IMG/VR virus record: IMGVR_UViG_3300037631_002085
Location: 1-35,471 of that record
Source of the DNA: a virus
Taxonomy: Duplodnaviria; Caudoviricetes
Length of the DNA stretch: 35,471 nucleotides
Reading direction: 5' to 3' (one strand)
Shown: piece by piece, positions 1 through 35,471 of the stretch
Layout: each line of letters begins with the position of its first letter
How positions within the stretch are numbered: the first letter of the stretch is position 1
The notes under the pieces: generated by a model
The model's database searches: none
Seen by the model: the letters and a program-made list of their open reading frames with translations, nothing else
What the model was told of the DNA's origin: nothing
Program-made: the position numbers and the translations under genes

Positions 1-2
1 CG

Positions 3-386
3 TTCTGCGGGTATTGCGACGACCCCCTGCCGCCGAGAGAGAACGGCATATCGCAGTGGTCGAGCGAGTCCTATGCAGGGCTTCCCGTATGGCTTTGCGT
101 GAAGTGTCATTTTCTTGAACGGTGCGAAACGAACCCCGATTATGCGCAGAAGGAAACCTACCAATTGAACAATGAAGGCAAGTGCATTCAATGCTATTTG
201 CCCCTATCTGCGCACGATAACGAACAGGTCGCAGAATGCCTTAGTCTAAGACGCATGAAGGGCGTGCGCTCATGGATTGACTCGCTTAGGCAAACAATCG
301 CTAAGGGCGCAGTCGGATGGACGACCGAAGCGGATATTGAAAAATATCGGCGCATCGTCGAGAATGCAGACCCACGGTTCAAGTGA
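3..386 (+). CDS. Cys-rich hypothetical protein, 5'-truncated by window edge
   Basis: The frame of track ORF 99..386 stays open back to position 3 (FCGYCDD...LCVKCH...KCIQCY); three CxxC motifs; stop overlaps the next start (GTGA). Confidence 0.6.
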   Translation, partial: FCGYCDDPLPPRENGISQWSSESYAGLPVWLCVKCHFLERCETNPDYAQKETYQLNNEGKCIQCYLPLSAHDNEQVAECLSLRRMKGVRSWIDSLRQTIAKGAVGWTTEADIEKYRRIVENADPRFK

Positions 387-1291
387 GCAGATGCCTTAAA
401 TCCCTCCGGCGCACTTGCTACACCATGCACAGGCAGGCGTTTAGACACTGCGCAGAATGGATAATCGCACCGACCGACCAAATCACCGTCGAGCGGTTCT
501 TCGGCTGGCGCAGGGGCGCAAAGCGCCGAATGTTTCAGCCGTGCGCAGTCCTCAAGGCAGGCGAGCATCAAATCCTCGTTGATGGGCTGTCCGAAGTGCT
601 TGCGCTGATTGACGCGATTCAACCGGGCCTCCCCCGCAGTGCGCTCAAGGAGGGGATGAAGGGCGGCTTCATGCTCGAAGGCGAACCGCCGTTTGCGCAC
701 GACCTCCAAGCCTTCTTTCGCGAAAGCGCGTTTGACTTCCTCATTTTCTCTTGCGATTCCGTGCGCATGAGGGAACCCAATTCGGACGCTATGTTCGCCG
801 GTTTGAAAATGCGCAGTGTAGTCGCTCACACGGCCATGAAATCCCCTCCCGCTACACCCGCCCACCTTGGCGCAACATGGGCCATTAGAGCGCCTTACAG
901 GGGCAAAAACGGGCAGGTTCTCGCGCCTGCGCTGGTGTTCGGGGATTATCCGCACATCGTCGTCGCCATGAATCTCACCGATACGCCGTCCTTCTCGTTC
1001 AAAGAGCCGACGCTGATTTCAAGTGTTGTCTGCGCAGTGGGTGGTGGTCTTGACCTGCGCCCACACGCTACGGTTAAGCGCGATGAACCTCGCAGAATTA
1101 TTGTTGAAATTGACCGGCGCATCGCGGATATGCACGAAAGCGGATTTTCGCCCGAACCGTTTCTTGGCGACGACCGCACGCACGGGGGCATGACCTTCAA
1201 GGAACGGGACATGATAGAGCGGCAACGGGCGATTCAGGCGTTTCACGACCTCGACAACCCTATTCTTTCAACTGGTCTGAAAGAATTGTGA
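383..1291 (+). CDS. hypothetical protein (~290-302 aa)
   Basis: Long ORF co-directional with neighbours; no motif recognised; start could be the GTG at 383 or a downstream ATG. Confidence 0.7.
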   Translation: MSRCLKSLRRTCYTMHRQAFRHCAEWIIAPTDQITVERFFGWRRGAKRRMFQPCAVLKAGEHQILVDGLSEVLALIDAIQPGLPRSALKEGMKGGFMLEGEPPFAHDLQAFFRESAFDFLIFSCDSVRMREPNSDAMFAGLKMRSVVAHTAMKSPPATPAHLGATWAIRAPYRGKNGQVLAPALVFGDYPHIVVAMNLTDTPSFSFKEPTLISSVVCAVGGGLDLRPHATVKRDEPRRIIVEIDRRIADMHESGFSPEPFLGDDRTHGGMTFKERDMIERQRAIQAFHDLDNPILSTGLKEL

Positions 1292-1467
1292 AAGAAAAAA
1301 AGGACGCACTGCTCACTATTTCCGTTTATTGTTTATTGTGTTAAAGGGATTTTGAAATTAAAGCCTCTTTCTTTTCAGCCATCCTATGAAAGAAAAAACA
1401 ATTCCCGTTAATGCGCCGCAGTGCTTCGGTTTATTTTTTCTTAATTCTTTCAACGGCACGGAAAGAA
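1262..1467. repeat. AT-rich region with imperfect inverted repeat and GAAAGAA iterons; candidate replication origin
   Basis: TGAAAGAATT 1278-1287/AATTCTTTCA 1443-1452, GCACTGC 1306-1312/GCAGTGC 1418-1424 and ATTGTTT 1328-1334/AAACAAT 1396-1402 all share one axis at 1365; ATTCTTTCAAC is directly repeated at 1262 and 1444. Confidence 0.55.
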
Positions 1468-1482
1468 AGGGTTGATATGGAC
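1468..1482 (+). promoter_or_regulatory. archaeal TATA-like promoter (AGGGTTGATATGGAC)
   Basis: Variant of the recurring GGTTTATATGAAC motif; TTGATA starts 30 nt upstream of ATG 1502. Confidence 0.55.
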
Positions 1483-1501
1483 GAAGGGTGTAGGGGTTAT
1501 C

Positions 1502-2299
1502 ATGGCGTGGGGCTTAACGACTCTCAATGAAACGGATTTCTATGTTGATGAGAGCATTCTCTCCGAGATAACCCATGTGCTTCTCGTCAATACGGAGGGC
1601 GCATCATCACTTCCTCAATTGCTCGTCGCAAGCGCAGTCATGGGCGAAGAACCCGTGGGCTTCATCACCTCAAAACACGCTCTCGTCGAACCACACCGAA
1701 CCCTCAATGAAACAACGACGATGTGGCCTATCTTCCGAAAGGGCTTGACTTTGTTCGTGTGCGTGAACGCACTGCCCGTCATATCTCATACGCACAGTGC
1801 GCAACGCAACGAATGGTTGTTCAATTATCCACCGGCACGGGACATAGTGGCGTATTTCAAATGGGCGGCACACTTCGGCATCCTCACGACCTTTGCGCTC
1901 AACCGCCTGTTTAACGAAGCCCCACCGACCTTCCCCGCTATGCGTGTGGATGCTCGCCTGATGGGAACGGACGAAGCGCCTCAATCGTTGCAGTCTATTT
2001 GGGGCTGGTTGCCTGCGCACTTATTCACGCTCATGTCCGATGAGCCTTCAAGCATTTTCGTCATGCCGAGCGAAACGGCCACGGCAACTTCACGCGAGAA
2101 CATCACGATTGACCCCGCCGACTTTAAAACGATGTGCGACCTGCTACGGGAGAGCGGCTTCTCAATCCCCGAAGAAACGGCTGAACAGGCGGAGGCTTCT
2201 TATAATGGCGCTACATCGGAAGCCATAGAGCGAGTCAAGGAATTGATGGGCGCACATGAAAAGACGATTGACCGAGGAAGCGGAGGGATGTATCAATGA
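1502..2299 (+). CDS. PAC2/PbaA-PbaB-like (proteasome assembly chaperone family) protein with C-terminal HbYX motif
   Basis: 265 aa from ATG 1502; segment order resembles PAC2 (HVLLVN..., PVGFITS, NYPPARDIVAYF..FGILTT, SIWGWLPAHL, IDPADFKTMCDLL..GFSI, EQAE..IERVKELM); ends GGMYQ. Confidence 0.55.
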   Translation: MAWGLTTLNETDFYVDESILSEITHVLLVNTEGASSLPQLLVASAVMGEEPVGFITSKHALVEPHRTLNETTTMWPIFRKGLTLFVCVNALPVISHTHSAQRNEWLFNYPPARDIVAYFKWAAHFGILTTFALNRLFNEAPPTFPAMRVDARLMGTDEAPQSLQSIWGWLPAHLFTLMSDEPSSIFVMPSETATATSRENITIDPADFKTMCDLLRESGFSIPEETAEQAEASYNGATSEAIERVKELMGAHEKTIDRGSGGMYQ

Positions 2300-3579
2300 C
2301 GGACATATTCACACGACTACAAACCTTCTGCGACAAAAATCACTTGGTTGATGTGGAGGACAAAGTGCCGGTGTTCATCTGTTCGATTGGCGCACACCTG
2401 TTCAACGCCGTGAACAAATGCTCAATGTGCGACTTTGACCCAATGACTGCGCCCGAAGGCTCGTTTGTGATTGAGGAATGCCCACTGCGCCACGACTCAA
2501 CCCCAATTTACACACCCGCTTCCCGCCTCGCAGACACACGCATTAACATTCTCATGCGTGGTGCGAAGGGTTCGGGAAAGAATGTTCTCATTGATTTGTT
2601 CTGCGCAGAAAATACGGGTCTGCTATGGAACAAAGAAGCGTTTGAAGGCGTTGGCTTTCGCACTATGATTGGCGCAAACAGCATCACCGAGGCCGGTATG
2701 TTCGGCTCGGTGAACGAAGAAGGTCAAGTCATGGGACGGCCCCTCGCTCGCGATTTGTGCGGCGGCTTCCTGTGTTTTGAAGAATTTAGCGCCATGTCCG
2801 ACGCAGGGAAGAAAGACCATAGCATTGACATGAAGAATCAAATGCTCACCTCGCTTGACAGTGGCCGTGTGAACAAAGCCATGCGCAGTGGATGGGTGCG
2901 CTACAACACACGCTTGACGATGTGGGCAGGCACACAACCAGCACGCTTTGAATTGGAGTCCGGTCTTGACCGACGCTTCTTCATCATTGACATTGAGATG
3001 AGTCCTGAAAAGGAATTGCTTTACAAAAAGGCGCAGAATGCGCAGGCCAGTCTATCCCCCGAAGAACGGGTTGAATTAGCCGAGGAAGCAATCGCACTGC
3101 GCCATTGGTTCATTGACCGGCAGAAGAAGGTCATGGGCAATCGGCCAAAGGGCGTTGTCTTTGGCGAGGACTTTGAAGAATGGACGCTTCAAGAGTCAGT
3201 GCGCTCTTTTGAGAGCGACCTGTTCCGGCGGCTCGCTATCGGTTATGCTGTGATGAACGGGGAATGGATGGGCGAATTGCTCATGGTTAATTTGGACGAC
3301 CGACTGCGCTCAATCCTTGAATCCTCGCTCAAAATGCGCAGAAATGTTATGGACGAGGACATACGCTTGATTCGCACGACCTTTTGGGAGAAAGATGTGC
3401 CGCGCTCATCGTTGCTCAAAGACATAGCCCGTTTGGTGACCAACAACGACTATCAATCAGCGAAGCGATGGATGGAGGACTACTTGCTCAATCAGCCGTG
3501 GTTCAAAGAATACATTCCGAAGAAGGACGGTCGAGGACGCAAGGGCGTTATGTGCAGGTTCGGATTTGATGAGGTGTGA
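2296..3579 (+). CDS. mcm: MCM-like AAA+ ATPase/helicase lacking the N-terminal domain
   Basis: Walker A ILMRGAKGSGKN; ANSITEAGMFGSV (cf. MCM SSAAGLTAAV); GGFLCFEEF (cf. GGVCCIDEF); YNTRLTMWAGTQP (cf. LNARTSILAAANP); Arg finger LDRRFFII. Confidence 0.75.
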   Translation: MTDIFTRLQTFCDKNHLVDVEDKVPVFICSIGAHLFNAVNKCSMCDFDPMTAPEGSFVIEECPLRHDSTPIYTPASRLADTRINILMRGAKGSGKNVLIDLFCAENTGLLWNKEAFEGVGFRTMIGANSITEAGMFGSVNEEGQVMGRPLARDLCGGFLCFEEFSAMSDAGKKDHSIDMKNQMLTSLDSGRVNKAMRSGWVRYNTRLTMWAGTQPARFELESGLDRRFFIIDIEMSPEKELLYKKAQNAQASLSPEERVELAEEAIALRHWFIDRQKKVMGNRPKGVVFGEDFEEWTLQESVRSFESDLFRRLAIGYAVMNGEWMGELLMVNLDDRLRSILESSLKMRRNVMDEDIRLIRTTFWEKDVPRSSLLKDIARLVTNNDYQSAKRWMEDYLLNQPWFKEYIPKKDGRGRKGVMCRFGFDEV

Positions 3580-3821
3580 ACATGGTGAAGCATGACCGTT
3601 TTTTGAACGCGTGTGTTCGCTATCTCGAAAAGAAAGGCGAAGCCGAAATTAGCGATATTCTTAACGGCTTGACGACGGTGAAAGGGACACGCATGAACAG
3701 TCGCCAACTCCCTGAGCGCAAAGGCGCAAAGTGCCGACTGACGAGAGATAAACGCTTTGAGCGAATTGACTATGATGGGCGCACAACCTGCTTCCGTCTG
3801 CGCAAGCGAGGTGATGAATAA
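3576..3821 (+). CDS. small basic protein, possible winged-HTH
   Basis: 81 aa; GAGGTG SD; helix-helix-helix-beta hairpin pattern (LEKKGEAEISDIL...LTRDKRFERI). Confidence 0.6.
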   Translation: MNMVKHDRFLNACVRYLEKKGEAEISDILNGLTTVKGTRMNSRQLPERKGAKCRLTRDKRFERIDYDGRTTCFRLRKRGDE

Positions 3822-4102
3822 TGCCCAACCCAAAAAGACGATACCGATACAAACGCTGGCTTGACAAATGCTACCAATACCTCCGAGATACAGGCGATGT
3901 GCAGACTGCGCAGTGGTTGCTTGAGAACATCGGGTATAAAGTCAATGGCGAGCGCATGAAACGAACCATTCCTCCGAATGTGAACAGTGCGGCGCAAAAA
4001 TTGTCCCGTGATGGCCGCTTTCACTGCTTTGATATGGAAGGCATCTCTTATGGTCGGAACGGACAGGCATACAAAGCGCACGCTTGGGGGGTGATGTATT
4101 GA
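3821..4102 (+). CDS. small basic protein, possible winged-HTH
   Basis: 93 aa; GAGGTGA SD; resembles the preceding ORF (YLRDTG..., KLSRDGRF). Confidence 0.6.
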   Translation: MPNPKRRYRYKRWLDKCYQYLRDTGDVQTAQWLLENIGYKVNGERMKRTIPPNVNSAAQKLSRDGRFHCFDMEGISYGRNGQAYKAHAWGVMY

Positions 4103-4725
4103 AAAGTAAGTGGTTGATTGAACAACGACTCCAACAGGAGGACGACCCGAAAACCGTTGAGGTCTTGCGTTGGGTCTTGGAATCCCCCGAATGCCCTATG
4201 TGTAATCACCGAGGACGCAAAGACTTGGAGGTTCAAATCCACTGCGGCAACATTAGCCCCGCATACCTTGAAGCAAAGCACAATTGGGAGGCAGGCATTG
4301 TTGAGGAACACATGAGCGACCACATGGACTATGACCCCGAAGAGGCTCAAGCCGTTGAACACGCACGAAGCGAGGCTATCACGACGCTTGACATGGCAAA
4401 TGATGTGTTCGCACGAATCCAGCGTTGGCTTGACGAATGGGAGAGCGAGAAGGACATTAGCGGTATTGACGCAGAATGGCTCGGCACGGCGACACGGCTC
4501 GTTGCGCAGGCCAACACGAACATTAAATTGATAGGCACGCTCAAGAAGGAAATCGGTGTTGATTCGCAGATTCTCCTTGCGCAACAGAATGTGAATGCGG
4601 TTATGGGCATCCTTGTTGATGTTCTGCGCAACGAACCACGCCTTCTCGGTCAAGTCGAGATGCGTCTTTCTGCGCTCAAAGCACCAACGACAATCATTGA
4701 AGCAGATTGGGAGGACATTGAATGA
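4099..4725 (+). CDS. Zn-binding HTH plus helical protein (possibly terminase small subunit-like)
   Basis: TTG start overlapping the previous stop, GGGGTGA SD; CPMCNH...HMSDH motif followed by long helices. Function is a guess. Confidence 0.55.
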   Translation: MKSKWLIEQRLQQEDDPKTVEVLRWVLESPECPMCNHRGRKDLEVQIHCGNISPAYLEAKHNWEAGIVEEHMSDHMDYDPEEAQAVEHARSEAITTLDMANDVFARIQRWLDEWESEKDISGIDAEWLGTATRLVAQANTNIKLIGTLKKEIGVDSQILLAQQNVNAVMGILVDVLRNEPRLLGQVEMRLSALKAPTTIIEADWEDIE

Positions 4726-5018
4726 GCGCAGGCGAGCCTGTGCAGTGGCGTGCGCACTTCAACCAATTGATTGCTCGACCTATTCCCGAAACCGAATTTC
4801 CCGGCATGGCTCGTCGCATGTTTGACGATGGACTGATTGCGACGATTGATACGGTGGAGGGTTTGCGCTGGTTCAGTGGTCGCTATCAGGTTCAAGGCAT
4901 CGTGGTGCGCCGAATGTGGGGTCTTTCCGAGCATCAGTTTAAGCGGTTTCACCGTTGGGTTTATATGAACGACCCGTTTATGTCAATGCACAAGGAGGAA
5001 ACCCCCTATGACTGTTAA
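4722..5018 (+). CDS. hypothetical protein
   Basis: 98 aa; GGAGG SD; ATGA overlap. Confidence 0.65.
   Translation: MSAGEPVQWRAHFNQLIARPIPETEFPGMARRMFDDGLIATIDTVEGLRWFSGRYQVQGIVVRRMWGLSEHQFKRFHRWVYMNDPFMSMHKEETPYDC
4952..4970 (+). promoter_or_regulatory. promoter motif CCGTTGGGTTTATATGAAC
   Basis: Exact 19-mer repeated at 9648-9666; contains TTTATA. Confidence 0.6.
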
Positions 5019-5223
5019 ACGATGGACTGTGAAGGCAAATATGACGAGTGTTGTATTCTGCGATGAGGACAACACGCCGAATTATGTCGAGCATTTGCTT
5101 GAGGGCGCAACCCTGCGCTTTGAACCAACCGATGAAGTCATTGGCCGTGGGTATATTCGTGCCTTCACGCATGAGAATCAGAACATCGTTCTCTATATCG
5201 GGGATTGGGAGGTGGTCGCATGA
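5008..5223 (+). CDS. hypothetical protein
   Basis: 71 aa; AAGGAGG SD. Confidence 0.6.
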   Translation: MTVKRWTVKANMTSVVFCDEDNTPNYVEHLLEGATLRFEPTDEVIGRGYIRAFTHENQNIVLYIGDWEVVA

Positions 5224-5438
5224 CCCTGCTCCAAACACTTGATGATTTGAAATACCTTGAGCGACTTAACTTGATGGACTTTGCCGACCTTCTCTTTCCC
5301 GATTCGGAAAACACATACCTTATGGGCAAATGGGATTTGTTCAGGCATAATCCTCTGCACTTCCTTTGGAGTCTTGACTCCGAGCGAGTCGAAACCGTTT
5401 CCCACTACATCAACGGGTGCAAGGAGGATTCACAATGA
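5220..5438 (+). CDS. hypothetical protein
   Basis: 72 aa from ATG 5220; GGAGGTGG SD; ATGA overlap. Confidence 0.6.
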   Translation: MTLLQTLDDLKYLERLNLMDFADLLFPDSENTYLMGKWDLFRHNPLHFLWSLDSERVETVSHYINGCKEDSQ

Positions 5439-5587
5439 GATGGGAAATGGACTTTGAGAACCGGCTAACTCCCGACCCGACTACACACATGATGGTCTTT
5501 GAAGGCACACCTTCCGACGCACTATTCTTTGTGATGGGCTACATCAGCGCAGGTTATGCACTGCTTTGTTTGCGGAGGATGGATTGA
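5435..5587 (+). CDS. small hypothetical protein (50 aa, MRWEMDFENR...LRRMD)
   Basis: Below track cutoff; AAGGAGG SD; fills the gap between neighbours exactly. Confidence 0.55.
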   Translation: MRWEMDFENRLTPDPTTHMMVFEGTPSDALFFVMGYISAGYALLCLRRMD

Positions 5588-5854
5588 ATGGGCAAAGCAT
5601 ACCGTAAAACCGCCGTTGAGAAGGCCGTCGCTGGATTTGACGAGCATGAATGGTTTTGCGCAGACTCCATTCTCCCCAAAGCAACCGAAGCACTTCCTCA
5701 ATCCCACATGAGCATGAATGTTTATGCGGTGGCGAAAGCGTTGAAGGTTCTCGCTGGCCGTGGCGCACTGCTTGAGCGAAAGCGCAACGGCATTAAGGAA
5801 TACAGTCGCGTTCAGGGGGAATGGGACGATGGGTGTTCTCATTTTCACGCATGA
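5588..5854 (+). CDS. small protein, possible winged-HTH
   Basis: 88 aa; GGAGG SD; VAKALKVLAGRGALLERKRNGIKEYSR is a wHTH-like recognition helix plus wing. Confidence 0.6.
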   Translation: MGKAYRKTAVEKAVAGFDEHEWFCADSILPKATEALPQSHMSMNVYAVAKALKVLAGRGALLERKRNGIKEYSRVQGEWDDGCSHFHA

Positions 5855-6485
5855 TGCGCAAAAATACCGAGTCGGTGAATATGTTGAAGGTTCATCGGTT
5901 CTTTGTGCGCCGAATGTCGAGGGCTTGACAGTCATTGTGCATAAGCGCAAACCGACTGCGAAGGAATGCCTCGCATGGTTGCCCCATATCGCATACCGCA
6001 TGGTTTGGGTGTGCGAGCAACCGCCGAGCATTAAGAAAAACGACGCAGTTATCATTGATGGTGTGTTCAAGAAGAACGACCACAAACGGGCGATTGAAAC
6101 AACAATGCGTGTGCGCAACAGGAGGCTCGCCTTCACTGAATGCGCAACCGTTCCCGTTCCGTTGATGCTGGCCTTCCTTCGAGAGAACAACAAAGACATT
6201 CGCCTTTGGCGCAGACTCGCTCACGCCTTCACGCACACGCCCGAGGTGTTTCAGCAGGCTATGATTGCTTATGCGCACAAACCCGTTCCCCGCATGGCGT
6301 GGCCGAAGAAGAAGAACACAGACGAAAACGAATTGCCCTTCGGTGTTCGTGATACTGACATTTATTGGGAACAGATTGTCCGAAGCGACAACGATACCGC
6401 AAACGATGTGCGCATAAACGCAAAGGAGGCACTGCCGAAGGGCGTGAAGAAGCGTGTGCAGAAGAAAGAGGATGGTTGGCTTTGA
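5829..6485 (+). CDS. hypothetical protein (possible degenerate clamp-loader large subunit)
   Basis: 218 aa from ATG 5829; no Walker A; ends VQKKEDGWL. Functional call speculative. Confidence 0.6.
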   Translation: MGVLIFTHDAQKYRVGEYVEGSSVLCAPNVEGLTVIVHKRKPTAKECLAWLPHIAYRMVWVCEQPPSIKKNDAVIIDGVFKKNDHKRAIETTMRVRNRRLAFTECATVPVPLMLAFLRENNKDIRLWRRLAHAFTHTPEVFQQAMIAYAHKPVPRMAWPKKKNTDENELPFGVRDTDIYWEQIVRSDNDTANDVRINAKEALPKGVKKRVQKKEDGWL

Positions 6486-6643
6486 ACCTCTATGAATTGT
6501 TCTGCTATCAGATGTGTTTCTTCCACATCGTCATTTTTCTGCGCCTCTTGATGTTCAACCCCCCTTCTCAAGAAGGCACTACGGTCTTTCTGCGCCAAGA
6601 TGAAATGCCCCCGCAGGTGTGGGCCGCGATGGGCGACAATTGA
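6476..6643 (+). CDS. small hydrophobic protein (55 aa)
   Basis: TTG start after GAGG; hydrophobic segment LFCYQMCFFHIVIFLRLLMF. Confidence 0.45.
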   Translation: MALNLYELFCYQMCFFHIVIFLRLLMFNPPSQEGTTVFLRQDEMPPQVWAAMGDN

Positions 6644-6670
6644 AATACCCTGCTATGCGCACAACAACCA

Positions 6671-7075
6671 ATGGCACGCAACAATGGAAAGTTGCGCAGA
6701 AAGGTTGCCGAGATTCTTTTTCACGAAGGCAAAATGACCCGTGCTTCGGTGGCCGAGCGACTGCACGAAATGGGAATGTTCCGTGAAGTCCCTTCCGAAT
6801 CCAGTCTTGCCGCCATCGTGAGCAAGAATGCGCAGATTGTTTCGTGCGGCCATGAGAAGGTTGAGTTATCCAATGGAAGCGTCGTGCGCAACATGGTGTT
6901 CGACATTGATAGGGACTTGATTCGGGAGGAAGAAGATTTGCGCTACACCCGGCCCTATTCAAGCATGAGCAACGGCGATAAGGCAAAGAGCGTGCGGTGC
7001 GAGCAGTGCAAGCAAATGCGACTGATGAAAGAGGGATGGATTATATGCCTCCCGTGTTCTCGCCGTGGGGTTTAA
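6671..7075 (+). CDS. wHTH plus C4 zinc-finger protein
   Basis: VAEILFHEGKMTRASVAERL; C-terminal CEQC...CLPC; TTGAAATA ~31 nt upstream. Confidence 0.65.
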   Translation: MARNNGKLRRKVAEILFHEGKMTRASVAERLHEMGMFREVPSESSLAAIVSKNAQIVSCGHEKVELSNGSVVRNMVFDIDRDLIREEEDLRYTRPYSSMSNGDKAKSVRCEQCKQMRLMKEGWIICLPCSRRGV

Positions 7076-7081
7076 GAGGAC
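7063..7081 (+). promoter_or_regulatory. promoter motif CCGTGGGGTTTAAGAGGAC
   Basis: TTTAAG starts 30 nt upstream of ATG 7101; variant of the shared motif. Confidence 0.55.
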
Positions 7082-7100
7082 AACTCGCTTAAGTCGTTTC

Positions 7101-7313
7101 ATGGCGAAACCACTACTCCACAAATCGGCGTTGCTCTATAACTTCTCAAACCCCACCTATGCGTGCGGCGCACCGAAGCAAAGCCACCCGAACATGACGG
7201 ATGCGCAGGCTATGGCTCTCAAGACTTGTCCCGAATGCTTTCCAAGTGGCTTCTCGGCGGCGAAGGTGGCAGGTATCACCAAAAAACAAGTCGAGCGAGG
7301 TGTGTTGTTTTGA
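7101..7313 (+). CDS. small Cys/His protein (70 aa)
   Basis: H...ACG...TCPECF pattern; leaderless start behind a promoter motif. Confidence 0.6.
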   Translation: MAKPLLHKSALLYNFSNPTYACGAPKQSHPNMTDAQAMALKTCPECFPSGFSAAKVAGITKKQVERGVLF

Positions 7314-7465
7314 TTCGTCGCATCGGTATCATCCTCGCTAAAATCGGACTGCGCCAGCGTGGTTTGACGCTCTGCCCTCTTTGTGATGAGAACATTGTCG
7401 TTGTGCGCCAAGAGCGTGCCTGTTCTCGTTGCACGCACGAAGCCAAGTGGGGTGATGTTCAATGA
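7310..7465 (+). CDS. small zinc-finger protein (51 aa)
   Basis: TTG start, GAGGTG SD; CPLC...CSRC. Confidence 0.55.
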   Translation: MIRRIGIILAKIGLRQRGLTLCPLCDENIVVVRQERACSRCTHEAKWGDVQ

Positions 7466-7539
7466 GTATGCTTGGTCGTGCATTTTGGGCTATGCTCGGA
7501 TTCGCCCGTGAACCTGACTTCACAAAGGAGGAAGAATGA
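7462..7539 (+). CDS. 25-aa peptide MSMLGRAFWAMLGFAREPDFTKEEE
   Basis: GGGGTGA SD; ATGA overlaps at both ends. Confidence 0.45.
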   Translation: MSMLGRAFWAMLGFAREPDFTKEEE

Positions 7540-7679
7540 TGAAAACAATCCCATGTCCTTCGTGTGGCGGTATGCAATTCAATGTGTGCTTCAAGAGGCG
7601 AGATTCAGGCAACCAACTGATTATCACCTGCGTCATGTGCGCAAGCCAAATCCCGTTTGCAGTGGGGGTGAAGTCTTGA
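7536..7679 (+). CDS. small zinc-ribbon protein (47 aa)
   Basis: AAGGAGG SD; MMKTIPCPSCGG...ITCVMCA. Confidence 0.6.
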   Translation: MMKTIPCPSCGGMQFNVCFKRRDSGNQLIITCVMCASQIPFAVGVKS

Positions 7680-7831
7680 GTAAAATGAATGACGGCACTG
7701 AATGTCTCATCTGCGAGCAGGGCAAGGACTGCGAAAGCAGTGACGATTTGCATTTGTGTTGCAGGGACTGTCAAGAGGAAATCGCTTTCCTCGTCGCTGA
7801 AATGCGCAGAATGCGTTGGGAGAGGGACTGA
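7676..7831 (+). CDS. small zinc-finger protein (51 aa)
   Basis: GGGGGTGA SD, TTG start; CLIC...CCRDC; corresponds to the 3' part of track ORF 7472..7831. Confidence 0.55.
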   Translation: MSKMNDGTECLICEQGKDCESSDDLHLCCRDCQEEIAFLVAEMRRMRWERD

Positions 7832-7993
7832 ATGGCTTTCAAGAAAACAAGTGCTATGCGCACATCGCAACCACCGGCCTGTCTTTACGGTTCACGGTGC
7901 GTTTGCTATTGTCATTCGCACGGCGCTGTCGGATGCACCCTATGCTTAACGGGCATGAAGTGCGTTGATGTGAGAATGGAGGGGAACCTATGA
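7832..7993 (+). CDS. small Cys-rich protein (53 aa)
   Basis: MAFKKTS...RCVCYCHSHGAVGCTLC...; fills the gap and its stop overlaps the next ATG. Confidence 0.5.
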   Translation: MAFKKTSAMRTSQPPACLYGSRCVCYCHSHGAVGCTLCLTGMKCVDVRMEGNL

Positions 7994-8601
7994 TTATCGG
8001 CATCCTCGGACAAATGCGCACGGGCAAGAGCAGTCTCGCACGGGAAATCAAAGAACAGATGGGCGGTGAATTTGAACACGGTTGCTTCATCCGTTCTTTC
8101 GCTGAATCACTGCGAGCAGAATGCGCAGAAATCTTCTTCGGAGATACCAATTACAACCGCCAACAATGGGATGCTGTCGAGGCGGCAGACAAAGAATTGT
8201 GCCGTCCTATCCTCCAAGTTATCGGTGAAGGGAGGCGACGACTCAACGGGCGTGATTATTGGGTGAACAAGGTGGCGTGTGAGGTCGGAAACGCCCCGAC
8301 ATCTTACGAACATTTAATCATCATGGACGATGTGCGCCATGAGAACGAGGCTCGCTGGATTCTTGAGAGTGGCGGCATTATCATTCGTTTGAGCGCAGAC
8401 CGTGAAACGCTCATCAAGCGTGGTGCAAGCGAGGAACGCCTTGCGCACTATTCTGAAACCGCCATGATTCGTCGTAGCGCCGTTGAGAAGGAGTATGCAC
8501 ACCGATGCTTGGCTATGCAAACCAATGGGTTAAGCCCTGCGGGTGTCTTTAAGGGTCTGCGCAGATTCATTGAAGAATTGCTTTGGGGTGAAGAAGAATG
8601 A
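7990..8601 (+). CDS. deoxynucleoside monophosphate kinase (T4 gp1-like)
   Basis: P-loop IIGILGQMRTGKS; SFAESLR; RPILQVIGE; DYWV; DDVRHENE..WI...GGIIIRL; HYSE. Confidence 0.85.
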   Translation: MIIGILGQMRTGKSSLAREIKEQMGGEFEHGCFIRSFAESLRAECAEIFFGDTNYNRQQWDAVEAADKELCRPILQVIGEGRRRLNGRDYWVNKVACEVGNAPTSYEHLIIMDDVRHENEARWILESGGIIIRLSADRETLIKRGASEERLAHYSETAMIRRSAVEKEYAHRCLAMQTNGLSPAGVFKGLRRFIEELLWGEEE

Positions 8602-8768
8602 CTCGGAACATTGGCGTTTGTATGTCGTGCAAAAACCGCCGGAAGATTGTCGCTACGGTGCAAGTTGAATTGCTCGGCCACGACTTCGGTTCCCGATACC
8701 TATGTCGAGCCTGCTCAATGAAAATGTTCACATGGAGAGACTTTGAAACTGGGAGGGAATTATATTGA
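8598..8768 (+). CDS. small zinc-finger protein (56 aa)
   Basis: GGGGTGA SD; CMSC...LCRAC; overlaps both neighbours by 4 nt. Confidence 0.6.
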   Translation: MTRNIGVCMSCKNRRKIVATVQVELLGHDFGSRYLCRACSMKMFTWRDFETGRELY

Positions 8769-9664
8769 TTTGGTGGGAAAAGCACAGGCCGCAAACGCTT
8801 GGCGACTTCATGGGACAAGAGCATATCATTGATGAAATGCGAGCCATCTGCGAAGGTGGTGCGCCGATGCAACACTTCATTTTCTATTCCCCCGAAGCAG
8901 GCACGGGAAAGACGACTCTCGCAAACATTATTGCGCAGTCGCGAGACTACACCATGCACACATTCAATGCGTCGTCGAAGCGCACACGGGGAATAGAGTT
9001 TATTGAAGAGGACATTGTTTTTCTCGCCAATTGCGGCAACGATGAAATCATCATTCTCCTTGACGAAGCAGACCGCCTCACTATCCAAGCACAGGATGCG
9101 CTCAAAGGCGTTATTGAGAACGCCACCTGCTATTTCATTCTCACCTGCAACGACTTGAGCAAGGTTTCGCCGTGGTTGCAGTCCCGTTGTCAAGTGCGCA
9201 CATTTTCTGCGCACAGTCAAGACGACATGGTGAACCGACTTGGACAAGTCGCAGAAGCGGAGGGAGTCGCCGCAAACCGTGTTGATTTATCCACTATCGC
9301 CATAGCCCACCGTGGCGACCTGCGCAACGCTCTCGGTGCGCTTCAATCCTATTCCTGCCTTGACCCCTCGGAAGCCGAGCGTTTTCTTTTGCGCTTGAAC
9401 GAGGGTTTCAATGCTCGCCGCTTTTTGACTTTGACAACGAAGGAGAAGGCGGTTGCCGAGGCCGTGAAAATGACGGGTGTGCAGAATATGCGCCGTATCG
9501 TGCGTGAGGTGTTTGACTTCGCCGTTGAAAGCGAAGCAAAGCCAGCCATGATTCAGCGTGTCGTCGAGGCATCCATCATCAGTGAACGGGATTTGGTGAA
9601 CGGCGTGGACGAAAGCATAGTCCGATGGGACTACGCCCGAATGCTCGCCGTTGGGTTTATATGA
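8765..9664 (+). CDS. rfcS: replication factor C (clamp loader) small subunit
   Basis: WWEKHRPQTLGDFMGQ; AGTGKTT; FNASS; LLDEADRLTIQAQDAL; FILTCN; LQSRC; GDLRNAL. Confidence 0.93.
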   Translation: MIWWEKHRPQTLGDFMGQEHIIDEMRAICEGGAPMQHFIFYSPEAGTGKTTLANIIAQSRDYTMHTFNASSKRTRGIEFIEEDIVFLANCGNDEIIILLDEADRLTIQAQDALKGVIENATCYFILTCNDLSKVSPWLQSRCQVRTFSAHSQDDMVNRLGQVAEAEGVAANRVDLSTIAIAHRGDLRNALGALQSYSCLDPSEAERFLLRLNEGFNARRFLTLTTKEKAVAEAVKMTGVQNMRRIVREVFDFAVESEAKPAMIQRVVEASIISERDLVNGVDESIVRWDYARMLAVGFI

Positions 9665-9666
9665 AC
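9648..9666 (+). promoter_or_regulatory. promoter motif CCGTTGGGTTTATATGAAC
   Basis: Identical to 4952-4970; upstream of ATG 9703. Confidence 0.6.
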
Positions 9667-9702
9667 ATCAAGCGTAGGACAAAATACAACGGAAGTGAAA
9701 CA

Positions 9703-10938
9703 ATGGTTGATAACAAAATTATGGAACGAGTCGCAAAGAATGTCGGGTGTGAAGTGCCTCAATTACAGGCAAAACACGAAGAAGTGCTGGCGGCAAACGA
9801 AGCCAATTTCAAGGCGATGGGTCTTGAGCAGAACGACATTGAGATGAAGGCTTTGCGCATGGCGGCGGCTGAATTGCGTGTGGTTGCACAGCGACTCGCA
9901 CGAAGCGGTTGCGAGAACCTTGAAGGAATGTTCATCAGCGTGCCTCGCACGAAGGACATCAGCGCACGGCAATACGCCAACATGAAGAACACCCTTCTTG
10001 GCCTTGACGAAGAAGCACGCACTGCGATGGTTGCGCAGGGCGTATGCGCACTGTTCTTGAACGACGATGTGAACGGCGGCTATCGCTACATTCACAATTC
10101 CTCTCTTGAGAACAAGCGGCCCTTTGAAGTGGTTTCAGATGAGAAGCACATGACCGACCTGCCGAAAGCGGCTATGGACTTGGGCGACGGCACGGGACAC
10201 TTCGTTTTGATTGCCGACAAATCCGCACCCACTTGGCCTTCGGGCGGCGCTAACTTCCGCTACGGTCGCTACAAAGCGCAGTCCGAACCAATGCGTGATT
10301 GCGTCTTTTTGGGTCGCTCAAAGGACAACAAAAACCTGCGCACAATCCGCATCCGTTTCACGGGCGCTGATGCCGAGGTTCAACACCCGACCTTCATCCC
10401 CGGACGCATCCCTGCAAAATTGGGACGCAACGGAGATGCCGCATACGCAAAGTCGGGCGTTTCCGTTTTCACGGCAGACTCGGAAGTGGTGAACATTTTC
10501 CCTGCGCCTCCGCTCGACTCTGACGGCAAGGGTTTGCTCGCAGAATTTACCGATGTTGCTTTGCTCACTGGCATGGGCGACCTTGAAACATGGCTCGGCT
10601 CTCTCTCGGACAAAGAGAAGTGGGATGCGCAGTGCGCAGTGCCTCTTGAGGTTGCGCACATTGACCCCCGTGAAGGCGGCGGCTACATCATCACCCTCGC
10701 AGACCTTGACATCACTTCCCCGATTCCTCCTATGGATTTGTGGGTTTCCCGTGAAGAGGACGAAAAGGTGGACTTCTCCGTTGGTTCAATCGTGCTTGCC
10801 GTTGGTGGCGCATGGATTGACAAATCAACCGACCTTCCACGCCTCGGCGTGAACGGATGGTGGGTCATGGAGGCCATTGAAGCCGTCGCTGTTGAAGAAG
10901 TCGTGCTTGAAGAAGGCGCAGAAGAAGGCGGTTGGTGA
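9703..10938 (+). CDS. putative ssDNA-binding (OB-fold/RPA-like) protein
   Basis: 411 aa; helical N-terminus, beta-rich body, strongly acidic tail (EEVVLEEGAEEGGW); lies between RFC and a Sak4-like ATPase. Function inferred from context. Confidence 0.5.
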   Translation: MVDNKIMERVAKNVGCEVPQLQAKHEEVLAANEANFKAMGLEQNDIEMKALRMAAAELRVVAQRLARSGCENLEGMFISVPRTKDISARQYANMKNTLLGLDEEARTAMVAQGVCALFLNDDVNGGYRYIHNSSLENKRPFEVVSDEKHMTDLPKAAMDLGDGTGHFVLIADKSAPTWPSGGANFRYGRYKAQSEPMRDCVFLGRSKDNKNLRTIRIRFTGADAEVQHPTFIPGRIPAKLGRNGDAAYAKSGVSVFTADSEVVNIFPAPPLDSDGKGLLAEFTDVALLTGMGDLETWLGSLSDKEKWDAQCAVPLEVAHIDPREGGGYIITLADLDITSPIPPMDLWVSREEDEKVDFSVGSIVLAVGGAWIDKSTDLPRLGVNGWWVMEAIEAVAVEEVVLEEGAEEGGW

Positions 10939-10940
10939 AC

Positions 10941-11906
10941 ATGGCAAACGCATGGGCAAACGCAAAGTCGAAGGCCAATTCTGCGCAAGACAATGCGCAG
11001 ATTGACAAACCGCCGAAGAGAGACCTCAAGGCTCACTACGCCGAATTGTTTGAGCGCAAACGCTCTCGCACGCAGTCAATCCGCATGGCTCTCGTCGGCA
11101 AGGAGAATACAGCCAAGACTGGAACGGCAATCTCTATTGCCCGTCAGCACATTGGCGCAGAAAAGTCCATCATCATTCTCGATGTGGATAACTCCGCAGT
11201 GCAGACCGTTGCCGCCAATTACGCAGATGATGAGAACATTCACATCATCCCTCTCTATGACGAATTGGACGACACCATTTTCAACGACGATAACAGCACC
11301 GACTACACTGCGCTGATTGACAAAATGAATCACTTCATCAGTCTCGTTGCGCAAAAGTGCCGTGATGGTGAGGTTGGCGCAGTCATTATGGACGGTTGCT
11401 CAACTTTCCTCAAGTGGTGCGAACACGCCATGACCGATGTGTTGATGAACCGAAGTAAGAATCCTGTCAATGTCGAGGACGGCGACAAATTCAATCAGGC
11501 CGAATGGCGCATTCGCAACCAATTGTTCCGTGATGTCATCAATCGTGCGCATCAGTTGCCTGCCGACGCAGTATTCTTCACCTTCCACCTGAAAGATGTC
11601 AAGCAATTCGCAGACATCGGCAACGGGCAAAAGGGCTTGATGAAGGTTGGCGAAGTCCCTGAATGGGAAAAAGGCACTATGCGCCTGTTCAGTCAGCAAT
11701 TGTGGCTCACCCGATACACCAAGAAGGGCGACATCGCCGCAGGTGTGAAATCCGATAAAACACTCTCGGACAACGAATGGGTTATCCGTTGCTCTATCGA
11801 AGAGATGAAGGGTTTCAATCAAGAACACCTCGGCACGACGCACGATGTTCTGTCCGTCAAGGATGGAGAAGTGAATTGGACGGGACTGCCTTTCTTGAAG
11901 TGGTGA
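10941..11906 (+). CDS. AAA_24/Sak4-like RecA-fold ATPase (recombination/annealing)
   Basis: RMALVGKENTAKT (Walker A variant); IIILDVDNS; VIMDGCS (Walker B); VFFTFHLKD. Confidence 0.7.
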   Translation: MANAWANAKSKANSAQDNAQIDKPPKRDLKAHYAELFERKRSRTQSIRMALVGKENTAKTGTAISIARQHIGAEKSIIILDVDNSAVQTVAANYADDENIHIIPLYDELDDTIFNDDNSTDYTALIDKMNHFISLVAQKCRDGEVGAVIMDGCSTFLKWCEHAMTDVLMNRSKNPVNVEDGDKFNQAEWRIRNQLFRDVINRAHQLPADAVFFTFHLKDVKQFADIGNGQKGLMKVGEVPEWEKGTMRLFSQQLWLTRYTKKGDIAAGVKSDKTLSDNEWVIRCSIEEMKGFNQEHLGTTHDVLSVKDGEVNWTGLPFLKW

Positions 11907-11907
11907 A

Positions 11908-12186
11908 ATGCAAAATCGGAAGGTCGTTAAGCGGGTCGTTCTCGCGAGCAATCGCAGTGAGCGTGCGCACTACGCAGTCGAATGTGCGCAGAACGGGCGT
12001 TTGTCCTATGTTCTGTGCCGTGGCTTCCCCTCAATCGGCGCACACCAACGCATCCCCGAAAGCGAAGTCGGACGGGAATGCAAACAGTGCGCAAAAACGC
12101 TTGAGAAGATGCTTCGTTTGCAGGGCGACAGGTTTATATTGACAACAGTGGTTGGTGAAGAACATGGTGAAGATGAAGAAGTCTGA
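11908..12186 (+). CDS. hypothetical protein, possible metal-binding (H..C..CKQC)
   Basis: 92 aa; GGTGA SD; overlaps the next gene by 23 nt. Confidence 0.5.
   Translation: MQNRKVVKRVVLASNRSERAHYAVECAQNGRLSYVLCRGFPSIGAHQRIPESEVGRECKQCAKTLEKMLRLQGDRFILTTVVGEEHGEDEEV
12126..12143 (+). promoter_or_regulatory. promoter motif CGACAGGTTTATATTGAC
   Basis: TTTATA starts 31 nt upstream of ATG 12164; near-identical to 17598-17615. Confidence 0.6.
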
Positions 12187-12994
12187 CTTGTTGGCCTTGT
12201 TGAAAATGACGAAGCGGGAAGCCGTTGTCGGTGGGAAGAAATTGTCGCAGGTTTCCTCGACGGTTATTCAGGCCGTTGGCGACTATCTATGCACGGTTTC
12301 AATCGTGCGTGATGGCGTTTCAAGCATTGGTCGATTCATCGTCCCAACGACCGACGACGAACCTGCCCTTGAGAACATCACCGTTGCTGATATTGACCTG
12401 CTCATCGGCGCACTTTCTGCGCACGGGTCGGACATTGACATTCACTACGCCGATAACAAAATCACGCTCAAGTCGGGAAGCAAGCGCACGACACTTTCAA
12501 GCGACGGGAGAGCAAAGGCTTTCCCGCACACCAATAAGACGGTTGGAGAATGGTCTGCCGATTCCGACGCACGATTCACGAAGTCCCTTTGCGACATTGA
12601 ATTGAATCAATACACGATGCAAGGCGGCGCTTCTATTGATGGGGTGGTCGCAACCGTGAACAGGAAGGACTTGCTCGACGCTATGCGCAGTGGTTCAATC
12701 AACGGACAGATGATTGAAGCGACCCGACTAACCTTGAATACCGACAGGACTCTTGAAGTGATTGTCGGAGGTGAAATGAAGGGTGCTACACGCACTGTTC
12801 TTGACACAGACATAAGAAGGAACGAAGCAATAACGACCGTCATTGGTGGCGGCTTTGAAAACATTCTTGCGCATACCTCTTCGGTGGACTGCGACTTGAT
12901 TTTCTTTGACTTCTCGGCGTATGACGCTGGCGTTGCCGTTGTTCTGCGCACAAACGAAGCAGTAGTGTTTCAACGGGAGGCCAAGAATGGTTGA
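12164..12994 (+). CDS. putative DNA sliding clamp (divergent PCNA-like)
   Basis: 276 aa with two repeats of a beta-alpha-beta-rich unit (KMKKSDLLALLK.../VATVNRKDLLDAMR...); DIDIHYADNKITLKSG; RFC and PolB lie in the same module. Confidence 0.6.
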   Translation: MVKMKKSDLLALLKMTKREAVVGGKKLSQVSSTVIQAVGDYLCTVSIVRDGVSSIGRFIVPTTDDEPALENITVADIDLLIGALSAHGSDIDIHYADNKITLKSGSKRTTLSSDGRAKAFPHTNKTVGEWSADSDARFTKSLCDIELNQYTMQGGASIDGVVATVNRKDLLDAMRSGSINGQMIEATRLTLNTDRTLEVIVGGEMKGATRTVLDTDIRRNEAITTVIGGGFENILAHTSSVDCDLIFFDFSAYDAGVAVVLRTNEAVVFQREAKNG

Positions 12995-13370
12995 TTTGTC
13001 GGAGATGCAACACGACGCACGGTTTGTTCACAGTATGAACGCAAGTGTGTGCAATCTCAACAAAGAGAACATCTGCGAAGTATTGTCTTTCATGGGAGAA
13101 TGTCTTTCCCCACGCAAAATGAACAGGAAAATAGCAGTCGTCGCTGGAATCATCTATGATTATGAAATTGGTCAAGAATTTTATGCGCAACAATTATGCG
13201 ACATCATCAACAGAAAATACCTTCGAGTGAACGGCAGAATAGGAGTCAATAGTGTGGCGAATATCCTGAAATATACGGCATCTTGGGGGCTTGTCGAAGC
13301 AATCCCTGTTCCGATTCGTCGCGTTGAGGACAAAAGAACACCCGGAACAAAATACAGGAGACTGAAATAA
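12987..13370 (+). CDS. hypothetical protein, possible wHTH
   Basis: 127 aa; GGAGG SD; SVANILKYTASWGLVE...KYRR; locally AT-richer. Confidence 0.6.
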   Translation: MVDLSEMQHDARFVHSMNASVCNLNKENICEVLSFMGECLSPRKMNRKIAVVAGIIYDYEIGQEFYAQQLCDIINRKYLRVNGRIGVNSVANILKYTASWGLVEAIPVPIRRVEDKRTPGTKYRRLK

Positions 13371-13661
13371 ATGAAAACAAATTGCCCTATCTGCGCAGAA
13401 GAATTGAACATACCCACCGATGAGAACCATACCGCCGAATGCCCTTATTGTGGTGGCGATATTTTGGTCGAAATCACCTTTTCCCCTGCGAAGAAGCAAG
13501 CGCATTACACCGACGAAGCATGGTTGCGCAAAGAATACGAAGAGAACCGTCGCTCTATGGCAAGTATCGCTGAACAATGCGCCGTTTCCCCCATGACAAT
13601 TAACCGATGGCTGAATGTTCACGGCATCCCGACTCGTCGGCGTGGGCAAACAGGACTTTGA
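13371..13661 (+). CDS. zinc-ribbon plus HTH protein
   Basis: CPIC...CPYCGG then YTDEAWLRKEY...SMASIAEQCAVSPMTINRWL..HGIPTR. Confidence 0.75.
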   Translation: MKTNCPICAEELNIPTDENHTAECPYCGGDILVEITFSPAKKQAHYTDEAWLRKEYEENRRSMASIAEQCAVSPMTINRWLNVHGIPTRRRGQTGL

Positions 13662-13680
13662 CCGTTGGGTTTATATCAAC
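13661..13680 (+). promoter_or_regulatory. promoter motif ACCGTTGGGTTTATATCAAC
   Basis: One mismatch to the 4952/9648 motif; TTTATA starts 30 nt upstream of ATG 13700. Confidence 0.65.
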
Positions 13681-13699
13681 ATAGAATTGTGTTCTCTTT

Positions 13700-14203
13700 A
13701 TGGGAAACAAACCGCTCACGCAGATTTTTCACCCGCACCAGCAAGAATTGATGCTTGACTATGTGGAAGAATGGCCGTGGTCATTCAAGCAGGCGAGTGA
13801 GAAGGGCTATCCCAAGACGATGAACCGAGCCATGTATTTTTGTAAGTTTCTTGATGTGAGTTGTCATAACCACCTTCAAGCATACACCACGGCGACTGAG
13901 ATTGCAGAATGCGTCTATTTGGTCGGCAACACTTGGGTTGGTGAGGATTACCGAGGCGAGGGCGTTCATTCTGAAATGCTTCAATGGCGCAACGGAATGC
14001 TTAAGGAAAGGTTTGGTGCAACCGACATCATCACGCTTCTAAACCCACAGGAGGGCGCAAGTCTTGAGCAATTGCAGAAGGTTGTTTCTTCGCTCGGCTA
14101 TCGTCGTTTGAAGTGGTCGGATTTGCGGAAAATGGGTGTTTCTATCACCCTGCGTTTGCAGATTCGGCGCAGTCGACTGCAATTTTGGGGGAAATCCCTT
14201 TGA
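13700..14203 (+). CDS. GNAT-family acetyltransferase
   Basis: 167 aa; acetyl-CoA-binding motif A: VGNTWVGEDYRGEGVHSEML; late SSLGY segment. Confidence 0.65.
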   Translation: MGNKPLTQIFHPHQQELMLDYVEEWPWSFKQASEKGYPKTMNRAMYFCKFLDVSCHNHLQAYTTATEIAECVYLVGNTWVGEDYRGEGVHSEMLQWRNGMLKERFGATDIITLLNPQEGASLEQLQKVVSSLGYRRLKWSDLRKMGVSITLRLQIRRSRLQFWGKSL

Positions 14204-16422
14204 TTGTCGAGCGAGGACGGGGGAACGAAGTCGTTGTTCGGTTTCGTGAAAACGGTGTGCGCAAAGAGCAGAAGTTGAGCGCCGAACCGTTTTGCTTTGT
14301 CGAAAGGGATGACCTGTTCAAAATCAACCGAGCGTTCATCAAACAGGCAGGTGAATATCGTGGTCTTTACGGCGAGGATTTGGTGAAGGTTCAATTCTCA
14401 AGCACCGAGGATATGCGAGAGGGCGTGAGGGGTCTGCGCACATGGGAAGCAAACATTACCCATGAGAACCGAGTCCTCGTTGAGAACGATTTCACCCTAC
14501 CGATGTATGAGCATCGGGTTTGCTATTTTGACATGGAATGGATGATGGAGTCGGGTCAAATCACCATCATTGTCGTTCACGACTCGGAGGAAGGCGAATA
14601 TGTGTTCTTCAACCATCCCGACTATGCGCAGGGCTATTATGACACCATTCAGTGCGCAAATCACCCCGATGGATTGACGGAGGTTCACGCTGGCGAGCGC
14701 AAAATGAAGTGCTTCGCAGATGAACGCTCTATGCTTCTCGACTTTGCTCGACTTTTGCGCAAACGAGACTATGACATCATCACCGGCTGGAATGTAGTCA
14801 ATGCCGACATTCAGCAATTGTTCAAGCGATTCAAGGCCAACGACATTCAACCAAACCTCCTTTCGCCCATGAAGCGCATACGGTATGACTTCAAGGATTG
14901 GGGGCAACCCATCGTGGGAACGAATGTCATTGACTTGATGGTTGCCTTCAAGAAGTTATGGACGCTCAAGAACGGACAATTGCCTTCTATGGGTCTTGGT
15001 GCGGTTTCTGCGCACTGCCTCGGAGAAACGAAGGTCGAATTGGCTGACGGACACAACACCTATTTCAGCGACTTCGGGACATACCTTGACTACGCACGGC
15101 AAGATGTGCGCCTGTTGCCTCGCCTTGATGAAATGGTGGGTGCGCTCAATTATTTCACTGCCGTTCAGCACATCACGGGATGCGACATACGCACAACCCC
15201 GTGGGTTTCACGGTTGTTCCCAATCCTCGCCCTGCGCGACCCGGACTTCAAATGGCGCATACCCTCAAAACCCCAATTTGAGAAGGTGGACTATCCCGGC
15301 GCAGACATTCAAACGGCTGATGCTGGCGTTTATGAGAATGTAGCCATCATGGATATTAAGGCGATGTATCATTCAAATATCAACCTGCACAACATTTGCT
15401 GGACGAACCTTGACGAACAGGGCAAGGACTGCGGCAACGGTGTTCGCTTTGCGCAGAAGAAGGGTTTGCTCGGTCGGCAGATGGATAAAATGACTACGCT
15501 ACGCAACGAATACAAAGCGCAGATGAAGAATGCGTCAAGCGAGGGAGAGCGCAGAATGTTTGATGGTCTGCAATACGCCACGAAGTCCCTTGTCGCTTCC
15601 ATGTATGGCGTTGCTGGCGATAGCAAGTGTGGTTTCTATCACCCCGATATTGCCGCCTCAATCACTTATACCTCCCGTCAAACACTTTACCGTCTGCGTG
15701 ATGAATGCGAGTCGTTGGGTATGCCTGCTATTTACGGACACACCGATTCGGTTTTCGTGCAGTGCGAAACACCCGAAAGAGCCGTTGAATCACTGCGCAT
15801 AATCAATGAGCGCATGGCCCCAATTGAAACCGAGTTTGAGAAGTGGTGCAAGACCTTCCTCTTGATGGCGAAGAATCGCTATGCGGGGGAAGTGCGCTGG
15901 ACTGATGGAGAACATCACGATGCGCAAATGTATGTGAAAGGCGTTGAGATGAAGCAGTCCCGACTTCCGAATGCTATGAAGAATGCCATGCAGACCGTGA
16001 TAGGCGGGATTCTTTCTGCGCAAAGCGAAGAAAACATAGTTGCGCCGTTGGAGGACTTGGTGCGCAGAATAGTCGCCAAAGAGATTCCAGTTGCCGACCT
16101 GTGCATCAAGGCCAAGTTAAGCAAAGACCTAAGCGAATATACGACGCTCGGAGAAGTGCGTGCTGGTGCGTATTGGGCGAATGCGCATTTAGGTAAAGGC
16201 TATCGCAAAGACGATTATTTCCTCTCGACGCTTAACGATAACGGCGACTACATCGCCTTTGACGACCCATCAGAAATTGAGGGTATTGCGCAGGTCGGTT
16301 ATCGCCACCTCGCAGAACGGTTCATCGTTGAAAAGGTGCGTCCGTATTTTGAAGTCATGCAGTGGGATATTGTGCGCATAGAGAATGCGCTCAACGGTCT
16401 TTCGGGCATGGGGTGGTTATGA
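14200..16422 (+). CDS. polB: family B DNA polymerase with 3'-5' exonuclease
   Basis: ExoI YFDMEW, ExoII GWNVVNAD, ExoIII YARQDV; motif A DIKAMYHS, B KSLVASMYG, C YGHTDS; KNRYAG, KGVE; likely TTG start at 14200. Confidence 0.95.
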   Translation: MIVERGRGNEVVVRFRENGVRKEQKLSAEPFCFVERDDLFKINRAFIKQAGEYRGLYGEDLVKVQFSSTEDMREGVRGLRTWEANITHENRVLVENDFTLPMYEHRVCYFDMEWMMESGQITIIVVHDSEEGEYVFFNHPDYAQGYYDTIQCANHPDGLTEVHAGERKMKCFADERSMLLDFARLLRKRDYDIITGWNVVNADIQQLFKRFKANDIQPNLLSPMKRIRYDFKDWGQPIVGTNVIDLMVAFKKLWTLKNGQLPSMGLGAVSAHCLGETKVELADGHNTYFSDFGTYLDYARQDVRLLPRLDEMVGALNYFTAVQHITGCDIRTTPWVSRLFPILALRDPDFKWRIPSKPQFEKVDYPGADIQTADAGVYENVAIMDIKAMYHSNINLHNICWTNLDEQGKDCGNGVRFAQKKGLLGRQMDKMTTLRNEYKAQMKNASSEGERRMFDGLQYATKSLVASMYGVAGDSKCGFYHPDIAASITYTSRQTLYRLRDECESLGMPAIYGHTDSVFVQCETPERAVESLRIINERMAPIETEFEKWCKTFLLMAKNRYAGEVRWTDGEHHDAQMYVKGVEMKQSRLPNAMKNAMQTVIGGILSAQSEENIVAPLEDLVRRIVAKEIPVADLCIKAKLSKDLSEYTTLGEVRAGAYWANAHLGKGYRKDDYFLSTLNDNGDYIAFDDPSEIEGIAQVGYRHLAERFIVEKVRPYFEVMQWDIVRIENALNGLSGMGWL

Positions 16423-17597
16423 TGGCTGAATTGTTTCACGGAGATTGCTTGAAAGTGCTGAAAGGTATGCCCGATAACTCGGTTGATTCAATCGTCACCG
16501 ACCCTCCGTATGGGCTTTCATTTATGTCAAAAAAATGGGACTATGATGTTCCCTCCGTTGAAGTTTGGCATGAATGCCTTCGTGTGTTGAAGCCCGGTGG
16601 ACACCTGCTGGCCTTCGCTGGCTCACGCACCTATCACCGGCTCGTCGTCAATGTTGAGGACGCTGGTTTCGAGATTCGTGACCAAATCATGTGGGTCTAT
16701 GGTTCGGGTTTCCCGAAGTCTCACAACATAGGCCACAAGGCCGAGGAATGGCAAGGGTGGGGAACGGCTCTCAAACCCGCCCACGAGCCTATCGTGGTCG
16801 CCCGTAAGCCTCTCGCCGGGACGGTCGCCGCAAATGTTCTTGAGCATGGCACAGGTGGCTTGAACATTGACGCTTGTAGGGTGCAAATGGAGGGAAAGGA
16901 TGGTGGAACATGGGGGGCAAGCAACGCTACGATTGACCACGAGGGAAGAATGTTCAACCGCTCCAACAATCCCGAATATCGTTCACAAAGGCACGATGCA
17001 GGACGCTTCCCCGCTAATTTCATTCACGATGGGTCGGAAGAAGTCGTGAGCCTATTCCCCGATTCATCAACAACAGGCAAAAGGACTCAAAGAAGTCATT
17101 CAAAAGAGAAGAAAATTAACGACCATGTTCACGCATTTCAACGCCAAAGAAGCGACCAAGAATACACCGACAGTGGTTCAGCCGCCCGATTCTTTTACTG
17201 CGCAAAAGCCTCCCGTTCCGAGCGCAACGCTGGACTTGAAGCGTTTGATGACGGCGAGCGCACTGATTACGGCGGCTTTCACAGTGAAAAGGGACTTGTC
17301 GCCAACGGACGAAACCCTGAGAATCGACTCCCCGTGAAAAACATTCACCCAACGGTGAAGCCGATTGACCTTATGCGCTATTTGTGCAGACTCGTCACGC
17401 CACCGGAAGGCGTTGTGCTTGACCCGTTCATGGGTTCGGGAACAACGGGAATCGGCGCAAAGGCAGAAGGCTTTGACTTCATCGGCATTGAGCGAGAAGA
17501 GGAATACCTGCGCATAGCAGAAGCGAGAATTGCGCAGGGGGTTGTTGTCGAAGTCGTTCAACAGGCGATTTACAAAACGCTGGACGAATGGTTATAA
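16419..17597 (+). CDS. N4-cytosine/N6-adenine DNA methyltransferase (beta class)
   Basis: GDCLKVLK; IVTDPPYG (motif IV); HPTVKP; VLDPFMGSGTTG (motif I); FIGIE. Confidence 0.93.
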   Translation: MMAELFHGDCLKVLKGMPDNSVDSIVTDPPYGLSFMSKKWDYDVPSVEVWHECLRVLKPGGHLLAFAGSRTYHRLVVNVEDAGFEIRDQIMWVYGSGFPKSHNIGHKAEEWQGWGTALKPAHEPIVVARKPLAGTVAANVLEHGTGGLNIDACRVQMEGKDGGTWGASNATIDHEGRMFNRSNNPEYRSQRHDAGRFPANFIHDGSEEVVSLFPDSSTTGKRTQRSHSKEKKINDHVHAFQRQRSDQEYTDSGSAARFFYCAKASRSERNAGLEAFDDGERTDYGGFHSEKGLVANGRNPENRLPVKNIHPTVKPIDLMRYLCRLVTPPEGVVLDPFMGSGTTGIGAKAEGFDFIGIEREEEYLRIAEARIAQGVVVEVVQQAIYKTLDEWL

Positions 17598-17615
17598 CGA
17601 CAGGTTTATATGAAC
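17598..17615 (+). promoter_or_regulatory. promoter motif CGACAGGTTTATATGAAC
   Basis: TTTATA starts 29 nt upstream of ATG 17634. Confidence 0.6.
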
Positions 17616-17633
17616 AAGAAGAGAGGCAATAAC

Positions 17634-17939
17634 ATGGTGCGAGAAAGCCGAAAGATGACGATGCGAGAAGTGCAGAAGGAATTGGAGGGTATGAAGAACG
17701 ACATTCAACAGTCAATGCAATTCCTCAATGTCCTGTTTGCCGAGATGGATAAGTGCAACATGGTTCTCATTCGACTTCTTGAGAAAGGCGGATTGCTTCA
17801 CCAAAAGACCTGCGCACACTGCGGATTCAATGTGAACACGCCGATGTTTGAGGACATTCCCATTCCCGATGAATGCCCCGCTTGTCAAAAGTCCCTCGAC
17901 GAAACCACGCAAGCGACCCTTCCTGACGAAGAGGAATGA
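17634..17939 (+). CDS. coiled-coil plus zinc-ribbon protein
   Basis: Heptad-like N-terminus; CAHCG...CPAC. Confidence 0.65.
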   Translation: MVRESRKMTMREVQKELEGMKNDIQQSMQFLNVLFAEMDKCNMVLIRLLEKGGLLHQKTCAHCGFNVNTPMFEDIPIPDECPACQKSLDETTQATLPDEEE

Positions 17940-18793
17940 GCATGAGCGACCCTGCGCAAATGACGGTTGAGGAATTGGCGAAAGCCGCCACCTATGACCC
18001 GACCGATGGGAAATTGCTCAAAATCAGCAAATCCACCTTTATGACCTATTCAAAATGCCCTCGGCAATTTTGGATGCAGAAGGTTATCCTCAAGGACATG
18101 AGGATGCCTGCGACTCCTCAAATGGAGAGAGGGACACGCATTCACACTGCTCTTGAAACCATCTATGACAATTGGGAAGGGCAAAGTATTCTTGCGCCTC
18201 TCATCCCGCCGGAACAGGTTGAAGAAGGCGTTCAAGAATTGGTTGCGCTTGAGGAACAACGCCTCAAGGAATGGGGCATTGAGTCCTTTGCGCCCGACGA
18301 ATATGAAGAATACCGTGCCGTTTGGGATGTCGAGCGTGAGGTTGTTCTCGTCGGCAAAATTGACGGCGTGCTGGTGCATCCCGATGGCGGTCTTTGCATC
18401 TATGAATTGAAAACGGGCAACATGAACAAGGGCAAATTATCTCGCACACGCCGAGAATTGTGCTTCTATTCCCATGTTCTGCGCCTAATGGGTGAAACCC
18501 GACCAATCACGCACTTCGCATACCTTGCTCCCGACGCAGACAACATGGACTTCGTGATGGATATGCTCAACGATTCAAAGCGACAGGTCATGCTCGGTGA
18601 AGAGAAGGGTATTCTCATCGTTGAGAAAGTGAGTCAGCGCAGTCATAACGCCTTCCTCAAGTCGCTCGACAAAGCCGTGGAGGGTCTTAAGGCGCATGAG
18701 AATCCGATGAAGTGGTCGGACTATTTTTGCCCTCAGTGGTGCGAGTTTTCTGCGCAGTGCGAATCCGAATTGACAGGTGTTGGCGAATGGTGA
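17936..18793 (+). CDS. Cas4/RecB-like PD-(D/E)XK exonuclease with Fe-S cysteines
   Basis: ISKS...KCPRQFW; RGTRIHTALE; GKIDGV; IYELKTG; C-terminal CPQWCEFSAQC. Confidence 0.85.
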   Translation: MSMSDPAQMTVEELAKAATYDPTDGKLLKISKSTFMTYSKCPRQFWMQKVILKDMRMPATPQMERGTRIHTALETIYDNWEGQSILAPLIPPEQVEEGVQELVALEEQRLKEWGIESFAPDEYEEYRAVWDVEREVVLVGKIDGVLVHPDGGLCIYELKTGNMNKGKLSRTRRELCFYSHVLRLMGETRPITHFAYLAPDADNMDFVMDMLNDSKRQVMLGEEKGILIVEKVSQRSHNAFLKSLDKAVEGLKAHENPMKWSDYFCPQWCEFSAQCESELTGVGEW

Positions 18794-18939
18794 TTATCTG
18801 CGCAGAATGCGACGGCGAGATGTTCGTTGGCGACGAAGAAGCGAAGCCGGTTATGCTCATCACGGGCGATTCCGAAACGGAAAGTCAAAGACTCGCCATC
18901 TGCAAAATCTGCGGCCATCGGCAGGTTATTAAGGACTGA
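18787..18939 (+). CDS. small zinc-ribbon protein (50 aa)
   Basis: MVIICAECDG...ICKICGH; AGGTG SD. Confidence 0.6.
   Translation: MVIICAECDGEMFVGDEEAKPVMLITGDSETESQRLAICKICGHRQVIKD
18919..18936 (+). promoter_or_regulatory. promoter motif CGGCAGGTTATTAAGGAC
   Basis: TTATTA starts 31 nt upstream of the primase ATG at 18957. Confidence 0.5.
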
Positions 18940-18956
18940 ACCTTTGGGTTGGTCTG

Positions 18957-19946
18957 ATGATACGATTCCCCCGACAGGTCGGCCTCAAGCGTGCGTTTTG
19001 CCGCTCCCGTGAGGACTTTGACGCGTATGTGCGCAGACTCAACGGTCGCTCATGCCTTTACACCTCGCTTTATTCCTTTGATGTCGAGCGGGACTATGAT
19101 TCAGCCGTCATGGACAGGGCATGGTGGGACTTTGACATGAACGACGACTACACGATGGATGAAGTCAAGCACGATGTAGCGGCCTTGATTCAGCGCCTTG
19201 ACGGTGATGTGCGACTCGTCGCCACCGGGCGAGGGTTTCATGTTCACCAACACTTCAAACGACCTGTGCGTGGACGCGATTGGTCGCAACACCTTGACCG
19301 TTATCAGCGCAGAATGGCCGATGGACTCGCCAGCCTCGACGGTGTAGGCTATCCCGAAAAGATGACTCGCATATCGGGAACATTTAATGTCAAGCGCAGA
19401 CGGTGGGCGGTGTCAATACCTGCGCACGACTTTGCGCAAGACCCGTTCAATTTCCCGATTCCCGACAAACCTCTTCCGGTTTCCGACAACATAGACCCGT
19501 TCTTTGGTCGCTTTTCGGAAAGCGAATGCTTTGATTTGGTGAAGTGGGTGCATGACAACCCACCTCCCAAACGCCATACGACGCAACGGGAGTCCACTGT
19601 GTCCGTTGGTTTCCTCGGCGGCGAATGCGCACTTCCGAATTGTCTTGAGCGAGCAATCCAAGTGAGCAATCCTCCGCACCATGTTCGGGTTGCGCTCGTT
19701 CAAGAGATGCGCAGACAATTGGCGTTCTATGCGCACCCGAAGGATTTAACCGATGAGGAAAACGATGAGATAACAAACGGCATCTGCTCGTTCATAGAAA
19801 CATTGGGATGGACGGACTACAACGAAGGCATCACACGAAAATATGTTCATGGCGCAGTGCGCAAATACGCTCATGCGCCGTCGCCCTTTTGGTATAGGAA
19901 ACATAATCTATGCAACGGTGAAGGCTGTTGGTTCTGTGCGCAGTGA
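18957..19946 (+). CDS. archaeo-eukaryotic primase, PriS catalytic domain fused to PriL-like C-terminal domain
   Basis: AWWDFD (DxD); ATGRGFHVH; EKMTRI; C-terminal LPNCL..., HHVRVALV, DYNEGITR, terminal Cys cluster. Confidence 0.82.
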   Translation: MIRFPRQVGLKRAFCRSREDFDAYVRRLNGRSCLYTSLYSFDVERDYDSAVMDRAWWDFDMNDDYTMDEVKHDVAALIQRLDGDVRLVATGRGFHVHQHFKRPVRGRDWSQHLDRYQRRMADGLASLDGVGYPEKMTRISGTFNVKRRRWAVSIPAHDFAQDPFNFPIPDKPLPVSDNIDPFFGRFSESECFDLVKWVHDNPPPKRHTTQRESTVSVGFLGGECALPNCLERAIQVSNPPHHVRVALVQEMRRQLAFYAHPKDLTDEENDEITNGICSFIETLGWTDYNEGITRKYVHGAVRKYAHAPSPFWYRKHNLCNGEGCWFCAQ

Positions 19947-19997
19947 GGATGAATTAAGCGCAATTCATTATAAGGCGTGTGTGCGCACAAAGAAACG

Positions 19998-20702
19998 ATG
20001 ATATACGCCGACGACCGGGAGAATGAAAGACTTCTCCATCGTCTTTACGCAAAAGTGGGCGACAGAAAGCACGACAACAAAGGACAGTGCATCGTCAAGC
20101 GTTTGAGCGTGGGCGATTACATCATCGGTGAATACGGAGTCGAAGCGAAGGAAATCAATGACCTGTATCGCTCAATCCTCGGCATTGGGCGCAACGGACG
20201 CACAATCAAACATCAATTGCAGGAATTGTGTGAGATGTTTGAATACCCGATTCTTGCGGTGTATAACACCAAATTGAAGCCGTTCTTCAAAGGTCGCAAG
20301 CCGACCCGACAGGAAACGGCGAATGAAATCCTCCGTCAAAAGCGCATCATCAAATCATTCAAAATGACGCTTTATTCCCAATTCCCAAAAGTGCGCATGA
20401 TTGAATTTTTGGATATGGACGAATTTATTGAATGGCTCGCTATTCTCAACATGAACAGCGAAATGCGCAAAACACTGAACCCCGTTGCGAAGCAAAAAGA
20501 ACCTCCGTCAGACCCACGACTGCGTGCGCTCATGGGCGTGCAGGGAATCACCGAGGATATTGCCGTTGCTCTGCTTGAAAAATACGGTTCGCTTGGGGAA
20601 TTGCTCAAGACCAAAGTGAAGCAGAAGGACTTGATGAAAATTAAAGGCATCGGGAGAATCACTGCTCGACGAATCAAGGCGTTGTCTAAGCGGTGGGTTT
20701 AA
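19998..20702 (+). CDS. ERCC4/XPF (Hef/Mus81-like) nuclease with tandem HhH
   Basis: IYADDRE; LSVGDYII; VEAKEINDL; HhH GVQGITED and IKGIGRITA; TTATAA 30 nt upstream of ATG 19998. Confidence 0.88.
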   Translation: MIYADDRENERLLHRLYAKVGDRKHDNKGQCIVKRLSVGDYIIGEYGVEAKEINDLYRSILGIGRNGRTIKHQLQELCEMFEYPILAVYNTKLKPFFKGRKPTRQETANEILRQKRIIKSFKMTLYSQFPKVRMIEFLDMDEFIEWLAILNMNSEMRKTLNPVAKQKEPPSDPRLRALMGVQGITEDIAVALLEKYGSLGELLKTKVKQKDLMKIKGIGRITARRIKALSKRWV

Positions 20703-20708
20703 TAAGAC
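20691..20708 (+). promoter_or_regulatory. promoter motif CGGTGGGTTTAATAAGAC
   Basis: Same family as the other + strand promoters; TTTAAT starts 30 nt upstream of the stem at 20728. Confidence 0.5.
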
Positions 20709-20727
20709 AAAGGGTGTAAGACCTAAA

Positions 20728-20794
20728 TGAGCGAGTCGCACGACTCACCTTCTTGTCATGGTTTCGGTTCCTCCTTCCCTGTGCGGCTCGCTCA
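20728..20794 (+). ncRNA. candidate small hairpin RNA (14-bp terminal stem, 39-nt pyrimidine-rich loop)
   Basis: TGAGCGAGTCGCAC (20728-41) pairs with GTGCGGCTCGCTCA (20781-94) with one U-G wobble on the + strand; promoter motif at the expected distance. Confidence 0.45.
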
Positions 20795-20804
20795 CCCCTT
20801 ATTC

Positions 20805-23800
20805 TCAAAAGGCTGAGAAGTTAAGCGACTGAGCCTGCCCCGCAACGCTGTTTCTGCGCAATCGCAGTGAAAGCGTGTGGACGGTCAAGGATTGATAGCC
20901 TGCGGTGTCCGAACCCTGCGCTGGTTTGCGACTCACCTCAATGTTGATGGTGTTCCCCGGTGTCCCTGCGCCGTCAAGGAAGCGGTTGTTCAGGATGGTG
21001 ATATTTGAACGGTCTGCGCCTTGAGCGATGGTCGTTGTCTGCGCAACACTTGCGCCCGTTTCTTTGCACGATACGGTCGTCGTGATAACGGCTGAACCAC
21101 CTCCCGTGATTGACTCAAGGGTGATGATAGCATCCACATTGATGAAGCCCGTTGAAACATCATTCGGCACACGCACATTCGTTGAATGCTTGTGCGTTTC
21201 GCCTTGTGCGCCCACTTCGGGGTCGTTGATACCTGCGAGAACGAACCCGTCTGCGGTCATAATCGCTGAACCTTCAACGGGCGCTGGACTGCTCTCGATG
21301 CCGTCAATATCGCGGTCTGCTGAAATCGCGATGGCTGGCTTCTTTGCGCCGAGAATGCCGAAGTCGCCCGTGGATAGCAGGGTGTCGCTTGAGAACGAAC
21401 CACGGCCTTTCAGCGTGCGTGTGAAGCCATTTGTGAGCGCATTGGTGGGGATTTTGTTTGCGAAGTCTTGCGAAGTGCCTCCGCCGACCGATTGGCGGGG
21501 AAACACGGGTTGGGGTTTCGACACATCACCATATCCACTTCCGGGCGTGATGGGTTGAGGGCCGGGAGCGGGAGGGGTTGCTTCGGGTCGTGGGGGCTGG
21601 TTGCTTCCGCCGTTGTTCTTGAATACGCGAGCGAGCGCATAAGTGAAGTCCTTCTCCGTGCGCTCAAGGTTGAGAGTGACTTCCTCAACATCTCGCTCTT
21701 TCTGCGACCACGATACACCGCTAATGACCATTGTTTCTGCGCTCAAATCAATGTTCGCATCCGTGTATGAAACGGTCGTGGCCGGGATATAGGCCAAATC
21801 ATCAACGATTGAAATGCGTGGCGCATAATAGGCGGTTCGGTCTGCGTTGTTTGCCGCAGTTGTGGTCGTCGTCGAATGATAATGCGCATATTTGCGGTGG
21901 CCGAGCGGAAATGGGCTATCGGTGTCAAAGGATGAATAGGTGCTGTCGCCCGTGAGGTTGTGCGCATTGTTGGGTGAGAAGGTCGTCATTCTGCGCAGAA
22001 GGCTTCGCAGATATTCAACATCAACAGAAACAACAACTCCACCCGTTCCGTAGGTGCTTGGTGCATCAATGCGATAAAGCCCACTGCCTGAAATCTCCAT
22101 GCTCGAAGAACCCTCAAGCGTTGCCGCTTTCGTCGGAGGATAATGATTCGGCCCACTGCTCAACGGTGTGTTGTAAAAGTCATAATCAAGCAACCAAACA
22201 CGGAAGGTCGCGTCGTCTGCGCTCGTTCCCGAATCAACGGTGATTGCTACACGCAATTCTTTGGAAGTCAATGCGCTCGTCTTGGGGAGGGTTTTGTCAA
22301 TGTGCGCAACGGCTACGCAATTCGCAAGACTATTCGTTCCATAGTGGTGATAACCTTCTTTGTGCGGGATTGGCTGTGCATAAGTCACGCCGTATGTGCC
22401 GCTCGTCCCTGTGAAACCACTGCGCAGATAGATTGTCAAGTCATTCGTTAAATCGCTGATGGTGTTCCAGCCAACGGAGAGGTTCACTTCTGTTCCGTAT
22501 GAAACACCACCTCCCGTTGAGTCCCACTTCGCCTTTTGATTCACACCGTCCCATGTCAAGACCAAAGAACCAATGTTCGTAGTCGGGCTTGAGTCGTTCT
22601 CGCCGGAAGTGGAGGTTCGGACTTCTATGCCGTTGCTCTTTGGGGTATTGTCGTCTAAGAGCGCATAAGCAACGCTTCCTCGGCTTCCAAGAGCCGGGAG
22701 GTCAAATACACCAGCGAGCGTATCAAAGGCGTTCTGCGTGCCTGAGAACGGCATTCCTCCCCATCGGTTCATCCACGAAGCGTTTGACTCTTTATCATAG
22801 TGATAGAATCGGCGGAAGGTGTCTTGCAGATAGCCGTATTTTCCTGTCGTCATTGAATTGGTTTCCCCGGCCTTTCGGAAAATCTTCGCAGACACGCTAA
22901 GGCTCGACTGTTGTTCACGCAGATATTCGGCCTGCGCAAGAGCCAGCGCCTCATCACGGGTGAAAACCTTCGGTTGTTGGAGGATGCGGAAACGCGTGAT
23001 ACCCGTTCCCGATGGTTCGGGGAAGTCCACGAAGTTAGAATTGCCGTTGTAAAACACACGGACATTCGTGATTGCCGTTCCCATTTTGCTCGTCATGTCC
23101 GAAACCGTCAATTCGTTCCGTGTGAGCGAGACCCCCGAATCATATCGTGGTCGAAATGAGAGCATATTGTCTCGGTGGATGCCCCATGTGAAGGTCTGCG
23201 TCTTTCCTTCTGCACCGTTCCCCGCTTTGTCGCTCATTTCATTGAGGATGCTCATAACCGTTTGACCCTTGACATTCATCACACTTCCGAAGGAATCGGT
23301 GTCGTTGCCTGCGTGCGCAGTCTGTGTTGTTGTCATTGTATCAGTGATAGGGACTCCATTAAGTCCGTAAATACACGGCAGAGCGGTATTTTTTTGTGCG
23401 GTTTCGGCGGTTATCATATTGAAAATTGTGCGCAATTTGTCGTGCGCATAATAGGTTCCTTGGTTTTTGCTCACAACAAGTCCTTGAATGTTAAGAATCA
23501 CACGAAGCGGGAATAGCGCCGCAGTCGTTGTATAGACATAGGCTTTCGCAAAATCGCCTGAACCTGTTGCGTCAGTGATGTTAATAGCGGCCAGCGAACC
23601 TGACCCACCAGCCGACACTTCGGATGAAATTAACGCTTCAAGCGTGTTTGGGTCATAGGAGGATGAGTTTTGATAGGAAGTGATATACACACCTGTCAAT
23701 TTGTCGCCAAGTGATGCGTCCACGCCTTTACCCGTCCACGCAAAATAATAAATTAAATCTTCTGCACCACGACCTTCACCAACCTGTGCAATAATTGCAC

Positions 23801-26800
23801 CGTAGCCACTTGTGTCAAACTGCGCATTGTCGCTTACATAAATCTCGGTGTCGCCAAGAACAATGTCTTGTGTAAGAAGCGTAGCCTCATTCAAGAAATA
23901 ATTTCCATTGGGGTGCTTTGGGATTTTGGTTGTGTCCCTGTTTTTGTAGGTGGCGGCGGCATTTTTCCAATAATTGTCAATCAGCGTCGGTGTAGCGGGA
24001 ATAGCAAGGGTTATGTCGCCAAAGTCCACCATTCCTCCGCTTGTATAGCCACTTCGACCGTTGGTTGCGGAAGTGTTGAGGTTAAAATAGCGGGATGCGT
24101 CAATGATAATGAACGCACCGCCCTTTTCATCCCAATTGTGATAGCGTGTGTCAAGAGGTTCGTCGTTGCTTGCACCTCCTTGTGCGCACCAATCTGCGCC
24201 GCTATACGGTTCAATTTCTGCGTCAAAAGTCCAAATGTCAATGTCCTCGCCAATTTTTAACTCCGTATAAATATCGGGTTCTCCGTTTTCATCCAATTGG
24301 TCTGCAACGACCATATTCACTGAATAATTTTGCGTAGTAGGAAGAATAAGACCAAACTCGTTTTTGCGCAGTCCACCGTCTGCGTCTGCCGTTCCATCGT
24401 TGCGCATATCAGCCCAAAGCACATACAAGTGTTTGTAGCCTATGCTTTCATTTACACTGCGAAGAGTATAAATGGTGTGGTCTTGCTTCCATTCACGACG
24501 AATGCCTTTAACGCCTGAAAGCGTGACTTGCCCAAACTGCATAAGTCCGTCTGCTGTGCTTGCGGCTGGTGTCGAGTCAAAGTCTATTGGCATTCGTTTT
24601 TCTTTAAATCGGATAGCATCGGGGTCTTGATAGTGTCGTGGCGTTCCATAATTCCAAGACGACTCTCCTAAATAACGAGAAGCCATGAAAGCGTGTTCAT
24701 TAGTTGTTGGCTCAAACTCGGTGATTTTGTTTGCTTGATATTTTTTTGTCCCGCTTGAATAGGTTTGCACACGAAAAACACCATTTAAACGCACATCATA
24801 AAATCCTGTGTGAATTACAATGTCGCCTTTATTGAGAGCATAGGTGGGACTGCCTTTTTGCTGGAACTCGCTTATGCCATCCCACGAAACGCTTGCGCTA
24901 TATTGAGGGTTGCTAATGTCATCTGCAATCACATACTGCATATCGTTGGTTTCAATGTCAAGCAACTCAATAATTCCATGCTCAAGGTTGTTTGTTTTCC
25001 AATACCACCACATACCGGCTTCTTCAAGAACAATGGTTGTGCTATTTTCGTCAATCGTTGCGTCAAGACCCGTCCAGCCCTGCACTGTTCCGTCGCTATT
25101 GTAGCCTGTTGAGCCGTGCGCAGAAATAAACTGCGCAGAAAGCGGGTGTTGCAGATTGCTTTCTTTTCCTGCTCGCCAAAGAGGGGAGGCATTGATAACT
25201 CCAAACTGCGCACGGAAAAACGGACTTAATGGCAAATCACGCATCCATCGTGCATGAATGTTGCGATGCTTGACTCGTTGAAGAATTTCATCGGTAAGAA
25301 ATCCTTCTCCGTCGAGAATCACAACAGGTTTCACAATTGGAGGCGACCATGTTCGGTGGCTGTTTATGCTGGTGAACGGCTCTGCGTAAAGAATTGAATC
25401 CAATGTTCCAATGTATGACTCAAGAATACCGCCATCATAAGTGTTAGGGACTGCGACAAAAACTTCTGTTGCGCTTTCGACATGCTCAACTGTAAAAACA
25501 TATCCTTCAACATTGGCAAGTGTGCTTAAATCTTCTTCAAAATTAAATAATTGAAATTGGTCGCCAATATTAAGACCGTGATTTGATGTGCAAGTAATAA
25601 GAAGCAATTCGTCTGAATTATTTGCATCTATGGGGTCAGTGTAGTTTTGTGATTTGCGCACAATGCTTCCGACTTTGAAATAATCTGTTTGTGGTGTAGC
25701 ACCTGCCGAAGCACAATATAATTCAATAAAATAAGTCAATCCGTTAATGTCATATTCGCTTCCAAATGAATGCGCATGGATTTTCATGTCATTGACTTGA
25801 AGCGTTCCATCATACGCCGTTCCTTTTAGAATAATGTCGTCGCCTACTGAAATACCTTTAAAGGTAGTTAATCCCGATACAGGCGCAGTTGTTGTGTCAG
25901 TCCATTGAAGCATAACACCGACAACATTTGAAGTGGGAGAGGTTGCACGAATACCTTCCACATCAAGCAAAACATAATCGCCATTCCTTCCTTCCCAATC
26001 ATCTTCGGTGTTTATTGGGCCGTATTCATTTTCATTATTAAACATTTGAATGGCCGACCCACTAAAAAGTCGTGTGCGTGAATCGGGATTTGCGAGGTAT
26101 TTTGTTGCACCTGATGCGTCATAAGAAGAAAAGCCCAATTCACTGTTTCCATAAGAAAGAGGCGTTGCGCCCATCGAAAACATATTTTCAAGAGCCTTTG
26201 TTTCAAAATATCGCTTTTCCAGCGTTCCAACAAGGGATATGTGTTCGTTCAACGAAAACACTGCGTTTTGTCCCGTTTCCCAAGTTGGCAACACACGGTC
26301 AAGAATGCTGAATGAATCTTTTGCAGTGATGGTCGTTGTCAATTTTTTGCTAAACGACTCCTGTTTATATGCGATGCTATCAATCAGTCCCGACCATGCT
26401 GGACGGTTTTCATTGTCGTTAAACATAAGCAATCGCCATTCTGCGGCAGTCGTTCCCGTAGTAAGCGCAGAAAATGCGTATTCGTGCGCAGAATCCATCA
26501 GCGTCACTGCGCAGGTTGAAATGCTATTCACACGCGATTGCATTTTTGCGTCATTGATTGTGGGAATCTCGTTGCCTTCAATGTTCCAAGCAAGTGGAAA
26601 CATCACTGCGGCTCTATCAATCAAGGTATCGACGACAATAGCGCCTTCGCTTCCGTTGCTCGTCCAAACGCCGTCAAGCGACCAACCAACAGCAGTGTTC
26701 CTATCAACACTACCAATAGAACCTGAATCAAAATGGACTGTGTTATCGTCTGCGTATGCTTTCCAAGTCCCTGCTGTAAAGTCAAAAGCAATAAAAATAT

Positions 26801-27857
26801 CAATCCATGTGTTGCTTTCGACATAAGGTGTTTCCACGGGTGCAGGATATTCCCAAGCGTTATGCGTAGTTAAGCCAAGAGAAGAAAAATCAATTGATAC
26901 AGACGCAAGAACAGTTGTGTCGTCATAGTCGTCTGTTGATTTGTCATAGGTTGCAGTGGATTTGTAGCCCACTTTTAATTCATAACTGTCAAAAAACGCA
27001 TCCGAGATAGCGTGTGCGGCCATTCGCAAATGAAACATTTCACCAATGCCTCTCATACGCAATTCGCCTGTGTATGTAAGCAATCGTTCTGTTCCCGACG
27101 CATCCTGCGCATAAAACGACTGAATTAAAAACTGTTGGCGAGAAGGAGATTGAATGTTTTGCATAATTTTTCCCGGTGAGTAGTCGGTCGTGTCAAGCGG
27201 AGTTAAAGGTGCTTCTCCCGTGTAAATGCTGGCAAAGTTAATGTGCTTTTGCACAACACCCCACTGCGCAGAATCCTCTTGTAGTATGCGAACATGACTG
27301 CCGAGATTTTGCGTGTGGTTTGACGGAAAATAATCTTCATCTGCATTGGTGTATGGACTCATGCCGAAGGTATGGTCTATTTCACCAACAGGCGCATAAT
27401 ATACGCCAGCCGTGTCATGTCCGTTAAAAAACGAAAGATATGCGTCTGAGGAATCTCCATTTAATTTGTAGCGATTTGCGAGAAAAGAGGATGGGATTTG
27501 AAAACGAGTCCTTGATTCATAATTGCTTGCATCGGATAGCGCAAAATCAATTGTGAGCCATTCGTGCATCCCGTTGTTTTTGCGCAGAAGGTTAAGGTCG
27601 GTTGAATTAAACAAATCGTCGGTAATGTTTGGGTCGCTATATTCCCAATGCGTTGTGCGCAAACGGTCTGCGTATGTGAATCGGTATCGTGGGTTAAGCG
27701 TGGCTTCTGCGCCAAATACCGAACCATAGTGCGTTTTTGTGTGGTCGTGAATGCGCACATTCGCAACATTGAGGTCGTCTGCAACTGCGCGTGCGCTATG
27801 AAAGTCGTCATAATAGCCGCAAAGCCAAAAGGAATGTTTAAAATCGCTCGTTCTCAA
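20805..27857 (-). CDS. giant minor tail protein (hub/central fibre/receptor-binding), 2350 aa
   Basis: Directly downstream of the tape measure; beta-rich, Thr/Ser/Gly/Asp-rich; hub-like segments (WSGLIDSI...ITAKDSFSILD; ITNVRVFY; EALALAQAEYLREQQ..SVSAKI); Pro-rich linker near the C-terminus. Confidence 0.75.
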   Translation of the reverse strand: MRTSDFKHSFWLCGYYDDFHSARAVADDLNVANVRIHDHTKTHYGSVFGAEATLNPRYRFTYADRLRTTHWEYSDPNITDDLFNSTDLNLLRKNNGMHEWLTIDFALSDASNYESRTRFQIPSSFLANRYKLNGDSSDAYLSFFNGHDTAGVYYAPVGEIDHTFGMSPYTNADEDYFPSNHTQNLGSHVRILQEDSAQWGVVQKHINFASIYTGEAPLTPLDTTDYSPGKIMQNIQSPSRQQFLIQSFYAQDASGTERLLTYTGELRMRGIGEMFHLRMAAHAISDAFFDSYELKVGYKSTATYDKSTDDYDDTTVLASVSIDFSSLGLTTHNAWEYPAPVETPYVESNTWIDIFIAFDFTAGTWKAYADDNTVHFDSGSIGSVDRNTAVGWSLDGVWTSNGSEGAIVVDTLIDRAAVMFPLAWNIEGNEIPTINDAKMQSRVNSISTCAVTLMDSAHEYAFSALTTGTTAAEWRLLMFNDNENRPAWSGLIDSIAYKQESFSKKLTTTITAKDSFSILDRVLPTWETGQNAVFSLNEHISLVGTLEKRYFETKALENMFSMGATPLSYGNSELGFSSYDASGATKYLANPDSRTRLFSGSAIQMFNNENEYGPINTEDDWEGRNGDYVLLDVEGIRATSPTSNVVGVMLQWTDTTTAPVSGLTTFKGISVGDDIILKGTAYDGTLQVNDMKIHAHSFGSEYDINGLTYFIELYCASAGATPQTDYFKVGSIVRKSQNYTDPIDANNSDELLLITCTSNHGLNIGDQFQLFNFEEDLSTLANVEGYVFTVEHVESATEVFVAVPNTYDGGILESYIGTLDSILYAEPFTSINSHRTWSPPIVKPVVILDGEGFLTDEILQRVKHRNIHARWMRDLPLSPFFRAQFGVINASPLWRAGKESNLQHPLSAQFISAHGSTGYNSDGTVQGWTGLDATIDENSTTIVLEEAGMWWYWKTNNLEHGIIELLDIETNDMQYVIADDISNPQYSASVSWDGISEFQQKGSPTYALNKGDIVIHTGFYDVRLNGVFRVQTYSSGTKKYQANKITEFEPTTNEHAFMASRYLGESSWNYGTPRHYQDPDAIRFKEKRMPIDFDSTPAASTADGLMQFGQVTLSGVKGIRREWKQDHTIYTLRSVNESIGYKHLYVLWADMRNDGTADADGGLRKNEFGLILPTTQNYSVNMVVADQLDENGEPDIYTELKIGEDIDIWTFDAEIEPYSGADWCAQGGASNDEPLDTRYHNWDEKGGAFIIIDASRYFNLNTSATNGRSGYTSGGMVDFGDITLAIPATPTLIDNYWKNAAATYKNRDTTKIPKHPNGNYFLNEATLLTQDIVLGDTEIYVSDNAQFDTSGYGAIIAQVGEGRGAEDLIYYFAWTGKGVDASLGDKLTGVYITSYQNSSSYDPNTLEALISSEVSAGGSGSLAAINITDATGSGDFAKAYVYTTTAALFPLRVILNIQGLVVSKNQGTYYAHDKLRTIFNMITAETAQKNTALPCIYGLNGVPITDTMTTTQTAHAGNDTDSFGSVMNVKGQTVMSILNEMSDKAGNGAEGKTQTFTWGIHRDNMLSFRPRYDSGVSLTRNELTVSDMTSKMGTAITNVRVFYNGNSNFVDFPEPSGTGITRFRILQQPKVFTRDEALALAQAEYLREQQSSLSVSAKIFRKAGETNSMTTGKYGYLQDTFRRFYHYDKESNASWMNRWGGMPFSGTQNAFDTLAGVFDLPALGSRGSVAYALLDDNTPKSNGIEVRTSTSGENDSSPTTNIGSLVLTWDGVNQKAKWDSTGGGVSYGTEVNLSVGWNTISDLTNDLTIYLRSGFTGTSGTYGVTYAQPIPHKEGYHHYGTNSLANCVAVAHIDKTLPKTSALTSKELRVAITVDSGTSADDATFRVWLLDYDFYNTPLSSGPNHYPPTKAATLEGSSSMEISGSGLYRIDAPSTYGTGGVVVSVDVEYLRSLLRRMTTFSPNNAHNLTGDSTYSSFDTDSPFPLGHRKYAHYHSTTTTTAANNADRTAYYAPRISIVDDLAYIPATTVSYTDANIDLSAETMVISGVSWSQKERDVEEVTLNLERTEKDFTYALARVFKNNGGSNQPPRPEATPPAPGPQPITPGSGYGDVSKPQPVFPRQSVGGGTSQDFANKIPTNALTNGFTRTLKGRGSFSSDTLLSTGDFGILGAKKPAIAISADRDIDGIESSPAPVEGSAIMTADGFVLAGINDPEVGAQGETHKHSTNVRVPNDVSTGFINVDAIITLESITGGGSAVITTTVSCKETGASVAQTTTIAQGADRSNITILNNRFLDGAGTPGNTINIEVSRKPAQGSDTAGYQSLTVHTLSLRLRRNSVAGQAQSLNFSAF

Positions 27858-30800
27858 GACAAAACACCTGTGTTCTCTAACTCGGCCAAAACGCCCTTAC
27901 TTACTTCTTCCACCATTTCAGGCAAAGTCATGCCGTTAAAGACATTCGTTTGCACGATTTCGGTTTTGTATAGAAGATTTTCGACACCACCTTGCGTTAT
28001 TTGCTTCATAAGCGCACCTGTGAACCCTGCTTTATTTGCGCCGAAAAACAATTCTTCACGGGCATTTGCGAAAGCATAAGCATCACCAAGCAAAATTTCT
28101 TGTGCGCCCTGTTCGCCAGCAATAACATCGGCGTTTTTCTTTTCCATGTTGGTGATAAAAGCATTGACATAATCCAATTCGTGCGCAAGTGCTTCTTGGT
28201 TGTATTTTTCTTGGAGTTTATTCCGAGCCGTAAGTGCTTCTTCTTCCGTATCATAAACCTTCCTGTGCATATTGCCGTAAATGTCAGTGTATTCAACCGC
28301 ATAGGCTTTTGTTTGCAGTCCCAATATTCGTGCATTTTCGTTTCTATATGAAAGCGATTCTGTGATAGTAATATCTGCTTCATAGTCATTTGCGAGCGCA
28401 TCAGTCAAAGCCGCCTGTCGCTCATAGGAACGAGCCAAAGCATCAACATTTGTGATTGCATCTTGAACGGCTTTTCGGTCTGCAAGCAATTGGTTGTAGT
28501 GGCTTGTTCCTTTTTCCGCAACCGAGAGCGCAGAATCCAAATCATCATATTCCATGCGCAAATCCGAAAGCGCATCTGTCATAGCGGGAAGCCCTTCTTG
28601 CGATAATTCTCGATAGGTCTTATCAACAACGCCGCCGTAAATATCTTCTGTGCGCTCTCCAAGCGTTGCGAGAATGTCGTTTGCACCAATAATTCCAGCG
28701 TTAAACTCTTCGACATTCCCAAGAGCGTTCTTCATAAATCCGTCGCCTGCAAAAGCCTTTACGCCCATGTATGCGGCAAATGTGATAAGTGCGGCGGCAG
28801 CGATATTTAAACCGCCTGTCATAACCGTAGCGGCAACACCATTTGCTTTCATTTGTGCGCCAAGTGCGCTCATCGCAGGAATAGCCATTGTAAAAGCAGT
28901 GATAGCAACAGAAGCCATGATTGCTTCCATTTGATGTTCCGAATCCACAATAAACGGCAGAATCATTGAAATAGGCATAAGCGCACTGTTTATCGCTTTT
29001 AAAGAAAATGCCGCTTTCATATTTGTTGCAGTTAATTTTATGCGTGTTCCAATACTGATGCGTTCTGCGCCATCTGCGCTTAAAACGGATGCGGCATATT
29101 GTCTGTTTGCTTGCTCGGCCTGTTTGCTCGCCAGCAAACCTGTGCGCAAAGTGGCGTTGCGTTGTTGTAGCGTTGTATTATTTGCTTGTAGTGCGGCTCG
29201 TTCTTCCGTAATTTCAGCCGTAAATTCGCTTTCTGCATCCGAAAGAAGAAGCGTTGTGTTAATGGCGTTAATGCGTGTTTGATTTGTTGTCATTGTCGCA
29301 TTATTGCGCACAATTTCATTATTGATGCCTTGCTTTTCAACAGCAGTCAATGGTCGGGAAAGCGTCAAAGTCGAATTAAGAAGTGCGACTTCGCGAGCCA
29401 TTGTGTCATTTAATGTTGTTTGCGCTTTATTGCGCTCAACAATTCCAGCCGTTCCCTGCGCATTAAAAATGTTGGTTTGCAGAATAGCATTTCTTTCTTC
29501 GACTGAAAGAGCCATGTATTGTCCAATTTTCACATTTATCATTGAGCGTTTTGCATCAACATCAAGAAGTGTTGCTCGGTGTTGTTGATACATATTTTCA
29601 AGAGTAAGTAATGCGCCTGATTCAACATTCATCATTCCTGATGCGGCAAGGGAGGTATCAACAAAAATCATTTTGGTTTTGCCCATAGCACCGTGCATAG
29701 CAGTGGTTGCGGCGTTCACCATATTTATTTTGAAACTGGTTTCGGTCATTTCATCATTGAGAATGCTTTGAACCATGCGCATTTCAACTACACGGTCGTT
29801 GTAATTATTTGCCGATAAAGCCGCCCTATCCATGTTAATAACACTGTTAATGCTAAACTCGTTTGTAGCCGCACTTAAAAATTGCATCTCTTGACGAGTC
29901 CTACGGTAGCCTTGAGCCTGCGCAAAAAATTCTGGGTTTGAAGCGGCAATAACTGCTTGAAGTGTTTTGAATGCAATAACCATGTTAAGGGCTTGCATAC
30001 CCACATTTGTCATTGGTGCAATAATTTGTTGATAGACCGACGACAATTGAATGAAGTTTTTGACAACATCTTCTCCAATTCCAAAATCAGTTATTTTATC
30101 CATTCCACGCAAAAACGCCTCTTGAGCAAGCGCACCCGTCATATACGCATCGGCCAATTTATCACCGATTTCAACTTGCAGGTTTTTGACGATGGCTTCT
30201 TGTTGTTGTTGTTTGAAAAACAAACTGTCGGCTTTGTTTTCAAACTCTTCAATAGCGCCGAATTGACCCCGATAAGCGGCGGTCTGCAATTCAAGCAACC
30301 GTGGCTGGTTTTCCATCAATTTGAGAAACTTGACATAGTGGCGGGAACCGGCGATAGAAACGGCAAGGTTTCGCTTTTGTTCACCTGTCATATTGGCGTA
30401 GTCGTCGCCAATTGCGCCGATAATTTCCGAAAGTTTCATCTGCGTGATAACGGAGGAATCAACACCGCCCATCAATTCTTGAAGTGCTTTGACGGCATCA
30501 CTGTTTTCGTTTCCGATGCGCTGATAAATCATACGCAAACCTGTTCCCGCACGACTTACTTCTTCACCTGTTTCAAGCAACAGTGCCGACATAGCGGCCA
30601 TATCACCGATGCTTTCACCTGCAATATCTGCTTGGCTGGCGAATTGGTTCAGGACAAAGGTTATGTCCTCCATAATAGCCACCGATGAGTTTTCAACGGT
30701 GTTCAATTGGTCGAGAACACGAATGCTATTTCCACGCACAATGTTTGCCTGTTGCTCGGCATCTAATGCGTCGTATTGAGCCTTTGTCAATCCACCATAC

Positions 30801-31288
30801 ATAAATTGAGTTTGTTGCGCAAGAGCAATAAAGCGGTTCATACCCATTTCAGTTTCCATTTCACCGACTTGTGCCATTAGCAAACCGCCACGGGTTGCTT
30901 CAATAATGGCTTCTTGGGATTCAAGGACACCCTTTAACTGCGCAGTCCGTGCGCTTGCGGCAAGTGCTTGGTCGCCGGAAAATCCAAATGCTTCACCAAG
31001 TCCAATTGACGCATTAGCAAATCGCTCGACTTCTTCTGTCGCACCCGAATAAAATTTGCGCACACGAATTAACTGTTCCTCATGCTCAAAAAACGCATCC
31101 ACGACGACCTGTGTGGACTGCAAAATGAATTGGGACATTTCATCAAAGGCTTCACTAATCCCGCCGATAGCGTCAAGCAAAATAGCCTGTTGAGCCGTTG
31201 TAGCAGCCTCGGTATCACCGAGAAGAGACTGTGCTTGAAAAGTCCCTACAATGTCGAAAAAGACTCTTGCCGCACCGACTCTTGCCAT
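27854..31288 (-). CDS. tail tape measure protein
   Basis: 1144 aa, Ala/Gln-rich and helical; TP901-like core (LNQFASQADIAGESIGDMAAMSALL..GEEVSRAGTGLRMIY); follows the tail chaperone pair. Confidence 0.88.
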   Translation of the reverse strand: MARVGAARVFFDIVGTFQAQSLLGDTEAATTAQQAILLDAIGGISEAFDEMSQFILQSTQVVVDAFFEHEEQLIRVRKFYSGATEEVERFANASIGLGEAFGFSGDQALAASARTAQLKGVLESQEAIIEATRGGLLMAQVGEMETEMGMNRFIALAQQTQFMYGGLTKAQYDALDAEQQANIVRGNSIRVLDQLNTVENSSVAIMEDITFVLNQFASQADIAGESIGDMAAMSALLLETGEEVSRAGTGLRMIYQRIGNENSDAVKALQELMGGVDSSVITQMKLSEIIGAIGDDYANMTGEQKRNLAVSIAGSRHYVKFLKLMENQPRLLELQTAAYRGQFGAIEEFENKADSLFFKQQQQEAIVKNLQVEIGDKLADAYMTGALAQEAFLRGMDKITDFGIGEDVVKNFIQLSSVYQQIIAPMTNVGMQALNMVIAFKTLQAVIAASNPEFFAQAQGYRRTRQEMQFLSAATNEFSINSVINMDRAALSANNYNDRVVEMRMVQSILNDEMTETSFKINMVNAATTAMHGAMGKTKMIFVDTSLAASGMMNVESGALLTLENMYQQHRATLLDVDAKRSMINVKIGQYMALSVEERNAILQTNIFNAQGTAGIVERNKAQTTLNDTMAREVALLNSTLTLSRPLTAVEKQGINNEIVRNNATMTTNQTRINAINTTLLLSDAESEFTAEITEERAALQANNTTLQQRNATLRTGLLASKQAEQANRQYAASVLSADGAERISIGTRIKLTATNMKAAFSLKAINSALMPISMILPFIVDSEHQMEAIMASVAITAFTMAIPAMSALGAQMKANGVAATVMTGGLNIAAAALITFAAYMGVKAFAGDGFMKNALGNVEEFNAGIIGANDILATLGERTEDIYGGVVDKTYRELSQEGLPAMTDALSDLRMEYDDLDSALSVAEKGTSHYNQLLADRKAVQDAITNVDALARSYERQAALTDALANDYEADITITESLSYRNENARILGLQTKAYAVEYTDIYGNMHRKVYDTEEEALTARNKLQEKYNQEALAHELDYVNAFITNMEKKNADVIAGEQGAQEILLGDAYAFANAREELFFGANKAGFTGALMKQITQGGVENLLYKTEIVQTNVFNGMTLPEMVEEVSKGVLAELENTGVLS

Positions 31289-31290
31289 TT

Positions 31291-31572
31291 TTATTCACCG
31301 CTCGCCCATTGTTCCATGAAGTTTCCCATGTCCTTTTGTGATATGCGCTCGCTTCTCTTTTGATTTCTTCGTGCGACTGCTCGGTTTGCGTCTATTTTGC
31401 TATTTGCTTCGTCGTGTTGTTCTTTGATTCTGTCGGATATTTCAGCCGCAACTATCATGTCAAATTGAAGCATCTCATACCCCATTTCATCATCATATCG
31501 TTTAAATAAGTCGCTTGGCAGTGTTCCTTTAAATGCTGAACATAATGTTGGTGCTACACGCCCAACTAACCC
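31291..31572 (-). CDS. tail assembly chaperone T segment (-1 frameshift extension)
   Basis: The -1 frame is open from the slippery site (..GLVGRVAPTLCSAFKGTLPSDLFKRYDDEMGYEML..) to the stop at 31291. Confidence 0.7.
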   Translation of the reverse strand, partial: GLVGRVAPTLCSAFKGTLPSDLFKRYDDEMGYEMLQFDMIVAAEISDRIKEQHDEANSKIDANRAVARRNQKRSERISQKDMGNFMEQWASGE

Positions 31573-31913
31573 AAAGGGACTGCGCCCTCCAAAGTATCGC
31601 CACGAACAAAGCGCAGAATATCCATCAATTCAAGGCTTGTTAGGGTGTTGATGTCAAAGTCCTCGGTCAAAATGCAATTAGGAATCCATGCTTGGATTTG
31701 TGCCTCAATTCCAGCGCCGGATTCGTCCATAGCCACTGCAAACTCTTCGTGTTGTTCGGGAGTCCATTCGGTCGGGTCAAGACCAAAGTGGCGGAATTGT
31801 CGAGCAACCCGTTGTTGAATGTTTTCAATTTTCAATTTGTCAAGACCTGATGCTTGACGAACCCAAATCATGTTTCCGTTGTCTAATTCAATTTCTTTCT
31901 TCAATACAGGCAT
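31566..31913 (-). CDS. tail assembly chaperone (lambda gpG-like)
   Basis: 115 aa from ATG 31913 (or GTG 31922); acidic; between tail tube and tape measure; ends in a slippery site. Confidence 0.75.
   Translation of the reverse strand: MPVLKKEIELDNGNMIWVRQASGLDKLKIENIQQRVARQFRHFGLDPTEWTPEQHEEFAVAMDESGAGIEAQIQAWIPNCILTEDFDINTLTSLELMDILRFVRGDTLEGAVPLG
31569..31578 (-). other. programmed -1 ribosomal frameshift site CCCTTTGGGT
   Basis: Two overlapping in-frame X XXY YYZ heptamers (C CCT TTG, T TTG GGT) immediately before the TAG of the G-like gene. Confidence 0.7.
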
Positions 31914-31983
31914 TGTATTCACTTTCCTTTTCTTCTATGCTATCCAATGAGCGACTGCTTTTGCTCATCATGGACTATTCACC

Positions 31984-32181
31984 TCAAGGTGCGGCTGGTG
32001 CTTCTTCATAAGTGATGAAGGCAGTGTAGTTATTTCCGACTGCCCTGCGAACCACTGAAATATCAATAACTTCACTGTTTGCATTAAGACCTTGAATGAC
32101 TCCTTCAATAAGAGCGCCAATAGCCAAATGCGTTCCATGAACGGTTGTTGTTGCGACTGCGGAAGGGTCTGTGATAGGCAC
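31984..32181 (-). CDS. small hypothetical virion-module protein (65 aa)
   Basis: GAGGTGGG SD before the GTG start; co-directional with the tail genes. Confidence 0.55.
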   Translation of the reverse strand: MPITDPSAVATTTVHGTHLAIGALIEGVIQGLNANSEVIDISVVRRAVGNNYTAFITYEEAPAAP

Positions 32182-32191
32182 TTAACCCACC

Positions 32192-33259
32192 TCAAACTGC
32201 ATCATAATCGTTAATGCCTGTTCCCTTAGCAGTGATTTCAACCATTCCATCACGACCGGCTGAATCATCTTCCCATAGTGCGTGAAAATTAACGGTCATT
32301 GTTTGCGAATCACGGCCTGAAACCGAGGTTTCGGGCATTTCATAAATAACTCTTCCAAAGTCAAAGCGAATGTAATTATCTGCATCCACACGGAACAAGG
32401 CTGAAAGTGCGGGAACATCAGCACCGCTTGGGTCAAACAAGGCTTCACCGCCCGAAGCGGTTGCGGCTCGCAATTCATCAAAATAAGGCGCACCACTTGC
32501 ACTGTCGGTTGAGTCCAATGCTTTGTGGAAAGTGATTGAACCGCTTACTTCTCGAAGGGTGATAGGTGGCTTGCGCACACAAGTTTCACTACCGAGACTA
32601 TATGCGTTATCCATATCACGGTTCGTTTTGATTTCAAAGTCAATACTTTGAACCATGTTTGAAAACACACTGTTGGTCGCAACGGCTTCAAAATTAACAA
32701 AAGCGCCAGCAAAGTGTGCGGCATCGCCCGTGTAGTCAGGAACATAAGTTGTTTCAAGCGTTCCTTCTGCATCTTCTTGTTCTGCGCCAACGGTGTTCAC
32801 AGTAAGCATAGCATATTCACCAATGCTTGCAGAAACGGCGATGCTTTCAACAACTTGGCCGGGGAAAATGTGTTCATAGTCGTCTCGACCAACACGAATT
32901 GTATAAGAAGGCAATTCAGTGTTTGCCGTCAATGGGACTTCGGTGAATCGTCGCTCGTCGGTGGCTGGTGTTGAACCACTGTCCGTTGAAGGTGTATCAA
33001 CGCCCATGATACCGTGTAGTGCGCACAAAACGAAGGAGTCGGGTTGTAGTGCGCAGGTAAAAGAGCCTTCTGCGATTTTTTTGCTCACAATGGCTTTTCG
33101 TGCGCCATAATAGTTAATGTCGTTGCGCTTTAGCACATCATAGGATTGCTGATATGATTCGCTTTCCACTTCGCCAACGAATAAATTGACTTCGGTGCTT
33201 GAATCGTTGTATGTGGTTTCCTTAGCCATTGTCAAATAACGCAACTGGTGGCTCGTCAT
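32192..33259 (-). CDS. major tail tube protein
   Basis: 355 aa; YLTMAKETTYN; LPSYTIRVGRD...FPGQVVESIAVS; REVSGSITF; beta-rich and acidic; canonical position. Confidence 0.8.
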   Translation of the reverse strand: MTSHQLRYLTMAKETTYNDSSTEVNLFVGEVESESYQQSYDVLKRNDINYYGARKAIVSKKIAEGSFTCALQPDSFVLCALHGIMGVDTPSTDSGSTPATDERRFTEVPLTANTELPSYTIRVGRDDYEHIFPGQVVESIAVSASIGEYAMLTVNTVGAEQEDAEGTLETTYVPDYTGDAAHFAGAFVNFEAVATNSVFSNMVQSIDFEIKTNRDMDNAYSLGSETCVRKPPITLREVSGSITFHKALDSTDSASGAPYFDELRAATASGGEALFDPSGADVPALSALFRVDADNYIRFDFGRVIYEMPETSVSGRDSQTMTVNFHALWEDDSAGRDGMVEITAKGTGINDYDAV

Positions 33260-33279
33260 ACCCTAAAGAGGGTGGGTTT

Positions 33280-33294
33280 GCTTTATGAAGGTTA
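33280..33294 (-). promoter_or_regulatory. putative late promoter (TAACCTTCATAAAGC)
   Basis: TTCATAAA starts 30 nt upstream of the tail tube ATG (33259), which has no obvious SD. Confidence 0.4.
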
Positions 33295-33311
33295 TGCTTA
33301 AAAACATTATA

Positions 33312-34406
33312 TCATGCTTCACGATAGAACATTCGGATTTTCTTCATATATTCAAGGGAAAGCGTGTGGATGCAAACGATTTCATCATCGTCCACTTTTG
33401 TATCAAAGGTTGTTGTGTAGCCAAGCAGACTATCCACGCCATCGTCTAATCCTGTATTTACATACAATTCATCAAAGACTTCGCCAAGAATTGAAGCCGC
33501 AAGACGATAAGCGTTTTCATAATTGGTTCCTTTTGCAGAAACAAAAATAACAACATCATATCGCTGGTCGGTTCGTGTTCCTGATAGAGTCAAGAACTCC
33601 GGGGAGTCTGCTTTTTGAATCATCACATGGACTGATGGTGATTGATAGCGGTTTAACATTGAGTCGCTTGACAAATCATACGCATAGTTAATGCCTGCAT
33701 TTCCAACATGAGTTTTAAGAAACAAACGATTGCTATTGCGCAAAACATCACGAACCTTCATACCTGTGCGCAAAAGGCTATGTGAAATAAAGTCGGACAT
33801 ATCCATTTCATCGGGGGAATAAGCACCATGAGGCGTAAAATAGACACTGTAAAAGTCCACGGTTCCCGAAGAAGTCCCGAAGAAAGCGCCCTGCGCAGAA
33901 GTGCTTTGCGCAGAAACCTCAAGGTAGTGTTGTTGTGCATCATCGTCCTCAATTATTTCAGCCATATACAAACGAGCAGTGCCGTCATTGGCGAGAGTCA
34001 AGCGCAAAATAATGGGAACGGCAGTGTCCTCTCCCATTTTAAAATCAAGGTTTGGACTTTCAACGGAAGTGCTTCCAACCAATTTCACTTGATGAATGTC
34101 AATGATTTGAACCTCAACCCGATAAGTGCCGTTGTCGAGAGCCATTATCACTTCATCGGTGTCGGGCGCAGACTCTTGATGGATTGCGCAGATGAGAGTC
34201 AAGTCGTTATCATCGTCGGCAACGGTCTGTTTCCACAATTGACCTCCGCTTGACGAAGTTATTTGCCAATAGCCATTTTGTGAAACGCCATCGCCAGCAT
34301 CGCCGCTATCAAGCGACCATGCAGTGTTGTTCATCCCAACGGGAGAAGCAGGGTCTTGACCGTTAAGCCGTGCAGTCCAAAAGTCTGTTTGTCGTGATAC
34401 TGTCAT
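33312..34406 (-). CDS. tail terminator/completion protein with N-terminal beta-sandwich extension
   Basis: C-terminal ~150 aa has a terminator-like pattern (PSVHVM...RYDVVIFVS...AYRLAASILGEV...HTLSLEY); N-terminal ~200 aa is beta-rich; lies just upstream of the tail tube. Confidence 0.55.
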   Translation of the reverse strand: MTVSRQTDFWTARLNGQDPASPVGMNNTAWSLDSGDAGDGVSQNGYWQITSSSGGQLWKQTVADDDNDLTLICAIHQESAPDTDEVIMALDNGTYRVEVQIIDIHQVKLVGSTSVESPNLDFKMGEDTAVPIILRLTLANDGTARLYMAEIIEDDDAQQHYLEVSAQSTSAQGAFFGTSSGTVDFYSVYFTPHGAYSPDEMDMSDFISHSLLRTGMKVRDVLRNSNRLFLKTHVGNAGINYAYDLSSDSMLNRYQSPSVHVMIQKADSPEFLTLSGTRTDQRYDVVIFVSAKGTNYENAYRLAASILGEVFDELYVNTGLDDGVDSLLGYTTTFDTKVDDDEIVCIHTLSLEYMKKIRMFYREA

Positions 34407-34407
34407 A

Positions 34408-35115
34408 TTAACCACCTCTTGCGGCCATAACCCCTCGGCCTTTTACCTTAGACGAAAGTTTAGATTTGGTCGGGACTTCTGCAAATCCTCCTTCGCGAGC
34501 CATTTGCTTAATCATAATTGGTGCAATTTCCTCAAATTGTTTCTTTGACATTTGCTCAACAGTCCCGATGTAGTCAAATGTGCGATAAAACCCCGGATGA
34601 GAACCACGCATTCGCATCCAAAAAGAAACGCCGCCCGGTTGCCCCGTAGCCGCATAAAAGCCTGTGCTTGAACGAACAGTTGAGGGAAGGTTGCCGTATT
34701 TAAACGGGTCAATACCCTTTGCTACAATGTGCGCAAGACGACCGCCTCTCTGACCAAGAACACCCACACTTGCTTCGTTAAGACTGTTTCCGGTGTGAAC
34801 CGTATAGTGCTTGCTACGAACACGCTCATTTTTCAATGCGTCTGCAACCTTAACATGAATGTTTTTGGATTGTTTAAAATTTCTTGTGGGGGCATAAAGT
34901 GTTGTTTGTGGGACTTTTACGCCAGCAAGATTTCTCGCCATCATTTTTAGTCTTGATTTAGCCGCTTCCACTTGCTCGTCAATAACCTGTTTCATCAAAC
35001 CGTCAAGACGCTTTCCACCTTCCCGACCAAGAAAGGCTAATGCACGACGCAGACCCGAATCATCGGTTGTCATTTTAAACTCAACCGTCGAACCTCGTCG
35101 TGTGTGGGTTTGCAT
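34408..35115 (-). CDS. basic neck/tail-completion protein (HK97 gp10-like position)
   Basis: 235 aa, Lys/Arg/Gly-rich; HPGF motif; lies between adaptor and terminator. Confidence 0.5.
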   Translation of the reverse strand: MQTHTRRGSTVEFKMTTDDSGLRRALAFLGREGGKRLDGLMKQVIDEQVEAAKSRLKMMARNLAGVKVPQTTLYAPTRNFKQSKNIHVKVADALKNERVRSKHYTVHTGNSLNEASVGVLGQRGGRLAHIVAKGIDPFKYGNLPSTVRSSTGFYAATGQPGGVSFWMRMRGSHPGFYRTFDYIGTVEQMSKKQFEEIAPIMIKQMAREGGFAEVPTKSKLSSKVKGRGVMAARGG

Positions 35116-35117
35116 TT

Positions 35118-35471
35118 TCAGACATCTCCCATGTGCGCAAGACGCATAAGGGCATTCATTCCACGCTTGCGCAGTGCTTGCCCACGAAGTCCACCATCGG
35201 CGTTTGTTTGCATTGTGCCTTCGTCCTCAAGGTATGAAGCAGTCGCAAGGTCTGCGCAGATTTCACGCACAACATGAGCGTATTGTCCTTCTTGGACTTT
35301 GCTATTATTGTTGTGGTTAAATGAAATGCCTGCGCATCCCGTCAAGTCGTTGCTGGATTTGCCCGTCCATGAAAAGGAATCACTGTCAATGTTTCCACTG
35401 CCGCTTGCTGAAAAGGAAGAAGCATCGGTGAGCGTTATGGTTGTTGCGCCTACGCTGATACCGCCATCAAG
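35118..35471 (-). CDS. putative head-tail adaptor, 5'-truncated by window edge
   Basis: Frame open to the window end (LDGGISVGATTITLTDASSF...VVREICADLATASYL...ALRKRGMNALMRLA); adaptor-like C-terminal helices. Confidence 0.55.
   Translation of the reverse strand, partial: LDGGISVGATTITLTDASSFSASGSGNIDSDSFSWTGKSSNDLTGCAGISFNHNNNSKVQEGQYAHVVREICADLATASYLEDEGTMQTNADGGLRGQALRKRGMNALMRLAHMGDV

Follow-up and report, generated by a model that had tools for sequence, protein, structure and literature searches.

Why does the palindrome TGCGCA pile up in a viral genome that otherwise purges its palindromes? The window, meaning the whole stretch of 35,471 nt analysed here, belongs to a genome of ~61 kb and ~70 genes whose source is likely a marine virus infecting archaea. 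Fifty-two of the 64 six-base palindromes are missing from this genome, and one that is tolerated, CAATTG, is not enriched (26 vs 22). TGCGCA, in contrast, occurs 145 times in 35.5 kb (4.1/kb) against a first-order Markov expectation of 21, with an O/E of 17 on local base composition. The eight starts listed in the original prediction (143, 209, 449, 542, 694, 762, 810 and 1031) are all exact, and the over-representation it proposed exceeds every null.

1..35471: genome-wide tag of 225 GCGCA and 228 TGCGC, 145 pairs of which overlap as TGCGCA; graded form (G>A)CGCA(G)NA; Poisson spacing.
20805..35471, minus strand: tail module, with the tape measure at 27854-31288 and the tail tube at 32192-33259; the tag has the same per-site weight here, at lower density.

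The excess is no codon artefact. The 37 genes that hold 141 of the copies carry them in all three frames (22/52/67), while shuffling their synonymous codons yields a mean of 24.5 (sd 4.5, maximum 38 in 500 shuffles) and shuffling codon order a mean of 12. The suggestion that the motif shapes the proteins holds as well, with 27 Cys-Ala pairs observed and 12.9 expected. TGCGCAGAA/TTCTGCGCA make up 31 of the 145 sites, and mismatches to the motif are mostly terminal. The 12-base palindrome TTCTGCGCAGAA was tried as the unit and rejected, since there are only 0-2 per genome and its left and right extensions are independent (18 vs 23.6). Close pairs had also been pointed out; they exist, at 10626/10633/10653, 25117/25132 and 33892/33907, but do not amount to clustering, because gaps below 40 nt number 21 against 21.3 expected. 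Gaps between copies are Poisson or over-dispersed (CV 0.97 vs 0.99), and short-range spacing is random. The proposed search for periodicity was run; its best, nominal peak lay near 15 nt, and regular spacing was not found.

The favoured unit is not the palindrome that had been taken for the mark. It is an oriented, non-palindromic 5-mer, (G>A)CGCA, on either strand, and TGCGCA is two overlapping copies of it whose effects are additive. Observed-to-expected ratios are 15-20 for TGCGCA and 3-13 for half sites; for AGCGCC, in the two genomes where it is tolerated, the ratio is 1.3-1.4. A model of synonymous choice, excluding forbidden words, was fitted to five complete genomes. In every one, two half-site terms fit better than either "palindrome only" or "GCGC only", with half-site weights of 1.3-2.1 on each strand. 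The pooled palindrome interaction term is −0.34 ± 0.17; among single genomes, the palindrome term is positive in the window genome and G005 alone. GCGC as the unit is ruled out by the half-site model and by the O/E of GCGC contexts. A copy keeps its weight when others lie within 10-250 nt. The two strands are weighted almost equally; a lean of ~0.3 log units to one physical strand points the same way in 8 of 8 related genomes, with a per-genome error of about 0.3.

The word is conserved at silent sites, where turnover was measured from silent changes in 7 near-independent genome pairs. Loss of one copy ran at 0.34 of the background rate (52/152) and gain at 1.9 (52/27); for two copies at once, loss fell to 0.09 (11/120) and gain rose to 3.2 (11/3.4). 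Selection theory gives loss and gain of 0.31 and 2.3 at S=2, and of 0.12 and 3.5 at S=3.4, so that silent-site turnover is as predicted by the selection model. Selection and biased conversion give an equal signature in these ratios, which cannot tell the two apart. Loss of a terminal base from the full site, counted over non-independent pairs, occurred once against 49 expected, which is stronger than additivity predicts.

A sister clade favours a word one base away, TCGCA, and keeps it likewise. In the sister pair, TCGCA shows loss of 22/51 (0.43) and gain of 23/12 (1.96). When all tested 5-mers are ranked by retention, GCGCA comes top in the clade (z −11.5) and TCGCA in the sister pair (z −3.9). 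The sister version cannot form TGCGCA, which has 0 copies in both complete sister genomes (G413, 8.8 expected; G414, 7.3 expected). In the next clade CAAAG reaches z 12.2 in G006 but is not among the six best-retained words in 7 pairs, leaving it unconfirmed as a favoured word. Top words in other clades (z 6.5-7.9) overlap the host controls (6.4-8.4). The only genes unique to the clade relative to its sisters are two small ORFs outside the window, which match no family.

TGCGCA marks one PolB clade. In the PolB tree, all 16 rows of that clade (SH-aLRT 99) carry 3.3-5.7 sites/kb, while the remaining 54 of 70 rows carry 0-0.4; 46 of 60 loci outside the clade have no copy. A triple-site scan of 5 of 64 parts for unrelated viruses with the word gave 80 loci, of which only L274, a clade member, lies above O/E 11; the 5-kb L310 reached 10.5. 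The word is a clean marker of the virus clade in metagenomes. The replication genes and their neighbours are as follows.

14200..16422, plus strand: family B DNA polymerase (PolB), the lineage marker.
16422..17597, plus strand: N4/N6 DNA methyltransferase (PF01555), accessory, adjoining PolB.
8765..9664, plus strand: replication factor C-like clamp loader.
7990..8601, plus strand: deoxynucleoside monophosphate kinase, restricted to CGCA-favouring clades.
7101..7313, plus strand: small His/Cys protein, restricted to CGCA-favouring clades.
13700..14203, plus strand: GNAT-like protein, rejected as a Mom-like DNA modifier.
1502-2296: tentative Peptidase M14-like match (0.90).

By gene content the virus resembles magrovirus group C, which the excerpted text of PMC5434244 describes as having PolB, a clamp loader, no ligase and a phosphoesterase-family gene in the structural module. 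The virus shares all four: an archaeal-type replisome with PolB and clamp loader, no match to DNA ligase among the G002 ORFs, and a PolD-exonuclease-like gene in the structural module. The last encodes a 408-aa Metallophos protein and lies outside the window, in the terminase-portal interval of G001-G005, G413 and G414. Unlike what is seen here, that excerpt mentions no sequence motif for group C, and no description of the motif was among the matches listed in searches of open-access literature. Searches for a provirus or host link found none. The 422-1288 product had no match in the atlas search. The GNAT candidate failed because the CGCA weight is −0.24 to 0.36 in 7 GNAT-bearing records outside the clade and 0.82-1.21 within it.

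What, then, reads the word? We think it somewhat probable that a virus-encoded protein of some kind does so. Three candidates lie in the window.

18957..19946, plus strand: predicted archaeo-eukaryotic primase, candidate reader (WWDFD and GRGFHVH motifs, and excerpts of PMC5434244).
5588..5854, plus strand: winged-helix protein of 88 aa, candidate reader (pLDDT 87.5).
11908..12186, plus strand: His/Cys predicted zinc-binding protein of 92 aa in the replication operon, candidate reader.

We tentatively favour the predicted primase as reader, with the word as its start site. A viral replication protein would read (G>A)CGCA one strand at a time, and every copy would confer a very small advantage, of scaled strength about 1.5-2, as a place to start primers on the strand that carries it. 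Because GCGCA overlaps its reverse complement, a stretch of six bases would provide one site per strand, and a palindrome could pile up in a palindrome-purging genome for that reason. We infer that the force behind the word is fitness, not biased repair, and that the reader is viral. Phage primases use short lineage-specific sites, and the copy spacing of ~157 nt per strand (453 copies) is near the length of archaeal Okazaki fragments. In the primase's favour, the word is short, oriented and graded with each strand counted separately, and the small strand lean, about as large as its per-genome error, keeps its sign in all eight genomes. Near-equal strand weights count against it, because a priming site is expected mainly on the lagging template unless the two strands both act as one, and so do the lack of spacing regularity or of a diminishing return and the absence of a composition sawtooth at full sites. 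WWDFD and GRGFHVH are presumably primase motifs. The primase prediction is itself weak: the product has no match in Pfam, PHROG, NCBIfam or PDB, and BLASTP against the HRTV-27 primase gives only E 0.035. The 329-aa gene is present in all 12 complete genomes, whereas the CGCA preference occurs in only one superclade.

Less likely, though the nearest contender, is a self-tag. A clade-restricted viral DNA-binding protein (5588-5854 or 11908-12186) would bind the word and protect the DNA or give it structure; alternatively the word would act like Chi, halting a viral nuclease that attacks host DNA without the tag. CGCA-favouring genomes encode the zinc protein, the dNMP kinase and a calcineurin-like nuclease homolog of 408 aa whose motifs are intact, all absent from five complete distant genomes, and nuclease plus kinase might fit host-DNA recycling. 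However, the CGCA-word trait has a single origin, so this co-distribution counts as one evolutionary event. The viruses lack 95-161 words each and TGCGCA is purged in relatives, so a genome with 150-230 copies may have to be shielded. The winged-helix protein is strongly conserved and differs between clades (mean column identity is 79% within the clade and 51% when compared with the sister clade); its structure search gave winged-helix matches, none at E<=0.001, and its homologs reach clades without the word. The zinc protein was found only in CGCA-favouring clades at the threshold used, with weak matches in the G007 clade, and a search for its fold gave no match. For a protein that binds double-stranded DNA, the two orientations, only one base apart, ought to be in competition, yet their effects are additive, and there is neither saturation nor regular spacing.

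It is doubtful that a host factor, such as a methylase, repair or defence protein of one host lineage, favours the word while virus clades track different hosts. Host enzymes do shape these viruses, since Poseidoniia methylate GATC, CGCG, GTAC and, weakly, AGCT (PMC8919816, in part) and the viruses avoid all four. An Eco57I-like methylase of unassigned target is present in 99 of 151 Poseidoniia genomes, and AATCGCAA lies several-fold above its reversed control in most hosts. Against this, none of the 401 Poseidoniia genomes sampled as candidate hosts approaches the viral density: TGCGCAGAA occurs at most at about 0.016/kb, compared with 0.87/kb in the window, and AATCGCAA at about 0.10/kb, compared with 0.52-0.55/kb in viruses. 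The examined entries of the PMC8919816 motif sheet hold no CGCA motif, and the viral motif follows the PolB tree. The word is a DNA-level mark, as first supposed, and it tracks virus descent instead of the sampled hosts, among which the equal enrichment raised as a caveat was not seen. Decay of methylated C at GCGC or CGCG was rejected, with no excess C-to-T change at GCGC.

Comparably improbable is molecular drive without benefit, in which the word-bearing allele spreads through a bias in heteroduplex repair or recombination. Drive gives the same raised gain and lowered loss as selection, would explain additivity, random spacing and the absence of saturation, and could draw on the Cas4-like and ERCC4 nucleases that the genome encodes; a methyl-directed form has been proposed for HIP1 (PMC4390886, in part). 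It lacks a methylase to mark the strand, however, full sites show no flanking composition footprint, and a sequence-specific protein would still be needed.

That the word is a by-product of restriction-site avoidance or a mutational hot or cold spot is very improbable and largely refuted. Extreme avoidance does remove most other GCGC contexts (RGCGCY, CGCG), but the preference persists once forbidden alternatives are excluded, AGCGCC is at expectation where allowed, CAATTG is unenriched, and equally avoiding relatives lack the word. Gain and loss are moreover both shifted, while a hot spot shifts gain only and a cold spot loss only. The window's own methylase (16422-17597), to which the original prediction linked the motif in the manner of HIP1, is refuted as a general cause and has next to no chance of driving it: it adjoins PolB and terminal mismatches dominate as for HIP1 (PMC4390886, in part), but it is missing from three of five complete motif-rich genomes (G001, G002, G004) and from the close relatives L002 and L375, and is present in motif-free G007 and, as homologs at 44-62% identity, in motif-free loci.

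Returning to a viral reader, it is conceivable, if speculative, that a viral protein reads the five-base word and that reader and word switched together between the sister clades, GCGCA vs TCGCA, as a self-written barcode. If so, selection covered a genome with the word, rewriting proteins, and the word may serve discrimination of self from host DNA, the reverse of restriction-modification and without methylation. The sister clade, with almost the same genes and a word one base different, is a natural control; in a small genome with no cognate methylase, the reader should therefore be findable among a handful of ortholog pairs.

Known systems resemble the viral word in part. HF1-group haloviruses, which are tailed and archaeal, lack GATC, CTAG and many six-base palindromes (PMC7230728, in part); the avoidance is alike, but the consulted part reports no favoured viral word. 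Chi in lambdoid phages is likewise an oriented, non-palindromic short word over-represented in virus genomes, but it is a polar, regional mimic of a host motif (PMC3784561, in part), whereas the viral word is not over-represented in the 401 Poseidoniia candidate-host genomes, is nearly strand-symmetric and genome-wide, and belongs to a virus with its own nucleases. The closest likeness is to HIP1 and alternate HIPs of cyanobacteria (PMC4390886, PMC5861425, PMC13756078, each in part), also iterated words at very high density inside genes, in all frames, conserved beyond codon needs and of unclear function, with HIP1 mismatches mostly at the ends. Unlike HIP1, the viral word is an oriented 5-mer whose palindrome is self-overlap, as the better half-site model and the non-palindromic sister word indicate. 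It changes by one base between sister clades, has no short-range periodicity (the HIP periodicity is on a scale of 10-90 kb, the viral genomes being ~61 kb) and lacks a cognate methyltransferase in five complete genomes, among which C5 methylase (PF00145) occurs in 0 of 5 and PF01555 in 2 of 5; the 74 G002 ORFs scanned included no methylase. The primase sites of T7, T4, SP6, NrS-1 and pRN1 are reportedly short, oriented, lineage-specific and read on a single strand. The viral word differs from phage primase sites in its near-equal strand weights and in being strong enough to double Cys-Ala pairs. For three decades the function of HIP1 and other highly iterated short words has stayed open; the viral case shows that what looks like an "iterated palindrome" can consist of two oriented sites that overlap, an interpretation that deserves a test in other HIP-like findings. 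HIP1 reaches 300-2,700 per Mb for an 8-mer, and the viral TGCGCA 4,088 per Mb.

The (G>A)CGCA word is a real, clade-wide, selection-like DNA tag of the iterated-motif kind. TGCGCA, in which two copies overlap on opposite strands, occurs 145 times in the window (4.1 per kb), against 21 expected under a first-order Markov model, and every start position quoted in the original prediction is correct. Codon shuffling does not reproduce this abundance: 141 sites are genic, while 500 synonymous shuffles of the 37 genes give 24.5 ± 4.5 (maximum 38). As had been claimed, these genic sites occupy all three frames (22, 52 and 67), and four more are intergenic. The word also shapes proteins as proposed, with Cys-Ala at 1.96 and Ala-Gln at 1.67 times expectation in five records of the motif-rich PolB clade, against 0.58 and 0.92 in two sister genomes. 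The close pairs are no more common than chance predicts: spacing in the window is random, with no excess of near neighbours. TGCGCA is scarce or absent in genes for which high expression is expected (capsid and tail tube of G001 and G005, two complete clade genomes; window 31057-32572).

The trait follows a viral lineage. In a set of 80 viral loci related by PolB, TGCGCA runs at 3.2-5.7 per kb in the 20 that reach 65% identity or more; in the remaining 60 it never exceeds 0.32 per kb, and 46 of them have none. Metagenome contigs, whose records partly overlap this set, again give 20 of 80. On a PolB tree of 70 dereplicated rows out of 126, the motif-rich rows form a single clade of 16 (SH-aLRT 99) whose sister comprises four rows (100). 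The word is far sparser in 401 Poseidoniia genomes, a sample of the candidate hosts predicted for this virus, where TGCGCAGAA reaches at most ~28 per 1.8 Mb, ~55-fold below the window; 76 rRNA-flanking loci hold 42 TGCGCA sites in 572 kb. Two loci stand apart. L383, a motif-rich PolB locus, lies on an 87,203-base contig that exceeds the ~61-kb genome and may be chimeric or include host flanks. L310, a viral locus matching no clade proteins, has an observed/expected ratio (O/E) for TGCGCA of 10.5 over 5 kb, a figure inflated because the locus was picked by this pattern.

The window encodes PolB, a clamp loader, Cas4-like and ERCC4 nucleases, a tape measure and a tail tube. Haloviruses are the closest annotated phages to its PolB (~25% identity); its relatives measure 60-65 kb, and one of 61,758 bases (L372) matches it at 99.99%. 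A putative place in magrovirus group C agrees with the genes present, judged by the accessible text of PMC5434244; in this comparison a ligase was not seen, and a phosphoesterase-family gene lies between terminase and portal. Peptidase M14/AstE-like clusters are a high-confidence atlas lead for the putative product of 1502-2296.

The selected unit is an oriented 5-mer, not a palindrome. TGCGCA is indeed iterated, as first described, yet its palindromic character gives way to a better fit with one term per strand for the half sites GCGCA and TGCGC. O/E is 15-20 for TGCGCA; GGCGCA and AGCGCA reach 3-13, and AGCGCC, in genomes that tolerate it, 1.3-1.4. The best-fitting synonymous codon-choice model, with alternatives that would create forbidden words removed, has one term for each strand (weights 1.3-2.1). 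Pooled weights are 1.87 for GCGCA, 1.11 for ACGCA, 0.44 for CCGCA, 0.37 for TCGCA, 0.35 for GCGCC and 0.05 for GCGCT, and an extra palindrome term is -0.34 ± 0.17. Counter to this unit, the palindrome term is positive in the window (1.76) and G005 (1.41) alone (G004, -1.11); counter to additivity, full sites lose a terminal base less often than predicted (1 observed, 49 expected). At silent positions 8-80 nt upstream, pooled clade genes lean to T before GCGCA and to A before TGCGC; the sisters share the signs, and mirror symmetry is absent.

Turnover of the word is selection-like. Site retention is 0.67-0.92, against 0.32-0.72 for permuted words (11 pairs). At silent positions in seven near-independent pairs, loss and gain relative to background are 0.34 and 1.9 for one-copy changes and 0.09 and 3.2 for two-copy changes; a fixation-bias model predicts 0.31/2.3 at a scaled strength S of 2 and 0.12/3.5 at S=3.4. 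Since both are shifted, the word is neither a pure hot spot (loss = 1) nor a pure cold spot (gain = 1). These ratios are unpolarised, assume steady state and would be the same under selection or biased conversion.

The sister clade with TCGCA is a comparative test built into the system. G413 and G414 (PolB 58%) have no TGCGCA, against 8.8 and 7.3 expected. The word that scores highest in them is TCGCA, with AATCGCAA as its extended form (z 12.5 and 14.8). With trinucleotide terms, z for TCGCA is 10.3 and 11.7, against 6.4-8.4 for whichever word ranks first in each of three host controls; turnover in one pair gives loss 0.43 and gain 1.96. AATCGCAA reaches 0.52-0.55 per kb in these two genomes, against at most ~0.10 in hosts, where it stands several-fold above its reversed control. 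Clade records give CGCA a weight of 0.82-1.21; in five records on the sister side it is 0.22-0.86, and 28 further records range from -0.32 to 0.46. Clade and sisters have nearly all genes in common, the clade-only genes being two small ORFs outside the window. L370 shares with G413 and G414 the favoured TCGCA/AATCGCAA and avoided TGCGCA. In the next clade (G006, L054, L061, L070) CAAAG is enriched (z 12.2 in G006); turnover gave it no confirmation, and TCTAA/CTAAC ranked above it in that clade.

Candidate readers and marking enzymes in the window are:

16422..17597, + strand: methylase, N4/N6 type (PF01555)
18957..19946, + strand: predicted primase
5588-5854: winged helix (predicted fold pLDDT 87.5; winged-helix structure matches, all below significance)
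11908-12186: predicted zinc protein (pLDDT 75; no named fold matched)

We infer a viral reader because the trait tracks the viral phylogeny, differs by a single base from one sister clade to the other and is far less frequent in the hosts sampled. The two copies in a full site lie on opposite strands, one base apart, and their effects add; this is more in keeping with a process that handles each strand on its own, priming or marking for instance, than with a protein seated on the duplex. The proposed methylase link fails: of the five complete genomes rich in the motif, three lack the gene, and G007, which has no motif, carries it. PF01555 occurs in two of the five and PF00145 in none, and the 74 ORFs scanned in G002, which has terminal repeats, hold no methylase family. 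The window methylase was rejected as cause of the word and a GNAT as marking enzyme, neither tracking the trait. An Eco57I-like methylase of ~670-700 aa is conserved in most of the 99 matching Poseidoniia genomes among 151 (e.g., G011:C1:70719-71039). With no marking enzyme tracking the trait, a primase start site is preferred, tentatively: the predicted primase would read the word on each strand separately. Its putative identity, near-equal weights between strands and the absent spacing signal weaken this reading.

Close behind ranks a DNA-shielding protein, or a nuclease stop signal, somewhat unlikely in itself. In its favour, the winged helix, the zinc protein and a nuclease-kinase pair either occur solely in the CGCA clades (clade and sisters) or are most strongly conserved there. 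A 408-aa calcineurin-like nuclease homolog (L087:16587-17810, G002) has intact metal motifs, adjoins terminase, is 75-91% conserved and is confined to these clades. Noted with it in G002 are a MoxR-like ATPase and a DUF7192 partner. Five small window proteins look winged-helix-like by eye (3576-3821, 3821-4102, 5588-5854, 6671-7075 and 12987-13370). That a host factor favours the word is improbable given its scarcity in sampled hosts, and biased conversion as its driver, compatible with the turnover ratios, is just as doubtful.

The word resembles HIP1 in density and conservation and differs on two counts, having neither cognate methylase nor palindromic unit, as far as the accessible parts of PMC4390886 and PMC5861425 describe HIP1. 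Like Chi, in the portion of PMC3784561 available, it is oriented; unlike Chi, it mimics no host word. A term search of the accessible text of PMC11706807 returned no such motif in magroviruses, and the open-access literature, most supplements and subscription papers aside, yielded no description of such a viral motif.

These viruses also avoid words to an extreme degree, which is a read-out of their hosts' restriction spectrum. The window lacks 52 of the 64 six-base palindromes, as well as ACGT, AGCT, CTAG, GATC and GTAC. Per genome, 86-161 4-6-mers are absent or nearly so, both strands counted (window, G001-G010, G413, G414), many of them non-palindromic (GGATAC, CTGGAG, CTGAAG, GAGCGG). Palindrome avoidance was already known in haloviruses, according to the available text of PMC7230728, and words methylated in Poseidoniia, as given in the accessible part of PMC8919816, are among those avoided here.

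Follow-up and report, generated by a model that had tools for sequence, protein, structure and literature searches.

A diverged PAC2/Pba-like fold with an HbYX-type C-terminal tail predicted for a protein family of marine archaeal viruses

Background

PbaB of Pyrococcus furiosus (PDB 3VR0, PF09754) binds and activates the 20S proteasome through its C-terminal HbYX (hydrophobic-Tyr-X) motif and also acts as a holdase (PMC3605417). PbaA of the same organism (PDB 3WZ2) possesses the fold and an HbYX end, yet does not bind the mature 20S (PMC3605417, PMC6992696), and the role of archaeal Pba proteins apart from the proteasome is regarded as an open question (PMC6992696). The eukaryotic Pba1-Pba2 and PAC1-PAC2 proteins are heterodimers acting in proteasome assembly, whereas the archaeal 20S self-assembles (PMC3605417). 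The described pocket residues of the 20S are P17, G19, K66 and L81 of the alpha subunit (PMC10349882, PMC10349142, PMC3493965), and in the archaeal 20S the Tyr hydroxyl of HbYX bonds to G19 (PMC10349882). Phenylalanine at the penultimate place is accepted both in the archaeal HbYX definition of Forouzan et al. (PMC3493965) and by the human 20S (bioRxiv 10.1101/2021.04.28.441858); the natural Phe of M. mazei PAN-A activates the 20S less strongly than does its Tyr mutant (PMC3493965).

The window analyzed in this work is a whole linear virus contig record of 35,471 nucleotides, estimated to be 58% complete. The original prediction, made from its letters alone, had assigned to one of its genes a PAC2/Pba-like product with a proteasome-docking HbYX tail, possibly acting together with a translationally coupled AAA+ ATPase. 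The proteasome is commonly subverted by eukaryotic viruses. In the full-text literature searched no report of a PAC2/Pba homolog in an archaeal virus was found. The available passages of PMC11706807, PMC10160649 and PMC5434244 name no proteasome gene in these viruses, and neither PAC2 nor proteasome appears in the supplementary files at hand of PMC11706807 (2 files), PMC5434244 (2 files) and PMC8651126 (12 of 23 files), an annotation being possible in the others. ProEnd counts HbYX endings in viral proteomes, without a family-level analysis in the passages available (PMC11475706).

Methods

The published HbYX pattern, [LVIMGAPFYW][FY]x, was scored at the C-termini of 369 ORFs of at least 80 amino acids, identified with a simple ORF caller in the window and five related viral records. 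The same set, 57 members of which end in an ATGA overlap, served as the overlap control. To obtain a sample unbiased by the tail, loci were fetched via the neighboring ATPase (best 80 of 200) and their ORFs were then searched. Trees were constructed for the protein minus its last 12 residues (quick IQ-TREE) and for the ATPase (FastTree), midpoint-rooted, and clades I and II were assigned by hand from both. The set of 49 tail-clade representatives includes P0040, P0041, P0042 and P0047 by choice, with two lying across the midpoint. The sigma-70 promoter scan is not applicable to an archaeal promoter.

Results and discussion

The virus, the gene and its upstream region

The window encodes PolB, a clamp loader (RFC), an ERCC4 nuclease, a dNMP kinase, a tail tube protein and a tape measure protein, and its five near-complete relatives span 61-65 kb. 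In the complete relative G005 a metallophosphoesterase is encoded between terminase and portal, and no DNA ligase was found among the 29 G005 proteins scanned. Magrovirus group C has been described as carrying PolB, a clamp loader and a tailed-virus module, without DNA ligase and with a PolD-exonuclease-like gene inserted in the structural module (Philosof et al. 2017, PMC5434244). By gene content the virus is a candidate member of magrovirus group C, and the group C traits of its relatives point to Poseidoniales as the probable host.

The ORF in question is a real gene; its product ends in ...IDRGSGGMYQ, and its TGA stop codon (2297-2299) overlaps the ATG (2296-2298) of the following P-loop ATPase gene in an ATGA arrangement (Table 1).

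Table 1 Features of the PAC2-like gene and its surroundings (window coordinates)
Feature	Position	Strand	Evidence
Viral protein with predicted PAC2/Pba fold, 265 aa	1502..2299	+	Translation, AF2 model, Foldseek and VIA matches
Long C-terminal helix predicted for residues 226-250, corresponding to the 'tentacle' helix of PbaB (PMC3605417)	2177..2251	+	AF2 model
Predicted flexible linker ending RGSGG	2252..2287	+	pLDDT <50 for residues 252-265
M-Y-Q, HbYX-type C-terminal motif	2288..2296	+	Translation, conservation, overlap control
Archaeal TATA-like box GGGTTGATAT; GGTTTATA in most relatives	1469..1478	+	Conserved in 18 aligned relatives
Coupled MCM-like AAA+ ATPase, 427 aa, ending RFGFDEV, no HbYX	2296..3579	+	hhalign, synteny
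AT-rich stretch, conserved in relatives, that holds ATTCTTTCA/TGAAAGAA repeats in direct and inverted orientation	1262..1467	.	5' of promoter

The TATA-like box is situated 23 nt 5' of the ATG, and the motif GGTT[TG]ATA, which also precedes several other genes of these viruses, shows comparable spacing in 18/18 aligned related loci. This position and conserved spacing are consistent with a leaderless archaeal promoter, and the transcript probably lacks a leader. The last linker codons of the PAC2-like gene contain GGAGGG (2282-2287), which also resembles a putative ribosome-binding site of the next gene. The AT-rich repeat element, a candidate replication origin or regulator-binding site of ~200 bp just 5' of the operon, is also present in three related loci (L006, L008 and L012), and three related records (G001, G002 and G004) have a second copy of it elsewhere. 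The gene directly 5' of the PAC2-like gene (383-1291, ~280-300 aa) has no match in Pfam or PHROG; a look-alike occupies the same place in G001 and G005.

Predicted fold and family assignment

Searches of Pfam, PHROGs, NCBIfam and PDB sequences with the viral protein gave no useful match, and a sequence search of GenBank phages likewise gave nothing useful. The cut-off of Pfam PAC2 (PF09754) was reached neither by the protein itself, nor by any member of two alignments (26 and 29 sequences), nor anywhere in the whole window. A broad viral profile compared with PDB ranked PbaB (3vr0) second, at a non-significant E of 0.7; the BFVD search returned only two viral relatives, and locus searches with three distant homologs in viral contigs and with A1 in genome contigs gave no confirmed locus.

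The AF2 model built from a 26-sequence alignment (mean pLDDT 79.7, pTM 0.80) consists of an alpha/beta core of good confidence, a helix at residues 226-250 and a low-confidence tail (252-265). Its best Foldseek match is P. furiosus PbaA (3wz2, E 1.7e-6, TM 0.45-0.5), which like Ta1441 (PDB 3GAA) is among the closest known systems, and all the matches listed at E<=1e-3 (at least 36, with further chains of the same entries left out) are PAC/Pba proteins. An independent VIA search of 48,161 chains gave the same Z, 14.6, for PbaA and PbaB, with 192 and 205 aligned residues and rmsd values of 3.8 and 3.9, respectively. The top nine VIA rows are PAC-family proteins with Z from 14.6 to 9.0, and the next fold is a nucleoside phosphorylase (PNP) at Z 8.6; Pba1-Pba2 and PAC1-PAC2 have the same fold as the viral model, with Z 9-11.7. 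Profile-profile comparison with the pooled Poseidoniales PAC2 paralogs, which are far apart from the viral family in sequence, nevertheless showed whole-length similarity over 200-210 columns (probability 60-66%, pairwise E ~6-9e-5; 0.1% probability for an unrelated control). The PAC2 alpha/beta/alpha fold with a C-terminal helix, proposed originally from the order of segments, is hence found in the predicted model and backed by both structure and profile-profile matches.

Two other assignments were considered and rejected. An M14/AstE peptidase, suggested by ESM Atlas features (score 0.90, 142/256 shared), reached Z<=7.4 as compared to 14.6 for PbaA/B and has only a general alpha/beta layout in common with the viral protein; the PNP-type phosphorylase is likewise far below PbaA/B.

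In the PAC2 family the first core strand is typically followed by a glycine-rich loop. This loop is absent from the viral proteins, which have NTEGASSLP and its variants there, as opposed to, for example, PGVGNVG in the host proteins. The viral family has invariants of its own (W105 and Y109, with S57, R113 and W169 nearly invariant), whose conservation points to a changed surface. The protein is predicted to be a very diverged representative of the archaeal PAC2/PbaA-PbaB fold. As the Pfam test failed and the glycine-rich loop is missing, we do not file it under PF09754; on the strength of the model it is a new viral family with a PAC2 fold, structurally like the PAC2 superfamily.

With PbaB the viral protein shares the predicted fold, the long C-terminal helix, the disordered tail and the HbYX-type end. 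It differs in being only ~8-9% identical and in giving no Pfam PAC2 match, in a tail that in most cases reads M-F-x and that a sister clade has largely lost, and in the coupling of its gene to an MCM-like ATPase. PbaB-type activators form a homo-oligomer (tetramer) with projecting tails, and the viral protein may do likewise. In PbaA, which does not bind the mature 20S, the tails are packed; the tail of the viral monomer model is free, but a monomer cannot show packing in a ring.

Conservation of the C-terminal tail

The viral protein ends in M-Y-Q, a hydrophobic-Tyr-X sequence at a free C-terminus predicted to be disordered. In the first alignment, composed of the 26 closest sequences (37-92% identity), 25 end in M-[YF]-[QA] (Tyr in 7, Phe in 18) and the remaining one has its C-terminal part missing. 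The published HbYX pattern was matched by 17 of the 369 ORFs, and six of these 17 belong to the PAC2-like family. In the loci fetched through the ATPase the starting profile alone recognized 69 of 75 upstream genes at E<1e-20; the other six were weak (two truncated, four diverged), two of them being recovered only after iteration, and the best non-member among 1468 ORFs had E 0.65. The 74 representatives of this family at 90% identity comprise 9 with HbYX, 38 with HbFX, 4 with M-[WH]-X and 23 without a motif. The statement that all distant homologs end in M-F-G was dropped, since this neighbor-based sample held many tail-less members; the set of distant homologs was probably biased, because the tail raises the HMM score.

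Both the protein tree and the ATPase tree split the viruses into two groups. The tail has been retained in 38/39 loci of clade I, to which the window virus belongs (one of those counted ends M-W-G), and in only 4/36 loci of the sister clade II. Among the 49 tail-clade representatives Met occupies position -3 in 47, Gly position -5 in 44 and F/Y/W position -2 in 46, whereas residues -6 to -12 are variable. Early-branching members of clade II retain the tail (GGMFG, GVMWQ) and others show relics of it (GGMFDEDI), which suggests that the tail is ancestral and was later lost in clade II, although the root is uncertain. The conserved penultimate Tyr expected by the original prediction was not found, as Tyr is in the minority with respect to Phe (9 and 38 of the 74 representatives, respectively); the conservation of the motif stands for clade I when it is read as Hb-[FY]-X, and fails for clade II.

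The sole clade-I member without the tail, L290, has a probable DNA methyltransferase gene, recognized by motifs (L290:3065-3994), between the PAC2-like gene and the ATPase. One PAC2-like subclade (clade-II tails L310, L317 and L337) ends in LDDWI or MDEWI, which could be a clamp-binding tail replacing HbYX, or chance. C-termini such as KTLDEWL and QKKIEDWL, which we take to resemble archaeal PIP boxes, also occur in products of other genes (window 16362-17597, G001:12210-12875 and G003:9890-10621).

The tail is not explained by the overlapping start codon

The ATGA overlap is present in all 16 and all 20 close loci of the two sets inspected, and for this reason we tested the idea that the tail is without function, a by-product of the start codon and ribosome-binding site that overlap it. 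The terminal Q/A and G-x codons fit such an overlap, the G-x-M codons could also accommodate a ribosome-binding site, and an unrelated gene, the second small ORF after the ATPase (3821-4102), ends in GVMY through its overlap with a ribosome-binding site. In the overlap control, however, an M-[YF]-x end was confined to the six family members and occurred in 0/51 other ATGA-coupled genes. The two traits also come apart within the family: ATGA survives without the motif in ten clade-II loci, and the motif without ATGA in 14 clade-I loci, some of which have GTGA or TTGA overlaps. The Phe codons of the tail vary synonymously (TTT/TTC). We consider the by-product explanation very doubtful; the tail appears to be kept for the sake of the protein, as originally proposed. 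From these comparisons the motif is under protein-level selection in clade I, as Hb-aromatic-X rather than strict HbYX, and dispensable elsewhere, given its loss in 32/36 clade-II loci and absence from 23/74 representatives.

The coupled ATPase and the gene order

In hhalign comparison with the host MCM, 116 columns of the viral ATPase aligned; they run from Walker A through the region of the helix-2 insert, Walker B and the pre-sensor-1 region as far as sensor 1 (pairwise E 1.2e-3; the probability, 19%, is low). With PAN and Cdc48 the alignment was confined to the surroundings of Walker A (17 and 26 columns, respectively). There was no Pfam MCM match for the ATPase and no HbYX among the 13 C-termini examined; its AlphaFold model had pLDDT 34. 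The ATPase is strongly conserved (at least 335 clusters, the best 120 at 59-95% identity), and MCM has been reported in all the magroviruses of Philosof et al. (PMC5434244). It is probably the MCM-like replicative helicase of the virus; its likeness to MCM and the lack of HbYX indicate, at the level of sequence, that it is not a proteasomal ATPase.

Among the best 80 of 200 loci the PAC2-like gene precedes the ATPase in 75, within 30 bp in 65 of them and with small genes or a methylase inserted in 10. One of the remaining five is cut by the contig end and the other four (L297, L298, L299 and L302) form a clade without the gene near the ATPase; it was also not found elsewhere in the records of these four, which are 39-81% complete, in a search run without a positive control. 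The coupling noted originally is thus conserved, but joint action on the proteasome is unlikely with an MCM-like partner devoid of HbYX. If the two proteins act together, DNA replication is the more likely setting.

This arrangement raises the alternative that the PAC2-fold core works chiefly with the ATPase, as its chaperone, loader or ring scaffold, the tail being secondary or a fading ancestral trait. The gene order cited above speaks for it, as does the persistence of both core and gene order where the tail has been lost, and the viral ATPase, at 427 aa versus ~700 for the host MCM, aligns only from Walker A onward. A precedent exists in PbaA, the core of which binds the co-transcribed PF0014 independently of the tail (PMC6992696); the viral gene is likewise in an operon with its ATPase. 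On the other hand, operon order alone does not show binding, the two genes are separated by insertions in 10/75 loci, one clade has the ATPase and apparently no PAC2-like gene, and the strong retention of M-aromatic-x in clade I is left unexplained. We regard this alternative as somewhat unlikely.

Two small basic ORFs follow the ATPase (window 3576-4102); by eye they resemble DNA-binding proteins of the winged-helix type, and they have no significant family match. Another ATPase module is found in G005 (49988-53291; L024:9988-13291), where a 762-aa AAA_5 (MoxR-like) ATPase gene is followed by a DUF7192 gene.

Possible docking on the host proteasome, the preferred reading

20S alpha and beta subunits and PAN are encoded in 5/5 Poseidoniales genomes inspected; PAN ends in L-Y-G/S, whereas Cdc48 has no HbYX. 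All five aligned Poseidoniales alpha subunits have the four described pocket residues unchanged. PAC2 was found in 101/101 Poseidoniales genomes, mostly in three copies. Among 45 host proteins inspected, the ends of paralog one are M/L-[YF]-G in 9/9 (SSGMYG, SSAMFG, NAMLYG), those of paralog two (31 inspected) are mostly degenerate (PSFG, PMIG, PSVG; once STMFG), and paralog three (5 inspected) ends in FYV, FYM or SYM. Host tails such as the first two listed and STMFG resemble the viral GGMYQ, GAMFQ and GGMFG. An intact 20S pocket and PAC2 paralogs with similar tails thus supply the host background for the docking foreseen by the original prediction, Poseidoniales being the likely host. Complex prediction for the viral protein with three host alpha subunits gave a score of 0.04, which counts neither for nor against docking.

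The Pba-like predicted fold, together with a tail like those of the host's own versions, makes it likely that the viral protein plugs into the protein-destroying machine of the host. The loss of the tail in most sister viruses makes it likely that the body of the protein has a second job. We tentatively favor a reading that joins the two, although as a whole it falls a little short of being probable: in clade I an ATP-independent Pba-like oligomer would dock on the host 20S, and its core would have a role independent of the tail. What the sequence itself provides for this is the gene, the tail and the position as first gene of an operon that also encodes an MCM-like ATPase; to these the model adds the predicted PAC2 fold, the long C-terminal helix and the disordered linker. 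By analogy with PbaA and PbaB the protein may form a homo-oligomer (a small ring) presenting 4-5 tails. The M-Y-Q tails would enter the host 20S pockets without ATP, the terminal carboxylate binding alpha K66 and the aromatic residue sitting by G19/L81, so that a PbaB-like cap would compete with PAN and the host PAC2 proteins. The gating or blocking of the proteasome and the removal of defense proteins, raised in the original prediction, are hypothetical effects of such docking. Pocket occupancy and the passing on of unfolded clients seem likelier than strong activation, since most relatives have Phe, in one published archaeal case a weaker gate opener than Tyr. The second, tail-independent role of the core, suggested by its persistence with the gene order in the sister clade that has mostly lost the tail, would probably be the binding of a viral client, e.g. 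the co-translated MCM-like ATPase.

Against docking stand the presence of Tyr in only 9/74 representatives and the absence of the tail from 32/36 clade-II loci; the precedent of PbaA, with fold and HbYX and no binding to the mature 20S; the missing glycine-rich loop and the family-specific invariants, with the changed surface to which they point; and the fact that the most constant trait of the PAC2-like gene is its link to a replication-type ATPase (75/80 loci). The protein could instead serve as a proteasome-independent holdase for viral proteins, its C-terminal helix and hydrophobic tail catching unfolded chains as PbaB does in vitro. PbaB suppresses aggregation, and the loss of its last 8 residues or of the helix impairs the suppression (PMC3605417); magroviruses, moreover, often carry chaperonins (PMC5434244). 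It is not obvious why a holdase should need M-aromatic-x in a fixed register at its extreme C-terminus, and we consider this role quite improbable.

A decoy, co-assembling with the host PAC2 paralogs and poisoning or re-targeting them, would find its targets in hosts that mostly have three paralogs, two of them clearly related and differing in their tails, intact in one and degenerate in the other. The viral family is ~10-13% identical to the host proteins, with no paralog closer by a clear margin, and at such a low identity preserved hetero-interfaces are unlikely. Such a decoy is therefore highly improbable.

A bolder version of the docking model is a two-faced ring, the core of which would grip clients (host defense or replication proteins, or the viral MCM-like ATPase) while the host-mimicking tails dock on the proteasome. 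We hold it to be unlikely; if true, it would be a case of a prokaryotic virus with its own 20S regulator, controlling targeted proteolysis in an archaeon, and the loss of the tail in the sister clade would be a natural experiment. Independently of this, a near-core gene of a widespread group of marine archaeal viruses, with a predicted host chaperone/activator fold and tail, would offer a directly testable archaeal case, and its tailed and tail-less natural variants give a handle on the proteasome-independent role of archaeal Pba proteins.

Searched with the viral profile, 201 Poseidoniales genomes yielded 3 short weak matches but no full-length cellular copy, and 301 genomes of the phylum likewise yielded none of full length. 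The two related host PAC2 paralogs, one with the tail intact and one with it degenerate, are often encoded 6-14 kb apart (loci L205-L252), like a Pba1-Pba2 pair.

What the first reader, a model, noticed from the sequence alone, without database searches (positions are those of the whole stretch)
20691..20804. Candidate viral small RNA displaying anti-Shine-Dalgarno sequences at the early/late junction
Seen: a promoter-family motif lies exactly 30 nt before a 14-bp stem (20728-41/20781-94). Its single non-canonical pair is U-G on the + strand but A-C on the - strand, favouring a + RNA. The 39-nt loop contains CUCACCU (20744-50) and UUCCUCCUU (20768-76), complementary to the GGTGA and GGAGG SD motifs used by genes here, plus CAU. 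An alternative hairpin GAGUC-GCAC-GACUC (20733-46) could compete. Read on the - strand, the loop is a well-formed initiation site and minigene: AAGGAGGAACCGAAACC-ATG ACA AGA AGG TGA (MTRR, 20759-20745). Known: the archaeal 16S 3' end carries AUCACCUCC. Inference: an sRNA that silences SD-led mRNAs while sparing leaderless ones, an antisense regulator of one target, or a ribosome-trapping minigene at the end of the late transcript.
Basis: partly seen in the sequence, partly recalled or inferred. Interest (0 to 1): 0.75.

Follow-up and report, generated by a model that had tools for sequence, protein, structure and literature searches.

The report
Archaeal-virus small RNA mirroring ribosome-binding sites
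A group of marine viruses that likely infect archaea keeps, right behind a promoter-like signal, a conserved 55-85-base hairpin whose open loop mirrors ribosome-binding sites, so it is likely a small RNA gene that would damp translation of some messages, though no transcript or target has been shown.

Summary
All 42 distinct ERCC4/tail-gene junctions of this virus clade carry the same design: an archaeal TATA-like box about 30 nt upstream, an 11-17-bp terminal stem whose sequence turns over while pairing is kept (25 G-U, 0 A-C pairs, so a + strand RNA), and a pyrimidine-rich loop with UCCUC/CCUCC motifs beside the stem. A tRNA gene follows directly in 10 of 43. The same design sits at non-convergent sites in three distant relatives and, with a significant covariance-model score, in an unrelated 140-kb archaeal-type virus. 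The MTRR minigene, the 29-aa ORF and the alternative hairpin are not conserved. No Rfam family matches; no RNA run was listed. Function is inferred: likely pairing with Shine-Dalgarno regions. It would not simply split SD-led from leaderless messages, because viral late genes are SD-led too; early-strand genes favour GGAGG-type and late genes GUGA-type SDs, which suggests an early-to-late damper, but loop composition alone explains most of that preference. No shared single viral target was found; host genomes were unreachable. This scan has noted similar anti-SD RNAs before in other phage genomes.

The parts
20691..20705 (+). Promoter-like box: purine-rich BRE-like stretch and TATA-like TTTAATAA (20698-20705), overlapping the ERCC4 stop codon
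   Evidence: TATA-like match at -32..-21 in 42 of 43 junctions; position counts T-29 42/43, A-27 39/43, A-24 41/43; same motif family precedes ATGs by 29-31 nt at window 7071, 12133, 13670, 17605
20718..20729 (+). A/T at -11/-10 and T^G initiator; predicted start at G20729 (range 20727-20729)
   Evidence: A or T at -11 in 36/43 and at -10 in 41/43, T at -1 in 41/43; start site inferred, not mapped
20728..20794 (+). Predicted small RNA body, 67 nt: 14-bp terminal stem closing a 39-nt pyrimidine-rich loop
   Evidence: fold; conservation; covariation
20728..20741 (+). 5' arm of the terminal stem
20781..20794 (+). 3' arm of the terminal stem
20744..20750 (+). 5' anti-SD-like site (CUCACCU here; usually CCUC-type in relatives)
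   Evidence: exact CUCACCU in only 5 of 43; 17 of 43 sites lie in the first quarter of the loop
20762..20767 (+). Central UUUCGG motif, role unexplained
   Evidence: UUYGG in 37 of 43; UUCGG in 13 of 25 representatives against 2.3 in dinucleotide shuffles
20768..20776 (+). 3' anti-SD-like site UUCCUCCUU
   Evidence: UCCUC in 36 of 43, 22 of 25 representatives against 8.7 shuffled; 18 of 43 sites lie in the last quarter of the loop
20795..20802 (+). Short pyrimidine-rich tail, possible 3' end
   Evidence: mean pyrimidine fraction 0.76 over 8 nt in 25 representatives; end not mapped
19998..20702 (+). ERCC4/HhH nuclease gene, last gene of the replication strand (neighbour)
   Evidence: Pfam ERCC4, HHH_5
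20805..27857 (-). 2350-aa gene after the tape-measure gene, last gene of the structural strand; its stop lies 10 nt from the stem (neighbour)
   Evidence: gap 1-10 nt in 29 of 39 junctions with a measured gap
20745..20759 (-). MTRR minigene: incidental, not conserved
20727..20816 (+). 29-aa ORF: incidental, frameshifted in the closest relatives
   Evidence: ATG at the start site in 9 of 43, no shared peptide

Best explanation
The element is a conserved hairpin behind a TATA-like box and is likely a stand-alone small RNA gene whose roughly 67-nt product would pair through its open pyrimidine-rich loop with purine-rich (GGAGG/GAGGA-type) ribosome-binding regions of many messages and so would damp their translation. 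Shown: conservation, stem covariation, strand bias, fixed promoter spacing, motif enrichment and position. Inferred: transcription from G20729 with the replication-module promoters; a terminal stem that protects both ends and holds one or two anti-SD sites single-stranded; broad rather than single-target pairing; stronger effect on early-strand viral (and probably host) messages than on late messages, which mostly use GUGA-type SDs.
For: 42 of 42 distinct junctions with ERCC4 identity of 58% or more carry the design, a clade with SH-aLRT 99 in a quick tree. 5' arms pair with their own 3' arm at -25.9 against -12.9 kcal/mol crosswise, best with their own in 22 of 25; 5 of 12 pairs change on both sides in a plain MAFFT alignment of 13, 11 of 12 in a model-fitted one of 19. 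25 G-U and 0 A-C in 407 stem cells. TATA/initiator spacing fixed. tRNA-Pro or tRNA-Ala genes start 6-14 nt behind the stem on the same strand in 10 of 43. UCCUC 22/25 and CCUCC 16/25 against 8.7 and 4.9 in dinucleotide shuffles, 0 of 500 as high; every representative has a CCUC/UCACC site, 17 of 25 have two, mean unpaired probability 0.83, 35 of 43 sites in the outer quarters of the loop. Same design at tandem sites in G019, G021, G026 and at 5 of 8 loci upstream of one gene family; model R1, trained without it, scores the element of the unrelated virus G097 at 37.3 bits, E 1.9e-6. GGAGG/GAGGA/AGGAG precede 115 of 314 early-strand and 18 of 133 late-strand genes in the clade, 22 of 70 and 6 of 50 in three distant carriers, 37 of 208 and 22 of 145 in nine genomes where no element was found. 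Loops pair better with early than late start regions in 12 of 12 genomes.
Against: No transcript, target or host genome was examined. Shuffled loops give most of the early-late preference (-1.18 against -1.64 kcal/mol; observed beyond shuffled in 8 of 12 genomes), so composition, not the exact motif, carries it. The genomes are related, so motif and SD counts are not independent; G018 (no element found) has the same early GGAGG-type share as its relative G019 (10/36 and 9/32), and strict GGAGG is early-biased in non-carriers too (21/208 against 3/145). The UUYGG motif is as conserved as the anti-SD motif and is not explained. Second-site elements of G019, G021 and G026 are not significant with either model: same design, homology unproven. 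G097 was found by a pattern taken from the stem, which biases its score. U/C-rich single strands are also what Sm-like proteins and termination factors bind (recalled).
Confidence: 0.5

Rival explanations
1. Protein decoy: the RNA is real, but the stem only presents a U/C-rich single strand (with UUYGG) that titrates a host RNA-binding protein such as the Sm-like protein, a U-tract-reading termination/cleavage factor or a defence nuclease.
For: Loop is 43% U and 33% C; UUYGG in 37 of 43 has no SD complement; a shuffled loop pairs with start regions nearly as well; presence in unrelated viruses fits a host protein target. Archaeal Lsm binds sRNAs (PMC3432209, passages).
Against: UCCUC/CCUCC exceed dinucleotide shuffles and cluster next to the stem; long U runs are not a constant feature.
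Confidence: 0.2
2. Antisense regulator of one or a few specific host (or viral) messages, pairing over SD, spacer and start codon, with UUYGG as part of the seed.
For: In the window the loop reads as the complement of a complete initiation region; CAU in 28 of 43 loops; one genome (G007) has a start region at -38.0 against -26.9 +/- 2.2 for shuffled loops; precedent in Methanosarcina (PMC3432209, passage).
Against: In 8 of 9 genomes the best viral start region is no better than with shuffled loops, and top hits are not orthologous; CAU is barely enriched (14 of 25 against 10.9); loop length (30-60 nt) and motif spacing vary.
Confidence: 0.12
3. Cis element of the junction: terminator or 3' stabiliser of the convergent early and late transcripts, or merely a leader for downstream tRNA genes.
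For: It fills the gap between convergent genes; the late gene's stop is 1-10 nt away in 29 of 39; both strands fold; tRNAs follow in 10 of 43.
Against: A TATA box and initiator at fixed distance are not needed by a terminator; G-U bias is one-sided; most of the other 83 junctions have overlapping stops and no hairpin; same design at tandem sites, where the next gene appears to have its own TATA-like box; 33 of 43 have no tRNA behind.
Confidence: 0.1
4. DNA-level hairpin (replication or packaging signal, for example a pyrimidine-rich primase site).
For: Single copy per genome examined; near the turning point of cumulative GC skew; virus encodes a primase-like protein next door.
Against: G-U/G-T tolerance on one strand only, promoter anatomy, tRNA passengers, and other positions in other genomes.
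Confidence: 0.04
5. Coding function: minus-strand MTRR minigene or the + strand 29-aa ORF.
For: Both are intact in the window.
Against: Neither is conserved: 12 of 43 and 9 of 43 have any such start, with unrelated peptides; both break in 97-99% identical relatives.
Confidence: 0.02

Closest known systems
Cuckoo RNA family (RSs0680/CcsR, NfeR1) of Alphaproteobacteria (PMC4615179, passages read)
   Same: Variable stems, conserved anti-SD-like pyrimidine motif displayed in loops; proposed or shown pairing with ribosome-binding sites.
   Different: Cuckoo RNAs have 2-4 adjacent hairpins of 24-50 nt with CCUCCUCCC in 9-27-nt loops; this RNA has one terminal stem, a 30-60-nt loop with one or two shorter UCCUC-type sites and UUYGG, an archaeal promoter and a viral location. 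No Rfam match.
C-rich-loop sRNAs of Firmicutes: RNAIII UCCC loops (passage in PMC4615179); RsaE, LhrC (recalled)
   Same: Unpaired C/U-rich seeds that pair with SD sequences of several targets.
   Different: Bacterial chromosomal genes with rho-independent terminators and different folds; no sequence relation tested or found.
Methanosarcina mazei trans-acting sRNA that masks an RBS and start codon (PMC3432209, passage; recalled as sRNA162)
   Same: Archaeal precedent for translation control by RBS masking.
   Different: Cellular, with defined targets; here viral, with no target identified.
Anti-SD hairpin RNAs noted by this scan in other phage genomes (e1-5963582, e1-6128094, e1-5944120, e1-9824112 and others; unchecked AI notes)
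   Same: Viral, pyrimidine loops mirroring SD, often beside tRNA genes, proposed early-to-late control.
   Different: Described as multi-hairpin or small-loop RNAs of bacterial phages; none of the eight listed is described as archaeal or as a single terminal stem with a large loop.

Membership tests
Any Rfam 15 family | Match at gathering score | tested here: not met
   Window 20400-21100: one chance-level hit outside the element; 7 + 7 relative loci: only tRNAs and sub-threshold hits elsewhere
Cuckoo RNA | 2-4 adjacent hairpins of 24-50 nt | tested here: not met
   One terminal stem, 54-86 nt overall
Cuckoo RNA | CCUCCUCCC in each hairpin loop | tested here: not met
   Enriched motifs are UCCUC, CCUCC(U), UUCGGU
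Cuckoo RNA | Alphaproteobacterial host | tested here: not met
   Archaeal-type viral gene set and promoters
Trans-acting anti-SD sRNA (functional class) | Own promoter, non-coding, structured | tested here: met
   By sequence only:
Trans-acting anti-SD sRNA (functional class) | Unpaired conserved anti-SD motif | tested here: met
   complementarity judged against SD motifs of the viruses' own genes; the host 16S tail is recalled, not read
Trans-acting anti-SD sRNA (functional class) | Discrete transcript | not testable with these tools
   No RNA run was listed
Trans-acting anti-SD sRNA (functional class) | Pairing with and repression of target mRNAs | tested here: inconclusive
Y RNA / box C/D / H/ACA / tRNA-like | Conserved Ro-binding bulged helix, C/D or ACA boxes, cloverleaf (features recalled) | tested here: not met
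   Stem sequence not conserved beyond the first U-A and G-C pairs; no Rfam or ARAGORN hit on the element
Magrovirus (virus carrying the element) | PolB, clamp loader, primase, ERCC4 nuclease; replication and structural modules on opposite strands | tested here: met
   Pfam PolB, RFC-like AAA, ERCC4, tape measure, tail tube; PolB nearest to haloarchaeal tailed viruses among cultured phages; features from PMC10160649, PMC5434244, PMC12999244. The primase label of 18957-19946 is my reading; no Pfam or PHROG hit
Magrovirus (virus carrying the element) | Genome of 90-110 kb (ICTV profile) and Poseidoniales host | tested here: inconclusive
   Complete relatives are 61-65 kb; no classified magrovirus record was available; host inferred

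The most novel reading that the evidence does not exclude
A small-RNA family shared by unrelated marine archaeal viruses that acts as a translational early-to-late switch: it blocks GGAGG-type ribosome-binding sites of early viral and host messages, while late genes escape by using the other half of the SD (GUGA), so the virus has split the SD code between its two gene classes.
Probability: 0.25. Interest if true: 0.85.

Novelty: new variant of a known kind. Interest (0 to 1): 0.64.

Why it matters
The searches run here found no small regulatory RNA described for magroviruses or any anti-SD RNA for an archaeal virus. The family is well supported by comparative evidence and is invisible to Rfam because its stem sequence turns over. 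If it damps SD-led translation, it gives a simple, testable handle on host take-over and temporal control in viruses of abundant, uncultured marine archaea, and it extends to archaea a theme this scan has noted repeatedly in other phages. The early GGAGG versus late GUGA bias yields a direct reporter test.

Tried and rejected
RNA evidence: no RNA holder was listed; this is no evidence either way and no reads were laid. A loose DNA pattern gave 119 apparently chance loci, used only as a background set. Plain MAFFT of 40 elements did not align the stems; subsets and a covariance model were used instead. Self-target search in 9 genomes (window plus 8 relatives): best start region at shuffled-loop level in 8. 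BLAST with the G019 element found 0 of 18 records. No element found in G018, G020, G022-G025, G027, G029 by architecture scans or models; G028 has a shorter, doubtful candidate. G097 has no relative in viral contigs. ERCC4 and the primase-like protein have no match in the phage collection; cluster look-up gave no organism names. Literature searches with no describing paper: plus term searches in three magrovirus papers. Rejected readings: minigene, 29-aa ORF, competing hairpin, tRNA, known Rfam family.

Full report
Setting. The window is half of a tailed-virus genome with a + strand replication module (RFC-like AAA, PolB, methylase, PD-(D/E)XK, ERCC4/HhH nuclease) and a - strand structural module (tape measure, tail tube, a 2350-aa gene). 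PolB is closest to haloarchaeal tailed viruses among cultured phages. This fits published magrovirus descriptions (PMC10160649, one passage and section 15 read; PMC5434244, passages; PMC12999244, whole text), but complete relatives are 61-65 kb against 90-110 kb in the ICTV profile, and no classified record could be compared, so 'magrovirus-like, likely Poseidoniales host' is inference. The finding fills the 102-nt gap between the two convergent modules.

Observation. All coordinates are right. The hairpin is more stable than shuffles (z -4.67 on +, -2.89 on -), and is the strongest of 25 long-range hairpins in the window and the only one behind a TATA-like box. The alternative hairpin does not compete in the full-length fold.

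Conservation. ERCC4 relatives were collected from viral, metagenome and genome contigs. One search examined 208 sequences; 126 distinct junctions remained after dropping duplicates, truncated loci and loci without a full ERCC4 end (the window collapsed into the identical L001). All 42 with ERCC4 identity of 58% or more have a stem starting 23-38 nt after the stop (25-26 in most) and a pyrimidine-rich loop; of the other 84 only L237 (52%) does, and most of the rest have overlapping stop codons and no spacer. The 42 form one clade (SH-aLRT 99; quick tree of 90 of the 126 rows). Elements are 54-86 nt with 30-60-nt loops.

Structure and strand. Stem sequence turns over while pairing holds. Alignment-free: own-arm pairing -25.9 kcal/mol against -12.9 for 600 cross pairs among 25 representatives, best with own arm in 22 of 25. 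MAFFT subsets: 1 of 14 pairs with a two-sided change among the four closest, 5 of 12 among 13 others with one broken cell. Model-fitted alignment of 19: 11 of 12 pairs, 99.1% of cells paired, score 0.76 against 0.24 shuffled and at most 0.16 slid (a fitted alignment leans towards its structure). In 37 of 43 elements with an ungapped outer helix there are 25 G-U, 0 A-C and 7 other mismatches in 407 cells; a looser two-strand count gave 18 internal G-U on + and 7 on -. A model trained on 13 members of another subclade finds the window element on + only (23.9 bits, filters off; it was missed with default filters).

Promoter. Relative to the first G of the stem there is a TATA-like box at -30 to -24, A/T at -11/-10 and T at -1 (42 of 43), with free sequence between. 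This matches archaeal promoter anatomy (recalled). The same motif precedes ATGs by 29-31 nt at four + strand genes of the window. In 10 of 43 junctions a tRNA-Pro(UGG) or tRNA-Ala(UGC) gene starts 6-14 nt behind the stem on the same strand, gained or lost at least three times, which is most simply read as sharing this promoter. Transcription itself was not observed.

Loop. Composition is 43% U, 33% C. Against dinucleotide shuffles of the loops, UCCUC (22 of 25 against 8.7), CCUCC (16 against 4.9), UUCGG (13 against 2.3) and GGUU (21 against 9.4) are enriched, 0 of 500 shuffles as high; CAU (14 against 10.9) and UCACC (5 against 2.5) hardly are. All 25 have a CCUC or UCACC site, 17 have two, predicted unpaired (0.83), with 35 of 43 sites in the outer quarters of the loop. 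The representatives are related, so these counts are not independent. Neither ORF reading is conserved.

Other sites. Architecture scans of 12 distant genomes found the same design in G019, G021 and G026, between co-directional early-strand genes, and upstream of one conserved gene in 5 of 8 loci with stem changes that keep pairing. None was found in eight others; G028 is doubtful. These second-site elements do not score significantly with models R1 or R2. A stem pattern scan returned 18 loci: 10 clade junctions, 7 that look like chance, and L439 in G097, a complete 140-kb virus with thermosome, MCM, primase and PolB that shares almost no genes with the clade. Its single element has the full design and scores 37.3 bits with R1, with the caveat that the pattern selected for the stem. 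This argues for a stand-alone gene rather than a junction terminator, and for a target common to different viruses.

Targets. No shared viral target: in 8 of 9 genomes the best start region pairs no better than with shuffled loops. There is, however, an SD-type bias ('early' = ERCC4 strand, 'late' = opposite strand; automatic gene calls kept if they had homologues): GGAGG/GAGGA/AGGAG before 115 of 314 early and 18 of 133 late genes, GTGA before 64 of 314 and 45 of 133; it holds with SD-blind start choice and by gene family (26 of 51 against 2 of 21). Distant carriers show it (22 of 70 against 6 of 50); genomes without a detected element do not for the broad motif (37 of 208 against 22 of 145) but do for strict GGAGG (21 of 208 against 3 of 145), and G018 resembles G019. 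Loops pair better with early than late start regions in 12 of 12 genomes, but shuffled loops give -1.18 of the -1.64 kcal/mol difference. GTGA also contains a stop codon, so operon coupling may contribute (inference). The result is consistent with a broad, composition-driven damper that favours early-type SDs, and does not prove it.

Mechanism. Most likely (0.5): a promoter-driven, end-protected small RNA pairs through its loop with purine-rich ribosome-binding regions and lowers their translation. Rivals: protein decoy (0.2), one specific host target (0.12), junction cis element (0.1), DNA signal (0.04), peptide (0.02). That it is a + strand non-coding RNA at all I put near 0.9. The late transcript, if it reads through its stop, would be antisense to the RNA; whether that matters is open.

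Comparison and novelty. No Rfam family matches. It works, if the inference holds, like cuckoo and other C/U-rich-loop sRNAs (PMC4615179, passages) and like the RBS-masking sRNA of Methanosarcina (PMC3432209, passages), but fails cuckoo membership on fold, motif and host. Three magrovirus papers do not contain 'small RNA', 'non-coding' or 'intergenic' in their main text (PMC11706807 seen as passages only), and searches listed no description; supplements and subscription papers were not seen and could hold an annotation. PMC13108676 (whole text) did not identify G097. Earlier notes of this scan describe anti-SD hairpin RNAs in other phage genomes, some with the same early-to-late idea; they are unchecked and are not counted as support. 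No note was listed for this genome or look-alike stretches. Verdict: a real, uncatalogued viral RNA family, new variant of a known kind, interest 0.64.

Noticed in passing
L439:1201-1280 (G097:C1:31434-31513): Same RNA design in an unrelated complete 140-kb archaeal-type virus, about 1 kb from a tRNA-Arg(CCG) and upstream of a serine recombinase; the virus also encodes a thermosome, MCM, two primase-domain proteins and an Rpb1-domain protein.
   Followed up: partly
L003:3809-3881, L005:3811-3883: tRNA-Pro(UGG) behind the element has an unusual anticodon loop (U at position 37; A at 33 in L003).
   Followed up: no
whole genomes G003-G010, G018-G029, window: Early-strand genes favour GGAGG-type and late-strand genes GTGA-type SD motifs across these viruses.
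   Followed up: partly
window 4960, 7071, 9656, 12133, 13670, 17605, 20698 (+): A promoter-like family GG-TTTA(T/A)(A/G) in the replication module; four copies precede an ATG by 29-31 nt (leaderless-like), two lead into SD-bearing leaders.
   Followed up: partly
L349:2588-2926 (-), G007: One early gene start region pairs with that genome's loop at -38.0 kcal/mol against -26.9 +/- 2.2 for shuffles; not seen in other genomes.
   Followed up: no
window 383-1291; L396:2220-2930; L370:2639-3370: A conserved unannotated protein family (no Pfam hit for the window member) found across these viruses; the second-site RNA lies just upstream of it in 5 of 8 loci.
   Followed up: partly
L416/L417:800-960 (G018): Upstream of the same gene, a different multi-stem fold replaces the element.
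   Followed up: no
L390:2860-2965 (G024): AT-rich region of nested inverted and direct repeats, possibly an origin or terminal signal.
   Followed up: no
L405:1763-1815 (G028): Shorter TATA-plus-hairpin candidate with a C-rich loop right after the terminase stop, at a convergent junction.
   Followed up: no
L327: A 61-kb contig with a magrovirus-like ERCC4 gene lies inside a genome bin titled as a bacterium, probably mis-binned.
   Followed up: no
window 20805-27857 (-): 2350-aa structural-module protein with no Pfam or PHROG match, present at similar length throughout the clade.
   Followed up: no
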